Origin: Jimgerdemannia flammicorona
Taxonomy: Eukaryota
Length of the DNA stretch: 47,804 bases
Assembly (NCBI GenBank): GCA_003990765.1
Contig: RBNJ01000041.1
Span: 1 to 47,804 of the forward strand
Reading direction: 5' to 3'
Part shown: positions 1 to 47,804 of the stretch, piece by piece
Layout of the letters: each line of letters starts with the position of its first letter
Numbering within the stretch: position 1 is the stretch's first letter
The notes under the pieces: generated by a model
The model's input: the letters and a program-made list of their open reading frames with translations, nothing else
Told to the model about the DNA's origin: nothing
The model's database searches: none
Position numbers and translations under genes: made by a program

Positions 1-893
1 TCTTCTGGATTCTTGTAAAGAAGGCTCTGGGTGATTCTCCAAGATTCATCTTCATTCCCATGATGGATTCCTGGGCCTTGTGGCGGGTTTCATTTCCTGC
101 ATACTTTTCTATGAGCCAGTAGACCATAGCCTGATATTCTAGCTCATAGGAGACTGCTGCTTGTATCTGTCTTGCTAGTTCCGAATCTGGGTTGTTTGCT
201 GTTCAATGGAAAATCCCTCTGGCTGGTTCTCTGAGTTAAGCTTTGTAGATGGCAATTTTTCTTTCATCTGAGAGATTCCTCAGGGCTGCAATTCCTTCGA
301 TTCCATCAAGGAATTCTCTGGGGTCTTCCTCTGGGTATCCTGCAAAGATTGGCAATGAGGTGGCCATTTCTTCATCACTTTCTTCTGATTCTGGTTCAAA
401 TTCGGATTCTGATTCTGATTCACTTTCTGAACTGTCACTAGAGACCCGGGTGCTTGGGTATCTTGAAGATGGTGTCCTTGTTCTTGGGTGAGGTGGGGTA
501 GGCCTAGGTATCCTTGTAGGGGCTACTTCTGGTTCTGCAAGAGGTTGTGGTAGGGATTCTATTGGTGAGATTGGTGGGACTGGTGTATGCCATCTGGCTA
601 TAAGGTGTTGGGTCCGGGTAATAAGTTCTTCTAGTTCTTGTGCAAGTTCTCCAAAAATTCCAGCAGGGCTGCCTGTATTGTCCGGTTGATCTAGTTGATC
701 TGGTTGGGGATTTTGGGCTGTACTGCCTCCTGCTTCTGGTTGGGATCCTTCTGATGCTGGGTAGTTGGCAAGTCTTGAGGTGATTACTTCTCTTCCTTTC
801 CAAATACTGGTGATGACTGGTTCTCCTGTAGTGGCAGAGATTGGTGTTGTATCAAATGTATCCAGTTTGACTGTGAGTTCTTGTGAGCTGAAA
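1..893 (-). pseudogene. gag: retrotransposon gag (capsid-like) with Pro/acidic N-terminal extension; in-frame stops
   Basis: Translation from ATG 367: MATSLPIFAGYPEEDPREFLDGIEGIAALRNLSDERKIAIYKA*LREPAR...MKMNLGESPRAFFTRIQ, similar to the gags of A and B (PVFHGY...DPNTFYTRI). The frame is open upstream to ~893. Confidence 0.8.
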
Positions 894-1630
894 AGTCATG
901 TCGATTTTGAAATTTTCCCAGTTGAGCCCCCAAATGTAATATACCGGCTCAATGGAGGCAAATTACAAGGTTGGGGGTTGATGTAGTTTGGCTTGAGCCC
1001 CCAGTTACTTTGTTAAAAGCAACAAAATGTTCTTGGTGTTTAGTGGTATAATAGTCAAGATCTGGATACTGTGTGAGCGGTTTCCTTATTGGGACTGTTC
1101 TCTGGGTGTAGCAGCGATTTGTGTGGCCTTTCCTTCTTGGGTCAATTGGGAATGGTACAATTTGTGTAGCATGACGATCTTGTACGTGATGGTCTGGCAA
1201 TTTAGCGGTTCTCCTCCTTGGGTGACGGGCGATCTCTGTGTAGCGCGACAATCTCCAAAAGTATGCGATTTCTGGTGGATGACTCGATTTGGCTCACTGG
1301 GAATTGTATGGCACAGATTCTTCCTGAAATGGCGGGGCTCTCAGAGAATGCGGATAACTCGGTGGCTTCAACTGGGAATTATCTCGGATGGCGGATAACT
1401 CGATAACTCGGGCTCACTGGGAATGATGAATAACTCGGATGTCGCGGTTTCGGCTCTTCTGGGAATGTGGATAACTCGGGGATGGTGGATGACATGGGTT
1501 CTTCCTGAATCGGCAGGCTTCTGGGAAATAACTCGGATGGTACGGATTCTCCTGAATCGGCAATTCTAACTGGGAATACAGCAGATAAAACTGGCGGCGT
1601 TCTTTTGGAAAGGGTCTCTTGGCAAAGTTA

Positions 1631-2219
1631 TGTCAAAGACTGGCTTTGTTTGCACGACGAATCACTGCGAAGTTGCGTCAGAAACTGGCTTAAGCAAGGT
1701 GGCTTTCTAATGTGGTGGAAAAGGCAGAAATCTTCAGGCTTATCTGGCAAGTGAACCAAGGATTTCTCTTCAAAGGCAGCAAAGTTCTTCTTGAACTTAG
1801 GCGGCAAATCTTCAGACTTTGTATCGGAAAGTGGACTGGAGTGGGAATAAGGGGACCAATTGCTCAATCTTTAGAGGCTTCTTAGGTTTGCACTTCAATT
1901 CGGACTGAGGTTTTATTCACTCTCGCCTCTGGGGTAATTTATACAAGTTGGTTGCTATCTGGTTACTATGTGGCTAACTATAGATCTGCTACTTATGGCA
2001 GGTGTACAGAGTCTGTACAGTATACAGGACCTGTACAGTGTACAGAGTCTGTACGGTGTACAGAGTCTGTACAGGTAAACAGACCCTTTCTGGTATGTCT
2101 GGCTATTTATACAGTTTTCCGCAGCAAGAGTTGCTGGTTACTAAGCTAAGTGTTCACATCATCTTGTTCACGTCATCTGGTTAAGATATGATTTGGGTGG
2201 TACATCTTAGCTTGTCACA
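1631..2219 (-). repeat. putative 5' LTR of element D (~590 bp)
   Basis: TG...CA ends (TGTGACA...TTTGACA), TATA/polyA signals and an internal palindrome array. No second copy is in the window, so the inner boundary is uncertain. Confidence 0.6.
2002..2073. repeat. 4 x 18-bp tandem palindromic repeat (GTGTACAGAGTCTGTACA) within LTR D
   Basis: Directly visible; TGTACAG and CTGTACA are reverse complements. Confidence 0.9.
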
Positions 2220-2349
2220 ATATATATCAAACTGGCGAACATTTTAATCAGGTATATATATGATTTTGAAAGTAATTTTATTTGTGAATTTAGGAACTAA
2301 TTTAGTAAATAATTGGGAAGTAATATGTGTATATTTTTATTTTTTATAG

Positions 2350-2948
2350 ATAATGCTTATCGCTGCTGAGAATGTATGTATGAAACTTCTAAAGTATTAC
2401 TGCAAGATGACACCATTATACAGCATAGCTTCAGCCTTAGATCCACGTATCAACATGTGTTATTTCCATCATGAGTAATGGAAAAAATCCTTAATTGATG
2501 AATGGAAGAATCAGATGGAATGTATCTGGGAAAAGGAGTATAAGCCTGTTAATGCTATTATTATACCCTCAATATCTCATGATGCCGATGATTTTATCAA
2601 CTCAATATATGAGAAGAAACAGTGCATTGATGTGGATGATGAGCTTGAATGATGGGTGTTGTTTTTATGTTTTTTGATTGGCTTGGTTAATTTTTACTCA
2701 TATTTCTCTATTTCAGTTATTTGTCAGAGAATCCAGCTGATCCTCGTATAGATATACTGGATTGGTGGCAGCAAAATCAGTCGGTATATCCTAATATTTC
2801 ACGAATGGCTCGCAATTATCTTGCTATTTCGGTGATATCTGTTCCATCTGAACGTATTTTTTCTATTATTGGTGAGCTAGTGACTGAACATCAAAACAGC
2901 TTGTGTGTAAATACAATTTGTGTATGCATGTGTTTGGATTCTTGGTGA
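2350..2948 (+). pseudogene. hAT transposase C-terminus including dimerisation domain; intron-containing, with stops
   Basis: YSIASALDPRINM... then, after an intron ending TTTCAG (~2716), DILDWWQQNQSVYPNISRMARNYLAISVISVPSERIFS, the canonical hAT dimerisation motif. Confidence 0.9.
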
Positions 2949-3027
2949 TCTTCAGATATTTTTCACTTTCAATTACTCTGAATATTATCTAAATATTTTC
3001 TGAATTATTTTTTCAGAGCAGAGTTCA

Positions 3028-3345
3028 GAGGGTTGGGTTCAGGGTTGGGTTCAGGGGTTGGGTTCAGGGTTGGGTTCAGGGGTCGGGTTCAGGTTTGGGT
3101 TAAGGGTAAATAACAGGTCAGGTGACATACATTTCCAGGTCGGGTTAAAGATAGGTAATGTATCTTTCTGGGTTGGGTTAAAGATGGGTGACGTACAATT
3201 CTGAGTCAGGTTAAAGATGGGTGATGTATAATTCTGGGTCGGGTTAAAGATGGGTGATGTATAATTCCAGGTTGGGTTAAAGATGGGTGACATCTAATTC
3301 TGGGTTAGCTGTTTTATGGGTTGGGTTTCGGGTTAATTGGGTTGG
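3028..3345. repeat. hAT subterminal repeats: GGGTT(C/G) short repeats plus a 33-bp tandem array
   Basis: GGGTTAAAGATGGGTGATGTATAATTCTGGGTC-like unit, ~5-6 copies at 3110-3300. Confidence 0.85.
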
Positions 3346-3360
3346 ATTTGCGGAGCACTA

Positions 3361-4197
3361 CTTGTGGGATAGTGATGAAGTCCCAATGTATTATTACCTC
3401 AGTAAATAAGGAGAATTAATCCATGAATAACTCTTCCTAGATAACTACTTTATCAGAGATGATATCATCAATAGTGATATTATCAAAGACTACTCAGATA
3501 CATAGTATCTAATCTATAGATAGCTTAGCAGTCAAAGTATAGTTAGATTAGCCTTATATAACATGACTGTGAACTGACTCAGCAGTCAGATGATCCCTTA
3601 ACATATCAGATTATACTTATACTACATAACTATATTCCAACTCAGCAAAATACTAAGTACTATATTCATATTTAGCATAGTCTAAATAGCCCCTCACTAG
3701 TATAAATACCTCCTCTTCCAGATCTCAGAATCTCAGACTTGAATAGACTTGAATACACAAGAATATTCCTGAACACTTCCCCACAATATTCCTTTATATA
3801 ACTACTCCTAGTATAGTAATATCATGAATAGTGAATAAACCTATTTAATAACCCACAAACTACTCTTAAGTAAATCCACTCCCCATTAGATCCCACTCCT
3901 AACCCCATCATGAAATTTCCTAATTGAGTATTGTCTGTAGTGATACACCAATTTAACTAAGCTGGTCTTAGTTTCTTGAACCTTCTAAAATATGGAAAAT
4001 CCTGAACATTCAGAACTAGTCCAAAAAAGGACTTTGGTTGAGATGTTAGCTCAATCTTGAAATCAATAAGTGTAGAGGACATACTCTATATGAAATTAAT
4101 CTTGATTTTAAGAAAAAGGTCTTCCAGAATATTCAGAACTTCCAGAAAATCCTTCCAGAACTACATAATTATTACTCTAACAAGTAACCCTCTTACA
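3361..4197 (+). repeat. 3' part of a family C LTR, truncated on the left by the hAT end
   Basis: Reverse complement of 4817-5640, 36011-36830 and 45693-46515; ends CTCTTACA. Confidence 0.9.
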
Positions 4198-4816
4198 AAA
4201 GTCAACATCATCAAAATCAGTCTCAAGTCTATTTATGTGATAGATATTACTACTAGAAGTTATCTTAGATTATAGAAAATATTATTTCTGAGAGGTTTGA
4301 ACCCCTAGCCATAATAATGAGAGTCCTTATCCTAGATAAGAATGACTAGTCCTCATAAATACATCAATAGTCTAAAAAAAAAGAGAACTAAGACTTATTA
4401 TTCCTATATAACTACATATCTCTACCAAGAATTCTAATTTTGCAAGAGACAAATGTGACAATACCTTTGAAACTGATGATATCAGAAGTCAGAAGACTGC
4501 TTAGACTTTACTAGAGATAATGTCATCAATAGTGACCTCATCAAAAGAATATCTAGGTAGTATCTAAATCTATAGATAGCTTAGAGTATAGTTAGATTAG
4601 TCTTATATAATATAACTGTATACTGACTCAGCAGTTAGATAATCTCTTGACATATCAGTTCATACTTATACTATATGACTATATTCTGACTCAGCAAGAC
4701 ACTAAGTGCTATATCTATATTTAGTATAGTCTAGATAGTCTCTCATTAGTATAAATACCTACTCCTCTAGACCTCAGAAACTCAGATACAAATAGATATA
4801 AATAGACTTGAACAGA
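4198..4816 (+). repeat. older, degraded family C-like LTR fragment with a different upstream segment
   Basis: 4510-4816 aligns to 3455-3750 (ACTGACTCAGCAG, TAGTATAAATACC); 4198-4510 does not match the other copies. Confidence 0.7.
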
Positions 4817-5591
4817 TATAAGAGGGTTACTTGTTAGAGTAACCATTACATAGTTCTGGAAGAGTTTTCTAAAAGTTTTGGATATTCTGGAATACTGTTT
4901 TCTTATGGTCAAGATCAATTTCATATAGAGTACATCCTCTATACTTATTGATTTCAAGATTGGGTTGATGTCTCAACTAAAGTCCTTTTCTGGACTAGTT
5001 CTGGATGTTCAGGATTTTCCATATTTCAGAAAGTTCAAGAAACTAAGACCAGCTTAGTTGAATTGGTATATCACTGCAAATAATATCTAATTAGGAAATT
5101 TTATGATAGAGTTAGGAGTAGGACCTAATAGAGAGCAGATTTACTTAAAAGTAGTTTATGGATTATTAAATAGATTTATTCACTATTCATGATATTGCTA
5201 TACTAGGAGTAGTTGTGTGAAGGGATATTGTGGGGAAGTGTTCAGGAATGTTCTTATGTATTCAAGTCTAAGATTCTAAAGTCTGAGGGAGGGGGTATTT
5301 ATACTAGTGAGGGGCTATCTGAGCTATGCTGAATATGGATATAGTACTTAGTACCTTACTAAGTCAGAATGTAGTTATATAGTACAAGTGTGATCTGACA
5401 TATCAAGAGATTATCTGACTGCTGAGTTAGTTTACAGTTATATCATATAAGGTTAATCTAACTATAATATGACTGCTAAGTTATTTATAGGTTTAGATGC
5501 TATCTAGGTAGTCTTCAATAATATTACTATTGATGATATTATCTCTGATGAAGTAGTTATCTAGGAAGAGTTGTTCATGAATTAATTCTCC

Positions 5592-6579
5592 TTATTTGCT
5601 GAGATAATAATACATTGGGACTTCATCACTATCCTATAGAATAGCATCATCTGTCTCATATGCTGGATAAGGTATTGGTAGATAAAGGAGGGGTACATTA
5701 TCTTTGCTTTCATCAGATTCACTGTCTATGTATCTTCTATAAGTAACAGCACTATGAGTTACAGAATTGTAGTATACTAGTGGTTGTTCTTCATGTCACT
5801 CATACTTAGGTGGTGGGGTTGTTGGTTCAATCTCAAGGGTTGTCTGGAGATATAGGTTGTGTTCTCTAGTCTCTTTATTATAGTTGAAGTAATCAGGAGT
5901 GAATGCAGGTTAGTACTCATACCAGTAGTCATTGTCTCAATAGGTCTCATAGGTGGTTATGAACTATTGTAAGTTTATTGACAAGGTTGGCAGAGTAATC
6001 AGAGTTGGCAGTGATCCTTAGCTTGAGGTCATGTTAGCATCAGAGGGATTGTTGTCTTCTGCTTCATCATCATCAAATTGAATTATATTATAGACATTAT
6101 CCAACTTGAGATATTTGCAAAATGTGGTCATTTAGGTGTAGAAAGTTTCTGTCTGTGGTCTGAATGTACTCAATATACTTATAATTGAGTTCTTGTATCA
6201 TGTTGTCAATTTGGCCATAAGACAGAGTAGCAGCTATTTCAGCAGTAGTAACTCAGAGGTGTGAAATAACAGTGCTATACTCATAAAAGAGTTTTTAGTG
6301 TTTGTGGGCAATAAGCTTCTGGTGTTGAGATATCTGGATAATGTCTATATTGTGGTGATGTTCAACTATGTCTTCTAGAAGGTGACCAATCTAGTAGTAG
6401 CTTAAGATTTGTCTGATTCAGTGAGCTTTGCTAAGTATGTTCAGAGCATTCCATCAGGCTTCCATGAAGTAGAAAGGTACTAGGCTATGGATATTTATAA
6501 GGAGTAGAGGGGATGTAACTCAGTTGATAATGGTATTCCAAATATCAGTGTAGATGTAGTTGTAGATCTTGATGGTCAT
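5592..6579 (-). pseudogene. family C LTR-encoded accessory ORF (degraded copy)
   Basis: Homologous to 36787-37784 (SYY*IGHLLED...ISQHQKLIAHKH*KLFYEYSTVISHL); many C->T-type stops. Confidence 0.75.
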
Positions 6580-6591
6580 ATTTGTATATGT

Positions 6592-7058
6592 TGTGACAGT
6601 ATAGCCAAATTTGGAAGAAGAAAATAGAGAATAGACACTTGATCGCACCCAGTCCCAAAGTAGTATAGCCTTATAGTTAGCAGTCTTCAATTTCGACATT
6701 GTCTAAATTCTTAAACATTATCCAAATCAAACACCCCAATTTAGTATAGCATTTCGACATTGTCTAAATTTCTAGACATTGTCTAAATGACTCATAACTT
6801 AGTCATATAACTCAGTAGCCATCTTATAGCTAGCAAACTTGTATAAATAACCCAGTATCTTCAAGTAAATAAACCTTAGATTGAAATAGTTCAAAGCAAA
6901 GAGATAGCAAAGGAACTAGTAAGCCTGCAGACAGATATACTTCGAACTCAACCACCCTCCCCTACAACTTCAAGAGACTCTGTGAGAGTCAGAACAGTCA
7001 AGTTTTCAAGATACAGAAATCTGACATACTTTCAAGAGTAAGCATCCGCTATGTTACA
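6592..7058 (+). repeat. 5' LTR of element A
   Basis: TGTGACA...TGTTACA; direct repeat of 12835-13301; TATAAA ~6842 and AATAAA ~6868. Confidence 0.97.
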
Positions 7059-7061
7059 ACT

Positions 7062-7078
7062 TGGTGCCCATTGGCTGG
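7062..7078 (+). promoter_or_regulatory. primer-binding site of element A (TGGTGCCCATTGGCTGG)
   Basis: TGG starts 3 nt after the LTR; near-identical motif in B at 31922. Confidence 0.75.
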
Positions 7079-7172
7079 TGATTCAAGACAAATCCCTCAC
7101 TCTTAAGCTGAATAACGAACAACTGCCACTACCTGAACAACCATACAAATCGAGCCCCAATACCCAGACAAG

Positions 7173-10100
7173 ATGGATATGAGACCACCAGTATTCCATG
7201 GATATATCTCAGATGAATCAATCATCACCTTCATTGACGATTTCAAGCAGTATGCTGCTGTAAGGACTCTGACAGCAGCACAGCAAGTAGCCCTCATGCC
7301 CTTCAGCCTACAAGGTCCTGCCAGAGCAGCATTCACAGCTGCAACCCATACAGGAAATGATGCCGATGCTATACTGATAGCACAGAAGACCTGGCTCTGA
7401 AATACATATTACACAGACGAGATCAAGCAAGTCCTGAAGGATCAGCTCAACACAACATGCCAAGGAATGAGCAAGGATCCAAACACATTCTATACCAGAA
7501 TTTGATATCAGATAATCCTCACAGATTATGCTGCTGCTATCCGAGATCAAGTAGCCAAAGCAATCTTCATAAAAGGAGTCCATCCAGAAATAGCCATGGC
7601 CATCCGCTCATCACCAGTAATTCTGGATCTGCCACAGAAGGTCACCTATGCTCAGCGATACTGGATAGCCAGACACCCATAAGACTATACAATGGAGAGA
7701 GTTACAGGAGTCAGAATCGAGGCACCCAAGGCAACCAGTGTGATCCCCACCACAATGATCAATTGAAACACACCTCAGCCAAAAGCTACAGAGCAGCAAA
7801 AGAACAGTGACCCTATGGAGGAACTCACCAAAAGGTTTGCTAAAATGACTGCCCACCTGGGAGATGTGGTAAAGAAAATCCGAGGAAGAGATCACCACCC
7901 TGTTCAGAAGTTTACCACCACCTCAGACAAGAAGAAAGGTACCTGCTCAGCTGTAGAGAAGAAGGCCACTACTTCTATGAATATATGAGTGAAACCAAAC
8001 GTAAGGCTCAACCAAGCAATGTTACACAAAACAAGGAGCAGGCCAATACAATCACCTTTGAAGAAATCGGAGAATCTGATGAAGAGGAATAGGAGGCCTA
8101 TCCTGCTCAGACCACCAAGAAGGATGCTCACAAAGAACCCTACAAGAGACCACCAGGAAGACCCAAGAAGAACTCAGTGGAAAAGTGGATGAAAACTGAT
8201 ACAGAAAGCCAAGCTGAAGAGATGGACCAAGATATTGAGCTGGAGCAAGCAGTTCAAGATATCATCCGAGGAACCACAGCCAGTGAAGGAGAAAAAGAAA
8301 AGAAGCTTCACAAGACCAAGACCTTCAAGTATGATATCTTCAAGGATCTCAGTCAACAAAAGGTCAATGCAACCTTTGGTCAGCTCACAGAAATCCCAAC
8401 ATTCAGACAGCAAATGAGATTTGGACTTGCCGAAACAACCAAGGAATAAGGATGGAAGATAACTGAGACCAATAATGTTCAAGAGGACTCAGGAGAAGAA
8501 AGTGAGGATAATCGCAAAACCTCTGCTTATGCAACATACCAAATCAAAGATAGAACCTTTGAAGCCATCATCGATATGGGAGCAGGAGGATGTCTCCTCA
8601 GTAAGAAGGCAGCAGACCACCTAGGTTGGGATGTGGAAGAAGCAACTAAGCTAGTATTCGTCATAGCCAATGGCATAAGAGCCACACCCCTGGGAAAGAT
8701 CCGAGATGTTCCCATCAAGATTGGAGGAGCAACAATCCCAGTAGATGTAATCATAACCAATGCCACCAACTATGACATTCTCATCAGCAATCAATGGCTT
8801 CACAAAGCCAAGGCAGTAATTGATCTCAATGCTCAGAAGATACAGATCACCTACTGGGGACAGAAGATACAAATTCCCATCAATGTCAACAAAGGAGTCC
8901 TGTCTGATATGGAGAAAGAAGAGAGTGAGCAAGAGGAAGCTTATATAGTGACCATTCCAAAGAAGAAGAAAGTTGGATAGATGAGTGAAGAAGAATGGTG
9001 TAAGAAGATTGCAGAAGATTATGCCCTACAAGGAGTCTGTTCTTATGGAATCAAGATGTACTGTATGGAGCATATCAATGATTGCTACCAATGTACCATC
9101 GGAACCAAGAAGATCTACCAGGAAAGAAGGCAGAAAGCTCTCGAAAAACAGATCAGGGAAGAAGAGAAGGAGAAAGATGATGAACCACCAGCCCTCCTAG
9201 AGGACAGTGATGATGAAGAAGAAATCAAGGTCAAGATTCAAAAGATCCACCCTGATACAGTCTTGCCAGAATACAAGTCAGAAAATGCAGCCAGAATGGA
9301 CATCGCTACAGTAGAAGAAACTGTACTGGAACCCCAGACAACTACCCTACTTGCAACTGGACTGGAGATGACTATCCCAAAGGATCATGTCGGGATTCTC
9401 AAGACAAGAAGCAGCCTGGCTAGGTGCAAAATCACAATCGAAGGAGGAGTCATTGATTCAGACTATACTGGAGAAATTCTACTCATTGCTAGGAACCACA
9501 ATCCTACAATTCCATTCCCAGTCAAGAAGAAGGACCAATTGGCACAAATGTTGATCTTCCCAATCATACAACCAAGGATCATAGAAGTCAAGAATCTGGA
9601 GGAAACAAAAAGAGGAAAGAAAGGATTTGGATCTATAGGAAAAGGAGTATTTGCCAGCACCAAGATCACCGAACTCAAGCATAAGAAGGAGGAAAACATG
9701 AGCAAGCACAGTTACACCATTGGAGACGAATTCCCACTCAAGGAGGAACTCAAGAAAATACTCTACAAATTCGAGAATGTCCTTGCCATGGATTTCAAGG
9801 ATATCAAGGGAAAGACCCCACACTACTATTACGAGGTAGATACTGGAGACACCAAACCAATTTATCAGAAGGCAAGACCTGTCCCGCCAGCTTACCGAGA
9901 ATGGCTCAGAGATGAAATCAAGTAGATAGAAGAAGCCAGCATCATCAAAGAAGCCAGTAGCCCCTGGTCTTCACCAGTTGTACTAGCCCTGAAAAAAGGA
10001 AGCAAACCTGGAGAATTTGCCTCAAGGCTCTGTATTGACTACAGAAAGCTCAATATAGTTACCAAGAAGGATCATCAACCACTGCCACTCATCAGTGACA

Positions 10101-11161
10101 TCCTTATAATACTGGGAGATGAAGCAGAGTACTACAGCACCTTGGACTTATACTCAGGATTTCACCAAATCAGACTCACAGAGATGGTAAGTGAAAATTC
10201 AGCCTTCATCACCCTAGACAGAACCTACATCTACCTATGAATGCCATTTGGAATGTGCAATACACCAGCAAGCTTTCAGCAAATGATGAACAAAATCTTC
10301 CACTATGATATGGGAAGATGGATGATGGTCTATGTTGATGATGTAATCATCTATAGCAAGACACCTGAGGAACATCTACAGCACATATAGCAGATAATGG
10401 AGAAACTAAGACAACATGGCCTTTATATCAAACCCAAGAAGTGCAAGTTTGCAGAAATCGAGATCTCCTACCTTGGCCATATTATCAATCAAGATGGAAC
10501 ATACACGGACCCCCTCAAAATACAAGCAGTAGCAGTATACCCAAGGCCCACTACTGTTACAGAAGCCCAAGCCTTCATGGGACTTGTCTCCTACTATCGC
10601 AAATTCATTAGAGGATTCTCCAACATCGCAGGTCCAATCTATGAACTCAACAAGAAGGATACCAAGTTCCAGTGGACTGGCAGACAACAAAAAGCATTTG
10701 ACAAACTCAAGATCAGACTAACTCAAGATCCCATCCTCAGATGACCCAATTGGACCCAAGAATTTATCCTTCAGATGGATGCAAGTGCACAGGGACTAGG
10801 AGCAGTTCTAGCTCAAAAAGAAGACAAAAAAGAGTATGTCATTGCATATCTTAGCTGCGGAACCCGAGGGGCTGAAAAAGAATACAAGTCCTACAAGTTG
10901 GAATGCCTTGCAGTTATCTGGGTTGTGGAAAAGTTCCACTACTATCTGGCTAGAAGACACTTCACCATCCAGATGGACCACTCAGCTCTTACCTGGCTAC
11001 TGACAACTGGACAACCCAAGAGAATCTATGCCAGATGGATAATGAAGTTACAAGCCTATGATGTAACTATCATATACTGCTCTGGAAGAACAAATTCCAA
11101 TACAGATACTCTCTCATGGATACCTCAAACTACCTCCAACCAACAAATCAATCATGAATAA
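7173..11161 (+). pseudogene. gag-pol: ORF1 of A: gag (CCHC knuckle), aspartic protease, dUTPase, RT, RNase H; nonsense mutations and one frameshift (~7946)
   Basis: AIIDMGAGG protease site, dUTPase motifs, RLCIDYRKLN, YVDD (~10331), MDASAQGLGAVL, KLECLAV; ends QQINHE*. Confidence 0.95.
9224..9640 (+). CDS. dut: trimeric-type dUTPase domain within pol of A
   Basis: All five motifs: AARMDI, KTRSSLA, GGVIDSDYTGEI, LAQMLI, RGKKGFGSIG. Confidence 0.95.
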
Positions 11162-12346
11162 GGAGCTCTACTATAGAATTATCACATACCTGGGATAGCG
11201 AAAGATACCCCAACATCTAGAAGAATGGACACAAATGATTATCAACAGGACATGGAAACAATTTGAAACTGATAGAGAAACACTGAAGAAAGGAAAACTA
11301 CTGGTCATACCAGAACACAAGAAGGAGCAAGTGATGAAATCAGTATATGAACTTGACCATCTAGGAGGAACAAATACATATGACAAGGCAAGAAGAACAA
11401 TATGGTAGCCAGGGATGGAGGAAGATATCAGACAATTTGCCAAGACATGCGACAAATGCCAGAAACAGAAACAAGACCAATGGAATCAAGCCCCAGAATC
11501 AGCACACATAGAACCAGTACCATTTGCCCATATAGCAATGAATGTAATTGGCCCTCTACCCTTGATCCTGACTGGTAACCGATACATCATTGTCATGTAG
11601 ACCTTTTTACGAAGTGGATAGAAGCAGGACTCCTCAAGGAAGTCAATGTACAGTCAATCACCAATTTCTTCTACAAGGAAATCATCTGCCAGTTCAAGAC
11701 CCCAACACAAGTAACTATAGATAGAGGAACAGAATTTGTAAACCAGCTCTTTGAGGTTCTCTACAAGAAGTACAAGATCCAGCACATTCAGACCACAGCC
11801 TATCACTCCCAAGGAAACAGACAAGTAGAAAGGACCAACAAAACCCTCAAGAATGTTATCGCCAAGATCTGTGATAACTACGAAAATGGGAATCACTATC
11901 TGCCAATAGCATTATCTGCTCTCTGAGATATCTGATCACAAAGTACTCACTTTACCCCTTGAGAAATGCTGTTTGGAGAAGAATGTTCTCAAGGAACCCT
12001 ATCATCCAATGGAGATGCTGTATGGAAACATGTGGACATGGAAATACAGAGACTATATCAAATCAGGAAGAAGGCTGAGGATTACATAACCAAGGTGCAG
12101 ACACTACAATGGAGGAATGCGGAAAAGACCCACAAGTCCTTGGAGATTATCAAGATAGGAGACAAGGTCCTAGTGTATCAGAATATGGTAGAAGCTTCAT
12201 GGTCACAAAAACTGGAGCCCAAGTGGGAAGGACCTTACCTTGTGCAAGATATAAAAGGGACCACCTTTTGGCTATGAAAACCCTCAGGCACAATAATCCC
12301 CACTACTATTCACCGAAACCGACTCAAGAAATATCATGGCCAGTAA
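11154..12346 (+). pseudogene. int: ORF2 of A: integrase (zinc finger, rve core, GPY/F) in its own frame
   Basis: The ATG overlaps the RNase H stop (CATGAATAA). Motifs: HLGG...TCDKCQK, TDRG-like IDRGTEF, TAYHSQGNRQVER, KLEPKWEGPY. Frameshift ~11597. Confidence 0.93.
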
Positions 12347-12797
12347 CAAAAGTACTGTGATGGCACTCAAGATCACTAGTGCTGCCCAAAGAGCCATCGA
12401 AAGACAATGGCACACCACCGAGCCTCCGACCATAGAGGCATACTATGAGGATATTCAGAGTATTGTGCAGACTCATCTCTCCCAGATCTCGCACTTTAGA
12501 GCCTATCAATATTGGACAGAATTCCAAGAGTACTTCAAGCTTGGACAGGTACTCAATCAGGATCCAGCAAAGACCAAGGAGGACTGGATTGCCGAGTGTC
12601 AACTCTCCCACTCACAGATCACTATTGTCAAAAGGATCCACAAGTTATTCCAAGAAGATGAACCAGCAATAGACCACCTGAGAGGAGTAACCCCTACTGA
12701 CTTCGAGAAAGTAAGAAGACATCATTGGGAAACAGTCATGCAGCAAATTGCACAGTACAAGACTATACAGACAGTTGAAGCCTGGGAGTTTGAATAG
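12336..12797 (+). CDS. ORF3 of A: intact 153-aa accessory protein of unknown function
   Basis: The ATG overlaps the integrase end and the ORF stops before the PPT. It has no stops, and its domain is shared with the LTR ORFs of B and C. Confidence 0.8.
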   Translation: MASNKSTVMALKITSAAQRAIERQWHTTEPPTIEAYYEDIQSIVQTHLSQISHFRAYQYWTEFQEYFKLGQVLNQDPAKTKEDWIAECQLSHSQITIVKRIHKLFQEDEPAIDHLRGVTPTDFEKVRRHHWETVMQQIAQYKTIQTVEAWEFE

Positions 12798-12834
12798 ATG
12801 CCCCAGGGACAAGACCATCTATTCAGGAGGAAGT

Positions 12835-13301
12835 TATGATGGTATAGCCAAATTTAGAAGAAGGAAATAGGGAATAGACACTTGATCGCACCCAGTCCCA
12901 AAGTAGTATAGCCTTATAGTTAGCAGTCTTCGATTTTGACATTGTCTAAATTCTTAGACATTATCCAAATTGAACACCCCGATTTAGTATAGCATTTCGA
13001 CATTGTCTAAATTTCTAGACATTGTCTAAATGACTCATAACTTAGCTGCGTAACTCAGTAGCCATCTCATAGCTAGCAAACTTATATAAATAACCCAGTA
13101 TCTTCGAGTGAATAAACCTCAGATCGAAATAGTTCAAAGCAAAGAGATAGCAAAGAAACTAATAAGCCTGCAGGCAGATATACTTTGAACTCAACCACCC
13201 TCCCCTACAACTTCAAGAGACTCTGTGAGAGTCAGAACAGTCAAGTTTTCAAGATACAGAAATCCGAGGTACTTTCAAGAGTAAGCGTCCACTATGTTAC
13301 A
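12835..13301 (+). repeat. 3' LTR of element A
   Basis: Direct repeat of 6592-7058, preceded by the PPT at 12825-12834. Confidence 0.97.
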
Positions 13302-14029
13302 ATGTTCAGGAGTTGGGGTTGTTTGTTTGGTTTGTTTTGATTCTCTGTTTTGATGTATCTCAGTACTTAGTATATATGCATTTGATCCTGATTGATAAGA
13401 TTCTGTTTATATAAATCTTGTGTTCTGTGACTTCATATTAACTCAGCTTTGTGTGCTGTGACTTTGGTTTAACTCAGCTTTATGATCTTACAGATGATTT
13501 CCAGATTTATTCAGAGGTTATATATAATTTCAGTGGCTTTGTTTAGAGGGTGACATGTGATTTCAGTGGCTTAGAGGTTGTGTGCTTACAACTCTCCCCT
13601 TCTTAGCTTTCAATGTCCTCATTAGGGCCTTCTAGTTTTGTTCTAGTATTATTATACTATTTGGATAGTCAAAAGTCTGATAAAGTCTATTTTTTCAGAA
13701 AGTAGTATACTTGTAGTATAGTTGTCTAATATGTTGGATTCACACATTAAAGGGTCATATATTCAATGCCATGTACCAGAAGTGATTCTGATGTCATTTA
13801 CTGCTGGAGAATTTCCTCTAAGAAATCTTCTTAAATGTCTATGCCTCATTTCCCACCAGTAGTATAGAGAGAATAGGCTGGCTTTCAGTTTTCCTGTTTT
13901 TCTAGAGGGTTGGTATTTTATCTTGGTTTGCTGAGTTCTTGATTTTATTTGTGATAATTATAATATTCTGAAGGGTAATATATAGTATGTACTGATAGAT
14001 ACAGAAGTGTTCAGGTTTTAGTTATTTAA

Positions 14030-16422
14030 GAAATTATATTCCTGAACTAAGTCTGTGGCATTTTGGAGATTAGTCTTGAGTTCCCATATTACATCATGGA
14101 TTGGATAACCTTTCCATTTGATGAGGTACTCAGGATAGTTCTTGTGGCTATATTTGTTGAGGATTTGTTCAACTTTATATTCTTCTTTGTCATTAATAAT
14201 GATAGGTGCAGGTGGTTCTGTAATTCGGTTTGGGAATAACTTGTCATCATTTTCATTATATTACTTGAGATGTTGGACATTGAATCTTAATGGTATCTGG
14301 TAGCACCAATTTGTAGGAGGTTGGAGAAACTTATATGATAACTTCAAATAGTCTGATAAATTTATTATTTAGCTTTATAGATAGTCTGTACTTGAGGTTA
14401 TCAACTTGGTATCATTGGATATCTAGTAGAACCTTTTCTCTGATATCAAAAGTTTCTTCTTAATAGTGTTGATTGACATACTATGACTGTTGTTCTTGAG
14501 CTTGTGATAAATTCTCAATTGTGATCTGGCTTAGATTGTGGATTCAGAGTAGGAATTCTTCAACAGCTTCAACTGTAGAGAGTTCATCAGTGGTTCGCAT
14601 AAGTGTTAGAGGGGTGTTTGGGTTTTGTCCTATATTGGTAAAGAATGGGGTCATTCTAAGATAGGCTTGCTTACTGTTATTATAGGTAAACTCGACTGTA
14701 GTGAGGTATTTATGCCAATTATCTTATCTATAGGAAATATAGTTCCTTAGTATTTGTTTCAGAGTTCAGTTCATTATTTCAGTTTGGCTATCAGTTTTGA
14801 GGTGAAAGGCTATGGATAGTGCAAGTTTCATTCCAAGGTATATATGAAGGACTTTCCAAAAATAACTGGTAAATTTCAGATCTCAGTTACTAATAATTAT
14901 CTTAGAAAGACTATGATAGTAGAAGATGTTGTCAAACAAGAGTATGGCTATATCTGGTACTATTGCAGTAGTAGTAGTTGATACAAAGTGGGCTTATTTA
15001 CTGAGATAGTTTATAAAGACAACAATTATATCTTTCCCATTCTTGGTTTGGGATAGTTGTATAATAAAGTTCATAGAAATTTATTCCCAATTAGTAGATG
15101 GTACTGAGATAGGGTAGAGTAAGTCAGGTTTTGCTAGTATTGAGGACTTGTTATATTGGCAGATATTATAGGAAGTGATATAGGTCTTTAGCTGATCTGT
15201 CATATAGGGCCAATAGAAGTTTTGGGAAATAACTTTATAGCATTTATCAAATCCTAAATATCTGGCTATAGGGATATTATGATATTTGAATAGAATAGTC
15301 CTTCAAAGGTTTTGGTTGTTTGGAACATACAATCTGTCCTTATAGTAGATAACATTGTCCTTTAGTTAGTATCAATTGTACTAGGTATACTTGTCAGTAT
15401 CATCACTGCTCAGGATTTCTCAGAGTACTTGAGCTTCCTTATTATCAGCATATACTACAATAATTTGTTTCATGATAGAGTTAGTAACTAAGGTGAGAAT
15501 TTGGATAACTTCTTCAATTGGTGGTCTGGAGTTTGCATCAGCAATAATATTTTCCTTACTAGGGTGATACTGAGTTTCATAGTCAAAGTTGGTGAGGACT
15601 TTTATCCATCTGGCTTGCTTCCAGAAAAGAGTAGCCTGGGTCTTGATATTGACTAGTAATTTGTAATCAGTCAATATGGTGAAGTGTACTTCTTCTAGAT
15701 ATAGTCACCATTTGATCAGAATATCTACAATAGCTAGTATTTCCTTCTCATAGGTTGTATAGTTAATTTCAGTATTATTGAACTTATAAGAATGATAGGC
15801 CACAGGGTGTCCTTCTTATATGAGTACTGCTCCAAGAGCTAGATTAGAGACATCAGTAGTGACTTTATATGGTAGGGCAGAATTTGCTGCTTGAAGTACT
15901 GAAGTAGTTATCAAGACATCTTTCAGTACTTGAAAGGCTGTATCTTGTTTGGGTCCCTAATTTATAAGATTGTTGAAGTCTTTCTCTTATTTTATGATCC
16001 AGAACTGTTCTTCTTTCTTACTATGCTTGGTCATTTGGATAATGATAGTAGTGATCTTGGTAAAGTTAGCAACAAATTGTCTATAATAGTTTGCTAATCC
16101 CAGGAATAACTGGAGGTCTTTCAGCTTCTTTAGTCTGGCCCAATCCTTAATTGCAGAGATTTTGCTAGGATCTACTTTGATTCTATTTAGCATGACAATA
16201 TGTCAAAGGAATTGAATTTCTTTCAGGAAAAATTTATATTTGCTGAGTTTTGCAAAGAGTCTGTTTTCTTAGAGTTTCAGTAGTACTAGCTCAAGGTATT
16301 CAAGATGTTTCTCCAGGGTTTTGCTGAAGACTAGAATGTCATCAATATAGACAACAATAAATTTGTCTAGATATAGATGCAGGATAGTATTTATCAGAGT
16401 CTGGAAGGTTGCAGGAGCATTA
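14030..16422 (-). pseudogene. pol: pol of family C: RT (part), RNase H, integrase, chromodomain; heavily degraded
   Basis: [48 protein letters not shown]; chromodomain EEYKVEQIL...EYLIKWKGYPIHDVIWE...NLQNA at ~14035-14190. Confidence 0.92.
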
Positions 16423-17369
16423 GCCCTTAGTCTGTAATTTGCAGACAAATTTGCCTACAAAAAATTATAATTTTTGTAAATTTATATCTTTATTAATATA
16501 AAAAATATTTATCTGAAAAATTAAAATAATATTAAAAATATATAATATTATATATCATAATTTTTTCAAACTGTTATCTAATTTATTCAAATTTATATTT
16601 ATTTTTTAACTTTAGTTCTTAGTTTGTAATATAGGTAAATTTGTCTGCAAAAATTAAATATTTTATAATATTATTAATAATAAATATATTTACTCCTAAT
16701 TATTAAATAATAATAACAAGATATATCAGCTTACAAATTATCAAACATTTCCTAATTTAATAATAGGATATTATTTTATTTTTATTTTTAAAGCTGCAAG
16801 CTACCATAAGCTGCAAGCCCCAAGCCCCAAGCCCCAAGCTGTAAGCTGCAAGCTACTTCAAAATTTGAAATTAGATATAACAGACATATTTGCTTATATC
16901 TTAACAAAAAGACATACAATCTTGAAGTTATTAAGCTTGTTAGAATGCTCTGAATTATAGTATTCCAATAAGCCTATATATATTAAGATTGGATACCTTT
17001 TTGCTGAAATATAAGTAAAAATGTCTGATATATCAAATTGTAAATTTTGATGATTCAGCATTACCAACATACTTAGTTCTAGCATTACCAAGAACTATAA
17101 ATGCAATCACAGAGTGGATCTAAACCCTGTCCCTTTTGGGTGAAGAGAAGAGTACTCTTTTAGAAATTTATAGATTCTTTTTCTGGTGAAATTTTGATAT
17201 ATATGCTCTAATTTTACTTCTGAATTTGCTGAAATACATGATATTACTATTGCTTTTTTTAAGGATACAGTTAAAAATTCCCTGGTCACAGAAATAATTG
17301 ACCATAATATCATCAAAATATTCATAAGAATACAGTTCAAAATATATACTACTTTTCAATATAACAGCT

Positions 17370-19020
17370 TTGAAAGGGGGGGGGTTTTTTTTTCAAAAAG
17401 GGAGGAGCCTCATTACTTTACCTTGCCTCATCTTGCCACTCTTTCTTCTTACCATTCATTCTATATACTTCGTCTCGATACTTATTTCAATACACTTTAT
17501 TCTAATATACTGTTCATTTCATTTCAATATGCTATCTTGTCTTACTGCTTATTCCAACACTGTCCTTAACACACTCTGCCATAACAGTCTTGTTTTCTTT
17601 TTTTTTGAAAGGGGGGAGTCTTATTGCTTTACCTCACCTTGTCTTACTGCTCATTTCAATACTTCTCTCCTTGCTATTCATTCCATACACTTCATCTCCA
17701 TGCTCATTCCAACACACTGTTCATTTCATTTCATTCTAATATACTTTTATTCCAATATACTGTTCATTTCATTCCAATGTGTAGCCTTGCCTTGCTGCTT
17801 ATTCTAGCACCTTATCTTACCACACTGCTTATTTCAATACTGCCTTTGCTGCAACAGCCTTGCTCTAATATTTCAAAAGGTTTGTTTTTTTTGAAGAAGA
17901 GAGAGCCTCATTGCTCTATCTTGCCTCATCTTACCACTCATTCCAATACTTCTCCTTGTCATTCATTCTATGTGCTTCATCTTGGCACTTATTTCAATAT
18001 GCTTTCATTTCAATGTACTGTTCATTTCATTCCAACATGTCACCTTATCTTGCTGCTTATTCCAGTATCTCATCTTGCCACACTGCTTATTCTAACACTG
18101 CTCTCAATGCACCCTACCATGACAGCCTTGGAAAAGTTTGTTTTTTTTTTTAAAAAAAGGGGAGAACCTCATTGTGCTCTACCTCACCTTGTCTTGCTAC
18201 TCATTCTAATGCTTCTCTTCTTGCTATTCATTCTATGCACTTCATCTCTATGCTCATTCTAACATATCATTTATTTCATTTTATTTCAATGTGCAGCTTT
18301 GCCTTGCTACTTATTCCAGCACCTTGTCTTACTATACTGCTTATTCCAACATTACACTCACTACAACAGCCATGCTCTGACATTTCAAAAGATTTGTTTT
18401 TTTTGAAGAGAGAGCCTCATTACTCTATCTCACCTCATCTTACCACTTATTTCAATACTTCTCCTTGTCATTCATTCTATGTACTTCATCTTGGTACTCA
18501 TTCCAATATATTATTCATTTCATTCCAATGTACCACCTTGCCTTGCCACTTATTTCAGCACTTTATCTTGTCACACTGCTTATCCTCACTGTACTTTTTA
18601 ATGCACCCTACTGTGATAGCCTTGGAAAAGTTTATTTTTTTTGGAAGAGAGGGGAGTCTCATTGCTCTATCTTGTCTCATCTTACTGCTCATTCCAATGT
18701 ACCATTCATTTCATTCCAACATACTGTTAATTTTATACCTTATCTCACCACTTATTTCAGCATCTCATCTTACCATATTGCACTATCCTTGCTATACTTT
18801 TCAATGTGCCCTACCATGACAGCCTTGCTTTAACATTTGAAAGATTCATTTTTTTTGAAAAGAGGGGAGCCTTATTACTCTACCTCACCTTGTCTTGCTG
18901 CTCATTCCAACACTTCTCCTTGCTGTTCATTTTATATACTTCATTTTGTCACTTATTCCACCTTATCATTTATTTCATTCCAATGTGCTATCTTGTCTTG
19001 CTGCTCATTTCAATACAATC
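17370..19020. repeat. diverged satellite, ~7 units of ~215-290 bp with alternating long/short units; related inverted copy at ~20997-21180
   Basis: Recurrent TTTTT(G)AAAAGAGGGGAGCCTCATTGCTCTA at ~17390, 17605, 17890, 18150, 18400, 18640 and 18852; internal CATTCCAA subrepeats. Confidence 0.85.
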
Positions 19021-19487
19021 TGCTTCAGCCTATAAGTGTGTCTACTTCACCTCTTCTGCTCTATTCACCTCCACATCTGTCATCTCTGAACCCACCACTT
19101 CCACACCCACCATCTCTGCACCTTCTATGTGAGGAGAGACTCTGACAAATATGTTGTCTCTTGAAACAATAAAAAATAAATGAAAGAAATCGAAATTCAT
19201 TTCTACCAATTATTAAGTTGAAAGTGGATTCTATAATTACAGGTCAAGATATTGGAAATGGTGTACAAATGGTCTTGATAAATAATATATATATATTATA
19301 CTATCATTTCAAAATATCTCATTATAATAAAGATGAGGTTTTTTTAAACAACTTTGGTTTAAACAATATCATACATAATGGAAAGATAATTAAAAAGGAT
19401 TAATTATATAAAGTTTTTAATAGTGACAAATTTGGAATTTCAAATCTTTTTTTTTTATAAAATCAATCTGAAAAATAATATAAATTT

Positions 19488-19690
19488 AAAAGAGTGGAGC
19501 AGTTTGGAAATTATAAAGGAATAAAATATATATAAAAAGATTGATACTGAATATCATTCTGCTACTGGAGTATAACTGCATTAAATATTTTGAAAGAGTA
19601 GCATAGTTTGGAAATTATAAAGGAATAAAATATATAAAAAGATGATGCTGAACATTATTCTGTCACTGGAGTATAGCTATATTAAATAAT
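19488..19690. repeat. ~100-bp tandem duplication
   Basis: AAAAGAGT..AGTTTGGAAATTATAAAGGAATAAAATATAT...CTGGAGTATA occurs twice. Confidence 0.85.
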
Positions 19691-19697
19691 ATTCAAG

Positions 19698-19781
19698 TGG
19701 TACACATACTGAGAATTGAACTGCCACCATACTCTGGCTGCATTATTTGATTCTCCATGCTAACAACTATACCACAATATC
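19698..19781 (-). pseudogene. degenerate tRNA-like sequence
   Basis: Minus strand: A-box-like TGGTATAGTTGTTAGCA, B-box-like GTTCAATTC, ending ACCA; stems pair poorly. Confidence 0.3.
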
Positions 19782-20214
19782 AATATAAGAAATTAGTTGT
19801 AACAGTATTATAAATAGTATGCTGTCTACACCTAGGGAATTTTTAAAAAGAAAGATTGTTCTTCTTGACTAGTAGATTTCCAAGTGTCCTAAATATATTG
19901 CATAGTGGCACTTTACAGAAAGCTCATTCTTCCAGTTATATATAGTACTGGATAGCTATTTTCACTACCCAAGGATGAGAGAGTACAGTATATACAAAAA
20001 TTTATATAATGTATATACCTATTCTGAGGGAGTCTCTATTATAAAATATATAGTTTGGGACTTATGGTAGAAATATCAAATATATATATTCTTTATTAAA
20101 ATAAAATATTTTCTTATAAGGGCTAGTGTATATTGAGAGAGAGCATAGAATAAATATGTAATGAATGCAAGATAAAGAGAGAGGATAGAATGAATGCAGG
20201 CTAAAGAGAAGGAC

Positions 20215-20950
20215 TCTCTGCCAAAGTCTGAAGCTCTCTCTGCTAAAGTCTTCTCTGCTGAAGCCCCTGCTGCCAAAGCCCCCTCTGCTGAAGCCCCCTC
20301 TGCCAAAGCCCCCTCTGCTGAAACCCCCTCTGCCAAAGCCCCTTCTGCCAAAGTCCCCTCTGCTGAAGCCCCTGCTGCCAAAGCCTCTGCTACTGAAGCC
20401 CCTGCTGCTAAAGCCCTCTCTGCTGAAGCCCCCTCTACTGAAGCCCCCTCTGCTGAAGCCCCCTCTGCCAAAGTACCCTCTGGCAAAGTTCCCTCTGCTA
20501 AAGTTCCCTTTGCCAAAGTAGAGTCCCCTCTGCCAAAGTTCTCTCTGCCGAAGTTCCCTCTACTAAAGTTCTCTCTACTAAAGTCTCCTCTGCTAAATTC
20601 CCCTCTGCCAAATTCTCCTCTGCCAAGTCTCCTCTACTGAAGTCCTCTCTACTGAAGTCTCCTCTACCAAAGTCTCCTCTGCTGAAATCTCTCTACTGAA
20701 GTTCTCTTTATCAAAGTTCTCTTTGCTGAAGTAGAGTCTCTGCCAAATTTCCCTCTACTAAAGTTCTCTCTGCCAAAGTTCTCTCTACTAAAGTCTTCTC
20801 TGCCAAATTCCCTTCTGCTGAATTCTCCTCTACCAAAGTCCCCTCTACTGAAGTTCTCTTTGCCAAAATGGAGTCCCCTCTGCCAAAGTCCCCTCTGCTG
20901 AAGTCCTCTCTGCCAAAGTTTCTTTCTGCTAAAGTTTCCTCTGCTGAAGT
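20215..20950. repeat. 15-bp minisatellite (CTCTGCYRAAGYCCC), ~45-50 units
   Basis: Directly visible; phase slips at GAGTCCC/GAGTCTC interruptions. Confidence 0.95.
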
Positions 20951-21624
20951 ATTTACTGTCAAAGTCCCCACCATCTATGAACATGCTGGCTGACTAGGGT
21001 TGTATTGGAATAAGTAGCAAGATGAGATGCATTAGAATGAGTGGTGAGGTGAGATATATTGGAAGGAGCAGCAAGGTAAAGTGTATTGGAATGAGTAGTG
21101 AGATAAGATACATTGGAATAAGTAGTAAGACAAGGTATCTGAAAAGAACAATGAGGTAAGGCTCTCCTCCCTCTCAAAAGGACAATAAGCTGGTATAGAG
21201 AACTAGTATAATTAATCAATATGATGAACTGAATGAAACTCACCCTGTTTTTTTTCTTCTCTGAGTCTGAACATACTGACTGACTGGAGGTAAGGGTATT
21301 AAATATATCAACAAGACAAACCACTGGATGATATACATAATGGCAAACCATAACTATAGCCTTGCTGCATAACAATAGTCTCTCTTACCAAACAATGAGC
21401 AATAATAAGACAGGAAAATAAAAAGCAGATAAATGGTATGAATATGGTAGATAGCCTTTAGTAAGAAGAGAGTAAATGATAAGTAATAAAAGGAGTAATA
21501 ATAAGAGAGGAAAACAGTGAGCAGATGAATGGTAAACCATAATCATAACTATAGCCTCTATATAACTATAGTCTCACTGCTATCTTGTACTTATGACTGA
21601 AATTTTACCTTAAATTCAAAAGAA

Positions 21625-21702
21625 GTACTAGTGGTACATTGGATAGTACTATTCTCTGTACCTGAAAGGGACAGGGTTCAAATCTGCTCTATGGTTATTT
21701 TT
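21625..21702 (+). pseudogene. degenerate tRNA-like / Pol III promoter-like sequence
   Basis: TAGTGGTACATTGGATAG (A box-like), GGGTTCAAATC (B box-like), followed by a T-run. Confidence 0.3.
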
Positions 21703-22609
21703 ACAGTTCTCAGTGGTAATACTAGAACTGAGATGGAAATAATTACATTTTTGGCATATTGTTCAATTTAGTATAGTACTGATTTGAATTGAAATTCACA
21801 ATTTGACATATAGGATAGATAAGCAAATATTTTCAAATTTAGCTTACCTGCAGCAGCTTGCAACTTGCAGATTGCAGCTTATGGCTTGCAGCTTATAGCT
21901 TATGACTTATGGTTTATAGCTTATAGCTTACAGCTTTAAAAATAAAAATAAAATAAATAACCTATTATTAAATTAGAAAAAATTTGATATTTTGTAAGCT
22001 GATATGTTATATTATTATTATTTAATAATTAAAATAAAATATCTTTATTATTAATAATATTATGAAGTGTTTTTTTTTTTTTTGCAGGCAAATTTGTCTG
22101 CATTATAGACTAAGGAATAAAGAATTAAATATTTTTATAAGAAAATGTATCTATAATATAAACTAAAAGATATTAAAGACTTTTCTTAAATAATTATATA
22201 GCAATCTTATAATATTTTATTGAGTAACTGTCATAATGAGCTGGGTGGAAAAAATAAAAATAGAGACAGGATGTATGTGACCTAGAAAAGCAGTCTGAGG
22301 GTATTGTTGTCCCAGAACTACTTTATGATGTCACCTATGGTATGCTAATGAGCTATCAGCTCTGAATATTGAGACTGTTATGCCCAGGTACTCTGAAGTT
22401 GAGAGGGTACTAAGGATAAAGGCTGAGGAGAGACTAGCAATAGTTAAGAAGATGGCTGAGGCAATAATAGTGGTGGGAGACAACAATAGTGGTAGGAGAA
22501 AGGATGAAGACTAAGAGGAGAAGTGGGTCTTTTTGAAAGAGAATATGAAGGTGGGGGAATACATGGGAATATTTGCCCCAATGACTTTCCTCACACTCAC
22601 ACTCTTGCT

Positions 22610-23090
22610 CTTCAACCATCAAAAATTTTCCAGATCTCCCAACAATGAATCCAATAGCAAAGAGTATCAGAGCATCAGCAAGGAGAACAAGAACATTAGC
22701 AATAATATGGTGGATCATACCAAAGAACCAGCAGCCCAATCTAGTAAGAGTGGTATCAGCCAACCCAGCAAGAGCAGTGTCAGCCAACCCAGTAAAAACA
22801 GCATCAGTGAGTAGTGAACTCAGTAGAAGTGGTGTCAGCAAACCCAGTAGGAGTAGTATTAGCCATATCAATCCAGTACCATCCTGGCTCCAACCACTTG
22901 ATAGTAATAGCAGCAATCACAAAACTGAAATAAGTGGCCTTCAACCTCCAAACTTGACCCAACCACTCAGCAGCCTCCGATCATACAGACCTAATCACTC
23001 AGTATCAATAATAGTGACTATAAAATCCAACTAAACAAAAAGGAACAGACTCACATTGAAACCAAGCTGATCCAAAATGACCAGACCAGT
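22610..23090 (+). pseudogene. repeat-family ORF remnant with 24-bp/8-aa repeats (QPSKSSIS)
   Basis: Homologous to 42780-43498 (NNESNSKEY.SISKENK.ISN..VD.TK). Confidence 0.6.
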
Positions 23091-24041
23091 TAATATGAAA
23101 GTAGAAAAAAAAACTTATGATATCCCACTAGACCAACTTTAGCTATTCTAACCAATTGAACCAAATCATATAGAGAAAATATAATTATACAACTCTCACA
23201 CTCATACCCTCACTCTTCCTACCCACAGCAATGATTCTTATAATAGGTGACTCATGCCCTCACTCTACCCACCTATAGTAACAATTCTCACTAGGCAAAA
23301 TCATTTTCTTCATTTGGTCTAGGCTAGTGGAGGCCATATTGCCTGCTGACCCAACTGAGGTAAGTTCTTCACACTATCTTATTTCTGGTCAGGAGAACTC
23401 TGGCCATATCTCTTGTGCTGTAATCAATATCTTCCAGTCAATTTTCTCTCTCCACCAACCCACCAGAGGTAGAGAATCAAGAGCTGAAAAAAAAAAAAAA
23501 CAGAGATTAGAGAGAGGATTCAAGAGATTCATACTCTCCTAATTTTTTTTCTTTTATGATCCATATTCTCTCATTTTTTTTTCTTTCAGGATCCAAACTC
23601 TCTCAATTTTTATTTTATTCTCATTGCCCTGTTAAACTCTTAATATGAGAATTTGATGAACAAAGACACTGATATGACTGACTTTTTTTAATATATATGA
23701 CAAAGATTACATATTGATATGATGAAATACAATTACTAAAGCTTTATATTTTAATGACTATCTTCTCTTCTGCCTCATCTCTTCTATTTAATTTCTCACC
23801 CAGATGTATACATTAGGTTTCAATATAAAAAGGCTTTTCTCAACTCTGACCTGAATCAACTCCAATATCAAAACTCTCATTTTAAATAGAAGGGGCAAAA
23901 AGTGACTCATTGCTACAAATTGCCATTCTACTCTCAGATTATATATACCAAGAAATAGACTATAATTATATCAACCTTCTGAGCAATTGGGTGTAAATAT
24001 TCATCATGAACTAGAAGGAATAATGTCTCGTATCTATATGT

Positions 24042-24926
24042 TTGGTATCCTTGAGTCCTGAAGAGGAGGATGGTGAGGTCCTCCTTGAACCTGATGATGA
24101 AATGCTGCCAGATGCTCATACTGAATCTTATGTAGAACTAGAGGTAGAACTGGGAAATGATGATACTGGGATAGAAGCCACAAATGGAGAAGATGAACTC
24201 AATAGTGATGAGGAGGGAGTATCTCTTAAGCAAATTGTTGAAATACTACCAGACTCTCATCCTGAACCAGTGGTAGAACTGAGAAATAACTATGCTAGAA
24301 TAGAAGTCATAAATATTGGCAAAGGAGAAGTAGTTGAAATAATTGAGATAGTAATAAATGATGATGAGAGTGAGCACAAGGAGGAGGAGAGAAGCGATAT
24401 AACTGGAGAACTGATGAATTACCAATCTAGTGAAAAAGACAATAATATAGAGAAGGTAGATGGCCAGTAGAAAGAGGAGGCAGAAAGAGATAATGAAAAT
24501 AGTGAAAAAGAAGACAAAGAAATAGGGAATAAGAATGCTAATCACAAAGATAAGGACAGTATATAATCTGAAAAGTAGGATGAAGATCCTGAGCTGGAAA
24601 GTAGATACAAAAATGACCTAATGGATCAAAATACCATAGTACTCCAAAAGCAGCATAGAGAAAATAAAGATGAAACTAAGGAGAAATATTCCTCCTCTGA
24701 TATACTAGATAAATATGAGCTAGAAGGATACAAAGATAACTTGATGGATCAAAGTAACACTATTGGAGACCAAGAGCCAGATAGACAGCATGAAGGTGAT
24801 GAGATAGAAGAGGAATTTTCCTCTGATAAGCTGCTGGATCAAGGAGATAAGAAAGCAGTCAATGTTGGTGAGTATATAAAACAAACAAGAGGCTGTTCAG
24901 ATAATAACTTCAAGGATCATATCTAG
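24042..24926 (+). pseudogene. degraded acidic (E/D-rich) ORF with internal ~40-aa duplications
   Basis: ORFs 24042 and 24621 share a frame, separated by TAG/TAA stops; duplicated LPD.H.E..VEL and YK..LMDQ..T blocks. Confidence 0.55.
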
Positions 24927-25571
24927 TAGACCAAAAAACCCCATTCTTCAAAATCAAATAAGATAGCCTATTGTAGAAAGAGGAAGGACAAAGCTTATAT
25001 CTTAGAGCTGCACTCACTCCTACCCACACCCACCTTGCCCAGAGAATAGAAAATTGAAAGTTATATTCCATTCAACACTTATTTATTGATGCTGCCTGCA
25101 GTGGTCTGTTGTATAAACTAGCAGAGTTTAAGTTTGCTTGGTCAGAATAGTCTCACTAAAGGCCAAAAGGCCAAATGACCTTGAGATAAACTTAAGGAAC
25201 TTATTTTTGAAGCAAAAAATTTGTATAACTTATAACAACCTGATAACTATTGACCAAAAATCTACACCAACAAGAGTACCTTCTCCTATATGTTTGAAAG
25301 ATTTGAAATATCTGATCTTTTGCTTTCTGATACCCAAGAGTCACCCAACCCTCTCAAAATGCTTATTATCAAAACTCAAAAAAGCAACAACATTGTCTAG
25401 TTATCTTGTAATAAAAATATTATTTATACTATACTATTTAGGTATACTATTTGGAAATTGTGCACTCTAATAGTATTTGGCCTTAAATTGATTATCAAAT
25501 TGTTTCTCTTTGCCTTTGCCAAATTCCCAGTCATAATTTTACTAAGTTACAAATTAATAGTTATATCTAAA

Positions 25572-26184
25572 CTTATGCTTAATTTTTTGTTAATTTTTTT
25601 TACTTCTTCTTTTTAATATATTTAATAAAATAAAATAAAAATCATAACTTAATAGAAAATCCTATTAAGTTTAATCAAATAGAGAGCTTTTTTTTTATTA
25701 TGGCATATAATATTTTAATAGAGATAGTTTTTTTACTTATTTAATATAGATTTTTATATTTTTTAAATCTTTTCTCCTATATATTAGTTATATTAAAAAA
25801 AAATTATTATTAGAAATATAAATAGTAAATATTATCTACTTTACTTAAATAGAGAGTTTTTTAAAAAATAATATAGTTATAAGTAATCTATTAAGATTAA
25901 TTATAATTTTGGCCTTATTTTAACCCTCTATGGCTTTGAATTTATGACCAGTGATTTGTAATTTGTCTTTAATTTAAGGCCAAAATTGTGACTGGTCTCA
26001 ATATTTATTATAAAATAATAAAAAAACTATTTTTATTAAAATATTATATATAAAAATAAAAAAAAGCTCTCTATTTGATTAAACTTTATAGGATGTTCTA
26101 TCAATTTATGATTTTTTTTATTTTTTTATTTTTTTATTTTTATTAAATACAATAAAAAGGAGATACAAAAAGTTGAGTATAAGT
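25572..26184. mobile_element. AT-rich MITE/foldback-like element
   Basis: ~165-bp inverted arms, e.g. AGTTTAATCAAATAGAGAGCTTTTTTTT vs AAAAAAAAGCTCTCTATTTGATTAAACT. Confidence 0.65.
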
Positions 26185-26506
26185 GCTGTGCACTATATAT
26201 ACTTGGAAGCGAATAATGTGATTTTGAACTCATTAAAATTGGAACTGTTCATTTGATAATATTTTGGAATCCGGTAATCAGATTTTTACACCAGAAGCAG
26301 TTCAAAACAATCAGTATGCCCGGCGCAAATCGCTCAAGGATAGAATGAATCGTCGTAGCTCCTTTGCGGAACCAAAAGAGGAATATGGGACATAAACAAA
26401 ATCGGTTTTAGGCTGCTCGTGTTACTGAATACACAAACATCGTGTGGGAAAACGTAGTAATCCTAACCGGCAGATTTTGGCGAAGTGTAGAGGAATTCGT
26501 GTCTAT

Positions 26507-26864
26507 TGGCTATTTTAATATTTCAAGTCCTCCGGTCCGTGCTGGAGAATAGCCAACGCAACGAATTGAAGGACTCTTTCTCCGAAGGATTTGACAGGAT
26601 GGGAATTTTGGCTGGATCAAAGAAAGATATGTATCGTATATTTACAGGCCTCTTGTGACCTTTCACATCATGACCACTTTTTACCCGCGGCAAACTGGCT
26701 ATTTTAATATTTCGAGTCCTCCCGTCCGTGCTGGAGAATAGCCAACGCAACGAATTGAAGCTCTCTCCTCATGCCAAAAGGGTGACTCTTTCTCCGAAGG
26801 ATTTGACAGGATACAGGCTTCTTGTGGCCTTTCACATCATGACCACTTTTTACCCGCGGCAAAC
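26507..26864. repeat. tandem duplication (~188 + ~170 bp) with reciprocal indels
   Basis: TGGCTATTTTAATATTTC...GTCCGTGCTGGAGAATAGCCAACGCAACGAATTGAAG...TTTTTACCCGCGGCAAAC occurs twice. Confidence 0.9.
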
Positions 26865-27393
26865 AACTCTTTACCCCGGATACTCGGTAATGGGGATCCA
26901 TGGGAGATTTATCATCCGGCGATTTGCTTCAACCCCGGACTCTCCAGAGCCAATCGGTTTGCAGAATCTCAGCGAAAATCAACGTTAAGAACGAAAGACG
27001 GCATATTTGGAGCAGATGTTGATGTCGAGGGCAAAAAAGTGAGTGATTACTGGATCGGATACGTCCCCAATAACACTTTCAAATCATCGAAATCCGGAGA
27101 CAGCTACCGGTCAAATTTTCGTACTCTTTTGTCGCGATATTGATTCATTACTGATTTTGATGTGTTCGCAGATATGCCGACGCCAAGTCCGAAAGCGATC
27201 ATAATATGAGACCTCGCAGAAGAACAGATCCAAACAGTCCTGCAATCAAAACAGAATATTGGAGAGGATACCAAACAATCCTGCAATCAAATCCGAAATG
27301 GATGATATCCCGTATGTCCGCAGATTCGATTTTGTTTGGTTCAAGCTTGTCATATAAGTATCTTAGGGTAGGGCGAGACTATTTGATAGCAAA

Positions 27394-28214
27394 ATGTATA
27401 TCATTTCCGTCAGTGGAACTGTTTCGCTTACAAATGCCGGTGCGACTTTTACAGTCGGTCCTCACTACACGCTGCCTACTAGAATAAAGCTCAGTGTATC
27501 CCGTATCAGTACTGGTGTAGCTAAGGTATTTATATTTATCCCTGAGCTCCGAAAGCCCTTTCTGCTTGCTGAATATATCTCTACCGCCAGGTATCATTTC
27601 CTGGTCTATTTACAGACAAGCCAACTGTTGTTGCGACGCAATTTTGGAACAATCGATTCGATGTTGGGGGCGGCAACGTTCTTGATAATGCAGTTATCAA
27701 TACTATCGACAAAGATTCAAGTACTGTCCATGTTGGGAATTCCGCATCAAGTAATAACCTTTCAGACCGAGATTTCTGCTTTATCATAACTGGGCCATAT
27801 TCCGATTCCGTTCTCGGTGGTGATCGAGTCCAGAATGAGAGACTTATCCGCCTGGAGGCTAGTTGTTTCAGGTTGGAAGCCGAAGTTGCCGCGCTGAAAG
27901 ACCAGGTCGCTGCCAATCGCGGCCAGAAAGGCGATCCCGGTGAACGGGGACCCGGCGGGGAGAAGGGAGAACGCGGCGACCCCGGTCCTCATGGCCCCCA
28001 AGGACCGCCCGGACCGGCTGGCGGAAAGGTCTCGTTAACACCGACCGAGTTTGATTCGACGAGTTTCGTGTCGAATCGGATAAATGGCAATTACACGTTC
28101 ACTGTTGCGCAATGGGACACTGCACTTCGGAACCATCATTCGTTGGGTATGGTCGGCGACCACGGAGTCGATCTCGTCGCAATGCTACGCCAGTTGCTGA
28201 CTGGTGGTCGCTGA
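27394..28214 (+). CDS. spliced gene (exons 27394-27525, 27591-28214; 251 aa): beta-sandwich (tail-fibre-tip/H-type-lectin-like) domain, coiled coil, collagen (Gly-X-Y) repeats, C-terminal domain
   Basis: A 65-nt GT..AG intron (27526-27590) joins two frames into a stop-free ORF: VSRISTGVAKVSFPGLFTDKPTVVATQ...DNAVI...DRDFCFIITG; RLEAEVAALKDQV; GQKGDPGERGPGGEKGERGDPGPHGPQGPPGPAG. CpG is retained. Further 5' exons are possible. Confidence 0.85.
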
Positions 28215-28824
28215 TAACCCGAGGAAAACCTCGACCCGATATCAAGCAACCACACCGAAGGCTACATCGAAAATCCTGTTGAAATAGGCGAAAAAAAGCT
28301 GCCTGATCGAGAAAAGGTCCTGTAAAAAAAAGGCGAAGAGAAGCGGTCCGTTGCAATAGTGAGCGAAAGAAATATCATCATGTATGTAGTATTTTTTATT
28401 TATTTATTAACAGTAGTGGCATATAATATTCTTATCAAATATCAAATAAAATTATATATATATTTGTTGAAATATTCCGTCAATTCCACTGCATGTCTAC
28501 AAATTATAAGCACTGTTATCTAGATAGCTGTGTAAAGGTCATAACGGTGGCTATAAAAAATAGAGTTTCCGGAATACGCAATTTTATTTTATTTGGACAA
28601 TTATTGGCAAAGATATAATTTTTTAAACAGAAAATCAGAAAAATTTACTCCTATCCTGTCTGCTCTGTCGCAAACAAATATATCGTATTCTTTTTTGCGA
28701 ATAAGAAAGAAAACGAATAGCTCAAGATATGAAAACTATGATCTAGAAGGTAATCCCGCAACGTTTGCTAATCTTTCAGCTTCAGGTTCTCGGGGATCTT
28801 CACCAACCGATTACGATAAATGAC

Positions 28825-28963
28825 TTACCCAATAAACTGAAGATAAAATTAAGTGGGTATTTTTCGCAAGTCAGTTTATTTGGGTAAATTAAGTGGGCAT
28901 TTTCGCAAGTCAGTTTATCTGGGTAAATTAAGTGGGTATTTTTCACTAGTCAGTTTATCTGGG
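28825..28963. repeat. 3 x ~39-bp tandem repeat plus an upstream inverted partial unit
   Basis: AAATTAAGTGGGTATTTTTCGCAAGTCAGTTTATYTGGGT x3; TTACCCAATAAACTGA inverted at 28825-28840. Confidence 0.9.
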
Positions 28964-29267
28964 AGGAGGGTACAAGCTTATCGCTGAAGGAAAGGCCCAA
29001 TAAGTAACTTATTTTTTGGATAGCTACTTTGACTTCAATACATACACATACCCAGCAACCATCCCCGGGATAAACTGTGCGCCCCATGTGCGCCCCAATC
29101 GGAAAGCCCGAGGCTGTGCAGTTATTCATTGCAGTAGAGCTTTGCGCGATTTCTGCCGCCCCTCAGCGCAATCATCCAATGATCAATTCAAATCATAATC
29201 ATTATAAGTATCCGGATATTGCTTTTGCTTTTTGCTTGCTCCTACCAATATCAACCTCTTTGTTTTA

Positions 29268-29759
29268 TTAATGATTCAATATCACAAGCCAATCTTGATT
29301 AGATTGTGATGCAGCCATAGCACAACTTAGTTAATATGTATATATATATATATATATTTAAATTTAGTAATCACTTACAGAAAACCATCAAGAAAAATAT
29401 AATCATAGATTTCGCAATTTTGCTAAATCTGGAAACCGAAAGTCCTCTGTGCGTCGTTTTTATATCAGTTAATACTTCTTTTAAGCCGTCAATTTCGCCA
29501 TCTGTGTTTTCGTATGTTAAATATTGCTTTTTGTCAAATTTCGCTTCGCCGATAGCATCCTCAAATTTCTGAAGAGAAGGGCATTGTAATTAATAATCCT
29601 ACTCAGCATATGACGGCAGCACTAATGGCTCAGAGAACTAACCCTGGTTGAGTTGATTACAGCTTTTATTTCACCTAGAATCTTAATGCAGAGTTCTTTG
29701 TTTGGGGTTTCTTTTCCCATTTCCTTCTCCAATTTCGCGGAAAGTCGAAAAATGCGTTC
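29268..29759 (-). other. probable exons of a small spliced gene or pseudogene, unknown product
   Basis: ERIFRLSAKLEKEMGKETPNKELCIKILGEIKAVINSTR|GTTAGT..TTCAG|KFEDAIGEAKFDKK...IIFFLMVF|GTAAGT splices in frame; start not located. Confidence 0.45.
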
Positions 29760-30406
29760 CTAAGATGAATATCTCATATGGATCATGCATGATCGCATTA
29801 CCCGGCAGCTGGGTACAGCAGCTAGGTCATTGTGAATTGGTTTTGGTCGGTATGCGAAGCACCTCTATAATTCTATGTTGTTTTTAAGATATCAATTTTC
29901 CTCATCGAAACTAACGTTGTCATCAACAAGGTCTGCTACGTCGCGATAATTTTTCGTTGGAAGCCGCTATATAAATATCGCGTTAGGTGACAAAATATGC
30001 ATTGATGGGTGTATGATCAGCAAACAACGATTTTCAAAAACTCAGTTGATTACGTAGTCCTTCCCTTCGGAAGAATTTCAATACAAAGCCTTTTCACAAA
30101 CTGAACATAGACAAGAATTATATTTTGTGATATGCCATATGACTGTTCCGTAGGACATTAGATCAGATCGGTATCTCTCGGATATGCATGCTCTTCTTTT
30201 TGCCTGCATTCGTCCCAAATTTCGTCAAATAGTTCATACCACTCATCTTGTGCCCTCTTATCATCATGGTACCATTGAATGATCTTGCGATATGTATCAA
30301 CATAGTTGGTTTCGTTGAATGCTAGGTTCTTGTTGAAGCATACATAGAACTACGAATTCGTTAGTTGAACTCATTTAATCATAATTATTGATCGAAAAAT
30401 ATATAT

Positions 30407-31918
30407 TGTAATGGTGACCCCAGAATGATGACATCAGCACAGGAGACAGCCTTTCCTTATAAGCCACCAGATCGGAGCACAAGAAGATCATACGGCATAC
30501 GAGATGAGCAATGATGACCAACTGTGAGTTATTGTGACCACAGCATGAGTATCCTGAAGAATATAAAAGAAGGATCAAGGAACCACAGTAGCAGCAACCA
30601 ACAAGAACCACCAATCCCAAAATAGCTCAAAGACTTACCACAAATAAAATGCCTGCTGCTCACCAAACCTTAAGGTCAAGGAATTACCAAGATATCTCAG
30701 TCAAGGAAAGATATTCCAAGATATCAGAAGAGCCATGAGGACCTACTCAAGAAGGACTCCTAGCATCAACCTGGGTACTGCAGACCCTTATCACTTTATC
30801 CTCTACTGCTGCGAAATGGAAACAAGGATCACCATTGCTACTGAATGCCTCTAAATGTGGCAGGAGTACAAAATAGGAAATCTCCTCTGCTGGGAGTTCC
30901 CACAGGCTAGCACCCAAGAGCTACAAGATGCCACTCTGATGGATATATGCAAAACAAGAATAGCTAGGAAGATCCATCAGATCTTCAGGCATGCACCATG
31001 GTCAATCTCTAACTTGGAGTATGTTAGAGTCTCAGATTTCAGAGATCTATCATCCTGCTATATCAATGTACTAGAAGCCAGGGTGGCTACAGAAGCCCAG
31101 TCCACTATCACCCTTAATAACGAAGAAGTAGAAGACTTCTGGCACCCTATCCTTCAGGACAACCCAGATCATTTCCTGCAAGGATTGATCTCAGTATTCC
31201 AAGGCCCAAGCATCCAGGTTAGATCTCCCCAAGACCCCACATTTGTTTCTTATTTTGTGGAAGAGAACCTTATAGATTGGAGAGCTCCAGATCTTGTTCC
31301 CGATTTTCCCACCACAGCTAAACATGATGACGTCATCGGCGATGATGTCATCCCGCACAACATACCTAAAGTACACAAAGTATACAAAATGTGTGACAAT
31401 GAAGTATGCAAGATGTATGGCCTGCATGACAAATTCGCAGATCTCATCTCCTTCAGTGATGATGATGATGAGGATGAAGTCCCTATGGTTCTGAACTTTC
31501 TGCTCTAAGTTCTTTATTATACTGGATAATGCCAGCACCGGCATTCTGAGGTGATACAAAATTATTCCAGTACTAGTATTTTGATATGACACTAAATAAT
31601 GCCAGCACTGGAACTTAGTAGTTTTAGTTATTGGAATTTATATTTAGCTTTATATCTTAGCAACCATTGAATTATATTTTGTATAAATACCTCTCTTATT
31701 TCCTCTGAAATAAAGTCAGTTCCGGTTTCACTTATACACACTTTCTTGCAAGCAATCTAAGAGATAACAAGACAGTTAAAGATAAGAAGTTTGAGGACTA
31801 TAAGATCTTGGGAAGGCACTCCAATAAGAACTTACTTATAACAACTTAAGTTAGTCTAAGAGATACATCTTGAAAAGAATCTGGCATATTTGAAGGACTC
31901 AGCGACCACTATGTAACA
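30407..31918 (+). repeat. 5' LTR of B (1512 bp)
   Basis: TGTAA...TGTAACA; direct repeat of 39635-41147. Confidence 0.97.
30649..31508 (+). pseudogene. LTR-encoded accessory ORF, 5'-LTR copy (1-nt deletion plus a stop)
   Basis: Copy of 39877-40737. Confidence 0.8.
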
Positions 31919-34132
31919 ACTTGGTGTTCATTGGCTGGTGATTCAAGACGAATCCCTCACTTTCAAGCTGAAAAATAAACAACCCCCACAACAACTACCC
32001 TGACTACAAGAGTCACCCCTACAAGAATTCAAGACAAGATGGAAATGCGCCCCTCCATATTCTATGGATATACTACTGAAGAGTCAATCCTGACCTTTAT
32101 TGAAGACATTGAACAATTTGCCGCTGTACAAGCCCTTGGTGTAGATACTCAATTGGCTCTTCTACCAGTCAGCCTCAGAGGACCTGCCAGAGACAAGTTC
32201 AATGCAGCCACCATTGCTGATGCTGGTGCAGTCAAACTTGCCAACATGAAGGCCTTCCTTAGAATAATATATTATACTGAAAAGATCAAGCAAGCTCTCA
32301 AGGATCAACTCAATACTATCTTCCAGGGACTTAGTGAAGATCCCAACTCATTCTATACCCGAATCTGCCACCAGATTATCTTGGCTGGCTATGATGACTG
32401 CCTCAAGGAATAAATAGCAGATTCAATCTTCCTCAAAGGAGTTTACCCTGAAATTGTCCTAGTAATTCGGTCTACTCCAGCTGCACTGACCCTTGATCAG
32501 AAAGTGGTCTTTGCACAGAGATATTGGACAGCCAGATACCCTGCTGAACACTCAATGGAGAAAATAACTGGTATCAAGATGGAGCCATCAAAGCCAACTA
32601 GTATCTTACCTGCCACAGTTGTAAACAGACAACCAATCCCACCTACTCTCAAGACAGCCAAAGCTGACCCAGTGGAAGAACTTGCCAAGCAGTTCGCTGA
32701 GATGACTGCACACCTTGGTGATGTTGTTAGAGAAGTCTGAAGTGCCAACAGGAGACCAGTGCAGAGATTTGCAGCTGCTACAGAAGAATACAATATCACA
32801 TGCTTTAGATGTAGAGAAGAAGGCCACTATGCAAAGAGTTGCATGACCAAAATAAGATGCAAAGTCCAACCAAGCAATGCTAGCAGAACCAGAGAACAAA
32901 CTAATGCAGTAGTCATTGAGGAGATTGGTGATACTGATGATGAAGAATACTATGAGGAGCTCGAATTCTACTCTGCTACTGAAGGTACCAGAACCCGGTC
33001 CAAGCCCTATGATAGGAAGAGCAACAGCAAGCCAGTTGGAAGATCAAAAAAGACTCCAATTGTCACTATTCAAAGCAAGACCCAATACGAGAAGATTGAT
33101 CAAGACATGGAGTTAGACGAAGCTGCCTGCCAAATTATTGAAGGCACTACTCCAGTCTCAGGAGAAAGCGAGAGCAAGAAGGAACAGAAGCTGTGCAAGA
33201 CCAAGATCCACCAGTATGACATCTACAAGGACCTCAAGAAACAGAAGATCAATGCCACTTTTAGGCAGCTAGCTGAAGTCCCTACCTTCAGACAGCAGTT
33301 GAGAGTAGGACTTGTAACTACTGTCAAGAATCAAGAGTACAAGATTGTAGAAGCTCACAATGTACAAGAAGAATCTGAGAACTCAGTTGAAGAATCTGAA
33401 GATCAGCGCAAGACATCAGCCTATACCCCCTGCCAGATCGAAGACTGTATCTTTGATGCCATCATTGATACTGGTGCTGGAGAATGTCTCATGAGCAAGA
33501 AGGCAATTGACCACCTAGGTTGGGACATTGAAGAGTCCACCAAGATGGTCTATGTTACAGCAGACAGTACATGAGCTACCCCCCTTGGCAAAATCCGAGA
33601 AGTCCTCATCAAGATAGGAGGAGCTACTATCCCAGTAGACATGATTGTTACAAGTGCCACCAACTATGACATCCTCATTGGTAACCAATGGCTTTACAAG
33701 GCCAAGGCCATCATTGACCTCAATGCCCAGAAGATGCAGATCAACTACAGAGGGAGAAAGGTACAAGTTTCTATCAATGTCCACAAAGGAGTCCTGCCAG
33801 ATATGGAGGAAGAAGATGAAGAAGACACAGAGGTCTTCATGCACTTGGTGAACAAGAATAAGAACAAGATACCCAAGCTCACAGATGAGCAGTAGTATAA
33901 CAAGATTATCGATGGGTATGCCCCTCAAGGAAGATGCCCCCATGGTACTAGAATGTACTACTCTGAACACCTGAATAACTGCTGGTCCTGTATCAGCGAA
34001 GTCAGGAAAATCTGCTAATGGAAATACGAGCAAGAAGCTGCCGAAGCAAAAGGGAAAGCTGAAGAAGATGACCAGCCCCCAGAGCTTCAAGCTGACAGTG
34101 ATGATGAGGAGGAACAAGAATCAGACATCACC

Positions 34133-34543
34133 CTCAAGGTCAAGAAGTTTCACCCTGAAGTCAAGATCCCAGAATACAAGACTGAAGGAGCCATAGGAAT
34201 GGACCTTGCCAGCATCCAAGATGCTACTCTCAAACCACAGACCACCACCCTACTTGGTACTGAAATTGGAGTCAAGTTGCCAGAAAACCATGCTGGAATT
34301 ATCAAGACCAGGAGCAGTCTGGTCAAAAGTGAAATCTCAGTTGAAGGAGGAGTAATTGACCCTGATTACACTGGTGAGATTTTTCTCATAGTCAGAAATC
34401 ACAATCACACCACCCCCTTCAAAGTCAAGAAGCATGACAGGATTGGCCAGATGCTGATCCACGAAATCAAGAAGCCCAAGATTGTAGAGGCCACTGAACT
34501 TATCAAGACCAAGAGAGGAGAACAAGGCTTTGGATCTACTGGA
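34133..34543 (+). CDS. dut: dUTPase domain within pol of B
   Basis: GMDL, KTRSSL, GGVIDPDYTGEI, RIGQML, RGEQGFGSTG. Confidence 0.95.
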
Positions 34544-36010
34544 AGAGGAGCCTATGCTGCCACCAAGATTACTGAACTTGAGCATAAGAAAAACAAGGAC
34601 CAGAATAAGCACACATATACCATTGGAGAAAACTTTCCCCTGGAGGAACAACTTCTCAAGATCCTGCACCAGAACGAAGGAGTACTTGCTACAGACTTTA
34701 GGAATATCCACAATCAGGAACCCAAGTACTACCATGAAGTTGACACTGGTGATACCAAGCCTATCTACCAGAAAGCCAGACCCATACCACCTGCCTACAG
34801 AGAGTGGCTGCAAGCCGAACTCAAGGAAATGGAAGAAGCTGGAATCATCAAGCAAGCTATCAGCCCCTGGGTCTTACTCATTGTCCTTGCCCCAAAGAAA
34901 GGAAGTAAGTCTGGAGAGTTTGCACCAAGACTCTGCATTGACTACAGGAAACTCAATGCCATCACCAAGAAGGATAGATAGCTCTTGCTGAATATTCAAG
35001 AAATCCTTACTATCCTTGGAAGCAAAGCCAAATACTACACCACCTTGGATCTGTTCTCAGGCTTCCATCAGATCGGTCTCACTCAAGATGCCAGTGAGAA
35101 ATCAGCCTTCATTACACCTGATGCCACCTATATCTATCTGTGAATGCCATTTGGAATGTGCAATGTCCCAGTAAGTTTCCAGTGAATGATGAACAGAGTC
35201 TTCAGCAACGAGATTGGAAAATGGCTCTTTGTCTATATTGATGATATGATCATCTTCAGCAACACTGTACGGGAATATGTCAATCACATATAACTAGTCC
35301 TCAAGAGGCTCAAGGAGCATGACCTCTACATCAAGCCCAAGAAATACAAGTTTGCAGCTCAAGAAATCACCTACCTAGGGCACCTCATCAACCAGACTGG
35401 AATCCACACAGACCCCATGAAGATCGAGGCTGTTGCAGCCTATCCAAGACCCAGAATAACCACAGAAGTCCATGCCTTCCTTAGACTGGCCAGCTACTAT
35501 AGAAGATTCATCAAAGAACTCCAACATTGCAGCACCTATCTATGAGCTACTGAAGAAGGAGACCAAATTCGAATGGACCAAGGAGTACCAAGAAACCTTC
35601 AATGAACTCAAGACCAGGTTGACCCAAGCACCCATCCTCAGAAGACCAGACTGGAGCCTAGAATTCATCCTGCAGACAGATATAAGTGCTATAGGACTTG
35701 GAGCAGTCCTAGCTCAGAAGAAAGATGGACATAAATATGTCATCTCCTATGCAAGCTGAGGTACCCGCAGAGCAGAACAGAACTACAAGTCATGCAAGCT
35801 TGAATGCTTAGCGGTAGTTTGGGCAGTAGACAAGTTCTACTACTACCTAGCTAGAAAACACTTCACCATTCAAACAGACCATTCCGCTCTTGCCTGGCTA
35901 TTCCACACTCTGAACCCCAAAGGAATATATGCCAGATGGATCTACAGGCTACAAGAATATGACTGTACTGTCAAGCACTGCCCAGGAAAGACCAACACCA
36001 ATGCTGATGC

Positions 36011-38041
36011 TATAAGAGGGTTGCTTTTTAGGGTAACCGTTACGTAGTTCTGGAAAGGTTTTCTGGATATTCTAGAGGTTCTGGAAGACTGTTTTCTTAA
36101 GGTCAAGATCAACTTCATATGGAGTACATCCTCTACACTTATTGATTCCAAGATTGGGTTGACGTCTTAACCAAAGTCCTTTTTCGGACTAGTTCTGGAT
36201 GTTCAGGATTTTCTGTATTTCAGGAAGTTCAAGAAACTAAGACCAGCTTAGTTGAATTGGTGTATCACTGCAGACAATACCCAATTAGGAAATTTCATGA
36301 TGGGGTTAGAAGTGGGACCTAATAGGGAGCAGATTTACTTAAGAGTGATTTGTGGGTTATGGAATAGGTTTATTTGCTATTCATAATATTGCTATACTAG
36401 GAGTAATTGTGTGAAGAGATATTTGTGGGGAAGTATTCAGAAATGTTCTTGTGTATTTGAGTCTGAGATTCTGAGGTCTGGGAGAGGGGGTATTTATACT
36501 AGTGAGGAGCTATCTGGACTATGCTAGATATGGATATAGCACTAGGTGCTTTGCTGAGTCGGAATGCAGTCACATAGTACAAGTGTGATCTGACATATCA
36601 AGAGATCATCTGACTGCTGAGTCAGTTCACAGTCATGTCATACAAAGCTAATCTAACTATACTATGACTGCTAGGCTATTTATGGGTTTAGGTACTGTCT
36701 GAGTAGTTCTCGATGACATCACTATCAATTGCATCATCTCTGATAAAGTAGTTGTCTAGGAAGAGTGGTTCGTGGATTACTTCTCCTTATTTGCTAAGGT
36801 AGTAATACATTGGGACTTCGTCTCCATCCTACAGGATAGCATCGTCTGTCTCGTAGGCTGGATAAGGTGTTGGTGGGCGAAGGATGGGTGTATTGTCTTC
36901 ACTTTCATCGGATTTACTGTCTGTATACCTTCTATAGGTTACAGCACTATGAGTTGCAGGATTATAGTAAGCTGGCAGCTGTGGTTCATGTCGCTCATAC
37001 TCAGGTAGTGGAGTGGTTGGTTCGATCTCAAGGGTTGTCTGAAGGTACAGGTTGTGTTCTCCAGTCTCTTCATTGTAGTTGAAGTAATTGGGTGTAATGC
37101 GGGTTGGTATTCGTGCCAGTGGTCATTGTCCCAATAAGTCTCGTATGCAGTTATGAACTGTTGTAAGTTCATCGGCAAGATTGGCAGTGTGATCAGGGTT
37201 GGCAGAGATCCTTGGCTAGAGGTCATGTCAGTGTCAGAGGGGTCATTGTCTTCTGCTTCATCTTCATCGAAGTGGATTATATCATAGATGTCCTTCATGG
37301 TATATCCAACTTGGGGCATTTGCAGGATGTGATCATTGGGGTGTGGGAAGGTTCTATCTGTGGTTTCGACATACTCGAGGTACTTGTGGTTGAGTTCTTG
37401 TATCATATCATCGATTTGGCCATAGGACAGGGTAGCAACCATTTCACTGGTAGTAACTTGGAGGTGGGAAATAAAGGTGCTGTACTCATAGAAGAGTTCT
37501 CGATGTTTGCAGGCGATGAGCTTCTGGTGTTGAGATATCTGGATAATGTCTGTATCATAATGGTGTTTGACCATGTCTTCCAGGAGGCGGCCGATCTGGT
37601 AGTAGCTTGAGATTTGTCCAATTCGGTGGGCCTCGCTAAGCATGTTCAGAGCATTCCATTGGGCTTCTATGAAGTAGAGGGGTGCTAGGCTATGGATATT
37701 CATGAGGGGCAGAGGGGGTGTAGCTCAGTTGACAATGGCATTCCAAATGTCAGCACAGATGCGGTTGTAGATCTCAGTGGTCATGTTTGTGTGTTTGAAA
37801 GTTGTAGTTGTTGTTTGTTTTGGTTCTCTGATTTGACGCATCTCGGTACTCAGTATATATGCATTTGGTCCTGATTGGTAAGATTCTGTTTGTGTAATTC
37901 TTGTATTCTGTGACTTCATATTGACTCAGCTTTGTGATCAAGCAGGTGATTTCCAGATTTGTTCAGAGGTCATGTGAGATTTCAGTGGCTTGTTCAGAGG
38001 GTGATGTGTAATTTCGGTGGCTTAGAGGTTGTGCGCTTACA
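36011..38041 (-). mobile_element. solo LTR of family C (2031 bp); 5-bp TSD GATGC/GATGT
   Basis: Inserted in the ADALSR codons of B RNase H. The empty site is visible in the B-like copy near 45085. Confidence 0.95.
36787..37784 (-). pseudogene. family C LTR-encoded accessory ORF (~332 aa ancestral; two stops and a 1-nt deletion)
   Basis: MTTEIYNRICADIWNAIVN*...SYYQIGRLL...LFYEYSTFISHL...DGDEVPMYYYLSK*; frame restored by comparison with 5592-6579. Confidence 0.8.
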
Positions 38042-38090
38042 GATGTACTCTCAAGAATACCCTGAAACATCCCCATCAAGACTATTCAAC

Positions 38091-39296
38091 ATGAATAAGG
38101 AGCTATACTATAGATTAATCAACTACCTTGGGCAGCAGAAGATGCCCAACCACCTCGAACCCTAGACAATCACCATCATCAACCAGACTTGGAAATAGTT
38201 TGAATTAGACAACACTATATTCAGAAAAGGAGAAAAGCTAGTAATACCTGAACACAAGAAGTATCAAGTAATGAAGGAAGTACACAAGCAAGGACACTTA
38301 GGAGGAACCAACATATATAACAAGGCAAGAAGAACCATATGGTGGCCTAAGATGGAAGAAGACCTGTGCCAATTTGTCAAAGGGTGTGACAAGTGCCAAA
38401 AACAGAAACAAGATCAGTAAGACCAGGCACCTGGATTATCAAGAATTGAGCCTATCCCCTTCCACCACATTGCAATGGATATCATTGGACCACTACCAGT
38501 AACACTATCAGGAAACCACTATATTATAGTTATTATAGACCTCTTCACTAAATGGATAGAGGCAGGAGCATTACAAGAAGCCAATGCCCTCTCTATAGCC
38601 AATTTCCTATACTGAGAAATCATCTGCTGCTACAAGACACCAAAGAAAATCACAACAGACCATAGCACAGAATTTGTCAATGGATTCCACGAGATAATAT
38701 ACCAGAAATACAAGATCCAGCACATCAAGACCACTGCATACCACTCTCAAGGAAATGGACAGACAGAAAGAACCAACAAGACTCTCAAGAACATCCTAGC
38801 AAAGATCTCAGAGACATATGAGAATTGGGATAACTATCTCCCAACTACCCTCTCTATTCTATGAGACATATGGTCACAGAATACACATTTTACCCCAAGA
38901 GAGCTGCTCTTCAGAGAAGAAGATTCTAATGGAACCTCAGCTACAAATCTAGACCTAACTTGGAGACGGGTTGATGTGGAAATCCAGAGACTACACCAAA
39001 TCAGGAAGAAGGCTGAAGATTACATCACCAAGTCACAAGCACTGACAAGGAAGAATGCAGAAAAGAATTAAAAGGCCCTAGAACTCATTCGAATTAGAGA
39101 AAAGGTTCTACTGTATTGAAATATGGTAGAAGCCTCATGGTCACGAAAACTGGAGCCCAAATGGAAAGGACCCTTCTATATGCAAGATATCAAGGGAACT
39201 ACCTTCTGGCTTAGAAAAATCTCAGGGACCATACTGCCTACCATGGTACATAGGAACAGACTCAAGAAGTACCACAAACCTAGAAGCAAAACATGA
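38091..39296 (+). pseudogene. int: ORF2 of B: integrase in its own frame
   Basis: CATGAATAA overlap; HLGG..GCDKCQK, TAYHSQGNGQTER, KLEPKWKGPF, VHRNRLKKY. Confidence 0.93.
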
Positions 39297-39634
39297 TGAC
39301 TGCCTGTGAGGTTCTAGTCCACAAATCGTAACAACATGTCCCGTGACCAGCAGGCTATCTGTCTGGACCATTCTCTAAGGGATATGGCACTGGCAACTAC
39401 TCATCCATGAAGACTTTCACAGTCAGAGGAGTTCGAACTGTCAACTGATTGGTCAAGATCAGAATCAGGCCCTTGCTCTATATGAAGGGAGTGACCCTTC
39501 ACCATCATACCAAAATACAAAGAGAAGATACCAGCCCATAAACACCCCTTGCCAGAGGTTATGGGATCAGCAAATTTTTCAGGACTGGAGCAATAAATAA
39601 GGATGCTCAGGAAGATCCTTATTTAGGAGGAAGA

Positions 39635-41147
39635 TGTAACAGTGACCCCAGAATGATGACATCAGTACAGGAGATAGCCTTTCCTTATAAGCCACCAGAT
39701 TGGAGTACAAGAAGATCATACAGCATATGAGATGAGCAATGATGACCAACTGTGAGTCATTGTGACCACAGCATGAGCATCTTGAAGAATATGAAAGAAG
39801 GATCAAGGAACCACAATAGCAGCAACCAACAAGAACCACCAATCCCAAAATAGCTCAAAGACTTACTACAAACAAAATGCCTGCTGCCCATCAAACCTTA
39901 AGGTCAAGGAATCACCAAGATATCTCGGTTGAGGAAAGGATGTTCCAAGACATCAGAAGAGCCATGAGGACCCACTCAAGAAGGACTCCTAGCATTAACC
40001 TGGGTACTGCAGGCCCTTATCACTTTATCTTCTACTGTCACGAAATGGAAACAAGGATCACCATTGCTACTGAATGCCTCCAAATGTGGCAGGAGTATGA
40101 AATAGGAAACCTCCTCTGCCAGGAGTTCCCACAGGCCAGCACCCAAGAGCTACAAGATACCACTCCTATAGATATATATAAAACAAGAACAGCTAGGAAG
40201 ATCTATCAGATCTTCAGGCATACACCATGGTCAATCCCCAACTTGGAGTATGTTAGAGTCTCAGATTTCAGAGACCTATCATCCTGCTGTATCAATGCAC
40301 TAGAAGCCAGGGTGGCTACAGAAGCCCAGTCCACTATCACCCTTAATAGCGAAGAAGTAGAAGACTTCTGGCACCCTATCCTTCAGGACAACCCAAATCA
40401 ATTTCTGCAAGGATTGATCTCAGTATTCCAAGGCCCAAGCATCCAGGTTAGATCTCCCCAAAACCTCACATTTATTTCTTATTTTGTGGAAGAGAACCTT
40501 ATAGACTGGAGAGCTCCAGATCTTGTTCCCGATTTTCCCACCACAGCCAAACATGATGATGTCATCGGTGATGACATCATCCTGTGTGACATACCTGAAG
40601 CACACGAAGTACATGAAATGCGCGACAATGAAGTATACAAGATGCATAGCCTGCATGATGAATTCGCGAATCTCATCTCCTTCAGTAATGATAATGACGA
40701 GGATGAAGCCTCCATGGTCTTGAACTTTCTGCTCTAAGTTCTTTGTTACACTGGATAATGCCAGCACCAGCATTCTGAGGTGATACGAAATTATTCCAGC
40801 ACCAGTATTTTGATGTGACACTAAATAATGCCAGCCCTGGAACTTAGTAGTTTTAGTTATTGGAATTTATATTTAGCTTTATATTTTAGCAACTATTGAA
40901 TTATATTTTATATAAATACCTCTCTTATTTTCTCTGAAATAAAGTCAGTTCCAGTTTCACTTATACACACTTCCTTGCAAGCAATCTAAGAGATAACAAG
41001 ACAGTTAAAGATAAGAAGTTTAAGGACTATAAGACCTTGGGAAGACACTCCAATAAGAACTTGCTTATAACAACTTGAGTTAGTCTAAGAGATACTCCTT
41101 GAAGAGAATCTGGTATATTTGAAGGACTCAGTAACCACTATGTGACA
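39635..41147 (+). repeat. 3' LTR of B (1513 bp)
   Basis: Follows the PPT; TGTAACA...TGTGACA. Confidence 0.97.
39877..40737 (+). CDS. intact 286-aa LTR(U3)-encoded accessory protein of element B
   Basis: Stop-free 861-nt ORF inside the 3' LTR, upstream of the TATA box (~40911); homologous to ORF3 of A and the LTR ORF of C. Confidence 0.82.
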   Translation: MPAAHQTLRSRNHQDISVEERMFQDIRRAMRTHSRRTPSINLGTAGPYHFIFYCHEMETRITIATECLQMWQEYEIGNLLCQEFPQASTQELQDTTPIDIYKTRTARKIYQIFRHTPWSIPNLEYVRVSDFRDLSSCCINALEARVATEAQSTITLNSEEVEDFWHPILQDNPNQFLQGLISVFQGPSIQVRSPQNLTFISYFVEENLIDWRAPDLVPDFPTTAKHDDVIGDDIILCDIPEAHEVHEMRDNEVYKMHSLHDEFANLISFSNDNDEDEASMVLNFLL

Positions 41148-42779
41148 ATATATACTCACCACTATTACTGCAAATGCTATCTCCCGAATTCTTAAGAAAT
41201 CAATCTTGCAAAATTTGCTCAAACTGATCATTACTCTAGTTCTGAGACAGTAATATCTGCAAAACCAGAAAACAGTCCAAATGATCTCAATCAAGTATCG
41301 ATTATTGCCTTGTAAAAAGTCAGTGAGCTATATTTGTATATTTGTAACAAATGTTAGTTGACTAGAAAGATATTTTTCGATTCCCAAATATATATATATA
41401 CTCACCCTCAGATTTTTGAGGTACTCTTTGAAAAATTCCAATGTGGGATCCGGTGGATCTGAAAATGATGGAAGTTGTTCTGTACTAATAAACCCATCAT
41501 AGCATATAACACAGGATCTTTTATCGATAAGAAGTAAGCACAATAGAGAATCTTAGTTGGCATTGTTAATCAATCTCAGATTTGGAACAATGTGGGTGAG
41601 CATGGGATCCACAAGGCACTTTTCAAATTACTTGTGGATTTCCCTTCAGAAATCATTCATAATGATCTTTGCCTACAAACATGATGAGGTAAATATCTAA
41701 ATTAAAATTTTCTCGAATAAGTAGCAATGAATGAAATAAATATTAAAAAAATTAATATAGTTATGTACCTCTGCATAGAGGTCTTGGTCATTAGGTAAAT
41801 CTAGTTTTGAGGATTTGAAGGAAGTATACAGTACATCAATGAAGGCATTGCACAATTGCAGGTCAGGGAACAGCTCTGCAATAATGAAAGCTCATCTTAA
41901 CTCTTTGGGAAATTCTTTGGAAAGGTCCTCAGGTTCACTTACTATCTCTCCTTTAGTAGTAATTAAACGTTCCCTAAGCATTATTTGACAAATAGATTCT
42001 GAGCAAGTCCATTGTCAATTTATACCTAACTAGCAGGATTCCAAGGTAAAGAGAACATGTGCTGCAGGATTAGGTAAAGGGGTAAAAGAGGTACACTCCA
42101 CTTACTCCACTTTAATGAGATTTAGAGTAACTTCTAGAAATGCATTAGACTGCTTAAGCAAAGCAATAGACAAATACATATTTAATGCTATCAGCATTTG
42201 TTCAGCATTATTATTCCATCAAATGGCTGACATATAATATATTATATATATATTTATTCATCTGATCCATGAGTATAAGTAAAAATATAGACTGGCCAAA
42301 AGCTTGTTAATGTGTTTATTTGTACATATTATCTATGAGTCATAAGTAAAAATATAGACTAGCCAAAAGCTTGTTAATGTATTTATTCTTGCATCTGATC
42401 CATAGCTTGTTAATGTTATTCATGTATCTGTTCCATAAGCTATAAGCAATGAAGCTATAGTCAAAAATTTGTTTAATATATAAGTATATGTCTATATATA
42501 TTATAAATTGGGCTTTAGCCAAAAGATGATACCAAAAGCTTTATATATCTATATTAATCAGTCTAGTTAATCAGTATAAAAAAAAAGACATGTATCTATT
42601 ATCCTTCTATCATTTTAAAAAGGAAGAAAGGTGTAATTTAATTTAATATATATTTATGCAGCTCATTCTTGTACCATAAGTAAAAATAAAATATAAAGAG
42701 AACTATGAACATCCATATTACTCTTCTATTTACCTGCTATAACTACCAAAAATTTGCATGAAGTGACCAGACCATCAGT

Positions 42780-43498
42780 TAGATCTCTCAATAATGAATC
42801 TAATAGTAAAGAATATGAGAGTATTAGCAAGGAGAATAAGGATATCAGCAATGATACAGTGGATTATACCAAAAAACTGGCAGCCTAACCTAGTAAGAGC
42901 AGCATTAGTCAACTCAGCAAGAGCGGTATCAGTCAATCTAACAAGAGTGGCATTGGTCAACCTAGCAAGAGTAGTATCAGCCAACCCAGCAAGAGCAGTA
43001 TCAGTCAACCCAGCAAGAGTAGCATCAGCCAACCCAATAAGAGTGGTGTTGGTCAATCTAGCAAGAGCAGCATCAGCCAACCCAGCAAAAGTGGCATCAA
43101 CAAACCCAGTAAGAGTAGTGTTGGTCAATTCAACAAGAGCAGTGCAGCCAATCTAGCAAGAGTAGCATTGGCCAACCAGTCAGCCAATCTAGCAAAAGTG
43201 ATATCAGCCAACTCAACAGGAGCAGCATTAGTGAACTCAGTAGGAGCAGTATTGGTAAACCCAGTAGGAGTAGTGTTGATCAGATCAATCGAGTTAATAA
43301 TAGTAACTATGAAACCCAATTGAATAAAAAGGAATAGACTTACATCAAAACTGAGCCACTCATAGGAGTGGCATTGACAAATCTAGCAGAAGCAGTATTG
43401 GTCAGATCAATCTAGTTGATAACAGCAATTATAAAACCCAACCAAATAAAAAGAAACAGACTCACATCAAAACTGAGCTGAGCCAAAATAACCAGACC
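42780..43498 (+). pseudogene. second copy of the QPSKSSIS-repeat ORF, with an expanded 24-bp array
   Basis: Aligns to 22630-23090 with many more 24-bp units; ends at the LTR E boundary. Confidence 0.6.
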
Positions 43499-43963
43499 TA
43501 TAATAGTTCTAGTTTCTTTAAGAGGAAGCAGCTAAATATGGAAGTTCTAATTGATCTAAAGTATCTTAAAGAGATACTTAAAGGTTCAAGTATTCTGGAA
43601 GGATTTCTGAGAGAAAATATTCTGAGTTTTATTCAGACAGAGAATAAGGATATTTATATATGATCTGAAAGAAAGATCCAGAAGGATCTTGGGAAGAAAG
43701 AGAAATGCCAAGAAATAGGTTTTCAGCAAGGCTGATTAATACTATTCTACAATGTTCTGAAAGGTTCCATGACTAGCTGAGACAAGATACTTGGCACTAA
43801 GGAAAGACAGGAATGTTCTAGTAGTGTCTAGGTACTAAAAGAAGGTTTCTAAGCAAGTAGAAGATGCCAGAACATAGTAGAATATTTAAGAAATGATAAG
43901 AAAAAACTGACTAAAAGATACAAAAAATATACTAAGACTAAATATGACTGTGAAATTGTTACA
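43499..43963 (-). repeat. 3' LTR of a further family E (~465 bp)
   Basis: On the minus strand: PPT AAGGAGAGAGAGA, then TGTAACA...TATAAATA...AATAAA...TATTATA (eroded TGTTACA). Confidence 0.75.
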
Positions 43964-44052
43964 TCTCTCTCTCCTTAAGAACCAATATCCTCATTAAGTT
44001 CTTAGGTAATATAAGGCTAGATATACTTAATCAAAATTTCTCAAACTTGAAT

Positions 44053-45692
44053 CAGTACATTCTTTTCTACATTTTTTCTCATCAGTACTTGTAACTTGAT
44101 GATGTAATCTTCAGCCTTCTTCTTGATTTGGTGTAGTCTCTGGATTTCTGCATCAACCTGTCTCTAAGTTAGATCTAGATTTGTGGCTGAGGTTCTATCT
44201 GAATCTTCTTCTCTGAAGAGCAGTTCTCTTGGGGTAAAGTGTATGCTCTGTGACTATATGTCTCATAGGACAGAGAGAGCAGTTAGGAGGTAGTTATCCT
44301 AATTCTCATATGTCTCTGAGATTTTTGCCAGAATGTTCTTGAGAGTCTTGTTGGTTCTTTCTATCTGTCTATTTTCTTGAGGGTGGTACATAGTAGTTCT
44401 AATATACTGAATCTTGTATTTCTGATACATTATCTCATGAAATCTATTGACGAATTCTGTACCATGGTCTATTGTAATTTGCTTTAGTGTCTTGTAGTAG
44501 CAGATGATTTCTCAGTATAGGAAGTCAGCTATAGAGAGGGCATTGGCTTCTTATAATGCTCCTGCTTCTATCCATTTTGTAAAGAAGTCTACAATAACTA
44601 TAATATAGTGGTTTCCTGATAGTATTACTGGTAATAGCCCAATGATATCTATTATGATATGGTGAAAGAGAATAGGCTCAATTTTTGATGATCTAAGTGC
44701 CTTGTCTTACTAATCTTGTTTCTGTTTTTGGCACTTATCATACTCTTTGACAAATTGGTATAGGTCTTCTTCTATTTTGGGCCACCATATAGTTCTTCTT
44801 ATCTTGTTATACATATATGTTGGTTCCTCCTAGATATCCTTGCTCATATACTTCCTTCATTACTTGATACTTCTTGTATTTGGGTATTATTAGCTTTCCT
44901 TCTTTTCTAAGTATAGTATTATCTAGTTCAAACTGTTTCCAAGTCCAGTTGATGATGGTGATTGTCCAGAGTTCAAGGTGGTTGAGCATCTTCCACTGTC
45001 CAAGATAGCTGATTAATCCATAGTATAATTCCTTATTCATATTAGATAGTCTTGATGGAGGTATTTCAGAGTATTCTTGAGAGTGTATCAGCATTGGTAT
45101 TAGTTCTTCCTGAGTGGTACTTGACAGTACAGTCATACTCTTGCAGCCTGTAGATCTATCTGACATATATTTCTTTAGGGTTCAGAGTATGGAATAGCCA
45201 GGCAAGAGCAGAATGGTCTGTTTGAATGGTGAAGTGTTTTCCAGCTAGGTAGTAGTGGAACTTATCTACTACCCAAACTACTGTTAAGTATTTGAGCTTG
45301 TATGACTTATAGTTCTGTTCTGCTCTGTAGATACCTTGGCTTGCATAGGAGATAACATATTTATGTCCATCTTTCTTCTAAGCTAGGACTGCTCCAAGTC
45401 CTATAGCACTTATATCTGTCTGCAGGATGAATTCTAGGTTCCAGTCTAGTCTTTTGAGGATAGGTACTTGGGTCAACCTAATCTTGAGTTCATTGAAGGT
45501 TTCTTAGTATTCCTTGGTACATTTAAATTTGGTTTCCTTCTTCAGTAGCTTATAGATAGGTACTGCAATATTGGAGTATTCTTTGATGAATCTTCTATAG
45601 TAGCTGGCTAGTCCAAGAAAGACATGAACTTCTATAATAGTTCTGGATCTCAGATAGGGTACAATAGTCTCAATCTTCATGGGGTCTATATG
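44053..45692 (-). pseudogene. pol: degraded family-B RT-connection/RNase H/integrase segment
   Basis: Reverse complement of ~35405-36010 + 38047-39068 without the solo LTR; retains the ATGAATAA overlap. Confidence 0.9.
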
Positions 45693-47804
45693 TGTAAGAG
45701 AGTTGCTTTTTAGGGTAACTGTTATGTAGTTCTAGAAGAGTTTTCTGGAAGTTCTGAATATTCTAGAAGACTGTTTTCTTATTATAGTCAAGATTAATTT
45801 TATATGGAGTACATCCTCTATACTTATTGATTTCAAGATTGGATTGATGTCTCAACCAAAGTCCTTTTTCAGACTAGTTCTGGATATTCAGGATTTTCTG
45901 TATTTCAGGAGGTTCAAGAAACTAAGACCAGCTTAGTTGAATTGGCATATCACTACAGACAATACCTAATTAGGAAATTTCATAATGGGGTTAGGAGTAG
46001 GACCTAACGGGAAGTGAATTTACTTAAGAGTGGTTTGTAGGTTATTAAATAGGTTTATTCACTATTCATGATATTGCTATACTAGGAGTAGTTGTGTAAA
46101 GAGATATTGTGGAGAAGTATTCAGGATTGTTTTTGTGTGTTTGAGTCTGAGATTCTGAGGTCTGGGGGAGAGAGTATTTATACTAGTGAGGGGCTATCTG
46201 GACTATGCTAAATATGGATATAGCACTTAGTGCCTTGCTGAGTCAGAATGCAGTCACATAGTATAAGTGTGATCTGACATGTCAAGAGATCGTCTGACTG
46301 CTGAGTCAGTTCACAGTCACGTTGTATAAGGCTAATATAACTATACTATGACTGTTAAGCTATTAATAGATTTAGATGCTGTCTGGGTAGTCTTCGATGA
46401 CATCACCATCGATGACATTATCTCTGATAAAGTAGTCATCTAGAAAGAGTGGTTCACAGATTACTTCTTCTTATTTATTGAGATAATATATTGGGACTTC
46501 ATCACCATCCCACAGGATTGCATTGTCTGTCTCATATGCTGGATAAGGTGTTGGTGGGTGAAGGAGTGGTGCATCATCTTTGCTTTCATCAGATTCACTG
46601 TCTGCATACCTTCTATAGGTTACAGCACTATGAGTTACAGGGTTATAGTAAGCTAGTGGCTGTGGCTGATGAAGGTGGCCAGGGATTGAATTTGAGCAGA
46701 AAGGAGGTCCCAGATTAGTTGGGATACTCTTGTGACACTGGTGGACAGGGGAGGTCTTGGCCTTGTGGATTTTTCCAAGAGGTTGCACTGTCTGTGAGCC
46801 TGGTGGCTGAAGAGAGTGGCTGAACTGCAGGGTGGGGGTTGGGTACTTCTGATGCAGAAGGTGTGAGAGATGAGAAGCTCCCCCCAAAGGTCCTCAGGAG
46901 ATCTACTCTCTCTGGTAGGGCTTTATGGAATTTGGTGGCTGCAATTTAAGGGCTTTTGGTGGGGAGTGGTTGATGGAGCTCATCAAATTGGTTTGCGCTG
47001 GCAAGGCAATGAGGGGGAGGAGTTGTGGGGTCCTTGTATGTGGCAATGGGATAGACTGCTTTTGGGGGGTTCTCCACTTGTTACTTTTGATATTGGGGAT
47101 GGAGTGGAGTGTCAGCAGGGTCTTGGCCAAGACCTTTGACCAAGTGGTTGGCAGGTAGTCAGGATCGGCAAGAAGTGGGACTGGGCTGGTATCTGGTCTT
47201 GGAGTGCTGAGGTGTAGTGGTGGCTTTCCCCCAAGTTCTGGGTGGTGTGGTGGCAAATGCTGTAGAGGAACATCATACACTGGGCATCTGGTGGATGGTG
47301 GCTGTTTTGATTATGAGGAGTGTTACAATGTAGAGCAAGTTGGAGATTTGGTGCAGATGCCAGAACATTGGCTGGGGGAGTGTGAGGTTTTGGGGGACTT
47401 TTGGGTTGAGATAGGGAATAGACTAGGGGTGGAGTGCAGGCAAGCAGGTGAAGGGAATTGCTGGGAGGACTTGAGATCTCAGCTGGTGGGGGGGGTGGGT
47501 GATAGTTGGCTCATTGTTGGGTAGGTGTTAGTAGTTTGGGTAGGGCTAGCAGGATATTGGCTATTTGTGTTTGAGGAGGAGCAGCAGATGAGCCTACAGG
47601 AGAAGGTTGTAAGGTAGGAGGAGCTGTTGGGAGATCTGTTGACTGGATGGTGGATAGGTTGGGGTCCCTCAGGGGGGCAGCAGTGTGGTTTGGTGACAAG
47701 GATATGTGAACAGAGTAGTGGGAGGGTTGGAATTGTATTCAATAGAGTGGTATTTCATCGAGAAAGGGTAGGGGGGAGGGGTCTCCCTAGGGGGATTGGA
47801 TAGG
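45693..47804 (-). repeat. variant family C LTR (shared 45693-~46660; different Pro/Ser/Thr-rich sequence upstream); runs off the window
   Basis: Starts TGTAAGAG on +; aligns with 36011-36975, then diverges completely. Confidence 0.8.

Follow-up and report, generated by a model that had tools for sequence, protein, structure and literature searches.

In textbook LTR retrotransposons and retroviruses, integrase is produced by proteolysis of Pol, and the Gag:Pol ratio is set by frameshifting or readthrough; Ty3/gypsy integrase is normally cleaved out of a single Pol polyprotein. Skipper, with a separate protease ORF, Ogre, with an intron inside pol, and the foamy viruses, whose Pol comes from a dedicated spliced mRNA, all depart from the usual scheme of a single Gag-Pol with readthrough or frameshifting, as does the clade described here. 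In these three systems the split falls 5' of protease, between protease and RT, or 5' of pol as a whole, rather than at the RNase H-integrase boundary.

Fungal viruses and the SART1 retrotransposon provide documented cases of ribosomes reinitiating at UAAUG or AUGA once a long ORF has ended (PMC10275272, accessible portion). In the accessible portions of the sources on CHV1 hypovirus (UAAUG), HvV190S, and SART1 (PMC10275272; PMC2699510), these stop-restart systems resemble our elements in that a long 5' ORF ends at a stop overlapping or directly adjoining the next start, which is in another frame; their hosts include fungi, and one of them is a retrotransposon. They rely on upstream or downstream RNA elements, whereas none was detected at the junction studied here, and they include no LTR retrotransposon or integrase. 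Spacing in our elements, which are described here from sequence, reaches 74 nt. The Caulimoviridae, as far as the available text of PMC5902531 and PMC10275272 goes, are also comparable, being reverse-transcribing relatives of the Metaviridae with consecutive, closely abutting ORFs and reinitiation. However, they have no integrase, and reinitiation there is driven by an encoded transactivator; no such factor is evident here, where ORF3 has no known family. No LTR retrotransposon whose integrase forms a cistron of its own was found in the literature searched (subscription journals, Repbase notes, and supplements lay outside the search), and the accessible portions of PMC2864245, PMC5408684, PMC3248453, and PMC10275272 do not describe such a layout.

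The window (the whole 47,804-nt stretch of DNA analyzed, from Jimgerdemannia flammicorona) contains three decayed Ty3/gypsy copies, denoted A, B, and C, in which gag, protease, dUTPase, RT, and RNase H are followed by integrase (Table 1). They resemble canonical Ty3/gypsy elements (Metaviridae) in their LTRs, CCHC-knuckle gag, protease-(dUTPase)-RT-RNase H-integrase order, and an integrase with an HHCC finger, a DDE core, and a GPY/F-like C-terminus. Pfam recovered protease, an RVT_1-type RT, RNase H, and integrase in this order in A and B (in A as RVP, dUTPase, RVT_1, and RT_RNaseH, with rve in the integrase remnant). The dUTPase (PF00692) lies between protease and RT at 8981–9922 in A (E = 2.9e-24) and at 34019–34978 in B (E = 1.4e-28), and is also present in relatives P0003, P0006, P0007, P0008, P0012, P0018, P0040, and P0048. 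Fungal dUTPase-bearing Ty3/gypsy elements have been described, namely, PosPlaTy3 and Phanerochaete elements (PMC2864245, accessible portion).

Table 1. Coordinates of element features in the window
Feature	Position	Strand	Details
Copy A 5' LTR	6590..7059	+	93% identity over 470 nt to 12833-13302
Copy A ORF1 remnant (gag, protease, dUTPase, RT, RNase H)	7188..11161	+	tblastn with P0003; Pfam
Copy A junction ATGAATAA	11154..11161	+	integrase ATG 11154 overlaps ORF1 stop TAA 11159
Copy A integrase remnant	11154..12346	+	tblastn with P0215 from residue 1; rve domain
Copy A ORF3, 153 aa, open	12336..12797	+	ATG overlaps integrase stop as ATGGCCAGTAA
Copy A 3' LTR	12833..13302	+	repeat match to 6590..7059
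Copy B 5' terminal repeat (1.5 kb)	30407..31919	+	92% identity to 39635-41148
Copy B ORF1 remnant	32060..36014	+	gag with zinc knuckle, protease, dUTPase, RT, RNase H
Foreign ~2 kb repeat in copy B	~36012..38041	+	boundaries approximate; alignment break
Copy B junction ATGAATAA	38091..38098	+	RNase H frame closed earlier by TGA 38063-38065
Copy B integrase remnant	38091..39299	+	one frame, 7 in-frame stops, terminal TGATGA 39294-39299
Copy B 3' terminal repeat	39635..41148	+	repeat match to 30407..31919
Copy C truncated RT/RNase H-integrase fragment	44059..45824	-	86-88% identity to B
Copy C junction ATGAATAA	45040-45033	-	earlier stops TGA 45068-45066, TAA 45045-45043

The difference lies at the 3' end of pol. 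Canonical Ty3/gypsy integrase is the C-terminal part of Pol, released by protease, whereas here ORF1 stops in the RNase H-integrase linker and integrase has a start codon of its own. Integrase within one Pol polyprotein is a usual feature of Ty3/gypsy elements and not a formal membership criterion; judged by RT phylogeny and domain order, these elements remain Ty3/gypsy despite the split pol, and they belong to a Ty3/gypsy clade whose hosts are probably arbuscular-mycorrhizal (Glomeromycotina-like) fungi. In a different gypsy element of the same window, which serves as a control (14424–16424, minus strand), a single frame runs through RNase H and integrase.

All three copies are damaged, and the window contains no open integrase ORF. 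The ORF1 remnant of copy A has one frameshift, in gag near 7930, and from ~7925 to 11161 is a single frame with seven internal stops and a terminal TAA (11159–11161); the internal stops are a mix of TGA, TAA, and TAG, and an alternative genetic code was therefore rejected. The ORF1 remnant of copy B is interrupted within the RNase H C-terminal motif by a foreign repeat, which is 82% identical to 4817–6585, has a tail matching 13318–13590, and ends 50 nt 5' of the integrase ATG.

At the homologous RNase H/integrase boundary, ATGAATAA is found in all three copies, with zero indels across the boundary in the alignment, and in each copy the reading frame that starts at its ATG begins with MNKELYY and is +1 to that of RNase H. 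A 15-nt block around this ATG is identical between A and B, whose overall identity is 70.5% over 1238 columns; the run ties for fourth to fifth longest in those columns. The boundary also coincides with the termini of intact proteins: in tblastn, the alignment of the relative ORF1 P0003 to copy A runs to the final residue of P0003, at 11158, and residue 1 of the stand-alone integrase P0215 aligns at 11154 in A and 38091 in B. The original prediction had described a conserved start/stop overlap in all three copies. The motif, its position, and the +1 frame stand, but TAA 11159–11161 is the first RNase H-frame stop in A only. An in-frame TGA lies nine codons 5' of the junction in B and C, with an additional TAA in C, so that the 8-nt stop-to-ATG overlap of A becomes a spacing of 25 nt in B and C if the TGA is counted. 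These early stops occupy positions read as Arg or Gln in relatives, and decay in the window is mostly by transitions, which suggests that they are probably secondary. The linkers preceding the junction had been said to differ between copies; that of B does, but the difference is the inserted foreign repeat.

The nearest intact relatives of these elements come from soil metagenomes and Rhizophagus, within a clade of hundreds of metagenome proteins plus annotated Rhizophagus genes. An integrase core was carried by only 12 of the 120 best RT-RNase H relatives of copy A, and by seven of the 34 that are at least 1200 aa long. A NADALSR-type motif was present in 103 of the 120, of which 59 terminate within 45 residues past the motif, 28 extend farther but lack an HHCC finger, nine run into an HHCC finger, and seven do otherwise. 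Four ORF1 relatives end in H/Y-E-stop, as a ATGAATAA-type overlap would predict. In most close relatives gag and pol are fused, which leaves the boundary before integrase as the only translational one.

The complementary search with the integrase of an external locus (L002) gave a matching picture: its 120 best relatives were all stand-alone ORFs (41%–100% identity, at least 344 bits), typically ~410–450 aa long, and the best fused RNase H-integrase protein was more distant (251 bits, 36% identity). A homologous start Met was found in 104 of the 120 (97 with the strict pattern M-[D/N/E]-x-x-L-Y-Y-G-L and seven short or variant); two others had 12–18 extra residues and 14 were internal fragments. 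No conserved Met was found in the linkers of fused relatives. In several cases the database source names label these stand-alone integrases "IS30/InsO transposases."

A tree of 152 RT-RNase H rows agrees with inheritance of the split. The fused/unfused label required six changes, against a mean of 47.7 when shuffled (0/500 shuffles as low), and copy A grouped with 16 rows, all of which stop just past RNase H, in a 17-row set that has 100% local support. Contigs of family A, to which copy A belongs, assembled from four public runs in two studies, have sense codons at the stops private to copy A (11196 and 11407), and many retain the base that copy A lost near 11596. They span the junction ungapped, with no indel at 11025–11240 among the best-supported differences (380 more lie beyond these). 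Separately, one low-depth family A contig (X1 record 4) contains four gap letters somewhere within 11032–11183.

The proposal that integrase is a fixed separate ORF and not a product of random decay is thus upheld by intact relatives, by other family A copies, and by the RT-RNase H tree, and the least-mutated copies showed no continuous RNase H-integrase frame. We consider it very probable, on comparative sequence grounds, that ORF1 ends in the RNase H-integrase linker and that integrase is a separate downstream cistron with its own conserved AUG. The heavy decay of all three window copies would also fit a break passed down as a defect in a dead or non-autonomous lineage that obtains its integrase in trans. 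However, the break is common to lineages only 41%–50% identical at the protein level, and it is flanked by long open ORFs (ORF1s of 1263–1569 aa and integrases of 410–450 aa in relatives), and all three ORFs are open at external locus L001. Such a defect is disfavored by the intact relatives, and we regard it as extremely improbable.

At the DNA level, the junction could be compared across three external loci and the three decayed window copies. Of the 80 metagenome loci kept, L001, L002, and L067 were the only members of the split clade; the other loci with an integrase match mostly keep RNase H and integrase in a common frame, with ~12 differing in frame. IMG/VR yielded four loci (identity of at most 34%) and a prokaryote genome collection 14 (full-length matches of at most 36% identity, two short fragments at 41%–42%), and neither set added to the comparison. 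L002 has a TGA, 2 nt, and then the ATG of an open 445-aa integrase in the −1 frame. L001 consists of three ORFs (gag, PR-RT-RH, and IN), with a TAG and ATG separated by 30 nt in the same frame and a second stop between them, and L067 has a TAA, 74 nt, and ATG in the −1 frame. L002 and L067 each have one in-frame stop farther 5' in RT-RNase H. The start/stop overlap is therefore not a general feature: it is confined to this family and a few relatives, and other lineages place the ATG 2, 30, or 74 nt after the stop in different frame relations.

These relations bear on whether integrase is still made as an RT-RNase H fusion, through a +1 or −1 frameshift, stop readthrough, or a short intron removing the stop. 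Metagenome ORF calls break at any stop and so cannot by themselves separate an own cistron from recoding. A shift is formally possible where the RNase H and integrase frames overlap, by 87 nt in A and ~120 nt in L002, and B reads CCC-TGA-A, which we take to be similar to known +1 shift-prone sites. But the frame relation varies by lineage (+1, −1, 0, −1), and this together with the variable spacing argues against both frameshifting and frame-fusing splicing. Frameshifting is impossible as a link in L001 and L067, where the two frames share no overlap, and L001 has two in-frame stops. No GT occurs from the RNase H motif to the ATG in five of the six sequences, and a start Met kept by most stand-alone integrases and not conserved in fused linkers would be needless. 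Fusion by recoding or splicing is thus disfavored and, in our estimate, very unlikely.

How a separate integrase cistron is translated is less clear-cut. We tentatively favor coupled termination-reinitiation, in which ribosomes would complete the long ORF1 on the full-length RNA and then reinitiate at the nearby integrase AUG, which is presumably used as a start. Integrase output would then be far below that of Gag-PR-RT-RH, and in family A a second reinitiation could occur at the integrase/ORF3 overlap. Consistent with this reading, stop and AUG overlap or lie 2–74 nt apart, and family A has stop-start overlaps at two successive junctions. The 74-nt gap of L067 is borderline, and long for coupled reinitiation. 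Known long-ORF reinitiation sites generally require a stimulatory element, and no stimulatory RNA structure was found at the junction in 10 windows of 56–103 nt (z from −1.05 to +1.59), as judged from single-sequence folds of sequences too few for covariation.

The null folding result matches another route, in which the separate integrase cistron would be translated from a dedicated subgenomic mRNA, through splicing from a leader donor to an acceptor just 5' of the integrase AUG or from a promoter in the RNase H region; this resembles retroviral env or foamy-virus pol. Such an RNA would require the same conserved AUG and ORF layout and no stimulatory structure, and would allow any frame relation or spacing, including the 74 nt of L067. 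ORF3s of LTR retrotransposons are, moreover, typically expressed from spliced messages (accessible portion of PMC5408684, the bdelloid paper). On the other hand, AG is absent from the 34-nt linker of A and the 86-nt linker of L067, so an acceptor would need to sit farther 5', inside the RNase H coding sequence, and the recurrent stop-start overlaps would be compaction and nothing more. We therefore consider a subgenomic message somewhat unlikely, if a serious candidate.

Internal ribosome entry at the linker (IRES-like or cap-independent) on the full-length RNA, independent of ORF1 termination, would fit the unstructured stretch 5' of the AUG, which has no G over 34 nt in copy A, and the conserved integrase ATG, which no other in-frame ATG precedes in A, L001, L002, and L067. 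L002, however, is not G-poor there, and cellular-type IRES activity is difficult to establish; we judge this route quite unlikely.

A third ORF had also been proposed, in an ORF1-IN-ORF3 layout with a further stop/start overlap at the integrase 3' end. The integrase remnant of copy A has a TAG at 11196 (14 codons in), a TAG at 11406, a 1-nt frameshift near 11596, and more stops beyond, including TGA 12275, where the equivalent position in B reads Arg; its native stop is likely TAA 12344. That TAA does overlap the ORF3 ATG at 12336, with the reservation that TGA 12275 comes earlier. The ATGATG of B at 39293 overlaps TGATGA as proposed, but merely 12 codons follow, and the three-ORF layout holds for family A whereas B has no ORF3. 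Searching 1.84 billion representatives returned four ORF3 matches, of which three are close relatives starting at the same Met (65%–71% identity), to which, with family A, ORF3 is restricted, and one is weak (30% identity, E = 8e-06). No Pfam family was found for ORF3, and an Atlas feature search gave unnamed or unrelated clusters only. In a single comparison, ORF3 had a weak 33-residue match to the ORF 3' of the L002 integrase (E = 0.002).

Returning to reinitiation, a more doubtful extension is that the whole LTR-retrotransposon clade uses a true polycistronic RNA, reinitiating after a ~1500-codon gag-pol without an obvious structured stimulator or virus-encoded transactivator, and with some families reinitiating again for a third protein. 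If so, the stop-restart strategy of caulimoviruses and fungal viruses would extend to the Metaviridae, and integrase dosage, not Gag:Pol dosage, would be the translationally controlled step.

With its integrase on a separate cistron, this large group of retrotransposons from soil fungi must produce the enzyme in a way not usually attributed to elements of this kind. The clade is large and apparently successful, with gag mostly fused to pol and its sole translational boundary before integrase. Annotation pipelines that expect RT, RNase H, and integrase in one frame would mislabel these elements as defective or non-autonomous and name their integrases bacterial "IS30/InsO transposases." For the elements themselves, integrase abundance would be adjustable independently of RT, and the clade would provide either a naturally occurring eukaryotic model for studying how ribosomes reinitiate once a very long ORF has ended or a novel type of subgenomic RNA.

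The window proved to be a nest of transposons, as judged by self-comparison and Pfam scans of every open stretch of at least 80 codons. Among them are three decayed copies (A–C) that we assign to Ty3/gypsy by their LTRs, domain order, and RT type. Nucleotide identity of A to B and C is only ∼66%–70%. Protease, dUTPase, RT (RVT_1), RNase H, and integrase core domains were found in both A and B, and a gag zinc knuckle additionally in B. Unlike the usual Ty3/gypsy element, with its single Pol polyprotein, these copies have integrase split off from the frame that runs from gag to RNase H (ORF1).

Features of the window and of three external loci
Feature	Position	Strand	Remarks
Copy A, complete LTR element	LTRs 6590–7059 and 12833–13302		LTRs 93% identical
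Copy A junction ATGAATAA	11154–11161	+	
Copy A ORF3	12336–12797		153 codons open
Copy B, second element between 1.5-kb repeats	30407–31919 and 39635–41148		repeats 92% identical
Copy B junction ATGAATAA	38091–38098	+	
Long open frames, one in each copy B repeat	30855–31505; 39820–40734		217 aa; 305 aa
Copy C, truncated fragment	44059–45824	−	86%–88% identical to B
Copy C junction ATGAATAA	45040–45033	−	
Unrelated gypsy element, decayed	14424–16424	−	RNase H and integrase share a frame
Adjacent chromodomain ORF	14021–14260	−	whole span 14021–16424
∼2-kb repeat family, no Pfam domain	36012–38041; 4817–6585 with 13318–13590; 3363–4197; 45695–46671		
hAT-family dimerisation domain	2691–2945		
Internally repetitive open frames	17198–19142; 20065–20993		second block: weak extensin-like matches, below Pfam cut-off
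L001 (external) gag	1–2919		open
L001 PR-RT-RNase H	2898–4964		open
L001 integrase	4977–6266		open
L001 junction			stop TAG, spacer 30 nt, start MDIQLYEAIQHYL..., same frame as ORF1; second in-frame stop between ORF1 and integrase
L002 (external) junction			stop TGA, spacer 2 nt, start MDPDLYSGLKEYL..., frame −1; integrase open, 445 aa
L067 (external) junction			stop TAA, spacer 74 nt, start MEFELYIHITDYL..., frame −1

The original prediction placed a start/stop overlap at the RNase H/integrase boundary. We located it in A, B, and C, which align across the boundary without indels. Each copy reads MNKELYY from the ATG of the overlap, a frame +1 to that of RNase H. The TAA of the overlap, expected to terminate the RNase H frame, is the first stop in A but not in B and C, where an in-frame TGA lies nine codons upstream, followed in C by one further TAA. 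At these early stops relatives read Arg or Gln (...SRIPR...) and copy A reads CAA; most simply, the stops would be transition decay. Nor is the integrase frame open in any of the three copies, that of A being closed after 14 codons by a TAG at 11196. The differing linkers that had been cited against decay include, in B, a foreign ∼2-kb repeat (∼36012–38041) inserted inside the RNase H C-terminal motif. Intact relatives place the same boundary: an ORF1 protein (P0003) ends ...YNHE-stop, compared with ...INHE-stop in copy A, and its last residue aligns at 11158 (tblastn), and residue 1 of a stand-alone integrase (P0215) aligns to 11154 in A and 38091 in B.

Between ∼7925 and 11161 the ORF1 frame of copy A has seven internal stops and is never shifted; a single frameshift lies in gag, near 7930. 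An alternative genetic code was ruled out, since the stops mix TGA, TAA, and TAG. Nearly all differences between A and other copies are transitions (195 transition and 10 transversion places in sequencing run X1). The surrounding pile is itself nested: copy A is inserted into another member of the ∼2-kb repeat family, and a further member adjoins the truncated end of copy C. The open frames in the terminal repeats of B match no Pfam family, and such frames are unusual in an LTR.

The element was found in no RNA run. We compared, over 10400–12400, family A contigs of at least 80% likeness from four DNA-type runs (X1–X4) in two studies. At 11196 nearly all of them read C instead of T (depth 109.5/114.2 in X1, 23.4/26.4 in X2, 22.9/22.9 in X3) and at 11407 they read G, so both early integrase stops are private to copy A. 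Many contigs also have an extra base at ∼11596, where the integrase frame of A changes. Among the best-supported differences, a list that leaves out 380 more, no indel fell within 11025–11240, and the junction was bridged without gaps in X2 (record 12), X3 (record 19), and X4 (record 27); one low-depth X1 contig (record 4) has four gap letters somewhere within 11032–11183. These less-mutated copies thus show no continuous RNase H–integrase frame, in agreement with a break that is fixed and not a product of decay. The unrelated gypsy element, with both domains in one frame, serves as an internal control.

Integrase had also been predicted to overlap a third frame. A stop/ATG overlap (ATGGCCAGTAA) is indeed present in A, but the corresponding ATGATG of B opens just 12 codons. 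ORF3 of copy A is uninterrupted, whereas stops break up the remainder of the element about every 100 codons. Three metagenome proteins match it at 65%–71% identity, starting at the same Met; it belongs to no Pfam family, its Atlas neighbours are uninformative, and no counterpart was found in B. The external locus L002 has a long open frame after integrase, again +1, with a weak 33-residue match to ORF3. With so few relatives and none in B, the ORF1–integrase–ORF3 layout holds as a trait of family A and not of the clade.

Leveraging a search of 5.8 billion proteins with the RT–RNase H part of copy A (X at stops), we analysed the best 120 relatives. The nearest, at 45%–50% identity, come from soil-type metagenomes and Rhizophagus. 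An integrase core is present in just 12 of the 120, and in just seven of the 34 among them with at least 1200 aa. Eight long dUTPase-bearing proteins (1263–1569 aa, several on ∼7-kb contigs) span gag to RNase H and end 13–31 residues past an NADALSR-type motif. This motif occurs in 103 of the 120, of which 59 end at most 45 residues beyond it, 28 have tails of 46–300 residues without an HHCC finger, nine continue into the finger, and seven are other. A sister group (P0022, P0026, P0029, P0034, P0041) lacks dUTPase and integrase and has a Cys/His-rich tail of ∼200–290 residues past RNase H, ending ...ADLD, which gives the broad clade another type of ORF1 terminus.

A FastTree tree was inferred from 152 RT–RNase H segments (copy A plus 59 with short tails, 31 with long tails, and 61 fused), excluding rows without the motif or with <400 residues before it. 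The fused/unfused label changes six times, compared with a mean of 47.7 for shuffled labels (0/500 shuffles as low). The 17-row set that contains copy A has 100% support, which in FastTree is local only; its other 16 rows all end just past RNase H.

A metagenome contig scan kept 80 loci, three of them in the split clade (L001, L002, and L067). L002 and L067 have one in-frame stop each, further upstream in RT–RNase H. Both kinds of boundary occur in L001, an intact relative: gag overlaps PR-RT-RNase H by ∼20 nt at −1, the arrangement of a classical gag-pol frameshift, and integrase is a third ORF. The best 120 matches to the L002 integrase (P0122; 41%–100% identity, at least 344 bits) are all stand-alone ORFs, mostly of 408–455 aa: 97 of at least 389 aa open with the strict Met pattern, seven share the Met in a shorter or variant form, two have 12–18 extra N-terminal residues, and 14 are internal fragments. 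A control search among proteins of 780–2225 aa, limited to scoring the 8000 candidates with the most words in common, gave at best 251 bits and 36% identity. Fused relatives have a continuous linker of 88–155 residues and no conserved Met. Metagenome pipelines give several stand-alone integrases of this clade the name "IS30 family transposase" or "transposase InsO family protein", likely a systematic misannotation of eukaryotic retrotransposon integrases.

How would integrase be translated? Its frame relative to ORF1 varies by lineage (+1 in the window; −1, 0, −1 elsewhere), and the RNase H and integrase frames do not overlap in L001 and L067, which excludes a programmed frameshift as the general route. 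In five of six sequences the stretch from the RNase H motif to the ATG lacks GT, so a frame-fusing GT–AG intron would have to remove conserved RNase H residues. In A, L001, L002, and L067 no in-frame ATG precedes that of the conserved Met, which suggests that translation starts there. Ribosomes could not credibly reach it by leaky scanning over an ORF1 of ∼4.5 kb. Three candidate routes remain: ribosomes may reinitiate once ORF1 has terminated, translate a subgenomic mRNA, or enter internally.

We tentatively favor reinitiation, in which ribosomes would resume at the integrase ATG after terminating ORF1, because stop and start overlap or lie 2–74 nt apart, because family A has the second overlap between integrase and ORF3, and because four relatives of ORF1 have the terminus [H/Y]-E-stop expected of the ORF1/integrase overlap. 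The mechanism is documented in fungal viruses and the SART1 retrotransposon (PMC10275272; PMC2699510). Against it, ten folded windows gave no RNA structure signal at the junctions (z-scores −1.05 to +1.59), and 74 nt is long for coupled reinitiation. A subgenomic mRNA, spliced or internally promoted, matches all of the anatomy equally well, and we consider it a somewhat less likely source of integrase.

Gag is fused to pol in most close relatives, so the sole translational boundary precedes integrase. The literature searched, which did not extend to subscription journals, Repbase notes, or supplements, held no description of an LTR-retrotransposon integrase as a separate cistron. The separate-integrase structure is solidly supported by these comparisons of sequence, and should be of moderate to high interest to specialists in retroelements and translation.

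Follow-up and report, generated by a model that had tools for sequence, protein, structure and literature searches.

A helical domain in accessory genes of sister Ty3/Gypsy retrotransposons and, probably, of a chromovirus in Jimgerdemannia flammicorona

The 47,804-nt stretch of Jimgerdemannia flammicorona contig RBNJ01000041.1 that we analyzed (the window) holds nested LTR retrotransposons of three kinds, here called A, B and C, each with an open reading frame 3′ of pol. Are these frames genes, are they related, and did they travel with pol or between elements? The initial annotation had proposed one homologous accessory-protein domain shared by three different families. We favor, with a probability of roughly 0.6, a more qualified form of that proposal: the frames are accessory genes that carry a novel helical domain, homologous in A and B and probably distantly so in C, and placed differently on the elements.

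A nest of elements and their extra reading frames

Element A lies on the plus strand between LTRs of ∼470 bp (6590..7059 and 12833..13302; 93% identity in self-blastn). Its internal region (7060..12380) encodes gag, PR (8450-8977), dUTPase (8981-9922), RT (9926-10741), RNase H (10745-11158) and integrase (11199 onward); Pfam searches of its stop-to-stop ORFs matched dUTPase (E 2.9e-24) and RT_RNaseH (E 2.2e-33) and found no chromodomain. Element B, also on the plus strand, has 1.5-kb LTRs (30407..31919 and 39635..41148; 92% in self-blastn) around an internal region (31920..39634) with a zf-CCHC gag, PR, dUTPase (34019-34978; Pfam E 1.4e-28), RT, RNase H and integrase. The third element, chromovirus C, lies on the minus strand. 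One copy, C2, is a solo LTR of ∼2.03 kb (36011..38041, ends read directly) inserted in B between RNase H and integrase; that C2 interrupts B follows from the homology of B to A, which picks up again on both sides of it. Another, C1 (4817..6585), is a chromovirus 3′ LTR into which element A has inserted, splitting it in two. The remainder of this LTR, its first ∼270 nt, lies at 13318..13590 and is preceded by the polypurine tract AAGAAGGGGAGAG, next to a degenerate internal region (13591..16454) in which Pfam recognizes RT, RNase H, integrase and a chromodomain at 14021-14260 (Chromo E 7.9e-12, Integrase_H2C2 E 2.2e-12, RVT_1 E 3.2e-9). A partial third minus-strand LTR, C3 (45695..46671), retains only the C-terminal ∼100 codons of the LTR ORF.

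The extra frame of A, ORF3 (P0001; 12336..12797, plus strand), translates directly into 153 aa free of stops, as the initial annotation had it. Read in the +1 frame with respect to pol, it begins with an ATG within the last pol codons, so that the two overlap by 44 nt. The polypurine tract AGGAGGAAG of A (12825..12833), one of only two exact matches in the window, is 3′ of ORF3, which is therefore internal to the element. Ten database relatives of ORF3 have 62–80% identity. The LTR ORF of B (P0002; 39877..40737, plus strand) likewise proved to be stop-free, over 286 aa, and inside the 3′ LTR. Here the second exact match to AGGAGGAAG (39625..39633) is upstream of the frame, and this places the frame in U3. 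The copy in the 5′ LTR (∼30648-31508, plus strand) is broken by a 1-nt deletion and one stop; five relatives have 57–80% identity. The pol stop of B is followed by a 340-nt spacer, where a search for an ORF3 remnant found none (HMM scores were negative). A TATA-like TATATAAATA and an AATAAA, both read directly from the sequence, lie ∼175–200 nt 3′ of the B ORF stop, and the former may serve as a promoter.

The C frame runs on the minus strand, at 36694..37784 in C2 and from 6579 down to 5496 in C1, and both copies are frameshifted. The starts previously assigned (37784 and 6579) and the strand were right; the ranges 36787-37784 and 5592-6579 were not, with two in-frame stops and a frameshift in C2 and many stops in C1. 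Because the C2 frameshift lies near 37095, the frame first read was wrong past about residue 225; at the family level the ORF has ∼361 codons, ending at ∼36694 in C2. The database protein P0019 matches its N-terminal part at 87% and P0018 its C-terminal part at 62%.

Each of the three ORFs is the last cistron on the full-length element RNA, 3′ of pol, with that of A between pol and the polypurine tract and those of B and C within U3. A gene placed in U3 ends up in both LTRs, and a solo LTR retains it.

Selection on the extra frames

Between the window and L001, a metagenome relative of A with an intact ORF3 copy, ORF3 has an in-frame pN/pS of 0.24, against 1.19 and 1.38 when the alternative frames are read, and differences by codon position number 31/27/85. 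Transversions alone give 14/13/39 by codon position, with 17 synonymous and 13 nonsynonymous single changes where 125 and 743, respectively, are possible. For pol of the same pair, pN/pS is 0.245 and 0.18. The C ORF behaves similarly: comparison of C1 with C2 yields pN/pS 0.24 in frame and 0.72 and 1.17 out of frame (codon positions 39/19/71). These data show purifying selection on A ORF3, also without transitions, and on the C ORF. The initial annotation had held that a dN/dS of ∼1 would speak against its proposal; the ratio found was 0.24, and for A the signal holds with transitions excluded.

Intactness in the window is less telling. The contrast drawn earlier between stop-free ORFs and stop-filled pol genes is accurate (the pol frame has 11 stops in 1311 codons in A and 15 in 1313 in B). 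It makes a weak argument, since at these pol stop rates 0 stops would occur by chance with P 0.28 over the 153 codons of A and P 0.038 over the 286 codons of B, whose 5′-LTR copy is disrupted. For B, moreover, the comparison at the DNA level was limited to the two LTRs of the element itself; these differ at 31/15/31 by codon position and so carry no coding signal, as expected after insertion. This nonsignificant intactness and the silent B pair are what one would see if the ORFs were meaningless open frames in decaying repeats. That account is highly improbable and already contradicted: in A and C the in-frame ratio matches that of pol on the same pair, departs from the out-of-frame values and survives on transversions, and full-length relatives at 57–80% identity exist on other contigs. 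Nor does it seem probable that A ORF3 is a C-terminal extension of Pol, made by +1 frameshifting in the overlap, and no protein of its own. The +1 frame and the overlap with the pol end do recur in L001. Against this, the homologous ORFs of B and C are well clear of pol, that of B having its own ATG and lying beyond the 340-nt spacer, the polypurine tract and a further 242 nt of U3; in addition, seven of the ten A relatives retain the ORF3 start codon and its N-terminal MAN.(R/W)ST. The ORFs of A, B and C are genuine accessory genes carried by LTR retrotransposons, and since selection has maintained those of A and C, they probably serve the elements.

Relatedness and history of the three genes

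A and B share the order PR-dUTPase-RT-RH-IN and 66–71% nucleotide identity in gag-pol; on this comparison they are sister dUTPase-bearing Ty3/Gypsy lineages, not independent families, so that a common accessory gene is in itself unsurprising. Their extra ORFs, judged by profile comparison, are homologous though very divergent. Hhalign joins them with a probability of 78% and E 1.8e-5 over 100 columns at 23% identity, and MAFFT reproduces its register. Searched against the 822 ORFs of the window, the A profile has a B copy as its top nonself match (E 0.0091) and the B profile has A ORF3 (E 0.0061); pairwise BLASTP does not recover the A–B register at all. The motifs noticed earlier, YFKLGQVL in A, EYEIGNLL in B and YYQIGRLL in C, and the block that follows them are present in the register that both aligners give, and the ancestral IARK proposed for C is borne out by P0019, which reads IARKHRELF. 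Each ORF has an N-terminal all-helical domain of ∼100–130 aa that is outside any described family. It spans about residues 33–126 of A ORF3 (12432..12713; hhalign A–B columns 26–126, A–C columns 64–118 and the merged alignment), ∼39931-40278 in B and ∼37452-37772 in C2.

Several profile comparisons make the chromovirus gene a probable distant homologue of the A/B domain. Hhalign aligns C with A at E 0.013 (25% identity) and with B at E 0.019 (22% identity), in mutually consistent registers. The merged A+B profile scores 27.0 against C (P 7.6e-4), and the gain on merging is what a true relative predicts. None of 150 column shuffles reached this score (null mean 11.9, maximum 19.8), and none of 41 real-protein decoy windows reached 24.2–27.0 (maximum 21.0). 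Among 823 sequences, the first nonfamily matches of the A+B HMM were P0019 (E 0.0044) and C2 (E 0.044), and that of the C HMM was A ORF3 (E 0.0016), with noise beginning at E 0.27–0.47; C and A/B are thus reciprocal best matches. Four motifs are collinear across all three proteins, B and C share two insertions relative to A in the merged alignment, and on the element RNA all three genes have the same position. An A/B-only domain, with an unrelated C ORF that resembles it by chance or by convergence of short amphipathic helices, strikes us as unlikely given these results, although it has points in its favor. The hhalign probability is 2.4–3.3% in single-family comparisons with C and 25% for the merged profile, HMMER gives the C link 9.6–14.2 bits, and pairwise BLASTP gives E 0.046 for A–C and 0.2 for B–C; scores of this size would fall short in a genome-wide search. 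The N-terminal part of the C profile contains three near-identical sequences only (Neff 1.2). Both B and C have a very acidic C-terminal half (pI 4.05–4.07; 4.07 in B), in line with the acidic tails of the initial annotation, and these halves have no detectable relation (E 0.11 over 15 columns). Of the window copies, only the 5′-LTR one of B and C1 contain the DEVPM said to end them, in C1 away from the end, and it is missing from the relatives P0013, P0014 and P0018; it is thus best read as chance. Of the proposed three families, then, the sharing between A and B stands, but their sisterhood reduces the three to two pol lineages. The only cross-lineage sharing is the putative link to chromovirus C, which rests on a P of about 1e-3.

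How did the domain come to be in both lineages? Its identity is nearly equal across pairs (23% A–B, 25% A–C, 22% B–C), whereas in pol the A family has 66–70% identity to B but 33% (RT-RH) or 21% (IN) to C. This pattern may reflect module swapping and would also fit very fast divergence to a constraint floor. We put at about even odds the idea that the module was reshuffled between element lineages and not just inherited with pol. Somewhat less likely is vertical descent with pol in all three lineages from an ancestral domain that evolved fast to a floor of ∼22–25%, with a polypurine tract that moved upstream in B and so placed the ORF in U3; except on exchange, this account agrees with our preferred explanation. 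It is helped by the identical tract of A, L001 (where it also precedes the LTR) and B, by the same placement of the A and B ORFs with respect to the 3′ end of the LTR (411 nt and 505 nt past the stop), and by the quick loss of LTR nucleotide similarity in this group, even between the window and L001 (74.6% identity). It fits poorly with the pace of ORF3 within the A family, which is about that of pol (pN 0.19 vs. 0.165; ORF3 amino acid identity 69%). Likewise, B pol is barely further from L001 (pN 0.19 and 0.15) than is A, yet the B ORF is only 23% identical, is twice as long and has the two insertions also found in C. This suggests a jump rather than a gradual trend.

Possible function and comparison with known systems

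Searches of the A, B and C ORFs gave nothing at or above the curated Pfam cutoff (HTH_Tnp_Mu_2 was touched by 2 of 17 members, E 0.031) and no relative in a PDB profile search (best E 0.34). A transmembrane segment is absent, the maximum 19-residue hydropathy being <1.0, which disfavors an env-like role; in this the initial annotation, which had recognized neither a membrane segment nor a named domain, was correct. Two fold models, both of A, are all-helical with a mean pLDDT of 51.0 and 50.6 (core 64–72). In VIA-align, residues 52–117 of the A model matched mostly helix–turn–helix (HTH) DNA-binding domains (DeoR, Z 5.3; P1 ParB, Z 5.0; KorB, VirB, sigma region 4 and CENP-B), at Z ≤ 5.3, where by the tool's own note a Z below ∼8 can mean a common arrangement only. 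These poor models hint at an HTH-like core. We speculate, with considerable doubt, that the protein might be a regulator that acts in the nucleus and binds nucleic acid, with a three-helix core of HTH-like form and, in B and C, an additional acidic half resembling an activation domain. A product of this kind could boost the LTR-driven expression of its own element or oppose host silencing. Its template might be a subgenomic or spliced RNA; in A, reinitiation or frameshifting at the pol/ORF3 overlap might yield it instead.

Among retroviruses, foamy virus (Tas/Bel1) and HTLV (Tax) have transactivator genes that follow the structural genes, and Tas combines a DNA-binding part with an acidic activation part. 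As a working analogy, they too are small 3′-end proteins, and the Tas layout resembles that suggested for B and C; no homology to them was found in the PDB profile search, and transactivator properties are putative here. The position in the LTR has a parallel in MMTV sag and HIV nef, which are encoded in or overlap the U3 of the 3′ LTR and, like the B and C genes, form the 3′-most cistron and are duplicated with the LTR. We found no sequence relation between these and the present proteins. Sag is a type II membrane glycoprotein, unlike the present proteins, which lack a hydrophobic segment; hosts and element clades also differ.

Closer to the present elements, fungal Gypsy elements with a dUTPase between PR and RT are described in the portion of Novikova et al. 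2010 (PMC2864245) available to us, which also mentions Athila-like elements of plants with an additional env-like ORF; that portion gives a fungal additional ORF without sequence or family. Another parallel comes from LTR retrotransposons of bdelloid rotifers, whose ORF3 genes, according to Rodriguez, Kenefick and Arkhipova 2017 (PMC5408684), are common to unrelated retroelement types. Those ORF3s are recognizable as an env-like fusion glycoprotein, a GDSL esterase/lipase or a DEDDy exonuclease, whereas the protein described here belongs to no known family, the elements look fungal-type and two of the three ORFs lie inside the LTR. As here, however, the extra ORF of bdelloids is 3′ of pol in dUTPase-carrying lineages, and one ORF type occurs in unrelated lineages, from which those authors infer gene sharing among modular elements.

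Elements of the window and the position of the third ORF

Self-comparison resolves the window into a nest of LTR retrotransposons. Two elements lie on the plus strand: A, with LTRs at 6590-7059 and 12833-13302 (93% identical), and B, with 1.5-kb LTRs at 30407-31919 and 39635-41148 (92% identical). Pfam domain calls, taken from 37 stop-to-stop ORFs in the standard code, give the same pol order in both: PR, dUTPase, RT, RNase H, and integrase. The dUTPase matches (8981-9922 in A, E 2.9e-24; 34019-34978 in B, E 1.4e-28) have PR and RT matches on either side, and no Chromo match was found in A or B among these ORFs. With a dUTPase inside pol, in the PR-RT interval, A and B belong to the dUTPase-bearing Ty3/Gypsy elements.

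A third repeat, C, of ~2.03 kb, occurs three times in the window, always on the minus strand: as an LTR split by the insertion of A (C1, 4817-6585 and 13318-13590), as a solo LTR inserted in B between RNase H and integrase (C2, 36011-38041), and as a partial copy (C3, 45695-46671). Next to C1 lies a degenerate internal stretch (13591-16454, minus strand) with Pfam matches to RT, RNase H, integrase, and chromodomain. The chromodomain itself (14021-14260, minus strand, Chromo E 7.9e-12) sits at the integrase C terminus, downstream of Integrase_H2C2 and RVT_1 matches. Because this chromodomain-bearing pol adjoins C1 across the polypurine tract AAGAAGGGGAGAG, repeat C is the LTR of a chromovirus, in agreement with the initial annotation. 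That annotation had counted three different families. The internal regions of A (7018 to 12336) and B (31878 to 39274) align at 66-71% nucleotide identity in the self-comparison, so the three are two pol lineages: A and B are sisters, and C stands apart, with pol identities between the A family and C of 33% in RT-RH and 21% in integrase.

Each element carries an ORF that belongs by position to the ORF3 class, on the coding strand, 3′ of pol, and inside the element. In A, ORF3 (12336-12797, plus strand, 153 aa) follows pol and precedes the polypurine tract; in B, the ORF (39877-40737, plus strand, 286 aa) lies within the LTR, on the same strand as pol. Both are open, as had been annotated. The C ORF also lies within the LTR and on the pol strand (minus), starting at 37784 in C2 and at 6579 in C1. 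Its family length is ~361 codons, with an end near 36694 in C2. The C2 copy has two in-frame stops and a frameshift near 37095, located by tblastn with P0018, a relative of the C ORF, and the C1 copy is full of stops.

The ATG of A ORF3 sits within the last codons of pol, in the +1 frame. The overlap is ~44 nt in L001, a metagenome locus with an A-family element, and, judging from the TAG that both have downstream, the same in the window. A and B each hold one exact copy of the polypurine tract AGGAGGAAG, and the window has no other: the A tract (12825-12833) is 3′ of ORF3 and the B tract (39625-39633) is 5′ of the ORF. Since the tract precedes it, the B gene is placed in U3. It begins 242 nt inside the LTR, and a TATA-like box and AATAAA follow ~175-200 nt past its stop; the C ORF starts 257 nt inside its 2-kb LTR. 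Given their positions relative to pol and the polypurine tract, all three ORFs are thus the last cistron on the genomic RNA. Placement in U3, as in B and C, doubles the gene in both LTRs and retains it in solo LTRs such as C2. Expression would require a subgenomic or spliced RNA or an internal promoter, and the pol overlap in A would add re-initiation or frameshifting to these options.

Other repeats share the window. A B-like pol fragment on the minus strand (44059-45687), running from RNase H to integrase and 86-88% identical to B, lacks the C interruption and adjoins the partial C3 at 45695. Immediately upstream of C1, the 3′ part of the C LTR recurs on the plus strand as partial, inverted copies (3363-4195 and 4505-4814), which form inverted repeats of 230-450 nt with C1; by tblastn, the last ~47 codons of the C ORF also occur at 3362-3502. 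A hAT DNA transposon remnant (2350-2945, plus strand) gives Pfam matches to Dimer_Tnp_hAT at 2691-2945 (E 7.2e-21) and, weakly, to a hAT-like RNase-H domain at 2350-2475 (E 0.0014). At 20238-20950, a 15-nt tandem array of ~47 copies, with higher-order periods of 59 and 65 nt, is contained in open frames on both strands whose translations are proline/serine/leucine/lysine repeats; these frames match Pfam Extensin_1 at E 5e-6, far under the cut-off. The stretches 17385-19012 and 42873-43478 are internally repetitive (self-matches of 64-79% identity), with 24/72-nt tandem units at 42881-43177.

Selection on the ORFs

The window was compared with L001, whose A-family element is 74.6% identical to window 8311-12888, with a nearly intact pol and an intact ORF3 of 153 codons. 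In the ORF3 frame, differences by codon position number 31/27/85, and pN/pS is 0.24; the other two frames give 1.19 and 1.38. The corresponding values for pol are 0.245 in PR-RT-RH (930 codons) and 0.18 in integrase (366 codons). The initial annotation had named a dN/dS near 1 after exclusion of C-to-T sites as grounds for rejecting its claim. When only transversions are counted in ORF3, the differences by codon position remain skewed (14/13/39), and codons with a single transversion show 17 synonymous and 13 nonsynonymous changes where 125 and 743 are possible. Because the selection signal persists in transversions only, the test favors a functional gene.

The C ORF behaves similarly. Comparison of C1 with C2 in 211 usable codons gives a pN/pS of 0.24, and the two other frames give 0.72 and 1.17; differences by codon position are 39/19/71. 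Thus, as measured on A and C, these are real coding sequences kept by selection. The two LTRs of B, the sole DNA pair for that element, have 119 differences in 1514 sites, 114 being transitions, and carry no coding signal (31/15/31), as expected from decay after insertion. We set aside ORF intactness as evidence of selection because it is too weak: at each element's own pol stop rate, the ORF would stay free of stops with a probability of 0.28 in A and 0.038 in B. C1 and C2 are separated by 116 transitions and 13 transversions, C1 being the more AT-rich copy. The transition excess in both LTR comparisons suggests a C-to-T process, e.g., methylated-cytosine deamination or a RIP-like mechanism.

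Homology of the ORFs and origin of the module

From database searches, ten of 12 candidates were retained for A (62-80% identity), five of 282 for B, and one of 50 for C; a further C relative, P0019, came from a full HMMER scan across 1.84 billion representatives. That the three ORFs share one domain had been proposed from short motifs, and those motifs are indeed found in all three. Pairwise BLASTP missed A-B in the proposed register and gave E 0.046 for A-C and 0.2 for B-C. Profile comparison by hhalign recovers that register for A vs. B (probability 78%, E 1.8e-5, 100 columns, 23% identity), and MAFFT recovers it independently. Among 822 window ORFs, the A and B profiles are each other's best non-self match (E 0.0091 and 0.0061). 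By these sequence comparisons, the A and B ORFs are homologous.

For C, individual hhalign comparisons reach E 0.013 with A (53 columns, probability just 3.3%) and E 0.019 with B (103 columns, just 2.4%). Merging the A and B profiles raises the score against C to 27.0 (P 7.6e-4, probability 25%). None of 150 column shuffles attains this score (mean 11.9, sd 2.1, maximum 19.8), nor does any of 41 real-protein windows, where the maximum of 21.0 comes from a window overlapping the B part of the profile and the next value is 17.8; reversed sequences score 13.1-13.9. In HMMER searches of 823 sequences, where noise begins at E 0.27-0.47, the A+B profile ranks P0019 (E 0.0044) and C2 (E 0.044) first outside its own family, and the C profile likewise ranks A ORF3 first (E 0.0016). 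The merged alignment contains four collinear motifs and two insertions common to B and C relative to A. The shared domain therefore stands for A and B, and for C the result is suggestive rather than decisive: bit scores are low and the C profile is very shallow, and we judge the C ORF probably homologous to the others, with a probability of about 65-70%.

Finer points of the initial annotation fared differently. The ancestral IARK motif that it had reconstructed for C is carried by P0019, which also reads R at the position of the first stop in C2. A DEVPM motif ending the acidic tails of B and C did not survive inspection: in B it is present only in the 5′-LTR copy, in C it is nonterminal, and it is absent from the relatives P0013, P0014, and P0018. 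With no conservation among relatives, DEVPM was ruled out as a motif common to B and C.

The representative search with C returned four matches at E ≤ 0.001, of which only P0019 and P0018 are relatives. The other two, P0020 (E 2e-7) and P0021 (E 8e-7), match best over stretches of 38 and 54 residues, in six and seven stretches, respectively; P0021 was used solely as a decoy in the C comparison. P0020 is a visibly tandem-repeat protein of 436 aa, and its E-value arises because LSYGQIDDMIQELNHKY, at residues ~115-135 of the C ORF (window ~37380-37440, minus strand), resembles the unit LSFDKIADFIEKLNNGY that recurs throughout P0020. The likeness may reflect a short helical motif common to both, or a chance match inflated by the repeats.

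The initial annotation had further proposed that the module was exchanged between lineages. Identity within the domain is about equal in all pairs (23% A-B, 25% A-C, 22% B-C), although pol identities differ widely: 66-70% for B against the A family, and 21-33% for the A family against C. ORF3 and pol evolve at similar rates inside the A family (pN 0.19 vs. 0.165). In pol, the pN to L001 is 0.19 and 0.15 for B and 0.165 and 0.09 for the A copy of the window; despite this closeness, the B ORF keeps less than a quarter of its residues in common with A, is twice as long, and has a C-like layout. Recombination that replaced the 3′ module would account for this jump, and on the sequence comparisons we give exchange between lineages about an even chance. 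A burst of fast evolution would account for it as well. No A-type ORF3 remnant was found in the 340-nt spacer of B between pol and the polypurine tract, where bit scores were negative, and the A and B LTRs resemble each other in nucleotide sequence only at the terminal 14 nt, inside the shuffle range.

Nature of the protein and known systems

Neither the three ORFs nor any of the 17 alignment members matched a Pfam family at or above its curated cut-off. The merged alignment retrieved no relative in a profile search of the PDB (best E 0.34, noise), and a Protein Atlas query with P0003 returned only unnamed or mixed clusters. We considered an env-like ORF3 of the errantivirus or Athila type and rejected it: the A, B, and C proteins have no hydrophobic, transmembrane-like segment (top 19-residue Kyte-Doolittle means of 0.16-0.97), and no glycoprotein family reached the Pfam cut-off among the ORFs.

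AlphaFold models of the A protein are all-helical and poor, with pLDDT of 51.0 from 11 sequences and 50.6 from 17, rising to 64-72 in a core at residues 61-110. The best VIA-align matches of this core, all below the level that the tool treats as meaningful, are mostly helix-turn-helix (HTH) DNA-binding domains: the DeoR DBD (Z 5.3, 47 residues, rmsd 1.4), P1 ParB (Z 5.0), and also KorB, VirB, SopB, sigma region 4, and CENP-B. Two of the 17 members touch Pfam HTH_Tnp_Mu_2 at E 0.031, below cut-off. The C-terminal halves of the B and C proteins have a pI of 4.05-4.07, and no relation between these acidic halves was detectable (E 0.11 over 15 columns, PIL..N..QF). A nucleic-acid-binding domain joined to an acidic half would resemble transcriptional activators in its layout, and the ORF position recalls that of retroviral regulators. 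By this modeling and analogy, a regulator role is possible but doubtful. More unlikely still is a portable regulatory module, with an HTH-like nucleic-acid-binding domain and in some members an acidic activation-like half, that would move between the unrelated dUTPase-Gypsy and chromovirus lineages by recombination at RNA 3′ ends. Each LTR would bring a duplicate of a U3 version and each solo LTR would retain one, scattering transactivator or anti-silencing genes through the host genome.

Overall, the accessory gene family is real and selected, and its in-LTR placement is unusual. It has no known family affiliation and lies after pol in A and inside U3 in its sister B and in chromovirus C; it is present in two sister lineages and probably in the chromovirus too. 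For function, there is a weak lead toward a nucleic-acid-binding regulator. Both the link across lineages and the function carry less certainty than the initial annotation suggested. Should the protein prove to be a regulator, the elements would supply their own expression or anti-silencing factor, which would bear on how they attain high copy numbers. Even on a cautious reading, pipelines that mask LTRs as noncoding would miss these genes.

To our knowledge, extra genes are rare in LTR retrotransposons, those known being mostly env-like or enzymatic, and a gene inside U3 is familiar from retroviruses rather than from retrotransposons. The placement in B and C has an analogy, and only that, in MMTV sag and HIV nef, which are U3 genes; likewise, foamy virus Tas and HTLV Tax are 3′ transactivators and serve as analogies only. 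The literature searched, partly by title and abstract, yielded no description of retrotransposons with an ORF within the LTR or of the A/B/C protein family. Fungal Gypsy elements with a dUTPase between PR and RT have been described, and a figure legend in the same paper refers to an "additional ORF with unknown function" (PMC2864245). The nearest printed precedent that we found is in bdelloid rotifers, where ORF3 types are common to unrelated retroelements (PMC5408684). The rotifer ORF3s described there (PMC5408684) are recognizable enzymes or env-like proteins, whereas the protein of the window belongs to no known family. True homology of all three ORFs would mean that retrotransposon lineages can shuffle accessory genes among themselves, as has been proposed for the rotifer elements.

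Follow-up and report, generated by a model that had tools for sequence, protein, structure and literature searches.

A probable lineage-restricted gene for a trimeric collagen-like protein in Jimgerdemannia flammicorona

Does a stretch of fungal DNA that yields no full-length entry in a list of open reading frames nevertheless hold a working gene, and what kind of protein would that gene make? The locus lies in a 47,804-nucleotide contig of Jimgerdemannia flammicorona (RBNJ01000041.1, assembly GCA_003990765.1), the whole of which was analysed and is called the window here. The original prediction was that a spliced gene encodes a trimeric, collectin-like carbohydrate-binding protein whose head had come from bacteria or phage. 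Our analysis indicates that the gene is probably real and that it probably encodes a lineage-restricted trimeric collagen-like protein. In its fuller form, which we hold with about even confidence, this reading is of a real, intact, single-copy, narrow-lineage gene whose 251-aa product is the subunit of a parallel homotrimeric fibre.

Enumeration of GT..AG pairs recovered an intact frame of 251 aa, which begins at the ATG at 27394-27396 and ends at the TGA at 28212-28214 once a 65-nt intron is removed (all features described here are on the forward strand). The predicted start, intron length and product size thus held up, as did the observation that the spliced gene cannot be seen in the ORF track. 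Exon 1 (27394-27525) is open over its 44 codons, the ATG included, and encodes the first part of a beta-rich N-terminal domain. The predicted intron (27526-27590) reads GTATTT...CAG, and exon 2 (27591-28214) supplies 207 codons and the TGA. Exon 2 sits inside a 213-codon stop-to-stop frame (27573-28214), for which the chance expectation in the window is ~0.04 by our own estimate, made without a dedicated tool. Because the sole methionine of this frame, located by eye in the translation, stands ~30 residues before the C-terminus, the gene is missing from an ORF track built on ATG starts.

Among 26 in-frame GT-AG combinations from ATG 27394, the 251-aa product was the longest. A G is usual at position +5 of a donor, and the donor GTATTT has none, which counts against the preferred gene model. 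Two alternative in-frame donors, at 27517 and 27409 (GTCAGT), would give products of 248 aa and 212 aa, the latter with a first exon of 5 codons. An alternative acceptor at 27620 would give 241 aa, and this variant wholly loses the match to an H_lectin profile that is described below. Upstream of the ATG, a candidate intron of 60 nt (27312-27371; GTATGT...TAG) was predicted; used together with an ATG at 27298 it keeps the frame open and adds 12 residues to the product. An N-terminal extension from ATG 27206 through the same intron was rejected, being out of frame. A second candidate, of 133 nt (27039-27171; GTGAGT...CAG), was predicted from reading the sequence, and no ATG-started frame entering its donor was found. 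The codon bias described next suggests that both candidate introns lie in the 5' leader, a position that is the more likely for 27312-27371 because the segment upstream of it, 27172-27311, lacks coding periodicity.

Coding potential was assessed by comparing how large a share of codons is RNY in the proposed frame and in the other two frames. The share was 0.43 in exon 1 (against 0.07 and 0.23), 0.50 in the part of exon 2 that completes the N-terminal domain (0.19 and 0.17), 0.40 in the neck (0.24 and 0.24) and 0.38 at the C-terminus (0.23 and 0.30). The predicted intron was flat (0.24 against 0.14 and 0.24), and so was the leader 27172-27311 (0.24 against 0.26 and 0.26). Such a frame preference supports a coding role for the two exons and none for the predicted intron, and it speaks against the alternative with the 5-codon exon.

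The strength and frame-specificity of the bias in both exons, together with its lack in intron and leader, count against a reading in which the gene model does not describe a working gene: the frame would be decaying or never expressed, or would be part of a gene with another exon structure. The intact run of 251 codons around a canonical GT..AG predicted intron also counts against it, as does the single coherent modelled trimer of neck, collagen run and C-terminus (see below), which is more than a chance ORF should give. The same reading draws support from the non-consensus donor and the several other in-frame donors, and from features upstream, namely several short ORFs and the two good-looking candidate introns, which suggest a more complex transcript. 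It is also consistent with a region dominated by degraded retroelements and with the outcome of our homology searches, in which no homologues were found and which thus give no evidence of purifying selection on the frame. On balance we consider a non-working or differently built gene unlikely, though a serious contender.

The preferred reading, an intact single-copy host gene, fits the setting of the locus. The gene forms a GC island, with values of 0.43-0.73 along its length against 0.26-0.33 in the AT-rich flanks. The window contains it once, and it lies between, not inside, the copies of repeated, degraded Ty3/gypsy-type elements with which the window is filled and which carry protease, dUTPase and zinc-knuckle domains. 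The stretch 26.9-28.4 kb has no repeat elsewhere in the window and no matching long repeats at its flanks. Neither an Rfam scan nor a tRNA scan of the window gave a match. Retroelements of the PR-dUTPase-RT type present in the window are known, according to passages of two reports, from basidiomycetes and Tuber (PMC2864245) and also from bdelloid rotifers (PMC5408684). Parts of a study of Entomophthora muscae (10.1101/2023.09.13.557621) describe enrichment of the same Pfam set as that of the window's retroelements, and enrichment of the collagen repeat domain among species-specific secreted proteins. This parallel may hint at the sort of genome and gene family concerned, and is no identification.

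From N- to C-terminus the product consists of a beta-rich head, a heptad neck, a Gly-X-Y run and a short C-terminal domain. This is the layout originally proposed, and all four parts stand, while the proposed count of 11 triplets becomes 12 when the last, GGK, is included. The exon-2 part of the N-terminal domain (27591-27821; exon-2 residues 1-77) opens with the strand motif VSFPGLFTDKPTVVAT and bears a weak H_lectin-like pattern over ~69 residues. The neck (27822-27908; exon-2 residues 78-106) spans about four heptads, with L85, L88, C92, L95, V99, L102 and V106 as core residues in exon-2 numbering. The collagen-like run (27921-28028) comprises 12 uninterrupted Gly-X-Y triplets, at residues 111-146 of exon 2 and 155-190 of the spliced protein; its 36 residues include 8 prolines and 10 charged residues, its GC content is 0.73, and no DNA tandem repeat was reported there by TRF. 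The C-terminal domain (28029-28214) contains 61 aa followed by the TGA.

Some properties of this layout count against the preferred reading. Pfam Collagen (PF01391) matched at 25 bits (E 1.6e-5) and narrowly missed its gathering cut-off of 27.2, because the Gly-X-Y run is short; 12 triplets are few for a triple helix to be stable. In addition, collagen-like proteins usually act extracellularly, and the N-terminus of this one is weakly hydrophobic (best 11-residue Kyte-Doolittle mean 1.55), with no clear signal peptide on this measure.

The original prediction had also proposed that the protein is a trimer, and this proposal is backed at the level of a model. Three copies of exon-2 residues 76-207 gave a median score of 0.61, against 0.00 for the best of 3 controls, on a complex predictor whose calibration used two copies where we used three. 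In that calibration, 21 of 30 proteins whose solved structure pairs one chain with itself passed the mark, against 0 of 23 solved as single chains; for eukaryotes the figures were 17 of 29 and 0 of 30, and 1 of 7 where there was no older solved relative. The three-copy runs shared at least 74% of contacts, with a partner pLDDT of at least 59. Predicted inter-chain contacts in the neck fell at exon-2 residues 78, 81-82, 85, 88-89, 92, 95-96, 99, 102-103 and 106, a clean 3-4 heptad spacing with the core L, L, C, L, V, L, V. Contacts among the three chains were unbroken over residues 109-151 in the model, which places the collagen run in register, and further contacts with helix-like spacing were predicted in the C-terminal domain at 172-180 and 189-207. 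The pass may reflect the predictor's memory of solved coiled coils and collagens. AlphaFold2 run on exon 2 alone from a single sequence was uninformative (mean pLDDT 35.6), a further point against the preferred reading.

These results are consistent with a model in which the four-heptad coiled-coil neck would align three chains in register and nucleate the adjoining 12-triplet, charge-rich collagen-like helix. The C-terminal 61 residues would supply a helical clamp, and three beta-rich N-terminal heads would be displayed at one end of the fibre. The head, we infer, does the work of the protein as a multivalent module for binding; binding by the protein, its ligand and its site of action (surface or secreted versus cytoplasmic) are conjectural in the same way.

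Relatives were sought for the head (exon 1 together with exon-2 residues 1 to ~77) and for the tail (the last 61 residues). None was detected for either in any collection searched, and every significant match came from the collagen run. Exon 1 matched nothing in Pfam, PHROG or NCBIfam, and the tail matched no family in these three resources. A word-index search of 5.8 billion proteins found no relative of the tail, and none of the head among proteins of near or greater length. With whole exon 2 as the query, phmmer gave 1791 matches at E up to 0.001; the best 150, which cover scores above ~50 bits, included none with the head or tail, and in all but one of them the best stretch overlapped the collagen run. 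The exception (P0017) is spurious, a translated satellite repeat. Pattern scans for the head in prokaryote genomes, viral contigs and metagenome contigs, and for the tail in viral contigs, found none. The only metagenome match to the tail (L076) lies inside an ABC-transporter ATPase and was set aside as chance.

Whole exon 2 searched against prokaryote genomes identified 17 loci, and in 17 of 17 the similarity was to collagen only, with no significant similarity beyond the neck-collagen part. The longer alignments to two of these loci (L013 and L002) rest on collagen, and the head compared with the L013 protein gave an E of 16. Phage tblastn with the head gave E values of 5 or more. For the best 25 of 37 matched PHROG families, the best stretches all fell within exon-2 residues 93-190; searched by itself, the head drew 1 PHROG match (E 0.098) and the tail 0. 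A PDB sequence search returned collagen and chance matches only. NCBIfam collagen adhesins matched at 24 bits against family cut-offs of 325-500, and the best ESM Atlas scores, 0.83 for whole exon 2 and 0.78 for the head, were under a level that shuffled proteins reach too. With no homologue of head or tail among these collections, the preferred reading has no evidence from conservation that selection acts on the frame.

The PHROG matches, which for the best 25 of 37 families run through collagen only, raise the question of whether a mobile element or endogenous virus carries the gene as cargo, for example as a giant-virus or phage-like collagen gene, in place of its being a host gene. Phage tail fibres often contain collagen-like runs, and the neighbourhood is full of retroelement fragments. 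Against this, the 26.9-28.4 kb stretch is unrepeated in the window and lacks matching long repeats at its flanks. No viral-contig relative of head or tail and no phage relative of the head were found, and the predicted intron is of eukaryote type. We regard the cargo reading as very improbable. A gene of the host with a narrow distribution remains the preferred reading, as an orphan-flanked variant of the non-animal collagen-like proteins whose head and tail have no known family.

The remaining question concerns the fold of the head. H_lectin domains were gathered from prokaryote genomes, where they occurred in 63 of 401, 21 of 401 and 3 of 401 genomes in three phyla; 103 places matched, 58 of which had loci used for a profile, and an alignment (A1) of 57 domains was made after the incomplete L075 was dropped. 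Pfam H_lectin (PF09458), run on the unspliced exon pieces, gave no match even at E up to 10. An initial profile of 25 proteobacterial domains gave 3.6 bits as an HMM, with 8 of 2000 shuffles as good, and a probability of 3.5% in hhalign, with 2 of 300 shuffles as good; it was superseded by the 58-domain profile. With the latter, the spliced protein reached 7.9 bits (3 of 5000 shuffles as good), and local hhalign gave a probability of 49% (E 1.7e-4) over 46 columns. Global hhalign scored 16.04 over 74 columns with two small gaps, and 0 of 220 shuffles did as well (shuffle mean 2.5, sd 1.95, maximum 10.5). Natural pieces of 77 residues reached the local or the global score of the head in 0 of 200 cases. 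Exon-2 residues 1-80 compared with the 57 domains by hhalign gave a probability of 34% (E 4.3e-4) over 16 columns.

The confident part of the H_lectin alignment is limited to 16-17 residues, at the strand motif VSFPGLFTDKPTVVAT. Seven positions are conserved in the family, with F9, P17 and F48 invariant and R35, G47, W67 and A69 present in at least 90% of the 57 bacterial domains. Mapped by eye on the global alignment, the head keeps 2 of 7 (F9 and P17), while R35, G47, F48, W67 and A69 are all replaced. The ESM Atlas gave a weak lead to an H_lectin cluster, at 0.76, beneath any useful threshold. The head therefore sits in the twilight zone: its length, opening strand motif and hydrophobic pattern are compatible with an H-lectin-type sandwich, and membership of the family is not demonstrable from them. 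We consider a sandwich fold of this kind possible, though on balance doubtful. The likeness to H-type lectins and tail-fibre tips seen in the original prediction is thus weak: hhalign probabilities are 34-49%, with scores that no shuffle or natural piece reached for the 58-domain profile, while the Pfam result, the lost positions and the restriction of phage and PHROG matches to collagen tell against it. Among the bacterial H_lectin copies themselves, some were seen by eye to sit on coiled-coil stalks (ORFs of L036-L042).

Could the head nevertheless be a bacterial or phage domain? The original prediction, that a collectin-like carbohydrate-binding trimer had acquired an H-type-lectin or tail-fibre-tip head horizontally and later gained an intron, gains from the end-to-end alignment of the head with the 58-domain bacterial profile, the HMM and hhalign scores and the weak ESM Atlas lead. 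The frequency of H_lectin in the three bacterial phyla, the stalked bacterial copies and the three-copy model that passed its controls point the same way. Horizontal transfer is unsupported, however, because no viral, phage, bacterial or metagenomic donor lineage was found for either end domain in the collections searched. Five of seven conserved columns are replaced, the exon pieces give no Pfam H_lectin match, and the prokaryotic loci are similar through collagen only. Moreover, passages of PMC8227253 report H-type lectin sequences predicted in many fungal genomes, and state that such a lectin was never isolated from a fungus; an H-type-lectin head would therefore not by itself imply transfer. 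We judge the horizontal reading, taken as a whole, to be highly unlikely.

Its collectin component can be examined on architecture. Collectins (mannose-binding lectin, surfactant proteins A and D) are trimers in which a collagen stalk and a coiled-coil neck present three globular heads. The modelled protein would share this working logic, a trimer of collagen and alpha-helical neck with three heads. The order of its parts differs, being head, neck, collagen and C-terminal domain where collectins have collagen, neck and head, and its collagen run is much shorter. Pfam found no C-type lectin domain on the exon pieces, there is no N-terminal Cys-rich region, and the N-terminus is weakly hydrophobic with no clear signal peptide. 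Membership among the collectins, as proposed, was thus not upheld.

Many fungal defence lectins are made without a classical signal peptide. A bolder form of the preferred reading would see an 'inverted collectin', a trimeric mini-collagen with an N-terminal, highly diverged H-type-lectin-like head and no classical signal peptide, which would recognise the glycans of a host or competitor through several sites at once. Its two end domains would be either ancient, with any sequence kinship erased by divergence, or recent inventions of the lineage. We offer this as speculation and think it very unlikely. With H-type lectins (PF09458), which include Helix pomatia agglutinin and small bacterial proteins, the head shares a domain of ~67-69 residues, an opening strand of the pattern V-x-F-x-x-x-F-x-x-x-P-x-V and a hydrophobic pattern compatible over the full domain length. 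It differs in having lost the R, GF, TW and W-x-A positions and in having no Pfam match.

The collagen-like segment has more company. Metarhizium Mcl1 is a fungal collagen-domain protein, and with it and the collagen-domain proteins enriched in the Entomophthora muscae-specific secretome the present protein shares a short Gly-X-Y run in an otherwise unrelated, lineage-specific protein. Compared by description with fungal collagen-domain proteins, it differs in its coiled-coil neck directly before the collagen and in having no clear signal peptide. To our knowledge, collagen-like segments outside animals are common and almost never characterised. Passages of one report describe collagen domains as widespread outside animals and count 508 fungal collagens (10.1101/2021.10.08.463732), and that report and a second depict non-animal collagen-like proteins as numerous and scattered in distribution (10.1101/2021.10.08.463732; 10.1101/2023.09.13.557621, each in part). 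The fungal collagen count favours the preferred reading, as does the weak similarity of the head to the H_lectin profile. Streptococcal Scl1 and Scl2, Legionella Lcl and phage tail fibres likewise place a charge-rich Gly-X-Y run beside a globular or helical trimerising domain, and in all of them, as here, collagen would have to fold without hydroxyproline. The head and tail of the present protein are unrelated to theirs, and it has neither an anchor motif nor a clear signal peptide. Among the best-matching papers, no described architecture joins H-type lectin, collagen-like and coiled-coil parts; passages of PMC8878817, the one among them with all three terms, treat these in separate rotifer lectin families.

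If the gene is expressed, its 251-aa product with 12 triplets would be a very small system in which to learn how a eukaryotic coiled-coil neck nucleates a hydroxyproline-independent triple helix, and could show what such collagen-like fibres present at their tips. If its head is a lectin, it would stand as a convergent counterpart of the animal collectins with reversed polarity. At present the value of this unannotated orphan gene is mainly as a candidate for annotation and structure prediction.

A similar neck occurs in an unnamed library protein of 109 aa (P0080), which is 65% identical over the 57 residues 89-145 of exon 2. In P0080 a hydrophobic leader is followed by a heptad segment that, as in the present protein, passes directly into the collagen run, with a near-identical neck stretch of 12 residues. 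P0080 lacks both end domains. Since the alignment is short and its complexity low, common descent with P0080 cannot be claimed; matches between low-complexity collagen and coiled-coil segments carry no phylogenetic claim. P0080 is one example among unnamed database proteins in which a short, charged collagen run adjoins a coiled coil.

Bacterial loci carrying H_lectin domains (Pfam PF09458; L036–L042, from genomes in the phylum of genome G001) were gathered for testing the lectin likeness of the head of the collagen-like protein. Their ORFs encode products of 203–270 aa that, as judged by eye, begin with a hydrophobic segment, continue through a long region of heptad-like sequence and end in an H_lectin domain at the C-terminus. 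On this architecture, the products are predicted coiled-coil stalks bearing lectin heads. The stalk precedes the lectin head in the bacterial ORFs, the opposite of the order in the window protein, where the head is followed by the neck, the collagen run and the C-terminal domain.

Among the database matches to exon 2, a 420-aa prokaryotic collagen-like protein (L013, 1884–3146) contains two collagen runs with a small globular module between them, and is typical of the matches that involve collagen only. The phmmer match P0017, a 999-aa entry of the representative library, aligned in multiple stretches to exon-2 residues 60–81. This match was rejected as spurious because P0017 is built from ~18 copies of a 53-residue unit; from its sequence, the entry looks like a translated satellite repeat rather than a true protein.

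A tandem duplication of ~189 bp (26507–26864; 77% identity overall, with blocks reaching 94–100%) sits 530 bp upstream of the ATG of the collagen-like gene. Downstream of the gene, ~630 bp beyond its stop codon, TRF detected a 39-bp tandem repeat present in three copies (28846–28963).

Elsewhere in the window, two diverged copies of a Ty3/gypsy-type retroelement (8294–11110 and 33179–36011; also 32741–34981) share ~69% identity when compared with each other. Both have fragmented reading frames, in which the domain order protease, dUTPase, RT start can be followed and a zinc knuckle is also found. The two copies of a 1.5-kb repeat (30407–31919 and 39635–41148) are 92% identical and contain an ORF of 217–305 aa that matched no Pfam family; it is probably a mobile-element accessory ORF. 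In a block of diverged internal repeats (17328–19015; 64–71% identity), the plus strand contains long open frames of low complexity. Finally, an internally repetitive stretch on the minus strand (20062–20951) contains frames of 165–185 aa with Gly/Phe/Ser/Arg-rich (RGG-like) repeats.
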